From positions 5,952,001-6,016,000 of the forward strand of contig CM119378.1 of assembly GCA_051294905.1 (NCBI GenBank): 64,000 nt of DNA. The letters run 5' to 3'. This stretch comes from Botryllus schlosseri (taxonomy: Eukaryota). Under the pieces are notes generated by a model. That model was given only the letters and a program-made list of their open reading frames with translations, ran no database searches and was not told the origin of the DNA. Below are positions 1 to 64,000 of this stretch, one piece after another; the stretch's first letter is position 1, and each line of letters begins with the position of its first letter. Made by a program: the position numbers and the translations under genes.

Positions 1-55
1 ATGCTCGCGTGTCTTATAAGATGGGGTATGAGAAATCAAATGAGCTCTTAGTTAC

Positions 56-3000
56 CGAATATGTGGCTTGAAGGCAAATGAAAATGCCCACCTTGGCTCC
101 TCCGAATTATACCCCACTCCTCCTTCAAATACAAAGTGTTTCGTGGCCAACTTCATCCATTTGATGACAAGTCCCGTGTCTATGCTTTCGGAACTAGCGG
201 ACACGTCCACCAAATACACCACTGTCGCTTCTGCACATAGATGCAGCGAACTGTTTACCGCATACGGTGTTGAGTCATTTTATGGAATAACTTACCGTCA
301 ATCTTTGGTAATTGCAACACGGGCTTCCATGTGGCATGAAATCCCTTCTTATGAAATGCGTCGTCACTGGTAAAACGTACCAACATCCATTGCTCTGTGC
401 TTATCACGGGAGGTACATCGCCAGATTCCGTCAATGGGCCGCTGCGATTATATTTAAAATAAAATCAAAGCTTTGGGCACGGAAGCCGGAATCATAGCAA
501 CCACGCGTTCAGTTGCATTCGGTTCGTAAGTGCATGTTGCAAGAATCTGGCCACTTGTAATAAATTCGAAAGTACCGTTTCCAGATGTGATCAAAGTAGT
601 CAACGCATCTACACAAGTAGAAGTAGAACTAACGGTTTACATTTATATGCAATTACAAGTAGAAGTAGCTATTTCAAAGTCATGTCAAATTATTTCATGA
701 GTAGAAATTGAAGGTATCAAAGATAGGCTACTTAAGTATCTAGTTTCAAAAATAGATTCACTCGGCGGATCGCATACTTTTCGCAGTTAATCGGTGGTGA
801 CCCTTTTGGAATAGCAGGGTTCATCTTCAAATAGGGGCTGAAATAAATTTAGTAACCGTGATATAGGGCTCGTTCGTCCTATTTTCCTGACATTTACGCT
901 CATAAACGTAATTCAACCTTATCCAAAAACTATACTTTGTAGTAGCGGACCGGGGACAAATGTAACAATCGACCTCACCTCAAGGAGGGTGGAATAATTT
1001 AAAAAAAACACGAAATATTGGACACTTGGGTAAATATTTTCTGGTCTGGAATAACTTGTTCAGAAGAATAATAGCTCAAGTGATTACAACGTAATATATG
1101 TAGCTGGAACAATGTTACCATAGTATACCGTGATGATAGGAAAACTAGGACTTACATCGCCGGGAGGTACCATTCTGGGATACTAATCGTGGTCGAGCGT
1201 GTCAGAAGCAATTTTAACACTCTGTTACTTTTGCCCCGTTACTATCTTTTGAATGCTGAATATCTTTGTTCATATGTTGGTATAACCATTCATCTACAGC
1301 AGATTAATCTTGCAACGCAGCCAGAAGTTCAATACCAGAACAAGTACTACCTTGCCATACCAATTCCAACATGATCATCTGTCGGAATGGCCATGAAGAA
1401 GTGGTGATCTGAAGCTTAAGGTTAGGTTATTTCCGTGAATCCACCACCCTTTCTCATGTTGATCGACTGGTGGAGTGTGGACGTTGAATGGTCACTTAAG
1501 AACTTTCCCGTGACTGAATCCTAATCCCCTGACTTTGAGCATCACCCACTTACCTTTTGTTATTTGGTGTGAACAATTCATTTTAATTTTGTACAGAACA
1601 GAAGAATGCCATTAGCTTTGACGCCGCACAATGTTCTGTACTCATTTTCCTACACTATCATCGACCCATTCAACCAAGATATTTTAGCCAGATCGGTTTC
1701 GCACCTTCGCAGGTGACCGAATGTCCAACCCATCATGCACGCTGAACAACAGCACCTTGGCAGGAGAGGTCAAATGTGTGTATGGAGAGGATGGAATAAA
1801 TGTGGTTCTTGTGCACTTTGAGCTCATTCAGCAGGCAAGAAGAATGATTCTGTATTCAGGCGCCAAAATGCGATGGGGCGTATAGCCTGGAAGTGTTCAA
1901 ACTTCTCTTAATGCAATAATACCATTTGTGCTCCCGTTTCCGTTGTTCATTTCGTTACGGTACAGACCGATTGTAACATTTGAACGGAGGTTTTCGCGAC
2001 ACAAAATTTCCTTGATGGATTGTTGATTGAGTTCCATTTTAGTTTTTACATCAACTTATATCGAGTTATTGGCTTCTTTATATGAAACTTTAGAAATAAA
2101 ATTTCCATGAGAAAAACACGTAAAGTTAGAAAATTCAAAACGTGTTACAATTGTCCCCGGTCTCCCCTAGACCTCAAAAAACTGTCAAGTAAAAGTAGGA
2201 GTTGTCTAAAAACAGGATTACTTGAGTAAGTAATGCAGGTGGGCAAAATGTAGTTGAGTACTCGGAAAATGTAGAAGTAGCCTACTTCGTTACTGACAAC
2301 CTCTGAGTCACTGACTATTTCGTTCAAATAATCTCCATGTATTTATAGTGCGGAGTGGGTCCACAAATTCTCTGGTCCTGCTTTTTAAAGCTCTGGTCCG
2401 AATCCGGTCCGACTCCTAGGTAGGGTTCTAAAATGACCGAGCTCCGGTCCGAAAAACTCCGATGATAATTAACTACTCACATGATGGTATTGAATATTGA
2501 TTGAAACAATTCAAATTAAATTAAAAACTCAAAGATCAAGTCTAAGCCTTATCTGAAGTAATTATGCAATATCCGATCCGGTTCCTGTCCATGCCCCGCT
2601 CTATAGTATGTACCTCACTACCTTTTCTGAACATACCTAATCTCTGCAATCTTTTCGTCTTCCTCTTGACTGTAGCCGTCATATATTTTTACCGAATCGA
2701 ACGCCTCTTCAGTCGTAAACTCGTCGAATCTAGATATTGTCGAAACCGTGTATTTCATTTGATATTCGAAGCTCAATCGCCAAGTAAGTTACTCGAGCGA
2801 TATGCGGAATCCTTTCCTGGCCGCCAGCCGCCATTCGCAGTCGACGTTCTCCATGTACATGTCATCGTAGTAGCCCGGCGACCATATAGCTTTGTCGATG
2901 TGATTTTTCGTATCCGGGCAAGAGGCTCGAAGCTCACCATCTTGTCAAAATTAATATCGTCATTAACTTGCGAACGAATTTAGCATCAGTCGAAATGGAT

Positions 3001-6000
3001 AATTTTAAACCGCAAGATGATGATAATATGCTGAGGAGAAGGTAACTTACGGGTGATATTATTGCTTTGAGCCGAGTCCAAGTTAGCGCTGGTCAGACCG
3101 GGACAGCTACTAGTTGTCTAATTGAAACAATGATAGCTAAATGCCGGTAATATAATTCCAATCTCATTTGTAAAATGTTTCCATGCTCTAATTTTAATTA
3201 TGATTCAATTTCTGGTTTTCCTGAAAATGCTCCAGGAGAACTGCGGTGCGAAACTGGCCTAACTTGGTGTACGGAGCTTTGCTATTCTCGTGCTTTTGAC
3301 AGTGAACTCTGATTTGATATGACCTAAGCTTCATTTTTGCTTTATTTCTTTGTACCCGGAATTGAATTCATCATCTAAGATTTTGTTCATCCAGTAATTC
3401 TAATTCAGTCATTCTAAGTTGGAAAAGTTGAATGTTTTGTAGTTGTCCAATGTCCATCTATGGCACAGGTTAAGGCAGTGTTGGGAACAAGTCACTACCT
3501 TCGAGTCACGAGTCATTGCACATTGTGACTCGAGTCAAGTCAAGTCAATCGACTTTCGAAGGTAACTCGAGTCGAGTCAAGTCACTTGATTTTTGGAGAT
3601 GACCCGAGTCAAGTCGAGTCAAGTCAAGTCAAGTCACGAGTCAAGTCACAATTCAAGTCAAGTTGCTTTTTCGTAGTATGAGGCATGGTTACGTCATTGC
3701 ATTTTGATAGCTGTCTGGAATACAGATTGAGTGGTCATTGATTTTGAATGGATGAACGAATATAGAGTTAAATATATGCCCAAGAAGGCGCTGTATCGCT
3801 TACATATACACAGAACTGCTTAACTACGTAAGTAATTGCATAACCTCGGTTTATATTTACCAGTCAAATAGGTAATAGAGAAATGAACTGAAAAGATGCA
3901 ATATATTACCCATTAACAAATTGATATGATACAATTCGAGCCTGCGCCAATGGTTGCTGACTATATAAACAAGAGGTTTGGGTAATGTAAGAACAGAGTA
4001 CAAAAATATACATTTTGCTATTACATTACTTAACCATACTAGTTTACGACAACGTAAGCTGTAAGCTTCGATCACTTCGTTTGCGGTGAATTTATTTGTG
4101 AGAGAACAATGGATGCTCAGTAAAACGCACGATCATTGAATCATTGTTCGCTCTCGCGGGTTACACCAGCGTTTCGCGAACAATCCGAACATAGGCAAAA
4201 TTCAGTGATATTCATCAACACCGAGTACTTGATGACTTGAAATTGACTCGTGAATTTTGCTCCTAGTTACGAGTCAATCCACATTTCTGATACGCCGAGT
4301 CAAGTCAAGTCAAGTCATTTTAGCAAAGTAACGCGAGTCAAGTCAAGTAACACGAAAAAGGTGACTCGAGTCTGACTCAAGTCAAGTCATGACTCGAGTC
4401 ATCCCAACACTGGGTTAAGGACATATCTGTCAATATAATTTAGCCTTTACTCTTTTTCCAATTACAGTGAAATGAGGCAGTAATACTTCCATTGGCACTG
4501 ACTGCAATATCCAGAGTATTAATTGCCATCAGGCAGGTCTTAGTTTGAACCAAAGTGCGATTACTCAGGCGCATGATTTTCCTAGTTGATGTCATTTCAT
4601 AGATATTTCTGAATACCGTCGCTCACTGACCTCCAAAGAATAACGTAGGAACGCTGATTAAATCTTTTATAAGTTGCAGAAAATCAGGTGATACCAGCTC
4701 TGAGAACCGCGATATCCGAAAACCATGCTCAGCCTTGCTGGACATTGCCTGTAAATCGAGATTCACCAGACCCTGCGTCACGGAGTAAGCCTACAATGTC
4801 ACCTGACCTTTGCGTACAGCTCTGTTAACTTTTGGTATTCGTCGTTCATCTTAACCCGCCATCGAGATAGATCTTCTTCTTCGTCGGCAAATGCGATATT
4901 TTCCTGAATGTCGGACTGAAACTTACGGAATATACCACGAAAATAGTCCACGCCTTCGTCATAGTCCTCTCCCACGATAACACCTTTGCTATACAGATAT
5001 AATAGAACACTGATACCTATACATAATTTCTCTATTCACATATACGTACGTATCGAACGCAATACCACGCATCTGCTGTGGGCCCCGTGACTGGTACCGC
5101 CCTCGCACTCCACTCTGACGGTATCGCGGTTGTCGATTCTCTTCGGGATCTGCTATAAATGTTATGACATACGCCCCGGCGTCTTTCAGTCCTCGAATTT
5201 CATCTACAGCGCCGTCCAGCAAACTGTAGCTCATAAAGGGCGTTTGAAAATTCAACACGAGCAAGATCAATGTCGGTTTTTTCCTTGCAAATCCACTGCT
5301 CAAATATCGGCCTGCAGATTCGAAAAGTCGTTTTCGTAACGCGAGACTTTTTTTACTGAAAAAACTGGTATATCGTCGCGTTTTCGGCCATATTTTGTCC
5401 ATGTTAAGGTTTATCAGATTGTTTCAAAGTTAATCATGTTCAAGATAAGGCCAACAGAAAATTAAAATTTTACATAAAGCTGATTTTCTAATTGCAGAAT
5501 GGACATACGCTACTATGATTCAACAACGACGATATTCTGTATTTAATTAAATAATTATTACATTGACATTCATTACCATACTGGTTCACGGTAAACTTCC
5601 TTGGTTATTGGACGTGACCGTTTGGTGATTATCGCCTGTTTTTAAAGATAGTTCCATCCCGCAATCATTACCTTTTATGGTCTGCAGACTTTGTTCCAGG
5701 TCAATTTTATGAGGGGAAAGATCTCCGTCATACCCCATTAGCAGTTCTTCTACTATGCTTTGGTTGTACATGGTAAAGCCCTCGCTGATTTTCGACAAAA
5801 GATTTTTAACAGTCATTTCTATGCAGCACGAATCAAAATCTAAGAAGTTCTGCGCTTTGTCTGTAAGTAGGTCAAGTCCTACTCTGGTTTCGTTCATCCA
5901 ACTGCCCAGTATATTCACTGCTTGCAGTCCTTGCATGGCGAACTTCTTGAAGTTTTCGAAGTCGTCATCCTGTACCGAAGTTGCAGGCGATTATTCATTG

Positions 6001-6200
6001 CTACGAAAGGCCAGCGATCAAATCATTACCGTAACCCCGGAGCGTTGTAACAGGAAAATGATGTCGGAATTGGTACTGATGTCGCTGCTGTGTTTACCCA
6101 CCGCAGCTCGAAAGTCGATGCTCTCTTGGGCGACCGCTGTAATCATTATTTCAAATATGCACATGATTACAATTATACAATAAGTAGAATGAAACGCCAT
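56..6200 (-). CDS. vWA-CUB-vWA secreted/membrane protein, downstream paralogue (3' part lies beyond window start)
   Basis: Phase-consistent GT-AG exons: 6030-6200, 5672-5969, 5050-5311 (donor could alternatively be ~5095), 4808-4988, 4631-4748, 2793-2940, 2637-2729, 296-441, 56-230. Translation: hydrophobic leader MAFHSTYCIIVIMCIFEIMITAVA; vWA-like DIIFLLQRSG..DDDFENFKKF..TRVGL..KPTLILLVLNFQ..LKDAGAYVITF; CUB SC..IWSPGYY..DCEWRL..EFDEFTTEEAFDSVKIYDG..ISTEQWMLVRFTSDDAFHKKGFHATW; second vWA start VVYLVDVSASS. Exon phases match the paralogue at 9868-18714, and three exon lengths are identical (118, 93, 146 nt). Confidence 0.85.
582..750. mobile_element. hAT MITE fragment (GTAGAAGTAG-rich family), one terminus
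   Basis: Begins CAGATGTGATCAAAGTAGTC, matching the reverse complement of the right end of the intact copy at 54538-54793. The other terminus of this family is at ~2175-2305 (CTTCGTTACTGACAACCTCTG). No shared TSD found. Confidence 0.55.
941..2169. mobile_element. TIR element, TA-flanked (Tc1/mariner/pogo-like non-autonomous), in an intron of the downstream vWA-CUB gene
   Basis: Inverted repeats ACCGGGGACAAATGTAACA (~949-967) and TGTTACAATTGTCCCCGGT (~2143-2161), 1 mismatch; TA at both outer ends. No intact transposase recognised inside. Confidence 0.55.
2175..2305. mobile_element. hAT MITE fragment (GTAGAAGTAG-rich family), other terminus
   Basis: Ends CTTCGTTACTGACAACCTCTG, the reverse complement of the left TIR region CAGAGGTGGTCAGTAACGAAG of 54538-54793. 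Confidence 0.55.
3105..3450. repeat. Dispersed AT-rich repeat family, copy 1 (inverted relative to 10422-10830)
   Basis: Internal segment GGTTTTCCTGAAAATGCTCCAGGAGAACTGCGGTGCGAAAC..GAACTCTGATTTGATATGA is the reverse complement of ~10545-10670. Confidence 0.5.
3476..4412. mobile_element. hAT (Buster/Charlie-type) MITE with GAGTCAAGTC subterminal arrays
   Basis: 11-bp TIR CAGTGTTGGGA / TCCCAACACTG; perfect 8-bp TSD GGTTAAGG (3468-3475 and 4413-4420); dense GAGTCAAGTC repeats near both ends. Confidence 0.9.
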
Positions 6201-6399
6201 GCTCACAACTTTCTTATGGACAACCTTTGATTGCTGGTACCAAGAAAGTTTGTTTTGTTTCTGATTGTGATGTCATAGACAAGCGTGTATTCGGATTGTG
6301 AACATTGGAATGGAATGCGAACGATGGGTATTAAAGAACGCTAAAACATAAAAATCCGTCGATGTTGTTTTTGTGATTGGTTATATTATGCCGTGTGCG

Positions 6400-6476
6400 T
6401 CAAATAATTTGGTGTGCCATGCAAAATCATCTCGCGTGCCACAAATGGCACGCGTGACGGGGTGGCTGACCCCTGC
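6400..6476 (-). mobile_element. hAT MITE terminal fragment
   Basis: Minus strand reads CAGGGGTCAGCCACCCCGTCACGCGTGCCATTTGTGGCACGCGAG, a CAGGGG-type hAT terminus with the palindrome CGCGTGCCA-CAAA-TGGCACGCG. Other end not found. Confidence 0.45.
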
Positions 6477-6479
6477 CAT

Positions 6480-6620
6480 ACGCGGATGAGATGGCAAGCA
6501 GGAGCCTAGATAGACCCCCAACACTCAGGTAGGAATTCTGTAGTCGACCTCGGTCGGACTCGAGCCCAAAACCCATTGCTGTTGCAGCTGTGGAATATCC
6601 CACTACGCTACCGCGCCACA
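6480..6620 (-). mobile_element. tRNA-derived SINE family 2, 5' part
   Basis: Minus strand GTGGCGCGGTAGCGTAGTGG (A box) ... GGGCTCGAGTCCGACCGAGGTCGAC (B box-like). Same head as 51285-51545; body continues into sequence shared with 36760-36800. Confidence 0.65.
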
Positions 6621-6727
6621 CATATTTTAATGTAATGGAGGTATGACCAATGTTCCCTCTAATTTTTCACGAGTCTGCGCAAACACGTCAACTTACTGCG
6701 CAGGCCCATGAACAACAGTGCGCAACC

Positions 6728-6972
6728 AGGCCCCCCTTATGGTGATAAACCGAACTTCACCCCCCAGACCTCCCTCGGCATCTACGTTTTTGGCCGCAAT
6801 TTATCATCTACATTGGGTGTCCCTTTAGTGGGTGTATATCCTAGACGCGCGAAGCGCGAAAATTTTATATAATTCATGATTGAATCGGTCAATATGACGG
6901 GAATTGCATATATATTGCTATTATTATTTATCCTCTCTCTGCTCACGTAATCAGATTTACCGGTAGAGCTGA
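6728..6972. repeat. Internal repeat family copy (inverted relative to 7770-8095 and 8170-8460)
   Basis: GGTGATAAACCGAACTTC..ATCTACATTGGGTGTCC..CTGCTCACGTAATCAGATTTACCGGTAGAGCTG is the reverse complement of segments at 7770-8045 and 8170-8460. Confidence 0.65.
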
Positions 6973-7010
6973 TCGAGTGAAGTGTGTTCGAAATGGTAGG
7001 ACCTCTAAAT

Positions 7011-8569
7011 CAGTGGTTCTTAACCTTGCCCCCAGCGCCCCCCAGGGGGCGCTGGCGATGTTGAAGGGGGGCGGAAACGCTCAGGGGGCGATATGGGGGG
7101 CGCTGGGCTCAGGGGGGCGGTATGGGGGGCGCTGGAGAAAAATGGCTTCGCAGTAGATGATGTGGTGATAGGACATATCTTAAATGAGTATTGGGAGCAA
7201 ATTCACACCGAAAACTTCGTTACATATAGCCTTCAAAATACATATAGGTTTAATTGTCCATGGGCGCCTAAATGACTGACACCGAATGTTCCTGTCTTGG
7301 CAATCTGAACCCCAGAAGACGAATTCCATCTGGCAGGGAAAAATTATATGTCAGTGAAGAAATACCAATCTGAAATCGTGTGCGTCTTTTAGTTTAGTAC
7401 GATTGGGCGACAGGGATATTCCTGTTGGGCGATATCCCCGTTGAGCGATTCTATATTTTTTGATATTGCAGACAGGGGGTCACGAAATAACATCATGCAA
7501 CGAGGTCATACCAACGGGTTCGCCCGCCCGAATATGTTTAATTATTGGTAACGGGCCCTACAGTTTCCAAGAAACCTCACAATGTTCGCTTCAAGTTTTG
7601 ATGAGTCTGCGCACACTCAACAACTCACTGCGCTGACCCTTGGACAACAGTGCGTAACGACTAAAAAAAGGTAATAACTCCGGATTTGTTGTGCGCAACG
7701 TAGATTTTCTGTGCGCAGACACCGTGTCAGCACTGCGCACGTGCGCAGCTTAGAGGGACCATTGCACCTAACTCAGCTCTACCGGTAAATGTGTTTACGT
7801 GAGCAGAGAGAGGATAAAAATTGATCTCAATTTACATGCAATTCCCGATGATATTGACCAATTCAATCATTAATTAGTGAAATTTTTCGCACTTCGCGCG
7901 ACTAGGCGAGAATAGCTCCCTCAGTAAATGGACACCCAATGTAGATACCTAATAGGCTATCAGCAAATAGCGGACAGCCTAATGGGGGTCTGGGAGCGAA
8001 GTCCCCCGGAAGTTTGGTTTATCACCCGATGGGGGCCCAGGACCAACGTTTTATGTTTGGGGAGGGGGGCTGACGAAGTGCTGTTACGGCCCTGGTAACG
8101 AATATTTGTACCTGCGGGAACGCCCGAATATGTTTAATTAATAATTACGTGCCCCTTATTTTCCTATACAACAGCTCACTCAGTGTTACTGGTAAATCTG
8201 ATTACGTGGGCTGAGAGGATAAAAAGTTTATAGCGACTTATAAATGTAATTACCATGCATTATGGAAAATATGCAATTACCATGCATTATAGCAAATTTT
8301 GGTACCTAGGGCGACCAGGCCACACAAACTTTGCTGACCACCAAAATCACGATATGGGGTTCGTGGGGGCGAAGCCCTCAGAAGTTCGGTTTATCACCCT
8401 ATGGGTGCGCAAGGCAATCGTTTTTAGGGGGGTTGACGAAGTGCTGTTACGGTCCTCCCTCTTACTCATTGTCTTTATTACATTCCTTACAATATGAAGT
8501 TGAGGGGGGCGCTGGAGCACAATAATTTTTGAAAGGGGGCGCTGGACGAAAAAAGGTTAAGAACCACTG
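7011..8569. mobile_element. hAT (Buster/Charlie-type) MITE nested in 6648-9060, itself containing insertions
   Basis: Perfect 17-bp TIR CAGTGGTTCTTAACCTT / AAGGTTAAGAACCACTG; perfect TSD CTCTAAAT (7003-7010; 8570-8577); GGGGGCGCTG subterminal repeats. Confidence 0.92.
7580..7764. mobile_element. Short CAATGTTCCCTCTAA-family MITE copy nested within 7011-8569
   Basis: CAATGTTCGCTTCAA ... GCTTAGAGGGACCATTG; internal sequence shared with 6648-6727, 8887-9060 and 19591-19791. TSD not recognisable. Confidence 0.65.
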
Positions 8570-9111
8570 CTCTAAATAATAATCAAACATCTTCAGGCGT
8601 CCGTTGGTATAATGACTTCGGTACATAGTTCGGTACTTCTAGCCCATTGTTATTTATAACTTTGTTAAACCATGTTATTTCGCCAGTCCTAGAAAAGATT
8701 GCGCTATTGAAATGAAATCAGTATCGCTCATGCGTAGGCCCTACGAGACCATACTAAAAAAAAATCTCGTTCGTGAGGCGCACGTGATTGCAGATTCTTA
8801 TTTCTTCATGGAGCGCGATATCTACCTTTGCGGGCAGCACTTGTACCTCGGCTTCAGACTTCAGCGATAGCACTATTTTCCCCTGGCTATGTTCCCTATA
8901 ATTTTTCTGCGCGCCCGCGCGGTCCCTTGGACAACAGTGCGCAACGACTGAAAAAAAATCATCACTGCGGATTTTTTGTGCGCAGCCTAGATTTTCTGTA
9001 CGCAGAGACCGTTTCAGCACTGCGCATTTTGCGCACGTGCGCAGCTTAGAGGGAACATTGGGTATGACTAGACCCACCAGGGGAACTGCACGAGTGCACG
9101 TATTCTTGGTT

Positions 9112-9405
9112 ACCTACAAGATAGCGTAATGGTGACGCCTCCGGCTTCTTGATCGGTAGGTTGTGGGCTCGATCCCAGGCGGGTCAGACCAAAGACCTGA
9201 TTTGTAACACTGGTATCTTCTATGACTTTCCTGCTTGGCGCTCAGCATTACCGGGATAACATGGAGGGGTGGTGCAAGGCTTAGAAAGCCTTACAAGGCT
9301 ATATCTGCACCTTCCTTGTCCAGCGGCATGTGTACTGTACATCATGCACTCATAGTATTATGCATATGCACAGATCGTGTGTATGTGTATCACTAGTCCG
9401 GTGTA
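9112..9405 (+). mobile_element. tRNA-derived SINE family 1, copy 1
   Basis: A box TAGCGTAATGG, B box GGCTCGATCCC, then GGGTCAGACCAAAGACCTGATT..CCTGCTTGGCGCTCAGCATT..GATAACATGGAGGG..CCTTCCTTGTCCAG. Near-identical layout at 37125-37396 (-) and 45130-45410 (+). Confidence 0.85.
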
Positions 9406-9469
9406 CAAGCCGCAAAAATACATAACGTCCTTTTCTTGGTGTTGGATGCTTTCTATGCTCTTCCTCGCA

Positions 9470-9635
9470 ATGACGACCGAGTAAACGGTGTCTTACAAAA
9501 AGCCTACAGCATAAGTGGGCCGTGCTACAAATAAGCCGATGAGGAATCAAAAAAAATGAATATCGACCTAGTGTAACTGACCAATGACCATTATTAGTCG
9601 AAGCACTATGAATACCCAAAACAACCAAGTATTGT
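9470..9635 (+). mobile_element. SINE family 2, 3' part
   Basis: GGTGTCTTACAAAAAGCC..AAGTGGGCCGTGCTA..ATGAATACCCAAAACAACCAA, shared with 36785-36935 and with the reverse complement of 51300-51400. Confidence 0.6.
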
Positions 9636-9867
9636 TGAAATTTACACATACATTTGCGATATTCACAGTAAACAAGCTATATATTTTACCAGGAATGGGG
9701 AATTTACTGTTGCTACTTGCTGTTGACGTTACTAAAGTTAAATCAGGCAGTTAGGCACGGGACTTTTGTTCCATTTTCCCTTGCTCCTTCGAAGCAATAA
9801 ATACCCGCGTACAGAAAAAATTATATTGCATATATTGCGCATTTAATGCTCATGGAGCACATGGAAC

Positions 9868-12800
9868 TCATGGAGCAACGAAATGTTTCGGTAAGACTGC
9901 ACGCCTTGTGAAAAAACTGTTGACTGCTTCCGGATATCTAGTCTTCGGTCGATTTGGTACTTTTTCCTCCGGAGGTTTGAATTTCAAAATTTTAATCCTT
10001 TCCGATCTTGGTAACTTCATAAGCTGCAATACGATGGTCATCTTTCAGGCGTTGACCGTTTCGAGCATTTGCCGGATACGAACTTACCTCTATCATTTCT
10101 CGTTTCTTTCGCTCCCTCACCATGGACACTGTGGAGATGCTTGCAATTAAAGGCGGTAGCGTTGACGATGTGTATAGGATCAGCGCGACGAGGCCAATTG
10201 ATTCCATAACACCTGTTACATGGAATCAATTGCGTGTCTCTGCTTAAAATGCTATTATGACTGGATGGCTGTACCTATCACCGCAAGAAGGATGGCCAGT
10301 CCGAGATAGTCGAACCTGTCAACGCTCTGAAAATGTGGCGTAGGTGGCGGCAGTGTGGGATAGGTTCCTGGAAGTGTATAGGGTTACCAGAGAAGTCAGA
10401 CATTTGGCATTTCGAACATTGAGAACAGAGTTGGACAACCATAGATAATATTTTGCTTTTAAAATTAGATTATAACTAAAACTACAGCTACACAGTTTCT
10501 TTCTTTAAATTAGATCATAATTAGGATTATTTAATTCGGAAATTGAATGAAGCTCAGTTCATATCAAACCCGAGTTCATGGTCAGAAGCGCGAGAATGAC
10601 AAATGTTTGCACAGCAAGCTTGTCTCGTTTCGCACTATACAGCTCTCCTGTAGCATTTTCTCGAAAACCACACGTTAGATTACAATTAATATTAGAGAAT
10701 CGAAATAATTCACAAATTAATTAGATTAGAATTAGAATTAGACCAAAGAAACATTTCACAAATCAGATTAGTATTAGATTACCGGTATTTACTCTAATTA
10801 TAGACGAACAGAATTATCTAGTTGTCCAACGCCACTACGAGGTGACGATGGGTTGGGGGTTATGTTACGATCAACCAGACCTGCAATCCGAGACTGCACT
10901 ATATCCATCCATGCAACCACATTACACAGTGAATTCTGAAGCTTCTGTGCGAAATGCTAAATGTCCGAAATATGTGTCATTCGAGTTTCATTATAGATTA
11001 CTAACCTACGGATAAATACGCAACTCCCGTTGTAACGCTTCGGCAAGCAGTTACTCCTATTGCTGAGCAATCTAAAAGTAGCGTAATTGGTGGTGTTATA
11101 GCTTGCGACCCGACGGCTGAAATTTAATTAAAGTCGACTTAATCGAGAGCTTCTGTCGCACTAATTCCGAAAATACAAATTAGAATATTGTCAGGGAAAT
11201 GGAACCACCTCAGGACAGCCGCCAAAATTTGAAAAGCGGCATTGTTCCGACCAATCGCTTAACGAAATTGGCTATTGATATGTTCATTGTGTTGCGGCGG
11301 TGCCATTGTTGGAACAAAACCGATTTAAAGACTTTTACGGCTGTTTTGACGTGGTTCCATTTCCCTGACAAGATTTTAATTTGTATTTTCGGAATCAGTG
11401 AGACAGTAGCTGTCGATTAAGACCAGCTTCATTAAATTTCGCCAGCTATGGCACCACCAATTACGCTACTTTTAGATTGCTCAGCAATAAGTGTAACTGC
11501 TTGCCGGAGCGTAATGACGGGAGTTGCGTATCTATCCGTAGGTCAGTAATCTATAGTTTCATTCAGTGGTAATCTTTAGCAGCGCAGCTCATTCATTCGC
11601 ATTTATCTGTCGTACATACCTGTATAAGGGTATTGTCGTTGCGTAGTAGATGACAGTGAATTTGGATCTGTGGTTGTTGAAATTGTAGTTGATTTTACTG
11701 GTATCGTGGTGGTAGTTGTGGATTTTGATGGCGTTGTAGTTGTTTCTACTACTGTGATTCTCCACGCCTTCTGCTCATTGCAAAATAGGATACTTCATTC
11801 TCACTACGTGCTTCCGAATCTTGCGGGTATCATGTTGACTTACTTTCAGGTCCTGCATGATTTGAGCTGCAGAAGCGTGGCGTTGGTATGCGAGTCCGCA
11901 ATCGCTAACTAAATCATCCCTAACTTGTAAATTGACCATGCCAAACCCAATGAATATCGGCACAATATTCCAGTCGCACAGTAACTTGATGAAAGGCTTT
12001 GGATCGTCGACGGAATGCCAGTCCGATAACACGAACACTGCTCGTTTCGGAAACTCCGCCGTCTCGTCAACGACGGAGGATCGAAGATGACTGGAGTCTC
12101 CCATTACACGTCTGTATATATTTGTAAACACATGTTACGTCCGGATTACATTGGATTGAATTTTTCATCCCGCGATGAACTCACAAAAACTGCTTTAATC
12201 TTGTGAAATCTAGCGCCTTTCCCAGGAAAGTCGGCTCCTCCGTCTTCTCTAAATCTGCCGCCGTATCGCGCAGATCCTCCGCTGTTGAAGGTACTTCGAT
12301 ACTTTGGACGACTTCGGCTTCTTCCGCGAATTTCACGATACCAATGTGCGAGGATGCTTTTTCTTTTGCCTTTCTCAATTGACGTTTGTAACGAAACTTT
12401 TTGTCCGCGCTTTTTGTTGATCTGAATTCAACTGTTCTTCACTTAACATATTCAATTAATAACAAGTATATCGACATACTTCGTTTTGCCAACTCTACTC
12501 AAAATTGAATATTCACTTTCTGTCTCTACTCCTTTCTTGGAACTCGTATCATCCAGAAGAAAAAACTTCGATATTTCATAGATCCACGTCGAGATATCCT
12601 CCATGATTATGCTGCCGGATACGTCTACCAGAAATATTACGTGACCATCTATAAAGAGAATGTGTGTTTTGATGTAAGCATTTGCCGTAGATTCTAATGG
12701 CGGGTTTCAACAGTAGTGGGCATACCCCCAACTCACGCACCTACCTTCGATCTGATCGTAATGTGTCAGAGGAGTCCAGGTCGCTAAAAATCCACGCTCA

Positions 12801-15800
12801 TTGTTTCCACCGTCAGTTTCAAGAATTAACATCACGCTTTCCTTCGTGCTGTTTACTGTGAAGGGCTTTTCTTCAGATGCCAAATTCCCGCTGTGAATAT
12901 TTCATAATAATTCAATTCGTTATATGCCTCAGTGTGGCTGTTGAAAACTATTTGAATCATTACTATTTGGGCATGCGTTCTTAACCAGGATCCGGATTCG
13001 ATGTAATAGTATTTACGGTGGTTGGTTTTATTATTAATAATTTAATTAAATAATTCGCCACCGTGAACACTGTTTTTGATGAAATCCAAAATTCTCTAGT
13101 CCATTCACTTTTCTTCTACGGTTTGGAATGAAACCAAATTTGATATGCATCGTTTTTTGAGACAATCTAACAAGTTCATGGGGTAGGGTATTTCTAATTC
13201 TAATAACACAACACGTTCACATTGCCAAATTTATTCCACTCGAAGCCTTTCGACTGACTCTCAACGTATTGTTTGCTGCAATATTGAAGTTCTGTACTTA
13301 AAATAAATTTAAAACTTCATCCTCTAATAAGAATGCTTCTTTCCCGGTTGGAATTGAGCTAGTTTTGATGTGCAGAGTTTATTTTAGCCAAGCTCACGAT
13401 TTTATCAGGTAGCCAGTTGAATAAAAAAGTTATTTTTGAACATCCGTAATGTACAGTACAAGCATATGCGTCACGTTACCCAGACTTATCCATGCATCCT
13501 CAAAGCAGAGGAATTGGTAGGTATTAATCATTTTGCTGCGGCCGCTGCTTGGTGCTATCAATTACAAAATCGGTGTCTACGGCAGTGCCGAGTTGAAACT
13601 AGATCAAGTTGCCCACCTGACGTATCATCGTGAAAGTAAAATAATAAATTCACCTGTATACTCCTAGAACGGGAGTTTTCTCTTTTGTTTCCCCGTCGTA
13701 AATTGTCACTCGATCAAATACGCTTTCCGTTCGGAACATATCAAACCTTTAGACCAAAAGAGCAGAACAACAATTTTTGAAGTCGCCGCAAGATGACGCT
13801 AGGTGATCGCATAGTTTGTTTTGTCTCGCGGTTAATTCTGCCATGTGCAACTTGGGACGCGGGTGTCTTTCGGCTGCGCTCATTGACAAAGTCAATGGGC
13901 TGACAGTGGGGTTGAAATGACTCGAGTCAGATTCGAGTCGCGATTTTTTGGTGACTCGACTTGACTCGAGTCATTTTCTTAAAAATGAAAAATGACTCGA
14001 CTCGACTCTAGTCAATTTGTGCATTGACTCGACTTTTACTCGAGTCATTTCGCATGACTCGGACCAAGTCATATGACTTGAGACTGGGTCTACCAAGACA
14101 GGCGTTTCATTGTAATTTCGAAGAATAGTAAAGGTATCACGCTATTAATATTTCGTCTATCAGTACTGATACTTGAAAATGCTACCAGAAACTGTTAAAA
14201 GGGAGACAAATTAGTATATTATAAATGCGAAGCATTCGATATCACCCAGCCGAGTCGTGAAAAGTGGGTTTGCTATGACATTAAATCGGAACTGAACAGT
14301 AAACACAATGACTTGGACTCGGACTCGAGTCAAAACACTATGAATCGGACTCGACACTCGACTCGGTGACTTGGACTCGGACTTGACTCGGTGATGAATT
14401 GAAAATGACTCGAATTGGCTCGAGTCAAAACTATAAAAGTGAAATTGACTTGTGACTCGGAACCTTGTGACTTGGTTACAACCCTGATTGACAGCTGACA
14501 CTTTTAATCAGATTTTTTAAACCTGTGCGCCACGAGGGTGTTTTAAGGTGGGCCAATGAGCTATTTGGAAATTCATGAAGTTAGTAAAAAGATTGGTTTT
14601 GTTCGTATCTTCATTTCAAAAACTATAATTCATATTTTCAAGTTTGTGTATCAATTGACACAAATCCAAATGATTAGTAGCATGGAAGAAAAAACTTCCC
14701 CCTCAGTAGTATTGATTTCAATAACTGTGTGCGTTATATTATGACGTCATCGAGATATTTCCAGTAGTTAGAGACAAGGAATAGTTTCGAAACGTAAACT
14801 GAACCACGACCATGAGAAGTTTAAGGACCACTGCTTCAGATCCACTTGAGATTCAAAACTGCCAATTATCTCATTCATCCGGTTAATTTCGGGCATATAA
14901 TGGTGGCGCGCGCGTAATGTCTTGGATATTTTTGAATTTTATACCAACCTCAAGGACACAAACTGGCCTCGAGGAACTGTGATCAGCCACGAGCAGTCCT
15001 TCGCGTTTGGATATTTATGCGTGGTGTAATAGTCAGGAGTCCAGATTAGTCTGTGAATAAGATTACGCGTATCTGTACACGACGTTTCGACTTCTCCTTC
15101 TGTAAAATATATCACACCCACAATGATCTCAAAGTCACGGCATCGTCTGGTTAGGATGATATACCGTACCTCCAAACCAAGTCATTGGACTCGAAATAAT
15201 CCCAGTCAGAGTATTCAAGACGTTGCTACTAAGCAACTGTGAATAATTGTCCAACTTGAATCCGTGCTCAGGAATGCTCGACATTTCCTGAGATGCGAAA
15301 CAAAAAAAATCACATTATAGTTACAGTTGTTGGCGCTGGTATTATCCACCTTCGCGAACTGCAAAACTAAAGTTTTGCTCAGCTTCCCATCATCAATCCT
15401 CGGCTCGTCAAACTTGGCGATTCCCTCGAATTTCGGCTGGTTGTCTTTTTTGTCTTTTTCTATCAATTCCTCCAGATGTAAGTTGTAGTCGTTTGGTTTC
15501 TTATGGATTTCGCTGCAATTACATCGACGGTATATGATTATGGTTTCCCGGTATTTGCATCGACCAAATATAGGTATATCTCCTGGGTGGTCTAAGCTAA
15601 ACGAATAATTTATAGTTATGGGATACGGGAATAAACATACCAGCGACCGCTATAGAGATCGTGAAATGAGTGTTCCTGATAATCATCTTATGCATTGACG
15701 GCTGGAGCTATAAGACTTATCAAGAATCGATTATCATCACCGCCTTTGGTTTTATGAGGAACACAGTATATAGCCACAACGTCAAGATAGCGGCATCTTG

Positions 15801-18714
15801 TTCAGTCACATTATCGAGTTTCATCAAACCCTTTTAAGGAAAATATATCAGGATTAATTTCAAGCGATTTTGTAGATAAAGTGTATAGATATCGCTTTCA
15901 TCCTTGTTTCCTGATATCCTCTGACCCCCGCATTTTATCGGTGGTACTTAATGATCCGCCCATGTGCCTATATAATCCGATTGGTAATTATCATTATCAT
16001 GCCATAGTGTTTTAACAACTATCTATATCCCCGAATGTTTAGCTCATACATGCTATGGTCGTAAGATTGTGTATTTGTATCCAAATCGACTTAATTGTAT
16101 TGCGATTCCATTCGGTCCTAGGCATTTCTCAGTATAGCTGTCGGTTCCTAACGGACCATCGCCACCACTCGCCAGTCATGATCACAAATGAAGTCGGCGT
16201 AATTCAAATGGAACACAGCCTATGACTATATCATATTTCCTAATCGCTGTTATTTAGCCCCTTCAATGGTTATCACGAAGATCTTTCTGAGCCTATTGTG
16301 TTACCTAATTTGCGATACATGTAGGGTTTTAGGGTTGTAGCGTGACAGTCGCGGAAAGAGAGAGAGACACTTAATATATCAACGCAAAAATTCAAACATG
16401 ATGGATGGATGATCATCGCGACACATCGCATCAACGTATTCAAAATACGAAGCTATACTGATACGATACACGAATTACAGGATTAAGCATATATCGAGAA
16501 TTAACCTATAAGGAAGATTGATGTAATGTAGCATTTTGGAATCCTCGCGACATAACATCTAAGCAACAAAATCTTTCACAGGGTCTGGTGAATCATGGCC
16601 AGTTTTAGTAAGCCATGGGTCAATCAGTACCCACGACATCAGCATGGTTTAAATGTGATATTGAAAATATGAAACATCCCATTGAACTGAATAATATTTA
16701 CTTTATTTCTTTCTCATATTGATCGTATTCCTCTCTGGAGTAGATTGAGTTGTCGCCAATGTCACTTTCGACGCCGCCGCCCGCAAGATTAAAATCTTTG
16801 TCGATATGAGGCTGTCTGAAAATTGAATATTTCCGCTGCCGTATTCGTAAGGTCGCATTTTACCTACTTCACCTATTCTCGAAAGGGTCTACAATGACCG
16901 TCACGACGTGAAGTCCCAATTTTTGTAACTTGGCGACTTCCAACATCGCCGCGTTTAGAACGTTAAAGCTCATCCGGCGCGTTTGAAAATTCAACAGCAG
17001 GTACAACACAGAAGGCTTGTAAGTCGTCACGTGTTCGTCGGATAGTTGTTGCTCTGGCACAAAAACAGGTTTGCTGAAAGTCGGTATTTTTTAACACTTA
17101 CCCTGTTAGTAGGGCTGGTAAGAATCGAGTACCTATAAGCGATTTCATTTCGAATGAAGGATATGAGGCTTCGAGCCAAGTCGAGTATTCTAAGATGTGG
17201 AATGTTCAAATATGTACCTTTTTATGCTACATCGCGCCAAAGATAATTTGTAATTTTTTCAACCATGCATATACACATTCAAATGTATAGTTAAAAATTC
17301 CAAGCAATTTTCCGCGGTCCGGATTTAGCACGCGGGCCGTAAAATACCCAGGTGTGTCCTCCGCCAATTTGCAAACCTTTGAAGATCCCCTAATTGTCAG
17401 TGAGTCACAAAAACCTACCGCAATACAGATCTAACTACACATTTATTACATTACCGGTACTTACATTGTGCGCCCGGAAACACCGGTCAAGAACAACTGA
17501 TCTGCTTAGTTTTATTTAGTAGGTTGCGGATTTTTAAAGATCGGGTAGTAGTTCTAGTTCTAGTTCTAGTTCTAGTTGCGGTTTTGAAACAGTCAGTAGT
17601 TCTAGTTTTAGTAGCGGATTTTCAAAAGTTGGTAGTTTTAGTTATAGTTGCGAGTTTTCACAGTTGATTAGTTCTAGTTTTAGTAGCGGATTTTTCAAAG
17701 TTGGTACTTCTCGTTCTAGTTGCGAGTTTTAAAAATTGAACAGTTCTAGTTCTAGTAGCGGACTTTTAAAAGTTGGTAGTTCTATAGTTATAGTTGCGAG
17801 TTTAAAAAAATGAATAGTTCTAGTTCTCAGTAGCGGATTTTTAAAAGTTGGCAGTTCTAGTTCTAGTTGCGAGTTTTGAAAAATGAGTAGTTCTAGTTCT
17901 AGTTCTAGTTGCGCTTTTCGAAGATCCAGTAGTTTTGTACAGTACAAGACTGTTCGAGACTCAGTGGGAAATGGCCTTATCGAAAAAACTCTTAGCGGCA
18001 AAGAGCTAATAATTTCAGTACTAGAAAGCATCATCTCTCACAAAACTCGACACACATCATTTAAATTAATACTCGCTTCAGATTCGAGTACTCGTATCAT
18101 TGTGCCCAGAACTACTCGTATGGAGAACTACTTCACCTCGTATGGAGTAAAGCCCGTACTCGACATCGACGGAGTCAGGCGACAGGTCTGAATGGTTTTG
18201 TATGTCATAAAATCTTTTGGTGTCTTCGTCGATAATGACCATGTCGTTGGTGATCATTCCCTCCAGCTGGGATAACCCATCTTGGCAGCAATCTTTGAAT
18301 GTGATCATATGCTGTGTCAGCGCTGAGAAGGCAGTCACGGCGAAACGCGTTCTGTCTCTTGTAGACGCGATCGCTTTGGCAGAACTGGCACATTCCAGTA
18401 TAAATTCTTTTACCATGTCAAAATCGGAGTCCTTTGAAATTAAGGAGGATGATTTTCATTACAACATAGACTAGAAAGGGATTATATTCGCCCGCGACAC
18501 TCACGGACAATCCGGCCTTTTGAATCGCGACAATGATATCCGGATAATCACTAAAGTCATCTGCAAGCTTCGATTCGGTCATCGGGATCGAATCCGCATG
18601 TGTTTTTCGCGCTCTGCCGTGACTCCTCGAAAGTGGTTTCATTGATCGGGTGTCATCGAAGGTTGAAAATAATGCGATAAGAGCGAATGTATGAAATAGA
18701 AATCCGTTCGTCAT
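9868..18714 (-). CDS. Type I membrane protein: signal peptide - degenerate vWA - CUB - vWA (MIDAS) - Thr-rich stalk - TM - cytoplasmic tail (about 851 aa, 15 exons)
   Basis: Exons 18505-18714, 18137-18431, 16873-17053, 15350-15512, 15170-15287, 14949-15099, 13654-13746, 12745-12890, 12480-12648, 12185-12421, 11844-12111, 11620-11770, 10275-10367, 10088-10212, 9868-10023 are all GT-AG and phase-consistent (sum 2556 nt). Motifs: MTNGFLFHTFALIALFS leader; DIIVAIQKAG..DFDMVKEFI..RTRFAVTAFS; CUB C..IWTPDYY..YPNAKDCSWLITVP..RFDMFRTESVFDRVTIYDG..STKESVMLILETDGGNNERGFLATW; vWA VIFLVDVSGS..HIGIVKF..TFLGKAL..AVFVLSDW..IVPIFIGFG; ETTTTPSKSTTTTTIP stalk; TM YLGLAILLAVIGVMESIGLVALILY; basic RERKKR. Confidence 0.9.
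10422..10830. mobile_element. TIR-bounded repeat, copy 2 of the family at 3105-3450
   Basis: Ends GTTGGACAACCATAGATAAT / ATTATCTAGTTGTCCAAC form an imperfect inverted repeat; internal similarity to 3200-3330 in reverse orientation. Confidence 0.55.
10992..11555. mobile_element. Foldback (palindromic) MITE, TA-flanked
   Basis: About 250-bp inverted arms: TATAGATTACTAACCTACGGATAAATACGCAACTCCCG..GTAGCGTAATTGGTGGT..CAGGGAAATGGAACCAC versus its reverse complement ending AGTAATCTATA; short central spacer. Confidence 0.88.
13907..14486. mobile_element. hAT MITE (GACTCGAGTC-array family)
   Basis: Degenerate TIR TGGGGTTGAAA / TTACAACCCTG; imperfect TSD GCTGACAG / ATTGACAG; same internal sequence as 57984-58414. 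Confidence 0.75.
14508..14833. mobile_element. Degenerate Charlie-type hAT MITE
   Basis: Right end GAAGTTTAAGGACCACTG resembles the CAGTGGT TIR class; left end CAGATTTTTTAAACCTGTGCGCC is degenerate; no TSD. Confidence 0.4.
17506..17940. repeat. Tandem array of ~36-bp monomers (two alternating variants) rich in AGTTCT
   Basis: Alternating AGTTCTAGTTTTAGTAGCGGATTTTCAAAAGTTGGT and AGTTTTAGTTATAGTTGCGAGTTTTCACAGTTGATT-like units, about 11 monomers, in intron 2 of the upstream vWA-CUB gene. Confidence 0.85.
17990..18114 (-). mobile_element. Fragment of the hAT MITE family at 60915-61433
   Basis: Minus strand TAGTTCTGGGCACAATGATACGAGTACTCGAATCTGAAGCGAGTATTAATTT matches 60915 TAGGGCTGGCCACAATGATTCGAGTACTCGAATCTGAATCGACTGTTAATTT. 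Confidence 0.7.
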
Positions 18715-19590
18715 CGTAACCGCTCTGTATTAGATGCAGATATATAGAATAAAGATGCGCCAAAATAATCTTCACCATGTGCTTGATGCTGCCTAGCAAC
18801 GTCATTGTGACGTAACAAGTATTTAAGGAGCAACGTGAAGTCTTCTTCTGAGCTGTGTGTGCGCGATGAAAAATGATTCATACATGTGGTTGTTCATGTT
18901 TGGAAACAATCGCATGACTAGAGTGAATTAGGCTATCATAATCATGGCCTAAATTGCAATTGATTACATACCACAAAGCATAATTCATTCTACTGATGTG
19001 CAATTGGTGAAATATAACGTAGGCTGAGATAAAGTGATAGATTATAGTAATTATGTGTATGGTCTCACAGTACAGTAATGCACGTACTGCGCTCACTACT
19101 GTTCCACTGACAAACGAAACGTAGGTACAATAAAACTATTACGAAGTATGGTGCTGACGCTGTACGTTTCATTATCATAGCAAGTCTTGCGTTGGAATGT
19201 TTGTAACCGTCATATTGTGATGAAATGAGATGATAATTCATGAAATGAACCGACAAATCTCGTGTATTGTTATCCAACGCCCTTCAACTCCGATTGCTGT
19301 GAATTTGATCACGATATAGTATTGACAGCAACGATCAAACACTTTGAATAGATAGTGGTTTTGACGGCTCGATAATTTCAATGTGCAGTTCTTACCTAAC
19401 ATGTATTTCATTGCCGTATAGTACGGTATATTTGTTTGTATTATCATGGTTCCATTATTGTGTTCAATCACACCAGCACCACACCTTCATTGTCCCGCAC
19501 GACCGTATTTGATTTCAGGCTTCTCTTAGATACACGTCTTGTGAGGTTTAATTGGCGTAGATAGAACTATACCAACAGTATCCTGTCCAC

Positions 19591-19791
19591 CAATGTTCCC
19601 TCTAATTTTTCAGGAGTCTGCGCGCACCCACCAACTCACTGCAAGGTCCCTTGGACAACGCTACGTAACGACTATAAAAAAAAAGGTCATCACTTCGGTT
19701 TTCTTGTGGGCGGCACAGATTTTTCTGTGCGCGGCTACTTTTTCAGCAGTGCGCGGCCGCGCACGCGCGCCGCTTAGACGGAACATGTCCA
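19591..19791. mobile_element. CAATGTTCCCTCTAA-family hAT MITE
   Basis: Left TIR intact, right end degenerate (GCTTAGACGGAACATG); near-TSD CTGTCCAC / GTGTCCAC. Confidence 0.7.
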
Positions 19792-20896
19792 GTGTCCACC
19801 CTGTCAGAACAGCATCTGTGGTCCATTTGTAATCCCGTTGTCGATCTATAACCACTACGCATGGCCGTAACATTTGTGGTTTGTTTGTCATATCTTTCTG
19901 TATCCATAATTTTAGCAACCATCAATCACTCTGCTTGAAAAATACCTTTCTATCTCTCGTATTGTGTTGCGGTCAACTATAGGCAGTTGATAATCTACCG
20001 TTGCCCATGTTGTATAATATGCTCTGTTACAAGTCTGTGGTCGCACCTTCGCGTCCCCAATGTCAACCCGCCTGGTAGCACAGATATCGATTCCAATGCT
20101 CGGCGATTCGTATAGACTTCGAACTCGAAGGGTTAGCTACCAATATCAGGAAAGGAATGCCACCATTCGTATTTACTTTTGTCATATCACCTAAAGTTTT
20201 TCCAACGGAAATATCGGACCCATTTAGTCATTTTTTTGTATATTTTGATTTATTCGGTATACCAACTAAAATATGCTGAAGATTTGTCGCGATATTCATG
20301 ATAAGTTACAAAACAAGGAGCGTATAAAATAATATGCTTGCTGTATGTATACACGTTGTTTTCTCCAAATCGAAGCTATAATAACAGTGAAATACCGTGA
20401 TCGATACGTCGTTAATATTAATCACCAAAGAGAAACTAATAAAAAAACACCGACAGTTTTTAGAATACAGAATGTCACAAAGTTGAGACGAGGCAACGTT
20501 GCAAGTGAGAGTTGGATGCAGTCCACCTTGATTCAGTGATTTATTGATGATGTTGTCGTCCTCTTCGTACACTATAAATCAATCACTGTAATACAGATAA
20601 ACATAATGTGCAAAATCGCAATCAGTGGTTAATATATTCCCAGTATTGTCGGAATAGTTTCTCGGGTTTCGCAACGAATTGCCTGTTTATTATGAGTGAT
20701 TATAGCGGAATAAATGCCTGATTTACAGAAGGAGACGTCGGCATGCGATAATTCCACACATTTAAGGTTCACACAGTGCGCAATTTGGCTTTATAACCGC
20801 TGGAATGTATGACTAAATGCTTTCGATACGAGCTGCATAAATATTCGTGTCCACGCTACACAGTAATCGTTTCTCTTCGTATGCATTCAACTTCGG

Positions 20897-23800
20897 CTAA
20901 ATCACCGAGAACCGATTCGAATCGAACGTCATTCGACTTATGCCCATTAGCTTCAAACGAGATGTTCTCCTCCGAACCACTGCTGTTGGTTTCATCAACG
21001 AACTTGGCAGATCACATGCTGAAAAATAACAATACCGTCGTTCTTCAGTTGCGATAATTTGAATCGATATTTCGTACATCTGAGCTGCTCGGCAATATCG
21101 TCTTCCTTCTCAAGTTCCCAAGAATAATCATCGATCATGGTGGCATGTTGGTCGCATGTTGTGACCGCTTTGGCCTGAAGAACCTCCTGCCGTCGTTCCA
21201 GTAAACTGCGAGCTATTGCGTTATCTTGTATTCTCATATCGAGCTGAAATTAAATCACGGAACATTCCTTGTTATGTTGTGATTGGAAGAGGGGATGTTC
21301 TGTCATTTGTTATGTTCTGCTATTCACTTGGATATATTTTGAATTGAACTTACTAGGTCCAACAATATTATTTAACCACGGTTAGCCGTTTAATTTTACT
21401 TCATCAATTGCAGGAAACCTATTATTAAAGATGGCTTCAAGATATTATGAAAAATAGTACAAAAGTATAGTGGCCACATAATTTTGACATGAGATTTCGC
21501 CTTTATCGTTTCACTCTTCATACACGGATGCAACTATTCGGGATTCAGTAAATACGCTGGAAATTTGAGTGTTGAATATGTAATATCAAACCCGAAATCG
21601 ATACCAACTTATTTCGCGTCGCAGTTGAATAACAAAAACATGTCGAAAATGAAGTATAGCTTCATGTGCTGTGATTGCGCACAAGCAAAGCAAGTTAGAC
21701 AGTCCGCCCGCGGAAATCTATCACAAATGCAAATGGCCACCAACATTTCTATATACAGGGTTACGGGGTACATATTTATATAACTGTAACGGGTATATGC
21801 CGAATGTCTATATAGTCTGTAGAGTTGATCCTAACGGTGAACCGCACTGCAAGATCGGGACGTGTTAACGCTTTCAAAAATCACCTATTTGTGCGTGGAT
21901 GGTGTTCTAAAAATAATACATACAGTCATTGCATACGACTTGGACATGTTTATTACGCTGTTTCCGAGATAACTGATGTATCTATAGTCGTTTCAAGCAT
22001 GACGAACGTTGTGTGTATCCTAGAAACATGTCAGCCTACTGAAAATAACTGCGTTTGGCTATTTCTGTGTCACCTTACACAGCAGATTGCTCAAGACTCA
22101 ATATCGTCATATCAACAGTGATGCCCCGTTCCTCATGACCTTCGTAGTGCAGACATAAAGCGATGTAATCACTATTTTGCTGTCTGCTTTGGTTACAGTC
22201 GAAAGATGTTTATATTACGACAGGAACCTGTCGTGCATATGTTGCTATGATACGGTTATAATGCAGATCGTGCACCATCAAAAACGTCTATAATCACAAA
22301 TAAGCTAATTGCCGCATAGTGGCATAATGAGATAGTACTTTGAGAGGCGCCTGGAAAGCTCAGCATCCCGCGTACTTTCGAGACAAGTCGCAACAAACAT
22401 GCCATCACTTGATAATTAACCCTGTCAGGTACCTCCCTGTTTCATGTCATCAGGTGCGAACTTCATGCTTGTGTAATTATTGATAAAGGTAACACACTAG
22501 TCACCGCCGATGAATGAAGTATGCTATTGTTTGAACCTAATCTGTTGACATTAAGCACGCGTTCAAGATGCGTTCAAGACGTTATCGCTGTCCATCAATT
22601 TGAAATGAATGTCATCCGCAGATCGGATTGGAAATGAGATTACGTCGTCTTGTCACCATGTTTGTTATTCTCTCAGTGGTTAATTCAATCAGTAGATGCT
22701 ATCAATTATTATACCCGTCCGCTGCATGACTGAGTAAATAAAATAATGAGTCAATTTCAATTTCGAACTGTCGCTATTTTAGCAGAATTGATTTATGTAC
22801 GAGCCTGAACTCTTCTTGATGAGATTTTTGCGTTGTAGAACTATATACGCGATGTCTCATCCATATGCTGCCTATAGGTATTATACTAATAATATCCATG
22901 GCTTGTACGCTTGGGACCTTTTGGATGGAAATTTCGTTGTCGCTTATGTAATATCGTAGCATCCAAGTTAATCCCTGGGATGATAAGTCGTGATGTATAG
23001 TTTCTGTGCTATCTTTAGATAAGTGACCTTTTAATTAGGTCATGTCTTCTGAGTCGTACAATATTATTAATAATATCTTAATTCAGTGACTTTTAAACGG
23101 TGATTTATGGCTAAATTTTCAAGCTTGGGGATATATTATTCTCACCAAGTCTCGGCGAAGTTGCTGCAATGCTAGTTCCACCAGTCGATGTCTGTGTGAA
23201 ACTGATGACGTGTCGACGTGCCCCCCGTCCGCGTCTGGACAATCTTTCTTAATCTCTGCGTAATTCTTGATGCAATCGACACATTCTTCCACAGTTGTTT
23301 TACGGAAGTATGTCTCTCGGACACTTTCTCTTGTTTTAGGTGAGGTATTATCGACGTCACAGGCGTTAGTTGTTGATTCAGCGGTAATCTCTGTAGTGTC
23401 ATTTTCGCTTCCTATGCCGACAGGAATTTCTTTTACGATACTTGTCCGCCCAACGCCGTGTATTTCGGCAATGGTGGTCGATATTCCCGATGGTATTTCA
23501 TGTCCTGCATCGCTTATGCTTGGAACGTTGTTTTCAAGATCAACTGCCCTACACAGTGAAAGTCAAACGAGCCATAAAAGTGTGTAAGTGTAACAGATAT
23601 CATGTCGTGACATTCGAAAGTATAGCTGTTTATGAACACATAAATATTGAAAATATATATCCAGATGTAAAATGGATTCGGTGGCATTCGTACATGTTTG
23701 GCTTATGTACGCTATAATAATCCTATCCCTGCAAGAATTTGTGTTTGAGCTATTGTCGGAAACTGGGAGTATGCTATTGTCTGACATTCTGTTTACGTCT

Positions 23801-25019
23801 CATTCAGATTTCAACTCGCGTATGACCAATGACCTTACGAATGGAATACTACCAATGAGCATGCAATAACCTTCATTTTCAAATTCGATTTTGCGGAAGT
23901 TGGGTCCCGTTTTTTAAGCAATTTTATACTATCAGGGCCATGTGCTTAGTTACTTTTATGTGCTGCAAAAAGACTTAATGTGAAGGATATTGTTATTAAT
24001 AAAACCTTGGAGAGGCACTTATCACCTGTTAAGGTATTGTGTGCCACCAACTACAGCGCAAACTGATGCAGAAAAAGAACATAAAGATGAATCCACTTCT
24101 AGCTAGAGAGAACAAATTCAGCTACGTCGGACGATAGGCGGGGTAAGATAACATATCAAACAGTGTAAAATGAAGGTTGAACCTAGTACATGATGAAACT
24201 GATATTACGGATAGACGACAATGAAATGATGCACAGTCTCGGGAACGTGGCAATATTCACCAAGGGAGGAAGATAACACGACTAATTTTGAATATATGAC
24301 TCTTCAGCTTGCAGTGTCCACTGAGGAGCCGTAATGTGTAGGGTAATATTCAGGTTTTGAAAACAGAGGCACGGGGACTTTCAGAAAATGCACATTAAAC
24401 ATGTATTATGGCACAGAGATTTCGCATTCGCCGTCCCCGCGGACATGGAAGCGCTGTGTTTGCAACGTCTATTACTGTCCGTTTATGACATATTTTTTGC
24501 CACTAGATTTTTCTCTGACTAGACTGCTTCCTTGCCCACGCCACTACATGTTCAGACGCGTACTTAATCGAACGTTTGTCCACAGCTTACAGCACAGCAC
24601 ACGCGATTCTATGAATTTCAAAGGATTTCATTCCGGTCTCCATTTCTCCTAAAACGTCAGTAATATGCGATATCAATTTCCCGGTGACACGTCATGCTGC
24701 CAAAGCAAGGCGATGCTCGATCCGATAACAGCCGCGTTATATAAGCAGAATGTGCAGTTGTTTAAGAATCTGGATATAATTATATGCTGCTGTGGAACTC
24801 GTGGGTATTTATGATGAGCAGATAAATTTATGTGCTTCCCAAAGTTTTATATACTTACGGATATATCCCTTCGGATTGAAGTTTTTCCAAACCCCTTTTC
24901 CACACTATCACGGATTCTCGTTTCGAAGGCAATCGCAGTCTTTCCGATAATTCTTTCAGACGCCTCAAATCCGGGATGGCCACTTCATCTATTTCCGTTT
25001 TTTGCGCTTCGACTTTCAT
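20897..25019 (-). CDS. FAM167A: FAM167A-like protein (DUF3259), about 283 aa, 4 coding exons
   Basis: Exons 24859-25019, 23146-23548, 21078-21243, 20897-21018 (852 nt, phase-consistent). N-terminal DLRRLKELSERLRLPSKRESVIVWKRGLE resembles FAM167A [25 protein letters not shown]. C-terminal LALQQLRRDLLDMRIQDNAIARSLL..TCDQHATMIDDYSWELEKED..LKLMGISRMTFDSNRFSVI resembles ALxWLRKELxEMRxQDxQLARQL..TCxLHxxMLNDATYELEE..LKLIGVTKMNINSRRFSLC (compared from memory). Confidence 0.9.
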
Positions 25020-26508
25020 TGCGCTTTTAATTAGACGATGATGGGGCAAAATCAGAGCGTTTAAACTGCGAAATAACACGGACGTGATATATAATTTTAG
25101 ATTGGGTGCAGCGAGATATGTCTAAGATTTGTTCTACTACAAATTGGAAAATACTAGGTTACGTAATTCTACCTTGTAGTCGACTTTTGGCTTTGTGTCA
25201 AGCACTCCATTTCAGTTATTACCATCATATCACGCATATGATATGATGATAGGTCATTTGATCCTTGAGTTGCGTGGGCGCCATAAAACTGTATCTCGCC
25301 GCAGTTCAAACACGATATAGTAATGTCAATATAATATTTCATGTTTCATCAATTACAGAAAGAATATGTACATGTCACGTCTACAAATCTGTGTAATGTT
25401 GTTTTCTGTGACTACGTCTGCGCATTCGTCCACGCATTTAATGCACAGTCAACTGTACTGACTTTGTAATCAGCATGCATAGCAACTGCTGATATAATCA
25501 TGAAGGCCCAAGACCTGGTTTCTGATGTATAGTGTCGCTTCCTCGATAACTATTATTTCGCAGTTAGTGCAACCGCTCCAGTAACATCAATATACGTTTT
25601 ATGTACAATAAATGTCCATGTCCCCTGTCCACTGATCTGAAAATGTCGAAACACTGACAACATTGTACATTGTACCCTTGCATTTAAACCCAACTAAACT
25701 ATATACCACAACAGTGTGACGGAGTATATACAAATGCTGTCTGTGAGATGACTCTTCACAGTATATCGACATGAATTCATTGAACATTCTATGATACTTT
25801 GGTTACATCGCTAACTTCCTATGATCGGAAATGCTCTTACTCATAGCATATTCCACGATAGAATTTGCATCTTCTTCCATATAGCAAACAAACATACTAC
25901 ATTTATTCCCAACTATAATGCTGTCATAGTACGAAGTCTTGTCAGTAGTTTGCAGCCACTAACTGCTGGCACATATATTCTATGAAACGTCTAATTCTAA
26001 TGGAAATACAAGTCAGCATCCTCTATACTCTGTTATTAAGATAGTGCTGACGTGTGGAGAAGTTCACATCGAGCTTGGTAGCTGAATTAACTGGATATTG
26101 AAGGGATGATGATAGAGCGTGGGCCTTTCTCGACGAAATCCACTTGACCGGGACAAATAAGCCCAATTTAATTACGTCTGGTCCACCTATAATGACCGAT
26201 TGTCCACCCCAAGTCGTTTATTTCGCTTCACCAGGCTGTGCTGATCTACGGAGAAACGCAATTATAGTTTCAAATGCAACGTTGTGAAGTAAATAACAAT
26301 TCATTGGAGCTGAGGTTCGTACAAATATAACGTGTTGTTACGCCAAACAGTACGTGTGTGCGTGTATGTATTGTATTGAGTTTGTTCCGTATAGTCGATC
26401 TTCTTCTAAATCTACGATGTAACGAATGATGCACCTTGCGCATATTAGCTATCGTATGGCCTGGCCACTGGTCAGTGGTCATAGCCTATAGTTGTTTAGC
26501 GTACAGCT

Positions 26509-27346
26509 CAATGGTGTCAAACATATGGCCCGCGCCCCGCATCCGGCCCGCCAGACGATTTCGTCCGGCCCGCAAAGCAATTCCGAGTATATTGAAAAAT
26601 TCTTATATTATCCAGGACGTTTGTAACAAATGTTGATATTTGCTGCAGGAAATAGTTTGATTAAATATTCCCTCAAGACTGCAAAGCATGTTCTTAGGCA
26701 ACATTATATCGGTGTTGTGCTTTCACTCTCTCTGATTCGAGTAGGCAAAAAGTGCTCACTGAGTTCAGTGTTTTATGGAAATTGGATGAAAAAGTAACTA
26801 TTCACAGAGGTAAAAACGTCGATGCGGAACCGTTATATTAAATTTACATGGAAAATATATTAGTTACACAAATATATATTTCAAATATCTATGATCGCAC
26901 TGCCGCGTCACTTCCCATCAAATATAGGTCCCGGGATGTGGGTCGAGAAACCCGACAAGCGATTCAATAATAATAACCCAAATTCCTACTCCCGCGTATA
27001 CCATTAAATATCTTGTATTCGCCAGATTACGACTACAGCAAAGGGAGCATAGAACTATGGCAACTTCTATCGTCGTTAGCGCCACTCTTTTGTCGGCTCT
27101 TAACTGCATTCAACCGGGCAATCATCGTATTTTTGCCAATATAATAGTTCGCGAATGAAGGTGTTGCGACTTGCTGGAATAGAACCCTTATGATCCGTGT
27201 ATTATTTATATATGCTTGATAATAAAGCATTGCAATGAAAAGCAAGGACACGAGATAACATTTGGGAATCAGTTTACTGATCCGGCCGCGGGCGATTTGA
27301 AGGCTTGAATCCGGCCCGCGACGCAATTTGAGTTTGACACCCCTTG
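26509..27346. mobile_element. hAT (Buster/Charlie-type) MITE
   Basis: TIR CAATGGTGTCAAAC / GTTTGACACCCCTTG; CCGGCCCGC subterminal motifs; TSD GTACAGCT / GTATAGCG (6/8). Confidence 0.75.
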
Positions 27347-27769
27347 GTATAGCGACTGCATCATTGTAATGCTGAAAGCATGGCGAAATTCAACTTCCGT
27401 TGCTTCAGAGGAATACATAAGTACGTATCTCCCTTACAAGAAGCGCTGTACTTGGTATTGTGATTAAATCAACGGAAGAGTGTACGAACCTAAACCATTT
27501 CCGCCTCTGGCAACGTTATAGTGTTGATATTGAAATTGAATATAAAATTCATGATCTTGGAGCAACTGGTCAAGTAGACTATCTATGTTACCGAATCTGG
27601 TCCCTGGCACATTGACTTTGTCATCATTTGATGCGTCACAGAATGAATCCCAGTTTGCGAAGCTGAGATAGATGGTCATGAAACTACTTGTTCTGTTTGG
27701 GTCTACATACATTTGCGAGCAAATATTTCGACCATGAACATTAGGCTAACAAGACAAGGCTGCTTGCCA

Positions 27770-28015
27770 ATATAAGGGTTTCTACATCCGACATGCAGCC
27801 AGAGTTCAAAGAACTTTGACCGACCACAGATGTGTTATTGACCTCAACAGCTATATTGAAGTAGGCCTGCATTAGGTTAATAAATTCATTAAGTACGACT
27901 TATTACGACGACGGAGTAATACGCGATTATAATGTATCGATTCTGTGATCCGTCCCGCCAAATACTTAATTCTGCCATATCAGGCCCGCCGACCGGAGAA
28001 GTTGCCCACCACTGA
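27770..28015. mobile_element. Partial copy of the hAT MITE family at 29764-30215
   Basis: CGACATGCAGCCAGAG..AACTTTGACCGACCACAG matches 29992-30050; right end GTTGCCCACCACTG. Confidence 0.55.
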
Positions 28016-29763
28016 TATAGGTGGTCATGGCTACATGAAAACAAAACATATGTCTTTAAATGCATTTTCATTTGAAACCGAAGTCTCGATGTCGGCGCAA
28101 GAACATATCACGATTCAATTGGCTGCAGAAATATATCGCACTGTCATTCGTCCCGTGTGCTATTAGATATCACGGTATTTTAAGTAGTTCAACGTTATTC
28201 ATTGGCAATGCCAGCTGCGTTTCATAGCTACAGGTTTACGCCTCCGAAAACTATTTTTCATGTCGGCTATTATGTGGCAATAACCCATTTCACTTTCGGT
28301 CTTTATTCCTCGAATGGCGGCGTGTCAGTATACATGCCTAATGATCACAGACGAATAACATCCGCATTGTAAAACCAATGATTTGAAGGAGATTTATGGT
28401 CCGATAGCGCATTAATTCGTAACCTCTACCAGCCCGTGGAACATTTACACTAATCTGCAAGCCACGGAATCCCAAATTTCCGCTGACTCATGAAAACAAT
28501 AAATCTACAACAATATGCAACTAACTACACATCCGATACATTACTATAGATTACTGGTGCACAAATGAACTGTGCAGCAACACCGTGGTAAAAGAACATA
28601 ACCATTAAAATATATTTTTCACCCAAACGTAAACATTATAATGAATATTTCTTGCCAATCTGGGAGACTTCAGCTGTTCGCTCTCGGAGAGCAGTTCAGA
28701 AAGGCGAGCCTTCACCTTTGAAAGTGTCATCGCATTGTTCGGTCGAAACGCAACAGCGTGATACCAATTGCTTGTTTACAAGTGAGCTTATAAATATTGG
28801 AGATATTATTTGCGTTGAGGCAGACGACACTTTTATACAAATACACGTTGGACCATGTCCGACTTTACTTACGAGGCTCATACCCTCTCAACCATGTATT
28901 CCCGCATTGGTTTTATAAAGATGTGAAAAGGTGAACCAATGATAATGATTTACAACAGGGAACTCTAGTATATCGCACCGATGTGACGGAAGAGGCATAC
29001 CCAGAAATGATTTTGCGTTGATCCATACGCCGTTTGGATCTCGTATATTCGCGTTCGAATCACTAGACCAACAGACGAAAATCGAGATGCGGGACGAAAT
29101 AAAAAATAAGCGTATCTAGTGCTTGAATTTTGCGACAATATTTTTGTGTTTGACAGAGGGCAAGGGCCACTTCAACCTATCGGCTGATTTTGCCGGGACG
29201 AAGGTATTGCTTGATTTCCCCTAAAACAGGTATGAAAGTGACTCGTAGTCAAACCCGCCTAGGAGCAGATTCGAACCACCAGAGACTGATACTTTACTTC
29301 TAATCCAATTTGTGAAATATTTCTATGCTATATCATCTTAGGGTAGGCATTATCATGTGCATGAGAATTAACTCTGGTTGTAAGTAATCTGCTGTATTTT
29401 TCCCATACGGAACTTATTGCGATTTAAAAGTTATTGCGCATTCCGTAATTAAAAAAAAAATTCTGGTTTTCCAAATGTGCCTGTGAGCATTTGCGACACG
29501 GCAGCCTCATTCCGACTAAAAAATCTTTTTTGTGTGATAGATTGGTAACTTCTGTAATCGGTAATTGTGCCACACGGTGTATAGGCCACGAAACGATTTC
29601 TATGGTTATCCCTAACACACTTTTCATCGTTATTCGCCACATGATCATCACGTGAGGCATTTTGCACACGGCGCAATCGATATCTTTTTGGCGGGCAGCA
29701 AAAACGGGCGTATGCATTCAAGTGTCATTCTAGCTAGACACAGTTCCTTCATACGATTTATGT

Positions 29764-30215
29764 CAGGGACGGGCAACATGCGACCCGCGGGCCGGATACG
29801 GCCGCGACATGATTTTGACCTGCCCGCAGAGAGTTTCTTACTATGCATTATAATATAGCCAGCGGCCACAGTCTTCCGCAATCCGCCACTACTTGCTTAA
29901 TACGTCATATAATAGTGACTATGGGTTATTCTTTAGCGTGTGTGTGAGTAGAGTGGGAGAGTGAAGCTTCAGTTCTTTGTTTTCTTGTGTGCGACATGCA
30001 GCCAGATCCCAAAGAACCTTTTCCACAACTTTGATCGACCACAGTTTTTCATTGACTTCAACAGCAATTGAAATACATTACATATGGAATACTGTTTGGT
30101 TTCTATGCTTCAGACTTTAATTTGACCTTATATACAATTAATCCTTGTATAGGTGGATATACTCGTAATGTATCGATTCAGGCATCCGGCCCGCAAAGTA
30201 CTTCAAAGTACCCTG
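29764..30215. mobile_element. hAT (Buster/Charlie-type) MITE
   Basis: Ends CAGGG..CCCTG, GGCCCGC/GCGGGCC subterminal motifs, perfect TSD ATTTATGT (29756-29763; 30216-30223). Confidence 0.85.
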
Positions 30216-33200
30216 ATTTATGTGAAACATTTTGAATTACGTGCGAGAATTGCCAACATCAGAATGGAGTCATATCCGCGAGAACGTTGTGATTTTGAAT
30301 CAGTTCACTTCAACATTTCCACCGCAAAGGCTGCGACACTATGCAAATATAGGAAGGGGTCAGAAAGTATTGGCAAGGACCAACAATCAAACACCAACCA
30401 TCATATCCGATAGAAAGCAATAATGATTTGCAGAACGCCTTGAAATGAGACCACAATCACTCTTAATGGAAATTCGGAACGATAGCGTAGGTCAATTTAA
30501 ATCAAAAAATTGAAAAGGCATGTTTCAACATGAGTTATAGGCAAGACCTACCGTATTTTCAGCTCTCAAAGAGAGGATAGAATTGTTGTCGGCAAGAAAT
30601 AAAACGAAAGTAAAATTGTTACATTTGAGTTTGAAGATGTTTTAGATATCCTTGGTAGTTGCAGACAAACGTTTCAAAAGAAAAGGGAAAGTCACAACTC
30701 ACGGTCACGTCGCCAAGATCAAAAAATCAAATTCACTTTTCAGATTCGCCCCATGAATAGTTTACAGTTAACTTAACTTTTGCCAACGGTGAATGATCAT
30801 TGTGAACGAGATCGTAAAATTGTTTACACGAAATGCCATTAAAATTATATATAGGCCTATACACAACCGCCAAGATTCTCGAAACTGATCCAAGTCACTT
30901 TCTTTGTAATATTGTGACTGCATCAAAGAGAAATTACGTCAAAATATCGCGACAAACCCTCGCATGTGAAAATGCCCAGATGTTACAGAGAGCCCTTTTT
31001 ATGCCAGCAATTCAGCATGTTCCATGGCTATAGTATTTTTTGGAAATATATGCAACATCTAGCCGAGAAGTATTCTCAAAAGTGTAAGCAACTAACTAGA
31101 AATGCGAGAAGGAGAAAATTTGGTCATTTTTTGAGCGTCCTCCGAGGACCATTCACTTTTGCTCAGAAAGGGGGACAAATCACCCTAAAAGAGGACGTTT
31201 GGTAGACCAATCCAAAACTCTATTCAACAATCATAGGTTAGGGTAGTATTGGTTTCAATCGAAACACATAGGCACAAATATATTTTGCGATGTGGTACAT
31301 TTTTGTCACGTTTTTCAAGTACAATTTACGTTGTAAATATAATCTTCCCCTTATCTATTTTCGCTTGTTACAGTCTTTTGTTATTGCATTGTTGACACAA
31401 AATAAAACTGTTTTCCTCCGTCGTATCTATATTCTATATTCGTTCAGACGTCCACATGCGACAGTGCGTACTATAATAAGAATGTTTAAGACTGGCGAAA
31501 ACAGGTATGGTGAATGTACCTTCATTAATTGACGTCTAAATGCGCTAATGGTCCAACACATATAGTTCTTGGATTGATCGCATACAAATCATTATACGCG
31601 TTACAAAGTTCATACTCAGTCACCCAGAATACAAATGAGGTATCGTTTTTCACAGCAGTTGAATGGACATACGATTTTAAAGCTTTTCATTTGTGTGATA
31701 TTTCTGGGTAACTCACGCCGAATCCGTCGATTTTCTATTTTAATTTCATTTTCTGTAGCGCATTTCAAGATTTTACTTACATATATTCTCAAAAATGAGA
31801 TACTAAGAGAAACAACAAGAGGTATTACTGATGCTGCGGCAATGCCGTTAAATGGCGGATCATCTGTTGTTAATGGCCAGTACGACACGAGAACACGCAA
31901 TTTTCGAGTATACAATTTCTCTAAAATGGTTATTCGACACCCGATGTTCAACAATATTTTGACTTAGAGTCAAGTTTGTAGTCCAGTTTATCTTAAGCAA
32001 CAAGCAAACATTTTCAGATCTAAGTCTGCACAACAAAGTATACACAAGGTATAGAAACTGAACCCGGACAATATGTAAAAACGTTAACCACTCGTGACTT
32101 ATCAAACAGAGCCGGCAACATAACAATTTTGATACGTAAAAAATATTATCTCCAGAGTACACACATTATTCATAACATGAAATCGCTATCTGTCTGTGTA
32201 ATTCGTGAGCGCCTATTTTGTAACGGAATCAAAGTCCACTACCGGTAGCTGTTATTAATTACCATTACGGTATTAATCAACTTCAAACAGCATGATTTAG
32301 CTAATATGACCATTGCAACACAAGATTAATACAAATGTCATTTAATAGGTTACGCAACAATCGGTCTCGAATCACGTGGCGGATAGATAACTATTGTACA
32401 ATGTGCTGTACATATTAGGTTTGAAAATATGCACCTTCCCGACATTGGATTGTGGCCATACATACACGGCATCCTAATATGATCAAATTGGACAGGAATT
32501 AACATCCACCTTGTGATATCACGTTTCGATTACCCAATCGATAGTCTAGTATCCACGTTGCTGTATCAAGTACTCGCAATCATATGTTAAAATACATTGA
32601 TTATCACGTGTGCTTGTAATTTTGAGATCTATCCATTTCGAATTAGAAACAAAGCACCTTGTGATTCTTGTGATTAGGTTTGGTGAGATTTTCGCAAGCA
32701 CCCTAAAATATTTGTAATTAGCATTCTTTAGTCTAAGAAAGTTTCTTTGATTCATTTTTTTTTCAGCTACAGAGTGACCAACGATGACTTCATGCTTTAT
32801 GGCAACTCACCATTGGTGACAATACCATGAGATCAGTCACGCCGATGTTTGTGTTTCGTAGCTTTAACCGCGACCGACATGCGAAAATCGTGATAAGTTC
32901 AAGCGCTTACGTAAGGTGATTGCGGCTGGCTAATCGACATCGCACCGCGTCCTAACTCTGAGCCTACACCTCATACAATGACTCTTTGACTAGGCAGCGA
33001 AACTTTTGTGAGGTTAATTTATCTGCTACGCCTTCACTGACACAATTACTTCAGTATGAATTGCTTCTGCTTCTGCATGAAATGCTTCTGTCTACGATGC
33101 TTCCGTTTGTGATACCTGTAATTAAGCTTGTCATGCCTAGTAGATTAGGCGATCCTTGAACCTGTTGTAGACCGTTAAACCGGTGGCAGTGTCATACCCA

Positions 33201-33642
33201 TGGGACCATCAGACACGATGATGTGCAGGTGATAACGGTACTTATATTAATAGACCTATGTAGTGGGTATTCCATTACTATCAACGTATCACCGATATTA
33301 GATATTCAAATATAAGTAATGTATATTATGGCGGTGCGTAGCATGTCACGCACATATAATATTACAATTAGATTCCTTCCTCTCATCAAAATATATTTTC
33401 ACGATGGTAAGACGGAATATGGCACTATATAGCCACGGGACCTTCACGGTTTCGCCTTCACCTCCCTTATCTGAAGGTGACACCTAAAATGCTAAGATCT
33501 TATAGGTGTAGTGGTTGTTTAATGTTTAGTTATCGCGCGAACGACACACGTATTGAATTACACCGAGTCGCGTGATTTCAGAACGGCCTGTAATCAAGTT
33601 CTGCAGGTACACAGTGCAATGTTTTGTAGGATAAATTATATA

Positions 33643-34375
33643 GAGTCGGCCCCGCTTAATTCGGACTCCGGATAACCCGGAGACAACCGCTTTATTTGGC
33701 CAAAATGCCCAGGAACGTAAAGAAAGTAAAAAAAAAATTGCACGTTAAAACTCTGGTTAATTTGGATAATTCTCTTACTTCGGACCCAGACTCACAATTA
33801 CTATCGTTAGGTTATGGCACAATAAACAGTCCGTCGTACCTTTGAACACAAGGTGAGTGATTATATCGAAACAATGATGTTCAATGCAGTAATAACCGAC
33901 TATTAATTCATACAAGGTCGTGGCAGCTTCACAGCCGCTTTTTATTGGATACAATTTCGTGTATCTTGTAAAACAGATTGGAACTGAAAAGTTTAGCAGA
34001 AAAAGTGGAATTGCTCACCAATGTAAACGAAGATGAAAGTAACTACGCTTCCTTGGCATTTCGACAGTTAGTTGCGTCGGTGGGATATCTAAAAGTACTA
34101 TTTGAACCTAACGTGCGTTACACAGTAATACAGACAGTATTTGTTGAATGGTTTGGCACACTGTACCATATAACTAACCTGAAGGTATTACTAATGTGTG
34201 TTTTATGCGATTTGTACCATGCAGTATAGCGCAGCTGCAATTAATTTATAACGCAACAGAACCGTATTTTGAGCGCATTGTGTGCCCATGCCCACGACCG
34301 TGCAGCGAGCAATTGATCGTCGGCTTAACTCGGACAAAAGTGAGCCAAACTGTGTGAATTAAGGGGAGTCGAAAA
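33643..34375 (+). mobile_element. pogo/Tigger-like non-autonomous element with possible transposase C-terminal remnant
   Basis: Imperfect TIR GAGTCGGCCCCGCTTAATTC / GAATTAAGGGGAGTCGA with TA-rich flanks; internal ORF 33978-34229 contains QTVFVEWF, a PIP-box-like motif. Confidence 0.5.
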
Positions 34376-35568
34376 TTATATATTCATAATTATATGTGCA
34401 AGTTAGCCGCCGTATCAGCAAATATTACTTCGTTGTTGTTTTATTTCTATTTTGATGGTGGCAAACTGCTTCTAAATTATTGTATACAAATCGGTTTGGA
34501 AAGTCTCTTTTTTTTCTCAAGTTTTTTTGTACGTAAAAAATGTTCTTCTGCTCATTGTCCACTGACGCACATTGCAAACGAATAGTTTCTCTCCCAACAT
34601 ATAGAAGAGGTCTGTTGGTGTAATGGTCATGTTTATGGTATCGTAAATACGTTTCAGATGTCCACGAGTATCAGGTATAAGCGTTGTAAACCGGAACTGC
34701 TTTCGCATCCTCCCATCCTTAAGTCGTATTTATTCAGATATATCTGAAAGAAGTCTAATATTGTATCAATGACGTGAAGCATGTTCAAATTATAGTGAAA
34801 ACAGAAAGTTCCCGATACATTTAATTCTTATTTCAATGCATAAATTGTCTATACTCTATAATATGAATGGACTGGACAATAACTGAACACGAAACCAGTA
34901 TGCCTACGTGCGTTTTAGCTATGATGTAGCTGGTAATCAAAATATTTCTATTTAATTAAACACACAGAGATCACATCCTCATCACTCTTCTGCGATTTGG
35001 CTATTACATCTCGCTATACGATGGTTGCGTCACATGTTTTAAAACTTTCCGCTGGCGACTGTATAGCATATGCTCGTATCGATGCGCGTTGTTCAACGGA
35101 TATAGAACTGTCAGACCACCTGCAGTGATAGGGAACTGGGATATTGCCATAGGCAAATAAACAACGTCTGAAAGATGAAATGCCGAGAGACACCAATTCA
35201 TTTATCTGAATAGCGATATGTGCATGTCACTTCTGATTTGTGACGTATCATGGAGTTAGGCCGCTCCGCTGTGATTCACTATTTACCGCGCCTGATGCAG
35301 ATTGTTCGTAAATTTTGACTAGACCGCCATCCCTGTTGATGATGGCGTGTTTTCGCCCACAAATCACGCCTACCTCTCAACACAGTGACGCCCTACATTT
35401 CAAGAGAAATCGTGTGGAATTAATAGGCGGTACAGCCATGCTTAGACGATGATAGGGAAAACGTCGGCACGTATGTTTGTCTTGATTTCGTTCATGTATA
35501 CGATTGCACGGACTGCACGCTCCCGTTATAGTTACATTTGTCATGATGGCGTAGGACATGGACGCAAC

Positions 35569-36070
35569 TAGGGTTGCATTTAAAACGAGCGGTGTTTACC
35601 TTTTTTTCAAACGTTGTCTAATTATGCTATAAATATGTAAATGCGTCCGAAAAACCACGTAGTATGAGACTATGGACGATTTGCAGGAACAATTGTCGAC
35701 GTATACAATATAGGGTGGCTGGAACCCAGGAAATCGTCGTCAGTTTGGTACGGAATTTGTGTTCTGATGATGATGACAGCCGACCGTAAATATGCTGCAT
35801 AACGATGGATAAAGAAATTTTTCGTCTGTTTTTGACAGTGATCGGAAGCCTTTTCCGTCGAAGGAGCCATATTTACCCTATATTTCCAATTGTCAATGCA
35901 AATCCAATGTGACTCTGTGTATGCTGATTAGCGATTGTGATTAAAGAGTGACATCGCGAAACTGAATGACATCGAATGTTCTCAAACATGTGCATGCATG
36001 CGTAATGGATTTCCGCTGATACTTAATTCGAAAAAAATCGAAACCATCCAATTTTATTTCAACCCCCCTA
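35569..36070. mobile_element. TAGGGTTGCATTTAAAAC-family hAT MITE, copy 1
   Basis: Same left TIR and internal blocks (GTTCTGATGATGATGAC..GAAGCC..GAAGGAGCCATATT) as 49879-50347 and 59259-59760; right end degenerate. Confidence 0.7.
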
Positions 36071-36759
36071 TTATTTTGCGGATGGCTAAGCGCCTGATCA
36101 CGTGAATTTCTGATTGGAGCGAGCTATTATGTCGGCATCAATTCCACTATCAGCTACTCATCCTTCTAGTACTGTGAACCTAAACAGAATAATGGTTCAA
36201 AAGGAATGTAAAGTCTTTGATGCTTCTGCGAAACGACCTGCCAACCTTTCGACCGGTGGTTCTCAACCTTTTTGTCCTCGCGGACCCCTTTCGGACCATC
36301 ACGGACCCCGCGGACCCCCACGAAGTTTTAGTTCAAATTTAGCTCAATTATCGTGCAATCGTCATCTGTTGTGTGCAAATGATAACTAATCGCCTTAGTG
36401 ATAAACATCAACAAAAAGTCTTTTCTTGAAAATAAGATCATACTATTCATGTAGAAATTTGGTTGACTTCTTTTATTTTAAAGCGAATTCGGCAACTGTA
36501 GTTCTTGAAATAAGTGGTTGTGTCTTGAAAATCCGCGCCTTCGAATTGCCATGAACGAGTGCCGAAAGTCCATTTCCACAAATAGAGATGGTGGCGAATG
36601 TAATAATAACGCGGAGCGCGTCCGACGACACATTTCGGTATGATCGCAACAAATATGGCACCAAAATGGACAAACAATTTTTTTTATCTGGCAGCTTATC
36701 TTGAAATTATTTTGGGAAAAATCGTTATCTATCGGTATCACAGTGTTGGAGGTTTACCT

Positions 36760-36935
36760 ATAGGCTCCTCCTCTATCCCTAATCCGCGTAAGCGGTGTCT
36801 TACAAAAGCCTAGAAGTGGGCCGTGCTATAAGTCGGCTGTTACGGAATAAATATGAAGAATATCACCCTGGTGTAAATGACCATAGTAGACGACAAACAC
36901 CATGAATACCTCAAAACAAACAAACAAACAAACAG
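36760..36935 (+). mobile_element. SINE family 2, 3' part with (AAAC)n tail
   Basis: Similarity to 9470-9635 and 51285-51420; ends CAAAACAAACAAACAAACAAAC. Confidence 0.65.
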
Positions 36936-37124
36936 GAAAAATGGATTGTTTTAAGCATTTCGAAGTCACCGTTATCGACCTTACTCATCTTACTTTTCTT
37001 TCCCACAATCCCCAACCAAAGTCTCTAAACAGCAAAATGTGGGCAATTTAGTAATTAAAATGGAAGGAAGGAAGGACGTATAGTTTATTTCTGTCCTTGA
37101 TGTTTTTGCAGCATATACAACGAC

Positions 37125-37396
37125 TCATGATATACATACACACGATCTGTGCATATGCATACCATGAGTGTATGATGTGCATATGCCGCTGGACAAGGAA
37201 GGTGCAGATATAGCCTTGTACGTCTTCCAAAGTCTTGCACCTCCCCTCCATGTTATCCCAATGCATGAGCGACATGCGGTGAAGTCATGGATACCAGTGT
37301 TACTAATCAGGTCTTTGGTCTGACCCGGCCGGGGATCGAACCCACGACCTACCGATCAAGAAGCCAGACGCTTCACCATTACGCTATCTTGTCGGT
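37125..37396 (-). mobile_element. tRNA-derived SINE family 1, copy 2
   Basis: Reverse complement gives ACCGACAAGATAGCGTAATGG..GGGTTCGATCCCCGGCCGGGTCAGACCAAAGACCTGATT, matching 9112-9405. Confidence 0.85.
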
Positions 37397-39348
37397 AAAA
37401 TGATCTGCACAGTAGGATATTTCATCTCAGACGGCCATTCTGTTGATTTGAGCTCTGGAGTTTTAGTAGTAATGAAGCGAAACTTCCTCGCGATTTTCCG
37501 AATTAAAAAAATACAAATTAAGGTATCAAATATTTTAAGGCTTCGCGGACCCCCTGAAAATGCTCCGCGGACCCCCGGTTGAGAACCGCTGCTTTAGACT
37601 CTCTACGAAGCTCTGCTACTATTCAGCCCACTTCTGTCGAAGCGGAAAGAGCATTCAGTGCATGGGGACTCTTTGTTACAAAACTCCGGTCCCGTCGAGG
37701 ATTTCACTATTGATGCATTGTGCTTTATGAGAAGGGCGTTGCAGAAGAAGTGAACATTAAATCTGCGTGATTGTCCTCGTATTCGCTCGTACTGCGCGTG
37801 TACGTAGATCTACAATAACACAGTGTAATGATTTTACGATTCGTTTTTCATGTAAACCTCGTAAGAATCGATTGTCTCACTTAGCAGTTATCATCCGGTT
37901 AACCGGTTAGTTAAATTTCAAATATACGGATATATCCGTTGTCCGTATAGGGAAAATTATTGATATCCGAACTAACCCTAATTAACCCGAACTGTCGTAA
38001 GGTTGCAAATAACCATTGGCATGTGAAGAAGCGCTATACATCAGGACGTATATTGTAGGAGACCACGGCTGATATATTGCCACTGGTAACGGGGATAAAT
38101 TTTGCCCTGTTACCAGAGTGCGTTTTATTTTGCTCTATTTGCCACTTTCTTGACATATAACGGATTATTGACCAAATTGCGTATACCTTTTCTTCTATGT
38201 TATGTTATTTTCATCCCATTCTGTATTTGTACCAAATTCCTGATCCGTCGTCAACGGTAGCTTCTTGTGCTCATCCCTGTACAAAATGCCGCATAAATTT
38301 GCTCTGAGAATGCTCCATAGACTGATTACGAACTATTCTCGATCACCGTGAATATTGTCCACGTACGATCCAATGTATTTGATTAATTAATTATATACTT
38401 CACCAAGTTGTTTTGATTCATCTTCCTTTTCCTTGCAGTGTCGCTATCTTGTGATTTTTAATATGATAAAAATCACTAACACCAGATTAAATGTTAAATT
38501 ACAAATCATCGAACTGGATATTATTTGGTCAATATTTTACACGATGAATAGGACCTTTGGTCACGACAAACTTCCATAGCTATAGCTCCCCTAACAGACC
38601 TATACAACGCATGTTGAATTTTATGAACAATAGTTTATTCTGCGCGGATTTCAAAACTGTTGTGATAATAGTGCAAAAACAAATGAACTCAATACCACGT
38701 ACACGAATATCACAGATGTCAGTGAATGGATCAACTCGGCCCCAAAATTGAAACCACGAGAAAATGTCATTGGTCTAACTTCATTCCTCTGAAACACTAT
38801 GATACGCACCTTATAACGAAAATAAATTAAGAATAAAACGCGACTTGGTTGCGAATAATTTAAAATCTTTTCACAGTTTATTACAGCAGATAAACGTTAT
38901 TTAGCGGCACTGATATGTTTGTTGATGGCCCGAAGTCATTCAGATGCTCCGCTCGATTATACGCGGCGAACATTCTCGCTTAGTTTGTTGAGTAGACCCA
39001 ACCACGTTATCCTCTTGTTCCGAAGGTATCCACTTTCGTAGAACATTCATTTATCATCACGCATATCTGACATACTTTCATCTGCACGGCATGATCCGCC
39101 ATCCGAGAATCTGCTGAGAGACAAGACGGATGACAATTAACGCATGAATGTAAAATATGTATAATATTCGTGAAAGATATCAACTAATGAGATTCTGTCA
39201 GACATTACTGAGTCTGACATATGTAGGCTACACATTCTCTGTGCGCGTGTGGGGAGGAGGAGTGTACTTATTATTATCTTATTACTTGCAGTTTCACTGA
39301 ATACGGAGACTTATCAACTGAGTATACCTAATGCAGCGAACCTATGCT

Positions 39349-40922
39349 TTATAGAATTTTTAAGCGTAGATCAAAATATTTCAAAGGATGCCTACCGATT
39401 TTGCCGCATCCTCCTTGATTTGCAATAGCGCATATGGGGGCAATGCAAAACTGTCTCAGCCAACCGATATGTCCTCTCGGCCTTGTGGTAGTTTTGACAG
39501 TAGTGGTTGTGGTCGTAGTCGTAGCGATTGCAGTGGTGGCCGGTTCTTCGGTGGTGTCCGGTTCTTCGCTGGTAGCTGCAATTGTCATCCTGGGCGGTGG
39601 TTTGACGAATAGACCTAACCATCTTCTTACACGGGTTGGGATCTGGAATTGAAGATATCGCAGTGAATATCATCAATAGGTGCATGTTCGGGATTGTTCG
39701 CGCAGTAATATCGTACCTTGTCGTCAGCTTTAGTGCCATCTTCGGTACCGTCGGCATCGAGATGATTTTCCTTCAGTACGTCAATAATCGCGTCGGCCTG
39801 CAGAAGAAAGTAGGATTTAACAATTTCGTAGAGGTGATTATAGAAAGATGTTTTTTCGGAGGATTTTTCCGCTCAAAACGGATTATTCCTGCTCGAGGTT
39901 ATAATCTGCATCGTTATTATCTGACGCCTTATTGTTCATTTTTAAATGAACACTCGAATTAACATCGGTACTTCTGCCTCAAGGCATTAAACGTTAGGTG
40001 TGTTGCTGCAGTTGGAGCTTACGGTATTCATAAATGTCTATGGCTTGCAGATTGATGTTTACTTCGTGAAATCGTGATAAAATTAGAGAAGCATAGGCGA
40101 CAGGGATGTAATAGAATAAGCGATTCTACGCTATATATATATTCAGTACATCCCAATAGACAATTGCACTTCCATTTTGAGTAGGCCTATATATCCACTG
40201 TAGTTGTTGGAATTTATCCACGCAAGACAAAATACTTGACCTTAATCGGCGGTGTGGAATTGCAATGCAGTGAACTCATATCGAAAATGCATGCAGAATA
40301 AAGGATACATTCATCGATATATCCTGTTAGTGCAGTAGCGACAATTTATGGTTTCCGTTTGTGTGAAACAATCGCGGACATAGTATTATATAAAACTCAA
40401 GCAATACATTTGGTGGGTTAGTAAACATTTCACCGATAAGCGGGCATGATATTTCGATCATGCTCTAACGTACGGTCATATAAGGTTTGGGCATCTGCTT
40501 GTTCCTCTTCTGGTTTAATTTTTCCGTCGTCACACTGATCATGACTTGCGCTTCTAAGTATTCGGCCTATCAAGTTAAAATGAGCATGTCAAACACAGGG
40601 TGATGTCACGTTGTCATGCAATGAAACAACGAAAAAGTTCCATGATAATAAAAATAAAACGTATTTAAGAAGTAGTCATCGCGTTAACTTACCAGTGGCA
40701 GCATGTCTTCGCACGTTGGATATTTATAGTCCCAAGTACCGTCTCCGCGGCACACTGCCTCGCAATGTCGGACCTTATTACTGAAGTCCAATGGACATTT
40801 GTACAAGTGTTGGCAAAATCCATCAGCACCCAGTTTATCTTTTCCTTCGGGGCACACGAAACGATTGTCCAACAATAGAGATTCGTTGAAGATTGTGGAT
40901 TTGAATTCGGGAATGTTGCAAC
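39349..40922 (-). CDS. Partial gene: sushi/CCP domain, linker, RVRR furin site, Thr-rich mucin-like segment, Cys-containing tail (5' exons and true 3' end unresolved)
   Basis: Exons 40693-40922 (phase 1-0; CNIPEF..YKCP..AVCRGDGTWDYKYPTC is a sushi C..C..C..G.W....P.C pattern), 40474-40566, 39717-39797, and 39642 down to 39396 (donor) or 39349 (stop). Joined in frame with canonical splice sites: ..GTKADDK|IPTRVRRWLGLFVKPPPRMTIAATSEEPDTTEEPATTAIATTTTTTTTVKTTT.. Confidence 0.65.
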
Positions 40923-43900
40923 CTAATGGACGAAAATGTAAACATATGATTATGTCCGAATACCAATACAATACATAGGGTAGTTTCGCACACAAATTGC
41001 TCTCATGTCGAAAATGTTTTATCTCGTTTGAAAGGTTTCGGTACAGTTAGACTAACACGTCCTAGTTTCCTCATATTATTATTACACGATCCTTTCATTT
41101 AGTTCCGACAAGTGTAATCACAGGCCGCAATCGCAGTGCTATGGTATCACGTTTTGGAAGAAAGATGGTATCGCCGCTACGGAATTTTTCTCGATATAAT
41201 GAAGTATTGCTTTGCGACAGGTCTAAGAGGATTAGATATTTAACCGTACAATGTGGAGTCATTGTATATTAGTGAAGAATGTCTATACGTAATATTTAGT
41301 GTTTCGATCAACGTATTTTTTAATCCATAAATTCAGAAATTATTGCGCATTGTCAGTATCGCGACTATAGTTAACTGTATAAATATACTCGGATTTGACA
41401 AAAATAGATATATTAACACGCAGGCTACCTTTTTATGTGTCAATAGACACGTCTTGCTAAGTACTTGGTCTATTATATTGACATATAGTTTATGCATGCC
41501 TTTGTAGTTAAGTGTGTTTTTTTTCCTTTAACGTAGTTGATGACGTGTTTTCGTTAGACAATAGAAAGTAAAATAGACTATATGTTAGTCACGAACGGAA
41601 GCGCGAATTCATAGATTTTGCGACAAGATATAGGTAATGGTCGAATATATAATTTCCATATCTCAATGGCGGTGAAAGTCCCGCATATACAATTCTCACA
41701 GCTTCGATTCCGATACAGCCGAATTCCAAGACGTAAAGATCCGATAATAATCACGAATGTTGCAATGTCCATTGTCCTTCGATCATATTATGATATTTCA
41801 TGAAATGGGGTTTCGATGGAAAGTAATTTATTACTTTCGCAATATTATATATGATTGTGGGTTATGTAGACTGAACATGATAAGATCAAGATATCGCGGA
41901 ATTTCGGCCACGTTTTCCGCTGCGTGCTACCGTTGTATGTTAATTAGCGGCCGTTTCCGCCAAGTGGAATATTATCGATACTGACTTGGACTCGATAGCT
42001 ATGCAAATTATCTCATTTAGTTTTATTGCCGGGGTTAATGACTTTGAAACTTATTGCTTCTAATTGGCACTTATTTGTGATCTCGGAACGGAAACAATGC
42101 GACTGGCATTTAAGGAGGTCGCCAGTCAACATTCCGGTAGAACACCGGATGTGTTATCGACATAAAGCCATTCACGTCGATCATGAATGTTGGCATTATT
42201 TGCAGAGGCACGCGCGCCGATACCTGGAATGCGACGCGCAACTTGGTGTTAATCTCGAAAGGTACAAATTCTGTGTACAGATTTCCCCAATATAATGATA
42301 GTAATTACTCTTTTTCCAAGACTTGATTAACTTCCTGATGGCTTGAAACACGCATAAATTTCTCATCAGTATAGCACAATCCCTGCATTATTTTTGACTC
42401 TGTACATTCAGTTTATATCAATCGGGATTTCCGTGAGATAAAGTCAAAAATACGGCCGCCAATATTCCCGGACGAAATATTATGCATATTATTTTATTAA
42501 ATATTAAATATCCCTCTTGCTTTTTCAGTTAATATCTTAAAATGGGTCAAAATCCGGCATATAGAACAATTATTAATTTATTCGGCTTGCGGATTAGTCT
42601 TAAATGAATCTGTTTGCCAATTCCATATGTCACATTTCTGTTACAGTAAAATTGATATTACAATTTGTGCCACTGATATAGTTACTAACCTGGCTCTTCA
42701 ACCGGTGCGCTGTTAGTCAAGCAGCATAGCGCTGCAATGATTATAGATGCTTTGCAAATCATTTCTTCTTCGTTAAATCACTTGTCTTGCACACACGCGA
42801 GTATCCGATATCTGATTTTATACTCTCAAATCACGCAAGTCGCTTGTAATGTTTTTTTCATCCGGCCCGCTTCTTATATCTATACACAAGCTTGAAATCA
42901 GAAGAAAAAAGAACGTTCGGTATTTGCTGAAAGTTTCCGTGTCTGTATGGTAAAAATATGTCTCGTGACTGGAAGCAGAATGCGAGAGTTCTTCTACACA
43001 GTCATGATTTTTAGATTTTATCTTTTTTAACGGCGGTGCATTTACCGCTGAGCACAAATGTATTGATGTATTTTTTTACGGTGTATTATCATGGAGAGTA
43101 TCATACTACTGCTAACAAATTGCGTTGATTCATGGTTTCACGGGACAAGTCTTGCGATTGTGGGTCAATTATACGCTCATATATATTTTTTCTAATGTGC
43201 TGCGATCATGACTATCGCTGTCCCGTGAAATGTATCATCGATTACTTATTTTTCCATGCGTTAAACACGCTGTAGAATCATCTAGTAGTTTATTTCGTGG
43301 TCTTGTTGCAAGTTGTATATCGGTCATCATGCTGATTCAGCAAATGTCCGAAATCGCTGGCCATCTCCTTATACGATCATCCCCATCTGAGTTCTACATC
43401 GTAATTGACGACAATTCCCGGAAAATGTTCGGAATTATTGGCCTATACGTTATGCTATATGCTATGCACTTCCGCCGAAGGACCTTTTAACGGATTGATC
43501 GCAATAGGAATGGGCTTTTCCGCATATACAAGCATCGAAACTGCAATATAGACTAATATATAGTGATACCCAGCATAAAATTTCTTATTACCTTCAAAGC
43601 TTCCAAACATCTTTAATAGTAAACCTCGGTATCTTGGATTTATTTAATTTTTAGGCCGGACGTGGTTTATATGGTGAAATGAATGGCGTACAATGATCGT
43701 TACCATATCCAGCTTCCCGTTTCTGGAGGGTAGATTGTATCTCTTAACACTACGACCTTGGCATGAACATGTTTACGTCTGGATAAAGTTTTATGATATA
43801 AATTCTCACGGATAGGTTGGCAGTAGTTTGTCAATATTTATTACAACTGGTTCGAAGCGTTCATTATGCCCGTCACGGCCGCCATACACCTATATTGACA

Positions 43901-45129
43901 TGAACAATCACAAATGATGTACATAGTGGTAACAGACACAGATCTATGTTAGTAGCGTTCAATCTTCAAATAAAATATGGAAGATTCATTGGACTTATCG
44001 GTTTCTTCTGGGCTGTGTGCGACATTTATTTCTCATTCTGAAACCACAGTTTAAAATTGAGAATATTTGTTGTATCGTAAATTAATTGCCATTCGATTTC
44101 CTGGCTTAGCAGGACTCAAATTCCATCTATCAGATTATAAACGTGCCGACTCGGCCAGATTCCATATCCATTCGAGAGAAGTTTGTGATTTCAAAGGGAG
44201 CTTGGCTAATTTCTCGTGTCTCATGGAGCAATATGTAGTTAGTACTACCCAGAGCGGTTTTTATGTTCTACTGATAGAATTCAGATTTCTCTTCTTTTCT
44301 TGTATTGACGCTATAAATATTAGATTTGCAGTGAATCCTGACAGTTATCGGGACGTCAGAACTTAGGCAAAAGAATTTGTTCTGCCCTCAATATCATGTT
44401 TGGTAAATATATAACTTCTTCGAAACATTTATAACAAGGCATATAAGTCCTTTTTGAAAACATTCCTTGTATTCGTATAATAACTCTCTGCGTGCCAAAA
44501 CAACTCAGCAAGTAGATCCTTACCTGACCTACGACTAAATTCGCCGAGGGATTAAATTATGGATCGATTAACGGTTGGCTATAATTTGCTTTGGAATTAA
44601 TCGTGATCTGCCACAGACGTTTGCTCGAACTATCGCGGTAATCGATAACGAACGAATCTATTCTCATTACTTAGTACGATAAGCGTCAGTGTATATGTCA
44701 AGCACTTCACTGCGAGGTTACAACCATTTATGGCTAAAATCTTAAATAAAACCGATTTACTATATGTCCCCGGGCAATTTCTTACTGTATCGGGGCAGTA
44801 TTTTATGGAATATCCGTGCGTCAGAAATCTGTGATACCAACTGTTGCAGTGCGATTAGAACGTACTCTATGGAAAATAATTTGATTACCATTTCGTGTTC
44901 ATGATCTTTCAGTTTCTTTCCCCGTCTAGTTATGCTTACACTGTATTTGCAATGAATATAGCTTCCACAATTTTCAGCTAGTATCATACCATATGTAAGT
45001 AAAGTCGTTGCGTCTTTGTTATCGCCACTGGACGTTATTCACGCTTAGATATTCGTGTTCGGTCAAGAAGCCAAACGATTTCATCTTTATAAATACAATC
45101 AATCTGATTTATGAACGAAATGGAATTCC

Positions 45130-45410
45130 GTCAAGATAGGGTAATGTGGAGCGTTCGTATTCTTGTTCGATAGGTCATGGGTTCAAATACCCGGCTGGGT
45201 CAGATCAAAGACCTGATTAGCAAAACTGGTCCCAGTGACTTCCCCGCTCGGCACTCAGCATTTCGGGGATAACATGGAGGGATGGTGCAAGACCTAGAAA
45301 ACCTTGCAAGCCTATAGCGTCTCCTTCCTTGTCCAGGAGCATATGTACATCATGCATTCATGCAGTCCATACGCACAGATCACGTGTTGTGCATGTCATG
45401 TATCTTGAGT
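45130..45410 (+). mobile_element. tRNA-derived SINE family 1, copy 3
   Basis: CAAGATAGGGTAATG..GGGTTCAAATACCCGGCTGGGTCAGATCAAAGACCTGATT..GCTCGGCACTCAGCATT..GATAACATGGAGGG..CCTTCCTTGTCCAG. Confidence 0.85.
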
Positions 45411-47710
45411 TGGTGTGTTTGCCGCAGAAATCCAGAACAAAAATACATAACGTCCTAAACGCCATCAGTGAACGTGACAGCGTATGTATAAACGGATCTG
45501 CGGGTATATTTTGGGCGATGGCAATATTGACATGCGTGTGTCGATTGTAGCAATATAACATCGTCCGATTATGCTACTCGCAAAGTCATAATGCGGTTGC
45601 GCTGATAGTGCACGCCAGGGGCGTTCCTCGATTAAACATATATGCCCGGTGCATAAAAATACGATGTCACGATACGGTCAATCAACACAAACATAATCAC
45701 GATGATTAGGACTTGTGTATCTGTTTCTTCGATTGTTTTATTTTCTCATCACAACCCGACAATGCATATTATCACCGTTGTTTCGACTATGACAATATCA
45801 TGCCAACTCGAATTAATTATTTGGTAATGGCAACCATGCCAACATTCAACTCGTAGACAAGCCAGTATTTTACTTCATACCGTAGGGGGATTTTGCGATT
45901 CTTGGAAAACCTAGAATTCCGCAGAAGTAAAACATTCCCCGAGCGGGAGGGGCTAGTTCCATGAAAAAACATTCTTTCCTAAATTCATTGTACGTTAGAT
46001 ATTGACTACGCAGTATTAATGCTTTGGAATCTATAGACGGAGCATTCGTATTTACATCAAAGCAGTTGCAACAAATACCTTTTCTCCTTATCTTTCTCAG
46101 AATACCAATAGTTTGCGAACCATGCTGCTTGATAAAATAATATGCGTACTTTCCGGTCTTGTTGGTCGGACATCCGCTCGACCATTTTGTCTTTGTGGAT
46201 TTGATTAATATGTGCATCATTCATAGAAATGCGTTTATACTTTCACGATCTCGCAATAGTTATACAGACTGCTGAAAGCTGTGACGCTTGAATATCGTAA
46301 GCATTTTAAAGAAAACAGACATAAAATTTCAGGATGTTCGTGCACGGAACTACAAGCATCGATGACTATCATGCAAGCGTGTATTCCGGAAGTGCATTGT
46401 TACCGGTGAACCGGTTGACATTGATTTCAAACGAATCATGGGCATGTGAAACCGAAATCTTATATTATTTCGTAATTTTATGACGCAATTCCTATTCAAT
46501 CCGTCACTGCCATGCCCTATACTGAACCTTAGAAATTATTAAATTCAATGTATTTCACTATAATCGTCGTTTTGAAGTCCGCACGTATTTTCTTGCGTGC
46601 GATGGTTACGAAAGTCAGGGCAGCATGGGATGAACCGTCGCGACCCAAATGCGAAAACACACGTTTGTCCTTTTGATGCGTGTTGGTCGCATTCGCGACC
46701 TTTGTCAATCTGTCGGCGTTATATTTCTGATAGAGTGAAGTGATGTAATGCGAAGTTACGAGAAAGTACGCATAGAGTTATGGTTTCGACTTGGTTGTGT
46801 TGGGTGATGACAAATGAATTATATTTACTGTTATACTATTTAGATGAAGACGTTCACACGGATTGCTTATTCTGAAATCTCGATGCTTTATTGAAAACTA
46901 GAATGGTAGGCAAATTCTCTTTTATGACTTCTCATGCAAATCCGACCATTAGCTTTTCTTATTTTTCGATACTAACAACCTAATATAGATCCGCCTTATC
47001 AGTTTTGATTGACTAAAATTTCAGTGCACAGCTGCTACATTGCCAAGCAATGCTAAAAACAATTGTCACTCAAAGGCGAATGCAAAACACAAGTATCTTC
47101 ACGCAAGCTGCCATCTGTGTCACGTCACAGATGTAAAATCCGCAGGAAGTCCGAACGGACCACCCCATCTGCACCACTCCGGTCAACAGATACGCTTCTG
47201 ACGCACTGTTCTTCCGGGGATGTAGTTTGGATTCACAGAAATTGCGACGGTTCATCCAGTGATTTGCTTATTCTTTCAATGGAAACCGAGCATTTTGATC
47301 AGTGTATTTCCCGGAAAATCCAAGTATTGCATAAGATTGACTCGTTTTGCGCGCAAATAATCTCTTTCCTGTCTGAATCAACACGTCACGTGGACATGCA
47401 GTATGGCCAACCCATTCCAAGGCAGCAGTGTTTGAGTCGTAGAATTCAAGATTTTAAGCATATACCATCATGAAACCGGATTTTATTTGGCATTCGTGCT
47501 AATTGATATTTCGCTTTTGACACGAAATAAGACGGAATATGTACCTTGTAGTTAACGAGTTCATGGGTGGTCACTGCTCATATAGCTGCATATCTTCCTT
47601 GTCCAAGATTAGCAGGGTATTAGCACGAACTCTTATTAAACAACTGCGAATCAATACCTAAACAGTCAATTATTGTTAAATTCTACTCAACACGCAGTAC
47701 AAGTCATTCA

Positions 47711-50700
47711 CTATTGGCTAGAATTGTCACGATTTGATAAAGATTGTAGCTGCTTTTGTTGTACTTTATTACGCATTTGTCCCAGTGTCCCGCAACGCCT
47801 GTACGCTACTGCAAAGCATCCGAAGGATAACACTTTTACAGTAGCCGCTAAAAATGAAAGTTGATGAGCGAAAATATTTGCCTCTAACTATACACACAAT
47901 ATGTTACTTACCCATTAGAATGACGGATCTTGAAAAACTTGCGTTGTTGTACGTCCAGCAAAATTCTCCTTCGCCTTTTCCCCTCATCCACACCTCGCAG
48001 CTTGCATCAAAGACGTAACCGATAATCAGCGGGCTCGGTATACTGCCAATCACGCGTATTGCGAACCAGTGAATTCCAATTGCGAACGACTTCAAATCTG
48101 GCTCTACGCATCTGACAAAGGCAAATAAGTTCCACCAGACACATGAACCTTCTGTCAAGGCGACAAACCTCATTACAGCCAGAACGGATAGGTTCGTCAC
48201 AGAAAAACTGAGCAGTATTGTGAAGAATAGCAAGATTAGAAATGGCACGAGCTTGTCACAGTGCTTTTGGCAGGTTCCCGTCCTCGCGGATCCGACCATT
48301 GAATTATTACTTCGTATGCAGGAACAGGCTTCGAACACCTGATGGCATGGAGAATATACGTTCAAACTTTACAACTCCTAAGCTGTGTGTAACGTATTCG
48401 GTTCTCACTCTTCCGATTCGTATCTTACAGATCATGGTTTCCCAACCTTTGGGCCATGGCTTCCAAGGGGTAAAGAGACCTTTCCAGGGGGCAGGAAAAA
48501 TTTGAAATAATTGATCATCTCTATGTCTACTCCACTATAACAAAAACATAAATTTAAATTACAAAATACTTGTGGAGCAATAAGCTAATTTTTAATCTCG
48601 AGTTTTCATTCTTTTTTCCACCACCAAACCAGTAAGCAAAAACAAGCTCAACCTCTACATTAAGTGAATGTATCGAAACTAATTAATGTATAATCATGTT
48701 GAATTTATACCATTTTATCATTCTAACTACCGGTTTTTGTATAACCTATTTTATATGATTATGACATTTTCTTAATTTCTTCCAAAGTTTGAAAGGTAGG
48801 GAGGTTGTTTAGAAATTTTGTCAAGGGTCGCGGAGCCCCCGTTACAGGTGGTGGTTATGCTTCATCGTATGGCCCCATATTTTCATGGCGCAGGTCTAAT
48901 TTGTTCTCCCATAACTGACGTCGTTGTGACAGCTGGGTCGATCGTGTGTTCATTCTTATTCCAATAGCCATAGTCCGATGAACTTAACCCAGCCTGGTCT
49001 TCGGATACACGCTTGCAACCCGCATGACAAGCCGAGAAATAGTCAATCCCATCTTCCCCGCATACTGGTCTGTAAATTTTGTGGTCGCATTCACATTTCA
49101 TTTCACTCCGACAATTCTCCGATTCTCTGCAATGACGATTGAGTTACGATTCCAAACCCACGGCGCGCACGACTTCTCACTTGTGCACGAGACCGGGACA
49201 GTACAGGAGCATATTAAAATTGAGAAGTCCTGTGATGACAGTCAGTATGCAGGCGAGTCTCAAAATGCCACGTATTTTCACTTTAAATTTCCTCACAGTA
49301 TACCCTGCTGCAACTTGACCACATGCCGCGCCCGGGACACTGACACCACCTGCATCATGATATAATGGATATACAGAGCGTGATAGAGTAATGCTAGCAT
49401 CAATTCGTAGTTTAAATTGGTGCCCCCTAACCTTTTTGCAGTTCACGACCCACTTTTCACGCGGGTATCATTGTGCGACTCACAATGAGATATGTCAAAA
49501 CTAATGACAGACAAAATAGTGAGATAGGAAATCATGTATGCACAATTGCAGATGCACATGCAATTTACCATTAATGAGGAAGTTGAGCCTACACATTATA
49601 TTGTTTATATTATCAGACCAAGTTTAGGCCTTATAGCTTGATTTCCAGAGAAAAATCAAGAAATAATGAAAATTGAGATAAAATGACGTTCAAGGCACCC
49701 CTTGCCAATTTTACCGACTCGCCTATTGCTCAATGTGAATTTCACCTATAGTGCTGAACTGCTGGTTCTCAGCCGTTGTGCCGTGACACACTTGGACTGC
49801 TCAGGTGTGCCGCTTGTAAATATGGTAAATAAGGTCGACGTGGAACATAAATTAGGGAACAAAGATAACCATTGTAGCTAGGGTTGCATTTAAAACAAAC
49901 CGCGTTTCAAACAATGTTTTAAACAAACGCCTTTTTTTGTTTTTTCAAACGCTGTATAATTATGCTATAATTGTGTAAACACTTTCGAAAAGTATCTAGT
50001 ATGGGCCTACGGACGATTTGCACCCATTTTAGTCGACGTATACGATAGAGAGTGGCTAAAAAATCGTCGTTGGTTCGACAGTTATAGTAAGTACATGTAT
50101 ATAATTGGTACGGAATGGGTGTTCTGATGATGATGACCGCCGACCATAAAAATGCTGCATAACGACTTAGCCATGCCTAATGATGGTCTTAGTCTGTTTA
50201 TGACGGCAGTGGAAGCCCTTTTCTTCGAAAGAGTCATATTTACCGTATTTATTTACAATTGCCAATGCCAATCCATTGAGACGTCACAATTAAATATGTT
50301 TTAAACATGCGTGTTTCAAATTGATTTTTGTTTTAACTACAACCCCAATTGTGGCATTGTCGGTGGTTCAATTATTTTACCCGTTCAAAGCCACGCAGTG
50401 TGAAATGCAATGTAATGGACAGACAGGAGAATATAAAAACGACCGAGTAGTGTCTCACAATCTGTATCCCCCTCAGCCCAAGTCCCTATGTAGCATTGTT
50501 CGATCTTTTTCTTCCTTTGTTATTGGATTCATCGCTCCTTTTCATTCTATTTCTTGAATTCGTCCTTGATCTGATCTGGCTCTGGACTTTTTTAACGACA
50601 GTGTTAGCATAGCGACGAAGGGGAGGGTCCTCCGCCATCATCGGTTCGCCCACGTATAATATAGTTTAGAACAGTGGTTCCCAACGTGGGCGATGTGGCG

Positions 50701-53700
50701 GCCTAGGGGGGCGAAAATGACGAAGGGGGCGATAGGGGGACGAAAATGGACAAAGGGGGCGACAGGGAGCGAAAATAGCGAAGGGGGCGATAGGGGGCGA
50801 TGACGCGTTAAAACGGTTATTTTGGAGGCAATTCGGAGAAATGACCTTTTTTTTTATTTTTTGGTCGACCCACGGAAATTTGGTTGCAAAAGTGTAAGAT
50901 TCGACAACGATCCGATAAGTTGACCTTTTTTTTTTTTTTTTTTAGTCAACCCGCCGATGACTACAGATTGTATACCGATTTTTCGGTTCACAAAATCTGG
51001 GGGGCGATGATCGGCCTTGAGCTAGAAAAGGGGGCAATGAGTCGAAAAAGGTTGGGAACTACTGGTTTAGAAGTTGATAATTTAACGAAGGGGAATCACT
51101 GAGGCAATTCTATTGTGATGCTGACTGTCGAGGTTTGTCTGAAGGTATTGATCTTTTTTTTTTTTATCTAATCAACCCCATCAGAATCAAGGGCTGAACT
51201 GTGACATTACGTCGGCTGATGAGCTTTTTCTGTTTCTTTTTTAGTCGTCTTCTTGTCAAATCTTGCGCTCGTGGTACTTTTTGTTATAGTCTTTATGTTA
51301 TTTCGACCCATATTGCTCATTATGATTCCTAAAATAACAACTTATAGCACGCGGTCCACTTTCACTCAAGAGTTGTTGTAAGACATCGCTTACCTAGATC
51401 ACAGGGGGATGAGGAACATAGATACACTTCTAACTGTAGCATTTAGGAAGGGGTTCTAGAGTCGACCTCGGTCAGACGCGAACCCACAACCCATTCGTGT
51501 TGCAGTGGTACAACGCACCATTACAATACTTGCCGCCACTCCGGGTACTCGAATTGCTAGGGTGCCGCAAGCCACACACTTTTGTTAACTGGGGAAGAAA
51601 TTGGAAAGGTAAAGGCGGGCCGGATATACACGCTGACCAATAACCAGAATTCTGAATCATGTCGAATTCACGCCCACGATTATTCTATTTTGCATTCTTC
51701 GGTGGTTCGTCATTTACGGCTAACTACATTCGAATTAAATTTATCACATTTTTCAATTATGATAAGAAATGTGAACCGATTCAATGTGATCGTTGATCTC
51801 AGTTGGATTATTTCGTGAGATTGAAGTTGGTAACATAAATCTGCAAATATTCATTCAAATGTCGATAAGCTAATACAGGTCCGAGTAGCTGTTGTCGCGG
51901 TCATTTTCCATCAGGCCGACATTGACACTTATCCTTATTCCTGAGACGTATGGTATGGCTATAACACGGTGCACTGTCGTTCTAGGAATCTACGCTTTTG
52001 TAAAATACGTGTATTCGATTACTGTGATGAGTCCGGATGATCATCCGCCGCTTAGCTATGGGGACTCAAAATAGATCGCGGTCGTTAGCGAACCAGCAAC
52101 TGATTAATGGATAACATTCCACTTCGTTTTATGCGTCGCATGTATTCACGGCTGCGATTACACTTCCTAATTGCGTTAGCAACAACTACACTGGTCAACA
52201 CATATTTTTACGCGGACAAAGTAAGAGTGGTTTTGGTGGTTCTGAAGGGCACTGATTCCGAATATGACCTCAGTTTTTTCAAATTGGCTTTTGTTTTAGA
52301 GATAACCCCTGGGGCTATTTTGACCAAAATCTCCCATTTTCGCAATAATGGCTAGATAGAAAATCGGCTCAGTCGCACTTGAAAGTTTAGAAATTCAATC
52401 TACTTGTTCTTTTTAAACAAAAGACTCTTTTATATCAAAATACAGCAACGGCGCTATATTTAGGGGTATTAGATTTATCATAGTTACACACTTTCACGGA
52501 TATCGTGTACATAAATATACTTCAGTCATGTATATAAGTATTTACATAGATACTCACATAACGTGGCATTAATTCTAACAGTTTTACGTCAACCACCTAT
52601 TGTAAATTTGAAATAATCAGTCGGAATATAATACTATTCATTAATTATAAGGCACAATTGTTTTTTTTGCACGATTTTCGCCTGTAAGCAATTTATTGCA
52701 TCAGTTTCTCGAAAGGTTCCAACAATGGTCTGTCATGATATATTCATCTCATCTGCCCTAATATCTTTCTGTTGTTGTTTTGATGTCTTGGTGGAACCTC
52801 TCCACTTGCTAATCAAGAAGATCATCAGTAAATATATGAAGATGACTTAACAGGAAGTGAACTTTTATGCTCGTTCCAGGTTTTCCATATGCGGATACGA
52901 ATTTTCGGACCAAATGTTTGTAGTTGGGTGCTATGTGATCAGTGATCCTCCAAACAATTTTAATTACGACATCTTAGGATAAATACCATGCAGTGAGCTC
53001 CTTCCTAATATGAAATTGGAATCTTTTATCCGTATTCGAATCGGAAATCTATTAAAGATACCAGATTTAAGCTTCTCGTTTGATAGGGATACTATGGGTA
53101 TACCCACTTTGTTGATTCAGCGGAAAATTATCCATTTACAAGTCTAAAGAAATGAGACTCATGAGCATGAGCATTGAGCATTGTAGTTAAGCTTTTCACG
53201 GACAAATTTTATAGCTTTATGCTCCTCTTTAATCTTGGTAGAATGACCAATTGATACAGGAGAATATGTATTTCCGTTGAGCAAAAGTACAATTTTTAGG
53301 CTTGACAAACTGCTTTTCTGACAAACAAATATTTCGCACAAGGTCATGTTAATATTGATAGAATGTCTGAGAACGACATGAGGGCTCTTCATAGTCAACT
53401 ATCTATTTATGCGCAGTATAAAATTACAAAAAACTACGATTTTCTTCCTATCAAGTGAAATATTCAAGTGTAAATACAGTAATTTTGAGCTTTTTTAGGG
53501 GCATAAATATCTCCTGAACGAGAGCTAATCTGGAAATACTAATCTGATATTTGTAATCAGCAACCTCAAAAACCCCAGAAACGGCTCTCAGATGTTCTGC
53601 CAAAAAAATAATTTTTCATTTTGTTGTTCAGTGTTATTCACCGTGCTTTCATACAATTTACTGTTGCTATTTATTGCAGCGTAACCACAACTAGTACACA

Positions 53701-56350
53701 GGCGTAAGAAAATTTTGTCGCTGGTTGGATTGCGTGTAAACAGCACGAAAGAGTGCTCGCGATCCGGAGGCTGCCTACCTCTGGCATACACAACAGACAC
53801 GAAACAACACGAGACATATCGTTGCTAGAAAACCAACCGTCTTATGTCCATTTTTTGGAAATTTTGACTTTTACCATATAATTTGGACATAAACCAGTTT
53901 TATTTTCAATTTACCCTGAAAACTTAAGTTCATATGTCCACTTCACTGGAAATTCGTGTTAGGGCTACTTAGAAACTTGGAAACCGGATAAAACGAAAGA
54001 TGTATGTCCAAATAGTGATAGAAGAAAAAATTAAAAAATACGAAAAGCGGACATAAGACAGTTTGGTTTTCCAGCGACAATATGGTTCCCAACGTGGACG
54101 ATATTATGCCCCCAGTGGGCAATTTTAAGAAACAAGGGGGCGGAAATGCCAAAGAGGGCGAAATGCTAGAACGTCCAGTCACATACATATTTAATAAACT
54201 CTGCCAAAATATGCACGTTAAGACGTCTCATTCTGAATATGACGCGAAGAAAGGGTCAACTCAACGGAAAGTAATACCGGATACCAGTTTTCCGAGCGCC
54301 TGCCTAATTTACCAGCGATCAGAGTTTGGTGAATAAATTTCCCGTTTATATTTCCACATTTCCGAATCCGTAAATTTGAGGGTGAAGATTTGTGTCAAGC
54401 TTGATAAGTGGGCAATGAGGCGAAAAAGGTTGGGAACCACTGCTCTATGCCTTGACGAGCATATGGGTTTATTTCCATTCCGAATACTCCGAGATATGCT
54501 CGACGTGCATTTGTTTGGAAATGTGATAGGTTTTGACCAGAGGTGGTCAGTAACGAAGTACTTCTACTTTTTGAAGTACTTGAAGTAGGTTTGCCTACTC
54601 AAACTACTTCAAGTAGTTATGATTTTAGACTACTTCTACTTCTACCTGACAGTTTTGTAGGCAAAAATAAGCGTAGAATACCTACTTACTTACTTACTTG
54701 TGAACCACCACTCCTACTTCTACTTGAGTAGAAATTCCGGAGTTACTTCTACTTCTACTTGAGTAGCGACGGTGACTACTTTGACCACCTCTGGTTTTGA
54801 CATGCTGAAACTTTGTTTATTACATTGATATATCTGTCAACGACGCTGATCGAATTTTTACACAAGAAAATAGTCAGGAATTAAGCCTCCATTGACGTGA
54901 TTTTGGCAATGGTAGTTTCGGGTTATGGTTAGATTTATGGGTAGGGTTAACAGTTGATTTTCGGGATAGGGTTAGTTTTAGGGTTGCAAAGACACATGCT
55001 CAAGTCAAGTATTGTATTTTATAGTTCTCTTTCATTGCGTTAGATTTTCATATGTTGGGCAACCATGGACATGTACAGTAACCACTCGCTACTTACCAGC
55101 CAACAATGACGCAGCTGTCGGCGATACCATGAACCGGTTCTGTAGAAATTTTGAAAGGAAGACGGAGAACCCATTGAGTAGGAAGCATTCTAATCCCGAC
55201 GCAATGATCGTAAAGAGAAACATTCGGTTTTTCAACAACGCGGTTACTGATGTCGAAAAGCGATAGACTTTGCGTTCACCCGCGGCATCGTCAGATGTAT
55301 TTTGATCCACCACTGAATTGTTATCCCCGCTTAAATTTCCGTTGGTACCTGAGTAAGTGATCTACATGTACCCAAGTACAAAAATCGATCTTTAGCTTTA
55401 TCGTATTCCAACTCACGGTGTAGCGTCTTGGGAAACTGTAGCAACAGGAAAATGCAAACAACTGCCATAATTGAGCTTAAAACAAACGGAGCCCACCAAT
55501 TCCCTATCCATGTCGGGTCTTGCTGCGATATCCCGGCTGTGTTGCCTCCAGGATGTACGAAAAATGACAGCGAATATCCACCAAGAAGATACCCGCATAC
55601 TGTACCTATCGATGAGCACCCACCGATAATACCTGCTTTGATCAAAGGGACAGATGAAATACGATTCTCTTCCTATAGTATTCTCAGTAATTTAACCGAT
55701 GTACGAAGCTGATTTTCCTTCCGTCGTGTTATCATCGATGTACGTCAAACTGAATGTGAGAATCGGAGCAGTGCCCACTCCTAGAAGAATATTTCCAATC
55801 AGGAATAACACTAATGGTATCCGCGAAAAAGAGAGGTCTCCATTTACATCCTCCCTTGTATAATTGTCCACGCACAAACCTGAATGATATCAATGTTGTC
55901 GACCCTATTTCACACTCAATATTTCAAATATTCCAACCAGAATCATTGAGATTATGTAAAGGTTCGTAAGCTTCCGAAACGAAATGAGGAAGGGCGCTGG
56001 TTATGCATCCGCTCACAAATACCACCATCCCGGCTGATATCATGCGAGGTTTATGTAGTTTTCTTCCATAGTATGTGATTAGGGGACATATCAGACACGA
56101 AGTGATGTCGTAAGCGGATGCGACAATTCCAGATAAGATGCTCTCGAAGTGGAAGCGCCGCTCAATCGTGGATACGTTAACACTGGTAATACCGTTGATC
56201 GTCATCCCTTCAAATACGATTTTGCCTTCAAATAACCAAGAATCTCACTTAACACTTCTCTTTACCGTGGATGATGGTAGTGAATCCTATCGCCATCAAA
56301 AATCCAGCTGTTGTACGGGAAAACTCCCAGACACAAAACCTCGCCCCCAT
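47711..56350 (-). CDS. SLCO4A1: Organic anion transporting polypeptide, OATP4 (SLCO4A1/4C1)-like; N-terminus may extend upstream
   Basis: Exons 56266 to >=56350, 55938-56207, 55697-55879, 55372-55632, 55097-55312, 49181-49349, ~48994-49126, 48169-48338, 47912-48111, 47711-47847. Motifs: GMTINGITSVNVSTIERRF..SAYDI..HKPR; TYIDDN; WIGNWW (OATP signature); FLSKFLQNRF; Kazal-like CECDHKIYRPVCGEDGIDYFSACHAGC; MRCVEPDLKSFAIGIHW; GSIPSPLIIGYVFDASCEVW..CWTYNN. Subfamily assignment is by eye. Confidence 0.92.
48430..48850. mobile_element. Degenerate Charlie-type hAT MITE in an OATP intron
   Basis: Left end ATGGTTTCCCAACCTTTGGGCCATGG resembles the CAGTGGTTCCCAACC TIR class; right end unclear. Confidence 0.35.
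49879..50347. mobile_element. TAGGGTTGCATTTAAAAC-family hAT MITE, copy 2
   Basis: TIR TAGGGTTG / CAACCCCA; TSD ATTGTAGC / ATTGTGGC (7/8). Confidence 0.85.
50672..51064. mobile_element. hAT (Buster/Charlie-type) MITE
   Basis: TIR CAGTGGTTCCCAAC / GTTGGGAACTACTG; perfect TSD GTTTAGAA (50664-50671; 51065-51072); GGGGGCGA repeats. Confidence 0.92.
51285..51545 (-). mobile_element. tRNA-derived SINE family 2, near full length
   Basis: Minus strand GTGGCGGCAAGTATTGTAATGG..GGGTTCGCGTCTGACCGAGGTCGACTC head followed by the GTCTTACAA..AAGTGGACCGCGTGCTATAAG body. Confidence 0.7.
54080..54442. mobile_element. hAT MITE related to 50672-51064, left end eroded
   Basis: TGGTTCCCAACGTGG ... CGAAAAAGGTTGGGAACCACTG. 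Confidence 0.65.
54538..54793. mobile_element. hAT (Ac-type) MITE, CTACTTCTAC-rich
   Basis: TIR CAGAGGTGGTCA / TGACCACCTCTG; perfect TSD GTTTTGAC (54530-54537; 54794-54801). Confidence 0.92.
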
Positions 56351-57983
56351 GTCATTCGCTCGTAAATGCTATCCTCGTTAGTAGAGTCAGTACCATTCTC
56401 TGTTGATAGCTTCGCAGTATGATGTAATGGGAAATTGCGTACCACCTGGCCGAGAGGAAATTGTTACTGTAACAAAGCATTTGACCCGCGAATCATTTGT
56501 AAATAATTAAAGTCTCGATGTGCTTGCAACATGCGAAACGTCCGTGGCATTTCGCGTGATTGCCACTTGTCGTTAATGGGGCTCTTGATTACCGTCGTCA
56601 ACAGATTAACCACTTCACTGTATTAACACTTATGCGGATAATAATTGAATCCCGATTGATGTGTCTAATGTCACAGACTTACCGGTACTTGTGCAATGTT
56701 TTACGACCCTATGCCAAGAGTGAATTACCGAATTTTCTAGCACGAATGCCTCTGGATGTAGCGGATTCGCATACCAATTTGATTGTGACTATACTCTATT
56801 TAGTAACCGGTCGGAATTTTAATTGTTTACTAATGTAGTTCCATCATCATGTGTCAAAATTGATAACTCCACATCTTCAGGCAAAGCGGATGTCGAAATT
56901 GAAACATTTGAAGGTGGCACATTGATGCACGCGATCTATCTGCGTTTGAGCGTATCGCGTTCTTATTTAGTTAAACTAGCATTCATTGCTGTAAGAGGTC
57001 ACACACTTTTCCAGGATCTAAATTTGAAATAGCATCATATCTCCCAAGTGCCATTGATATGTAGTTGATAATAATGCTTTTATCATCTGACCTTCGACTC
57101 CACAGCGCTGTCTAACTGTCATTGTAGGTCGTGATAGAATTGCTTCACTTCAGTAATTATTCGACTATTCCGGTATCCTTGTGGAATACGCTGATGCATG
57201 AAATTCATTCACATATCCACTTGATTATTGGCATATTTTGCATTAGCTGATCGTAATCAAACTGCTGTCCAAAATTATCGTCTCGTCGTTATGGGAATGC
57301 TCAAGATCGTGGCGATTTGACTATATTTTCGCAGCAAACGTGATTGAACTTTTGACCTGCTATGAGTGATCAAACGTTTGATTCGTAGTATACCCTTCAC
57401 TTATAGCAATCTCGTCCAAATGGTATCACATTAAATTGACGGTCGTCCACGATTTTGTTTACAATCGGCGAAACGTTGTGTAGTAATTGTACAGTAGCGA
57501 ATTCTTGGATGTATTCTGCAAGCGGATGTCTCGCAACATATTTCGGCATTCATGATAATGCTATTGTCTTTATAATGTAGAGTAACGCCTCTAAACCGAT
57601 GTTGGTATTGGTAACATGAACAAATGAACATACGCCGTTGTTTCATCTTGTAGGTGGATATGATGTATCCATCTGGTTCTATGATGTGACGCGTTTAACG
57701 AGTGCTCTAGCTACATACCAAAATATCATCATTACACCATGCTCAAATAATAGAAACGACAGGATGATGCGTAGTAGATGTGTAGTAGTTACTTATCATG
57801 GCTATTCTACACCATCTATCTTTGTATACCGTAACGCATACTATTCTGGCGGTAAAATTCATACATTGATAGAAGTCAATTACCCGACGGCAGGCGTTTT
57901 GATCTTTTCATTTCATTAATTAAATCGGTAGGTTAACACGGGTTATTTTTCTCGTTCGGCTAGGATTCATCTGTCTTATAATC

Positions 57984-58414
57984 CAGGGTTGTAATGACTG
58001 GACTTGAGGCAATTTGTGTATTGACTCGACTTGTACTCGAGTCATTGCGCATGACTATAGACCAAGTCATACGACTCGAGATTCGGATGACTAAAGACAG
58101 GCATTTCGTTGTAACATCTAAAAATAGTAAGCTGTACCTCTATTAGTATTGGTTTTTGTAAAATACGGCCAGCAACTGCCTAAAGTGATGAAATTACTAT
58201 ATTATGAATGCAAGGGATTCAATATCACCCGACAGACTTCGACTCGGACTCGAGTCTCAACATTAATGTGACTCGGACTCAAACCTTTGAACCCTGACGT
58301 GAAGTCGAGCTTGACTCGGAGGTGAATTGAAAGTTACTCGACTGGACTCGAGGCATAACTGTGAAAGTAGAATTGTCTTGTGAATCGGTACCTTGTGAAT
58401 TGGTTACAGCCCTG
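57984..58414. mobile_element. hAT MITE (GACTCGAGTC-array family)
   Basis: TIR CAGGGTTGTAA / TTACAGCCCTG; TSD TTATAATC / CTTTAATC (6/8); homologous to 13907-14486. Confidence 0.8.
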
Positions 58415-59258
58415 CTTTAATCCTGGCGAAATTGCAACTCTGATTCCGACTCAAACTGGTTGATTGTTGTTGTTGTTGTTGTTTATTAAACAAAAAAGAT
58501 TTGGTGAACAGGTTGGTAATCTGACTGCTAAACGACTATGCTCCGACTCCCCGGTACTGGGGTAAAGTTGGTAGAATATCACGTTAAGAATAGAACAGCA
58601 GAGGTGAATTGGAATGTGTGCATTGGGACAGAATTCGGTCCGCACCGCCACGTGGATTAGTTGCAGCTTGATTTGAGCTCGAAATTTCGTACTATTTTGT
58701 ATCGTTGATTATTCGAGTGGTCATTCAGTACGACATATTCAAGCCCGAACCGTGCCCGCCGACCGCACCTCTGCAGCAGACGTGATATGAGATAAGCCGA
58801 CCACATCGCTTAGTTAAATTTTATCCGAATCCTCTGCGGATGGGCTTGATTGTCACGATAATGCAAGATAATGTGAAAAGGTAACGTGTAAATCGTAACG
58901 ATACTCCTGCGGCGTCCATGAGCGATGATAACGCACCAACATATTGGTGATTTTGAATTAACGATACAGCAAATAGCGCACATCATAAAACAAGCTCTTT
59001 ATAAGTTGTGACCAAACATGGTTTAAAATCAAATATTATCTTCTCATTTTACGATATGGCAATGGTCACGTTTCTTCGTCTTCATTTTCATCCGCATTGC
59101 TCGCCGCGTTTATTTTGGATGACTTATTCCGTCCTGCTAATAGAATGATAACAATCATCAACCGGGGCTAGGAATACTTATCGCAGGCCCCGCATCAACC
59201 TGAAAGCGCCATTTTGGGAATCCTGTGTTTTCTTGATGAATCATACATCAATTAAATA

Positions 59259-59760
59259 TAGGGTTGCATTTAAAACAAACAGTGTTTTAAAACACTTTGT
59301 TTAAAACATGTTTATCACTGTGTTTTAAACAAATGTCTTTTCACAAAAAAGAGAATTGTGTTTTTTCAAACGTTGTATAATTATGCTATAATTGTATAAA
59401 TACTTTCGAAAAAACATGTAGTATCAGCCTACTGTCGATTTTCACCCAATATAATCGACCTATACGATGCGGAGTGACTGGAACTCTCGGAATCGTCATC
59501 GGTTCAACACTTATAGCAGGTAGAGATTATAGATGCGGATATTGGTGTTCTGATGATGATGACCGCCAATCTTACAAATGCTGCAAATGCTGATAGTGGC
59601 CGGAAGCCCTTTTCGATGAAGGAGCCATATTTACTCTATATTTGCAATGTTCAATTGTGACGTCAAATTAAATATTCGTGACGTTATGACTAAAAAACAG
59701 TAAAAAACTTGTTTTAAACAAGGGCCATATTTTAAACATGGTTGTTTTAAATTTCATTAC
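59259..59760. mobile_element. TAGGGTTGCATTTAAAAC-family hAT MITE, copy 3
   Basis: Left TIR and internal blocks shared with 35569 and 49879 copies; right end degenerate. Confidence 0.7.
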
Positions 59761-59899
59761 CACCGATGACTATTTTTTGGTCACCATATGTCCTCCTTCA
59801 GGAGGATTTGTCAACCTTTTTCCGGAAATCGAAAATGTTCTCAGAGGATGCCTGAATGTACTCCTTTTTAGAATTCGTCCCCAAAATATGGTAACCCTA

Positions 59900-62800
59900 C
59901 TATTTTGACCCCCTCCGCTGCGTTATCGAATATAGGCTCTGCTCGTATCCGTTAGCTATACCTGCAAACCGCGTATAACTCCGACGTATCATTTCCTCAA
60001 CGGAATGGCGCGAAGTCCAAGAAATTGTTTATAATTCTAACACAAGTATGTGATATCATTTGACTTGCCTGTTACCAACGAGGCCGCGTTTCCGACGAAG
60101 AGGCAAACTAAGCCTCCGATTGCACTGTACCAGAATGGCGATACCGAATATATTGTTTTCGTGATCCACGAGCTGAAAATGTCAATCATATTACGCCAAT
60201 GTGTACCGATCGAGTGGAGCAATATTGGTTATGTATCGGATTACATGACAAGTAGAGACTTCGACAAAAGTCGAATGACAGGAATTACGAGAAAACCTCC
60301 CGGCGTAACTTGTACGCTTTTTCAAACATATCTGTGATGCACCGGCAGTGCGCTCTTAGCGAAAAGAGGGTGTATTCGGATGCAATTGATGGTACGTGAA
60401 AACGGAACCTAACCCACAAATATATGTCGGGTGTAAATCGTACGTGCCAACATGCATCCCTTCCTTAGTTCCTACATGCAAGCATCATTGGGATTACAAT
60501 GTTGTGTTTGATGAATACCGTGGTGTAAGTCTGCGGTAGGTTCTGATTTTTCGTGTACCACAGGTGCATACTCACACCCTCATATCACGGTTGGTATTGG
60601 TCATCCTGGAGCTTTGCAAGAAACCGTTTCATGGCATGCGTCTGTATGTAGCAGCGGTTTTAATCCGGGAGCTGTCTTAGGCGATGCGGATATCGTTAAG
60701 ATTGGCTATGTCTACCCTATACAAATACAAAAACGCTATTCATACATTGCTTCGGAAACCTGCAAGAGAAACAGGTGCCTTTGAACCACTACTAAATTTT
60801 AGTATGTCAAATTCATGCTTATCAAAAACATAACCCAGGTCACTTCTTTTCGGGACATACTACCCAAATTACGACTCTTATCTGTGCCCTGCCAAGAACC
60901 TTCCGACTTGGGATTAGGGCTGGCCACAATGATTCGAGTACTCGAATCTGAATCGACTGTTAATTTTAATGATTCGCGTCGACTAGTAAAAGGCGATTTT
61001 TTTCGAGTACTGAAATTATACGCTCCTCGCCACTGAAAGTTAATATATCAACGAGAATTAGAGTTTCGATATTAATTTTCACTGTGGAAGCCTTGAAACG
61101 TTAATTGGCCGTATTGTAGCATACGAAACATATAGTATAAAGATACGAACGTTACTGGAAATAGCACATTTCCGAAGTCATGATCATCCCACAAAATTGT
61201 CATCAAGTACAATGAAATCAGTATGGTCGAAAAAATACCAAACTATATTTAATGTGATGGATAATAGGCATTATATTCTTTGTGGTCGCATAAAAGGTAC
61301 ATATTTGAACTTTAACATATTAAATTATCTCATGGCGTCATCATGAATGATACTCAAATTACTCGACTCGACTCGAAGCATATTACGTGATTCAGAATCG
61401 AATCACTCAGGTACTCGATTTTGCCCAGCCCTGCTTGGGATTAATGCTCCAATTGCTCCACACTCCTACACGGTTTTCGAATGCGCAGTTAGAACCGTGC
61501 CGTGATGGTGGACATAGCATTATGACTATGTTTTGAGAAAGATATTAAACAACGAATCAGGCATACGTCGAATGCACGTTCCAAAGGCAAACTTAGGACC
61601 AGGGAAACTGGTTGAGAACATATACACAACCCAGTACTAACGGAAGAAGCGATTGCTATATTGCTGCCTTTCGCGACTACTTATCTATGAGAATCATGAT
61701 TCTTCTGTCTCCGGTACACAAAAAACAATGGCTATTTACACATTAGAATAACATATTTTCCTCTTTCTAGCTAGATTATAGACCTGATTAGTGATTTGAA
61801 GAGGATCCGAACGAGAAACAATGTTGTAACGTGACTAGGGATGGCGTGAACCTCTGAAAGGTTCACGTTTGTGTGGACAAGAACCTTTTAAAAAGGTTCT
61901 GTGTGAACGCGAACGTGAACCTATGACGTCACGTGACGTCATGTTGCCAATTCCAACCAATCAAATCAAGATTGGTCCTATACGCGTGCTCGATCTTTTA
62001 CATTACACGACGATGTCTTCTTTTTATCAATTTCATTGATTGGTTAAACAAGCATCATTCACTGACTGACTACATGTGGCGTATTTCGCCCTTTATGTTG
62101 TGTGATTGCGCGTCAAGCTCACAGCAGAGAATCGCTAAATATTCACAAACGGAAAGCTGGATATTTCGAGCAAACTTTTGTAAGAAAGCAAGTAAATTGT
62201 TTTAGATTGGCAAGGTGCATACTGCATTCTCGTTTAGTGTTGATTTTGTATGGTGCCATCGCCATTCATAGAGTGGCCGGAAGTTGAAATGCAAACAATT
62301 TCAAGCAAAAATGTTATAATGACGTGAAAATTTGTAATATGTGAAAAAGGTTCACAGTGCAGAACCTACCAAAGTTCGCTTGTTAATGCGAACCTCTAAA
62401 TTTCCGAGGTTCACACACAGAACGCGAACATAAACCTCACGTTCACACCATTCCTAATCGTGACCTTACCTCTCTGTTATATTGGTGCTGTTAAAATCCG
62501 TATCATTCTTCACCTTTGACATGTTGTTTGTTAAGTTGCCATCTCTACACGAATCAACTGAAAGCGTAAGTTTTCCTTTCATTGGCTCTGGCGAATATAG
62601 ATTCGGAGACATCATCGCTGATAATCCAATCCAACCAACAGCAATCCATCCAGTCACAAAACCGAAGACGGCGCCCTGTTGAACTATAGCAATCAGAATC
62701 TGTCTCTCTATTTAGAATGGATAATAAACACCACTTTATAGGACCGATCACATACCTTCGAGTTGACCCAAGGCATGAAAATGCCCATTGTGAATACACC

Positions 62801-63566
62801 GATCATTGGACCGGCAATCCAACCAGAGAAGGAAACGAAGATCGTGACTAAGCTCGACGAGGAGAACGACATCACATATGCCAACGCCATTATCAGGACA
62901 CCAAGCAGAATTGCTGCAGTCGATGAAAGATCTTTTCACTTTCATTTCACGATGAACATAGCCTATTACTTACAGATGGAAGTTGCCAGGACGTACTCCG
63001 TCTTTTTCTCAAAACCGACCGAACATGGCTTGATGAAGTCGTGAAGAATGAGTGCCGACATTGCATTTATTCCCGATGATACGGAACTGTGCGAATCAAT
63101 GCAATGCATACGGACCTATGATTGTACTGTCGGGTATTCACTTTACCTTAAGGTCCCGCAATACGCTGCGGCTACGAACAGGCCGGCCATTCCCGGGATA
63201 TCCTGGAATAATGCCACCACCATTGTCGGCATTAGTTGATCAACTTTATCCAGGTCTCCTGACATGTACGGATCGCACTTTTCGAAAAATGCATACATAG
63301 CCAGGCCATTTCCAACACAGATCATCGTGAAAAATATCCCTGGTATTAATGTTAGCAGCAGTGCTCTGCATTATGAACATCATGTCTACATTTCTGATAT
63401 ATATAGCAATTAAGAGAATACTTACATTCTTGCCGACCTCGTATTTCGGCATGACAGGTACCGTTGTGTGTAGACTTGATCGCAACCAGTTTGATAACAG
63501 GAGTTTAACCCAATTCCAATAACTAGAGACCAAAACGTACTTCTTGTACGAGGGTCGAGATCAAAT
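59900..63566 (-). CDS. SLC5A8: Sodium:solute symporter of the SLC5A5/6/8/12 clade (SMCT/SMVT/NIS-like), 3' half; 5' exons beyond window end
   Basis: Exons 63426-63566, 63147-63365, 62974-63086, 62756-62913, 62470-62675, 60069-60172 (GC donor), 59900-59961. Motifs: [118 protein letters not shown]. Orthology within the clade is not resolved and the last exon is less certain. Confidence 0.9.
60915..61433. mobile_element. hAT (Ac-type) MITE, GAGTACTCGA-rich
   Basis: TIR TAGGGCTGG / CCAGCCCTG; perfect TSD CTTGGGAT (60907-60914; 61434-61441). Confidence 0.92.
61836..62456. mobile_element. hAT (Ac-type) MITE, GTGAACC/GGTTCAC-rich
   Basis: TIR TAGGGATGGCGTGAAC / GTTCACACCATTCCTA; TSD AACGTGAC / ATCGTGAC (7/8). 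Confidence 0.88.
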
Positions 63567-64000
63567 CTAAATGACATTTACTATTAATATTTTCCCATAC
63601 GTTGTGCTTATCATCAGGACTGCTAGTGATCTGTTCAATATAAGGCACAGTCATTATCTATCTCTAATTCTATTGTGCTTAATATAGACCAGCAGTGCTT
63701 TTCAACCCGTGGGATGGTGTGCGAATGAAAAAAACTATAGCAGCGAGGATGTCAAACGCGCGGATGACCTATTGCGGAGAGCTTAGGATCAATAAGTTGT
63801 TCCGAACTGGTCTGAAATATTTAGCATTAATCAAGTCCTTGATAAACCGGTAGCCTACATGTTGAACATTTGAATAAATAAGTGTTAACTCACATCATAT
63901 TTTTGTGTAATAATTATTGATTGGTTTGTGAGTATGAAAATTTTTCAAAAATGAAAGTACGGATGGAAAAGCACTGATATAGACTATAGACACTCGGTAT

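Follow-up and report, generated by a model that had tools for sequence, protein, structure and literature searches.

A tandem gene pair in Botryllus schlosseri that may represent a tunicate-restricted family of vWA–CUB–vWA membrane proteins

A locus of the Botryllus schlosseri genome carries two minus-strand genes in head-to-tail order, gene A and gene B, and we consider it an even call that they are two intact, tandemly duplicated members of a family of type I membrane glycoproteins that is confined to tunicates. Both lie in, or begin in, a 64,000-nt stretch of contig CM119378.1 (positions 5,952,001 to 6,016,000; the window). Gene A runs from window position 18714 to 9868 and encodes, in 16 exons, a protein of 889 amino acids with the order signal peptide, vWA1, a linker of roughly 130 amino acids, CUB, vWA2, Thr/Pro stalk, TM helix and cytoplasmic tail. 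Judged by its residues, the protein would join two kinds of binding module that depend on cations, in a layout found nowhere else, and vWA1 offers a clean example of a fold that is kept while its metal site is lost. No living group is closer to the vertebrates than the tunicates, yet much of the vertebrate-type adhesion repertoire has been replaced or reshuffled in them; the A/B family is a testable candidate for tunicate-specific cell–matrix or cell–tunic adhesion. Its present value is an improved annotation: two gene models at nucleotide level, one of them RNA-supported, and a domain map for a RefSeq uncharacterized protein.

All 16 exons of gene A are open and every intron is GT–AG (Table 1). 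An earlier note on the window had described two head-to-tail minus-strand genes with shared phases and shared exons of 118, 93 and 146 nt. This description is borne out by the coordinates of both genes, in which the three exons agree in length and phase, and the ATG of gene A at 18714 is the upper bound given in that note. The similarity between A and B at the exon level is far beyond chance (tblastn, E 1e-9 to 1e-18 per exon), and locally joined parts of the two are 33–38% identical by blastp (E 1e-28 to 1e-38). Translation, hydropathy, identity and the sorting of SNPs into classes were worked out by local scripts on the joined A and B proteins. Both begin with a cleavable-looking signal peptide, as judged by inspection; signal peptide and topology calls rest on inspection, hydropathy and the Styela clava relative described below.

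Gene B extends leftwards from window position 6200 to an end about 14.6 kb beyond the left edge of the window, with its stalk, TM and tail exons 12.7–14.6 kb left of window base 1. Its frame is open in each exon homologous to gene A, and the phases are conserved. Gene A had been taken for the only complete copy, but gene B is complete as well and runs off the left end of the window. The earlier note had suggested looking for more copies to the left; the remainder of gene B lies there, and A and B are the only two copies in the genome.

Table 1 Exons of genes A and B and a non-coding element, in window coordinates.
Feature	Coordinates	Strand	Content	Support
A exon 1	18505..18714	-	ATG, signal peptide, pre-domain spacer, vWA1 β1 DIIVAIQKAGLS, no DxSxS	Open frame, GT donor after 18505; aligns to XP_039254437 residues 57-75; X1 contig has 570 nt past exon 3, equal to exon 2 + exon 1 + 65 nt
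A exon 2	18137..18431	-	vWA1 α1-β2-β3, family-invariant CC pair	55.8% identity to S. clava XP_039254437 residues 78-172, E 2.6e-32
A exon 3	16873..17053	-	vWA1 β4-α-β5 (KPSVLYLLLNFQ...VVTVIVDPFENR)	X1 contig piece 16873-17055, the 2 surplus bases being the final two of exon 2; 54% identity to XP_039254437
A exon 4	16702..16815	-	Start of variable charged linker	Joint 15512/16702 in X1, X4 and X7, 114-nt side; X1 cumulative lengths agree
A exon 5	15350..15512	-	Linker	Joints in X1, X4 and X7
A exon 6 (118 nt)	15170..15287	-	Conserved pre-CUB element PEHGFKL...ISSPMTWFG	Joints in X1, X4 and X7; element kept in gene B, XP_039254437, L003 and L004
A exon 7	14949..15099	-	CUB N-terminal third, sole CUB disulfide pair	Joints in contigs; Pfam CUB/CUB_2, E 1.8e-4 to 6e-3
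A exon 8 (93 nt)	13654..13746	-	CUB middle, Glu and first Asp of predicted Ca2+ site	Joints in contigs
A exon 9 (146 nt)	12745..12890	-	CUB C-terminal third, second Asp of predicted Ca2+ site	Joints in contigs; matches Pfam CUB positions 73-109
A exon 10	12480..12648	-	vWA2 β1 with predicted MIDAS DVSGS, α1, start of basic insert	Joints in X4 and X7; orthologue's equivalent is VWA_2 positions 1-17
A exon 11	12185..12421	-	vWA2 insert (RYKR, furin-like), β2-β3, predicted MIDAS Thr (EPTFLGKAL)	Pfam VWA/VWA_2 match; joints in contigs
A exon 12	11844..12111	-	vWA2 β4 (VFVLSDWHS, predicted MIDAS Asp) to domain end	Joints in contigs; 56.6% identity to XP_039254437 residues 655-730
A exon 13	11620..11770	-	Thr/Ser/Pro-rich stalk	X1 contig piece 11619-11770
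A exon 14	10275..10367	-	Stalk end and first half of TM helix	Loose end of X4 at 11619 is identical to window 10337-10366; start at 10367 has AG before it and restores the frame
A exon 15	10088..10212	-	Second half of TM helix, basic stop-transfer RERKKRE	Placed by homology to XP_039254437 residues 804-858 and strong donor AGAG/GTAAGT
A exon 16	9868..10023	-	Cytoplasmic tail, conserved motif RYPEAVNSFFTRRAVLP, stop codon	51% identity to XP_039254437 tail
B exon 1	6030..6200	-	ATG at 6200, signal peptide, vWA1 β1 (DIIFLLQRSGVT)	Open frame, GT donor; aligns to XP_039254437
B exon 2	5672..5969	-	vWA1	Matched to A exon 2 by tblastn (E 3.8e-8); phases of A
B exon 3	5115..5311	-	vWA1 C-terminal half; continues below 5115	47% identity to A exon 3; acceptor 5311 with phase of A
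B exon 6 (118 nt)	4631..4748	-	Pre-CUB element	42% identity to A exon 6, equal phases and length
B exon 7	2793..2940	-	CUB N-terminal third	Pfam CUB 23.5 bits, cut-off 21.4
B exon 8 (93 nt)	2637..2729	-	CUB middle	
B exon 9 (146 nt)	296..441	-	CUB C-terminal third	Pfam CUB positions 78-110
B exon 10	56..230	-	vWA2 β1, predicted MIDAS DVSASS	Candidate donors 113, 92 or 56
B downstream exons	-367..-549, -610..-880, ~-12762..-12885, -12947..-13045, ~-13100, -14428..-14646			In L001/L002
Foldback (inverted-repeat) element	10992..11555	.	Gene A intron 13, non-coding	

Transcription and splicing of gene A follow the model, with joints seen for exons 3–13. The earlier note had proposed the joining of the exons as a check on the model; spliced RNA-derived contigs from three independent studies (X1, X4 and X7) carry the predicted joints across these exons, and in the 2743-nt X1 contig, which spans the whole CDS length, the lengths sum exactly to modelled exons 3–13. 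In one X4 contig, intron 2 has not been removed and the junction of exons 3 and 4 carries 5 additional nt. Bulk RNA-seq from run X10, of which roughly 6% was sampled, gave zero reads on the exons, and expression may therefore be restricted or low.

Several other features around gene A were considered and set aside. The foldback element in intron 13 has arms of 117 nt and 133 nt (91% and 82% complementary, respectively) and is skipped by the spliced contigs; open frames at 11213-11542, candidates for TM and tail exons, are arms of this inverted repeat and are spliced out. A CUB-like open frame at 19241-19486, 0.5 kb upstream of gene A, had no Pfam support, and very deep RNA coverage at 13800-14600, a candidate spliced-leader or small-RNA gene, belongs to a GACTCGAGTC-rich dispersed repeat. 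Rfam gave no match in 9500-19500.

The nearest database relative of gene A, and the only full-length one, is S. clava LOC120331426 (XP_039254437, 916 amino acids), annotated as an "uncharacterized protein". It is collinear with gene A from signal peptide to tail, and the order proposed at the outset (signal, vWA, CUB, vWA, Thr stalk, TM, tail) is supported. Because the exons of the window, scanned one by one, mostly score below threshold in Pfam, the domain calls rest on the S. clava protein. Identity between the two proteins is 53% for vWA1, 56% for the CUB, 49% for vWA2 and 56% for the tail (44–56% over the folded domains and tail), and it is lowest in the pre-vWA1 spacer (19%) and the vWA2 insert (20%).

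Further matches comprise a fragment from Ciona and a small number of unnamed contigs from metagenomes; the Ciona relative is UniProt F6SXX0. With A exon 2 as the query, there were only 8 family matches among 1.84 billion proteins. The vWA–CUB–vWA membrane family looks specific to the tunicate lineage because its named members come from S. clava and Ciona intestinalis only, which supports the earlier suggestion of a lineage-specific family. Word-index protein searches with the full-length S. clava protein, its C-terminal half or an N-domain profile returned only S. clava itself or short fragments. Searches of the literature by accession, locus name and architecture phrase gave nothing relevant and no paper on the S. 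clava protein. As had been supposed, neither family scans nor protein searches nor the literature yielded a named family with a single CUB between two vWA domains. The description of the pair as an undescribed system was too strong, however: this is an uncharacterised receptor family of known modules, of which RefSeq already predicts a member, and the novelty is the new arrangement of those modules.

The membrane-distal domain, vWA1 (gene A residues ~56-228), has no Pfam match on the window exons or on XP_039254437 (P0001) and P0003, and a PDB profile search with its alignment gave nothing relevant. An AlphaFold model built from a trimmed N-domain alignment has alternating β and α elements (pLDDT 66.6, pTM 0.63). 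The best 50 Foldseek matches of this model in the PDB are all vWA domains (TM 0.45–0.63, probability 1.00); the factor B vWA heads them, mussel PTMP1 and MIC2 are among the best, and VWF A1, collagen VI, MIC2 and CMG2 score equal to factor B. In the ESM Atlas, the vWA1 model has TM 0.66–0.70 to vWA clusters and its feature matches are all VWA, and UniProt labels the Ciona fragment 'VWFA domain-containing'. Alignment of vWA1 to vWA2 by hhalign is local, covering β1-α1 only (E 0.034), and confirms the register of vWA1 there. Going by the predicted model, domain 1 is a vWA by fold only, without a sequence profile match. The DxSxS site is replaced in all members examined (QKAGLS in gene A, QRSGVT in gene B, QRPGIT in S. 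clava and QRAGVT in Ciona), and NF follows β4 where TDG is expected; the metal site (MIDAS) of vWA1 has been lost in every family member. A family-specific CC pair is kept. The two vWA domains of the earlier reading thus fared differently: vWA2 is confirmed by Pfam in S. clava, whereas vWA1 is a vWA by fold but not by Pfam, and its metal site is missing. Only the trimmed N-domain alignment was folded; MAFFT sets mixing exon fragments with the long reference misplaced the fragments and were dropped, and a single-sequence AlphaFold model of the full S. clava protein (pLDDT 34.9) was left unused.

The linker of about 130 amino acids between vWA1 and the CUB is partly conserved. In the S. clava protein, the CUB scores 57.1 bits in Pfam (cut-off 21.4; XP_039254437 residues 381-481). 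By sequence match to the PDB, it is closest to cubilin CUB5-8 (E 5e-21), and the CUBs of MASP-1/-3 and C1s are also among the matches. The E, D and D of the orthologue are in register with cubilin CUB6 and CUB8 (PDB 3kq4), and the corresponding segments are FRTE, FDRV and ETDG in gene A and FTTE, FDSV and TSDD in gene B. We take the Glu, Asp and Asp (with a Tyr) of cubilin-type CUBs to be Ca2+ ligands; on this alignment, the single CUB appears to keep the cubilin-type Ca2+-site residues.

The membrane-proximal vWA2 spans gene A residues ~487-716. Pfam detects it in S. clava with 41.4 bits (VWA, cut-off 23.8, residues 573-703; VWA_2 positions 1-17 at residues 497-513), and the window's own vWA2 exons give weak Pfam matches; a sequence search of the PDB with vWA2 gave no match. 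The motifs DVSGS/EPTFLG/VLSDWHS (gene A), DVSASS/DETHLA/LVSDGHS (gene B) and DTSGS/EPTYLG/IFSDWHS (S. clava) make up, by their positions, a complete predicted MIDAS (DxSGS...T...SD). A furin-like site within vWA2 (RYKR in gene A, RKKR in S. clava) is lacking in gene B and could mean that the ectodomain is processed or shed. The following stalk of gene A is 55% S+T+P and presumably O-glycosylated. Hydropathy has one peak, at gene A residues 786-810, and the TM helix is encoded at 10367-10088. The conserved tail of 79 amino acids contains the motif RYP-x4-SFF-x-R-x3-LP, present in gene A and S. clava, and between the two genera it is as well conserved as the CUB.

How these parts may work together can be sketched from their motifs. 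Our best reading, and one that we hold at even chances, is that the protein, raised on its mucin-like stalk, would act in adhesion or ligand capture as a receptor dependent on divalent cations. In vWA2, the MIDAS would coordinate an acidic side chain presented by a ligand in the matrix or on a cell surface, in the manner of integrin I domains and ANTXR/CMG2; in the CUB, the Ca2+ site would hold a basic side chain, much like the CUBs of cubilin and MASP; and the metal-free vWA1 would offer a protein–protein docking surface. Occupancy would be relayed to cytoplasmic partners through the tail motif. A more specific version, in which a tunicate-specific dual-metal-site receptor (MIDAS vWA and Ca2+ CUB under a metal-free vWA cap) couples matrix or tunic contact to an intracellular pathway through that motif, is speculative and, in our estimate, unlikely; if true, it would mean an adhesion-signalling receptor invented in tunicates and serving them in a specific way in the tunic, the vasculature or budding.

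Other readings have to be weighed against an adhesion or ligand-capture receptor. The protein might be a precursor from which a secreted component of the matrix or tunic is made: cleavage, either at the furin-like site or close to the membrane, would free a vWA–CUB(–vWA) fragment for assembly into the extracellular matrix, on the model of matrilins, AMACO, collagen VI and mussel PTMP1. The dibasic RYKR/RKKR in the disordered vWA2 insert of gene A and S. clava would suit this idea, as would the closeness of AMACO, cochlin and matrilins to the whole ectodomain in structure and of PTMP1 to vWA1 in fold, but gene B lacks the dibasic site, the site sits within a folded domain, and a tail as conserved as the ectodomain fits a signalling or trafficked receptor rather than a disposable anchor; we find such a precursor doubtful. 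An innate-immune haemocyte receptor of complement-like logic, with a factor-B-like vWA and a MASP/C1r-like CUB binding opsonised or collagen-like ligands, is improbable. It draws on the top Foldseek matches of vWA1 to factor B and on the MASP-1/-3 and C1s matches of the CUB, but these reflect general folds, given the equal scores of VWF A1, collagen VI, MIC2 and CMG2, and the S. clava protein gave no Pfam match to a CCP, serine-protease, TEP or lectin module. Pseudogenes or a mis-joined gene model could account for the weak exon-wise Pfam scores and for the X4 contig with its retained intron and extra nucleotides. Against this stand the open exons of gene A, the X1 contig of whole CDS length, joints in three studies, the collinear 916-amino-acid RefSeq model of S. 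clava and the open homologous exons and kept phases of gene B; that the pair is unreal is hardly credible, and for gene A the idea is close to refuted.

The earlier note had listed allorecognition and gamete recognition among the possible roles. In self/non-self recognition or self-sterility, variable ectodomains would discriminate individuals, and several features would suit this: the surface proteins come as a tandem pair specific to the lineage, in the genome of a colonial or styelid ascidian; they are built from recognition modules, vWA and CUB; and the paralogues A and B are strongly diverged (33–38% identity). Coding differences in gene A among the three studies, however, were synonymous in 22 of 28 cases in the best-supported subset and non-synonymous in the other 6, and the gene evolves under purifying selection. 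This mostly silent polymorphism therefore counts against a hypervariable gene of the allorecognition type, and gene A does not show the extreme coding polymorphism of the botryllid FuHC, BHF and fester type. No hypervariable region is evident, and the family also occurs in Ciona and the solitary Styela. We consider such a role very improbable because the polymorphism is mostly silent, the folded domains and tail are conserved in S. clava and the genome has two copies only.

Among known systems, ANTXR1/TEM8 and ANTXR2/CMG2 resemble the A/B proteins as type I proteins with an extracellular MIDAS vWA that binds matrix ligands, one TM helix and a conserved tail, and one of the fold matches of vWA1 is the vWA of CMG2. 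They differ in that their one vWA precedes an Ig-like domain and that both CUB and mucin stalk are missing; Anth_Ig and Ant_C are absent from the S. clava protein, in which Pfam finds only CUB, VWA and VWA_2 at E <= 0.1, and no sequence kinship is seen beyond the vWA fold. Matrilins, AMACO (VWA2) and cochlin share the two vWA domains with a small module between or before them and are the nearest structural neighbours of the whole ectodomain in the ESM Atlas, at TM of only 0.26–0.41. They are secreted, with EGF or LCCL spacers, no TM helix or tail and, in matrilins, a C-terminal coiled coil, whereas the S. clava protein has no Pfam match to an EGF module and does have the TM helix and tail that matrilin and AMACO lack. 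Likeness to complement factor B/C2 is confined to the vWA fold, Pfam finding no CCP or trypsin module in the S. clava protein. Apicomplexan MIC2/TRAP adhesins, from an unrelated lineage, likewise carry a vWA (A/I) domain at the N-terminus, followed by other binding modules and one TM helix, and their short, conserved tail connects with cytoplasmic machinery; their spacer consists of TSR repeats instead of a CUB, and their vWA keeps the MIDAS that vWA1 has lost. The CUBs of cubilin, MASP and C1s have the Glu/Asp/Asp Ca2+ ligands that appear conserved in the A/B CUB, but the A/B protein has one CUB instead of an array; compared with cubilin-type CUBs, that of gene A is without the second disulfide (Cys only at residues 368 and 396), and the loop from the Glu to the first Asp has four residues fewer. 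The closest counterpart is S. clava LOC120331426, which, in another genus and with a Thr/Pro stalk and a vWA2 insert that are both longer, has the domain order and tail motif of gene A.

The window is eukaryotic DNA with a GC content of ~40% and no N runs, and belongs to contig C8 of an assembly of 495.5 Mb. Pieces resembling vWA and CUB strands and a signal peptide occur within its minus-strand stop-to-stop frames from 18729 to 55, and translated comparison within the window revealed one exon series present as two diverged copies, gene A (18.7–9.9 kb) and gene B (6.2–0 kb), which match at exon-level E values of 1e-5 to 1e-12. This comparison and the exon models bear out the proposal of an earlier note that two head-to-tail minus-strand genes with matching exon phases lie here; the 118-, 93- and 146-nt exons that it described as common are exons 6, 8 and 9 of gene A, and gene B has the same lengths in the same phases. 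The note had taken only one copy to be complete and suggested looking leftwards for more. In the 20 kb left of the window, which we also examined, the exons of gene B continue through its second vWA domain (vWA2) to the tail, so gene B is complete and merely runs off the window. Looking leftwards yielded the rest of gene B. Outside CUB, only genes A and B match in this genome.

Coordinates of features at and around the locus. Positions are counted within the window, negative values lying left of base 1, except where another contig is named.
Feature	Position	Strand	Remark
Gene A	18714 to 9868	minus	16 exons
Gene B, vWA2 exons	-367..-880	minus	continuation left of window
Gene B, stalk, TM and tail exons	-12.7 to -14.6 kb	minus	beyond ~12-kb intron
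Spacer, gene A stop to gene B ATG	6300-9800		3.7 kb
CUB-start-like open frame	19241-19486	minus	0.5 kb upstream of gene A ATG
X4 contig with retained intron 2	16868-17471		1185-nt contig
Exon with furin-type site of basic vWA2 insert	12185-12421		gene A exon 11; S. clava residues 555-566
Foldback element	10992-11555		gene A intron 13
Related foldback copy	-9586..-9765		gene B long intron (L001, DNA left of window)
Dispersed repeat	13800-14600		gene A intron 7
L003 copy 1, 3′ half	L003:1054-4818	one strand	exon series
L003 copy 2, 5′ two-thirds	L003:9020-19451	same strand as copy 1	exon series
CUB matches	G000:C10:15993323-16022217		in 750-900-aa stop-free open frames
CUB matches	G000:C6:7189956-7190249		in 750-900-aa stop-free open frames

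In its final model, gene A has 16 exons, whose coding sequence of 2667 nt (stop codon excluded) specifies 889 amino acids. RNA evidence, consisting of contigs from three older runs and raw reads from one 2026 RNA run, covers only the 6 kb from 11600 to 17599. All predicted junctions from exon 3 to exon 13 are present in X1, X4 and X7 (RNA-derived contig runs from three studies), so the exons are joined here as had been predicted; the joint ends all read CT..AC on the plus strand, that is, GT..AG on the minus strand. A 2743-nt X1 contig carries exons 13, 12, 11, 10 and so on to 3 at record positions equal to the summed model exon lengths (1205 + 146 + 93 + 151 + 118 + 163 + 114 = 1990, with exon 3 beginning at 1991). 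Its first 379 nt account for exons 14 and 15 together with 161 nt of exon 16, as far as the stop codon, and the remaining 570 nt for exon 2 (295), exon 1 (210) and 65 nt. A loose end of X4 at 11619 matches 10337–10366, which makes 10367 the first base of exon 14. The positions of exons 15 and 16 come from homology and splice-site consensus; the junctions of these two exons, and junctions 1–2 and 2–3, fit the X1 contig by length rather than by direct sighting. On the exons, bulk RNA-seq run X10, sampled at ~6%, gave zero reads. An X4 contig in which exons 7–4 are correctly joined retains intron 2 and has an additional 5 nt where exons 3 and 4 meet; it probably stems from incomplete or aberrant processing.

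The foldback element in intron 13 has outer arms of 117 nt (91% complementary) and inner arms of 133 nt (82% complementary). When translated, these arms resemble short open frames, of which one is TM-like and rich in glycine and alanine; the long intron of gene B holds a related copy. The repeat in intron 7 is rich in GACTCGAGTC/GACTCGACTCG motifs, and many different sequences are joined to it at 14486–14488. Its summed depth across the three contig runs reaches 7,000–28,000, compared with ~20 for the gene. A small-RNA gene at this place was set aside: the stretch has no match in Rfam and resembles a transcribed repeat of very high abundance. The spacer between the genes (GC 44–46%, above its surroundings) is crowded with overlapping open frames on both strands, typical of transposon remains, and the CUB-start-like frame upstream of gene A (tblastn E 0.14, no Pfam support) is probably a chance match.

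Among 1.84 billion cluster representatives, exon 2 as query found a 916-aa Styela clava protein (XP_039254437, ‘uncharacterized protein LOC120331426’) whose sequence runs collinear with that of gene A over its whole length, signal peptide to last residue. Just 10 proteins matched at E ≤ 0.001. Eight belong to the family (the S. clava protein, one fragment from Ciona intestinalis and six of exon size on contigs from Logan, ENA or JGI); the other two, beta-propeller-like repeat proteins, are probably spurious. Word-index protein searches added one fragment, P0012, a near copy of gene B exon 2. Both metagenome contigs examined carry the same exon series, and one of them, the 455-kb ENA contig L003, has two head-to-tail copies, so the tandem layout is not peculiar to this genome. 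Elsewhere in the genome, very long uninterrupted frames around CUB matches to the S. clava protein on C10 and C6 suggest intron-poor multi-CUB genes.

With the S. clava protein as a proxy for the products of both genes, Pfam detected CUB (57.1 bits), VWA (41.4 bits) and, on the beta1 strand of vWA2, VWA_2, with no further domain at E ≤ 0.1; the N-terminal 180 residues had no Pfam or PDB sequence match. The input for folding was an alignment of this S. clava region, the Ciona fragment, the window’s own exons and several fragments from metagenomes and Logan. The resulting model (pLDDT 66.6, pTM 0.63) alternates strands with helices, and its best 50 Foldseek matches in the PDB are all vWA domains (factor B, MIC2, PTMP1, CMG2, collagen VI and VWF A1). 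In the ESM Atlas, the model for the same protein scores TM 0.66–0.70 against vWA clusters, its feature-based neighbours are all VWA, and UniProt names the Ciona fragment (F6SXX0) ‘VWFA domain-containing’. On these grounds, the first domain is a vWA by predicted fold (vWA1). Its DxSxS motif is replaced in every member (QKAGLS in A, QRSGVT in B, QRPGIT in S. clava and QRAGVT in Ciona), Asn takes the place of Asp after beta4, beta1 is in register with DTSGS of vWA2 in local hhalign, and an adjacent cysteine pair after beta3 is invariant across the family.

Between vWA1 and CUB runs a charged linker of variable sequence, of which only the final 39 residues (exon 6) are kept in all copies. CUB aligns best with cubilin CUB5–8 (E 5e-21), has the first CUB disulfide only and conserves the Glu/Asp/Asp positions, which in cubilin CUBs we take to be Ca2+ ligands. 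The full MIDAS motif (DxSGS, Thr, Asp) of vWA2 is kept in A, B and S. clava. A basic insert, probably disordered, lies between alpha1 and beta2 of this domain. The 69 residues after vWA2 are 55% Ser+Thr+Pro, and the sole strong hydropathy peak (residues 786–810) is followed by basic RERKKRE and a 79-aa tail, which in gene A shares 56% identity with its S. clava counterpart and bears RYPEAVNSFFTRRAVLP, related to SRYPEMSGSFFERGSFLP of gene B. Gene A is real, spliced, conserved and tandemly duplicated, and its product is a predicted type I membrane protein with the order vWA (without MIDAS), linker, CUB (with Ca2+-type residues), vWA (with MIDAS), mucin-like stalk, TM and conserved tail. The signal–vWA–CUB–vWA–Thr stalk–TM–tail order read earlier therefore stands, the first vWA by fold only.

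Junctions seen in RNA contigs of three studies exclude an artefact or a pseudogene for gene A, which also bears a signature of purifying selection: among the 30 listed differences between the window and the contigs of the three runs, a best-supported subset, 28 fall in the CDS, 22 synonymous and six non-synonymous. Between genera, the folded domains and tail are 44–56% identical, and the pre-domain spacer and vWA2 insert ~20%. Allorecognition and gamete recognition, two of the roles put forward by the earlier note, are disfavoured by this mostly silent variation, by the conservation of domains and tail and by a copy number of two. A processed matrix precursor is a rival reading, suggested by furin-type sites in the vWA2 insert of gene A (RYKR) and S. 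clava (RKKR); the insert of gene B, however, is much shorter and lacks the site. Another is a complement-style immune receptor, for which fold-level similarity is the sole argument. We infer instead a cation-dependent adhesion or ligand-capture receptor, which would bind through the MIDAS of vWA2 and the Ca2+-type CUB and whose tail may provide a route for signalling or trafficking.

The observation of the earlier note is thus confirmed, and its interpretation supported in part. No known family with the same domain order was found: VWA and CUB combined in this way are absent from ESM Atlas clusters with at least 50 members, and no paper found in our literature search mentions the locus, its accessions or the architecture. 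‘Undescribed system’ goes too far for a protein already predicted in RefSeq as uncharacterised; ‘lineage-specific’ agrees with the restriction so far to tunicates. The family is a new domain arrangement of the mosaic vWA/CUB surface receptor type. Its nearest whole-ectodomain neighbours in the ESM Atlas are AMACO, cochlin and the matrilins (TM 0.26–0.41), and the proposed receptor function draws on the roles of MIDAS vWA domains in integrins and ANTXR and of Ca2+-binding CUB domains in cubilin and the MASPs.
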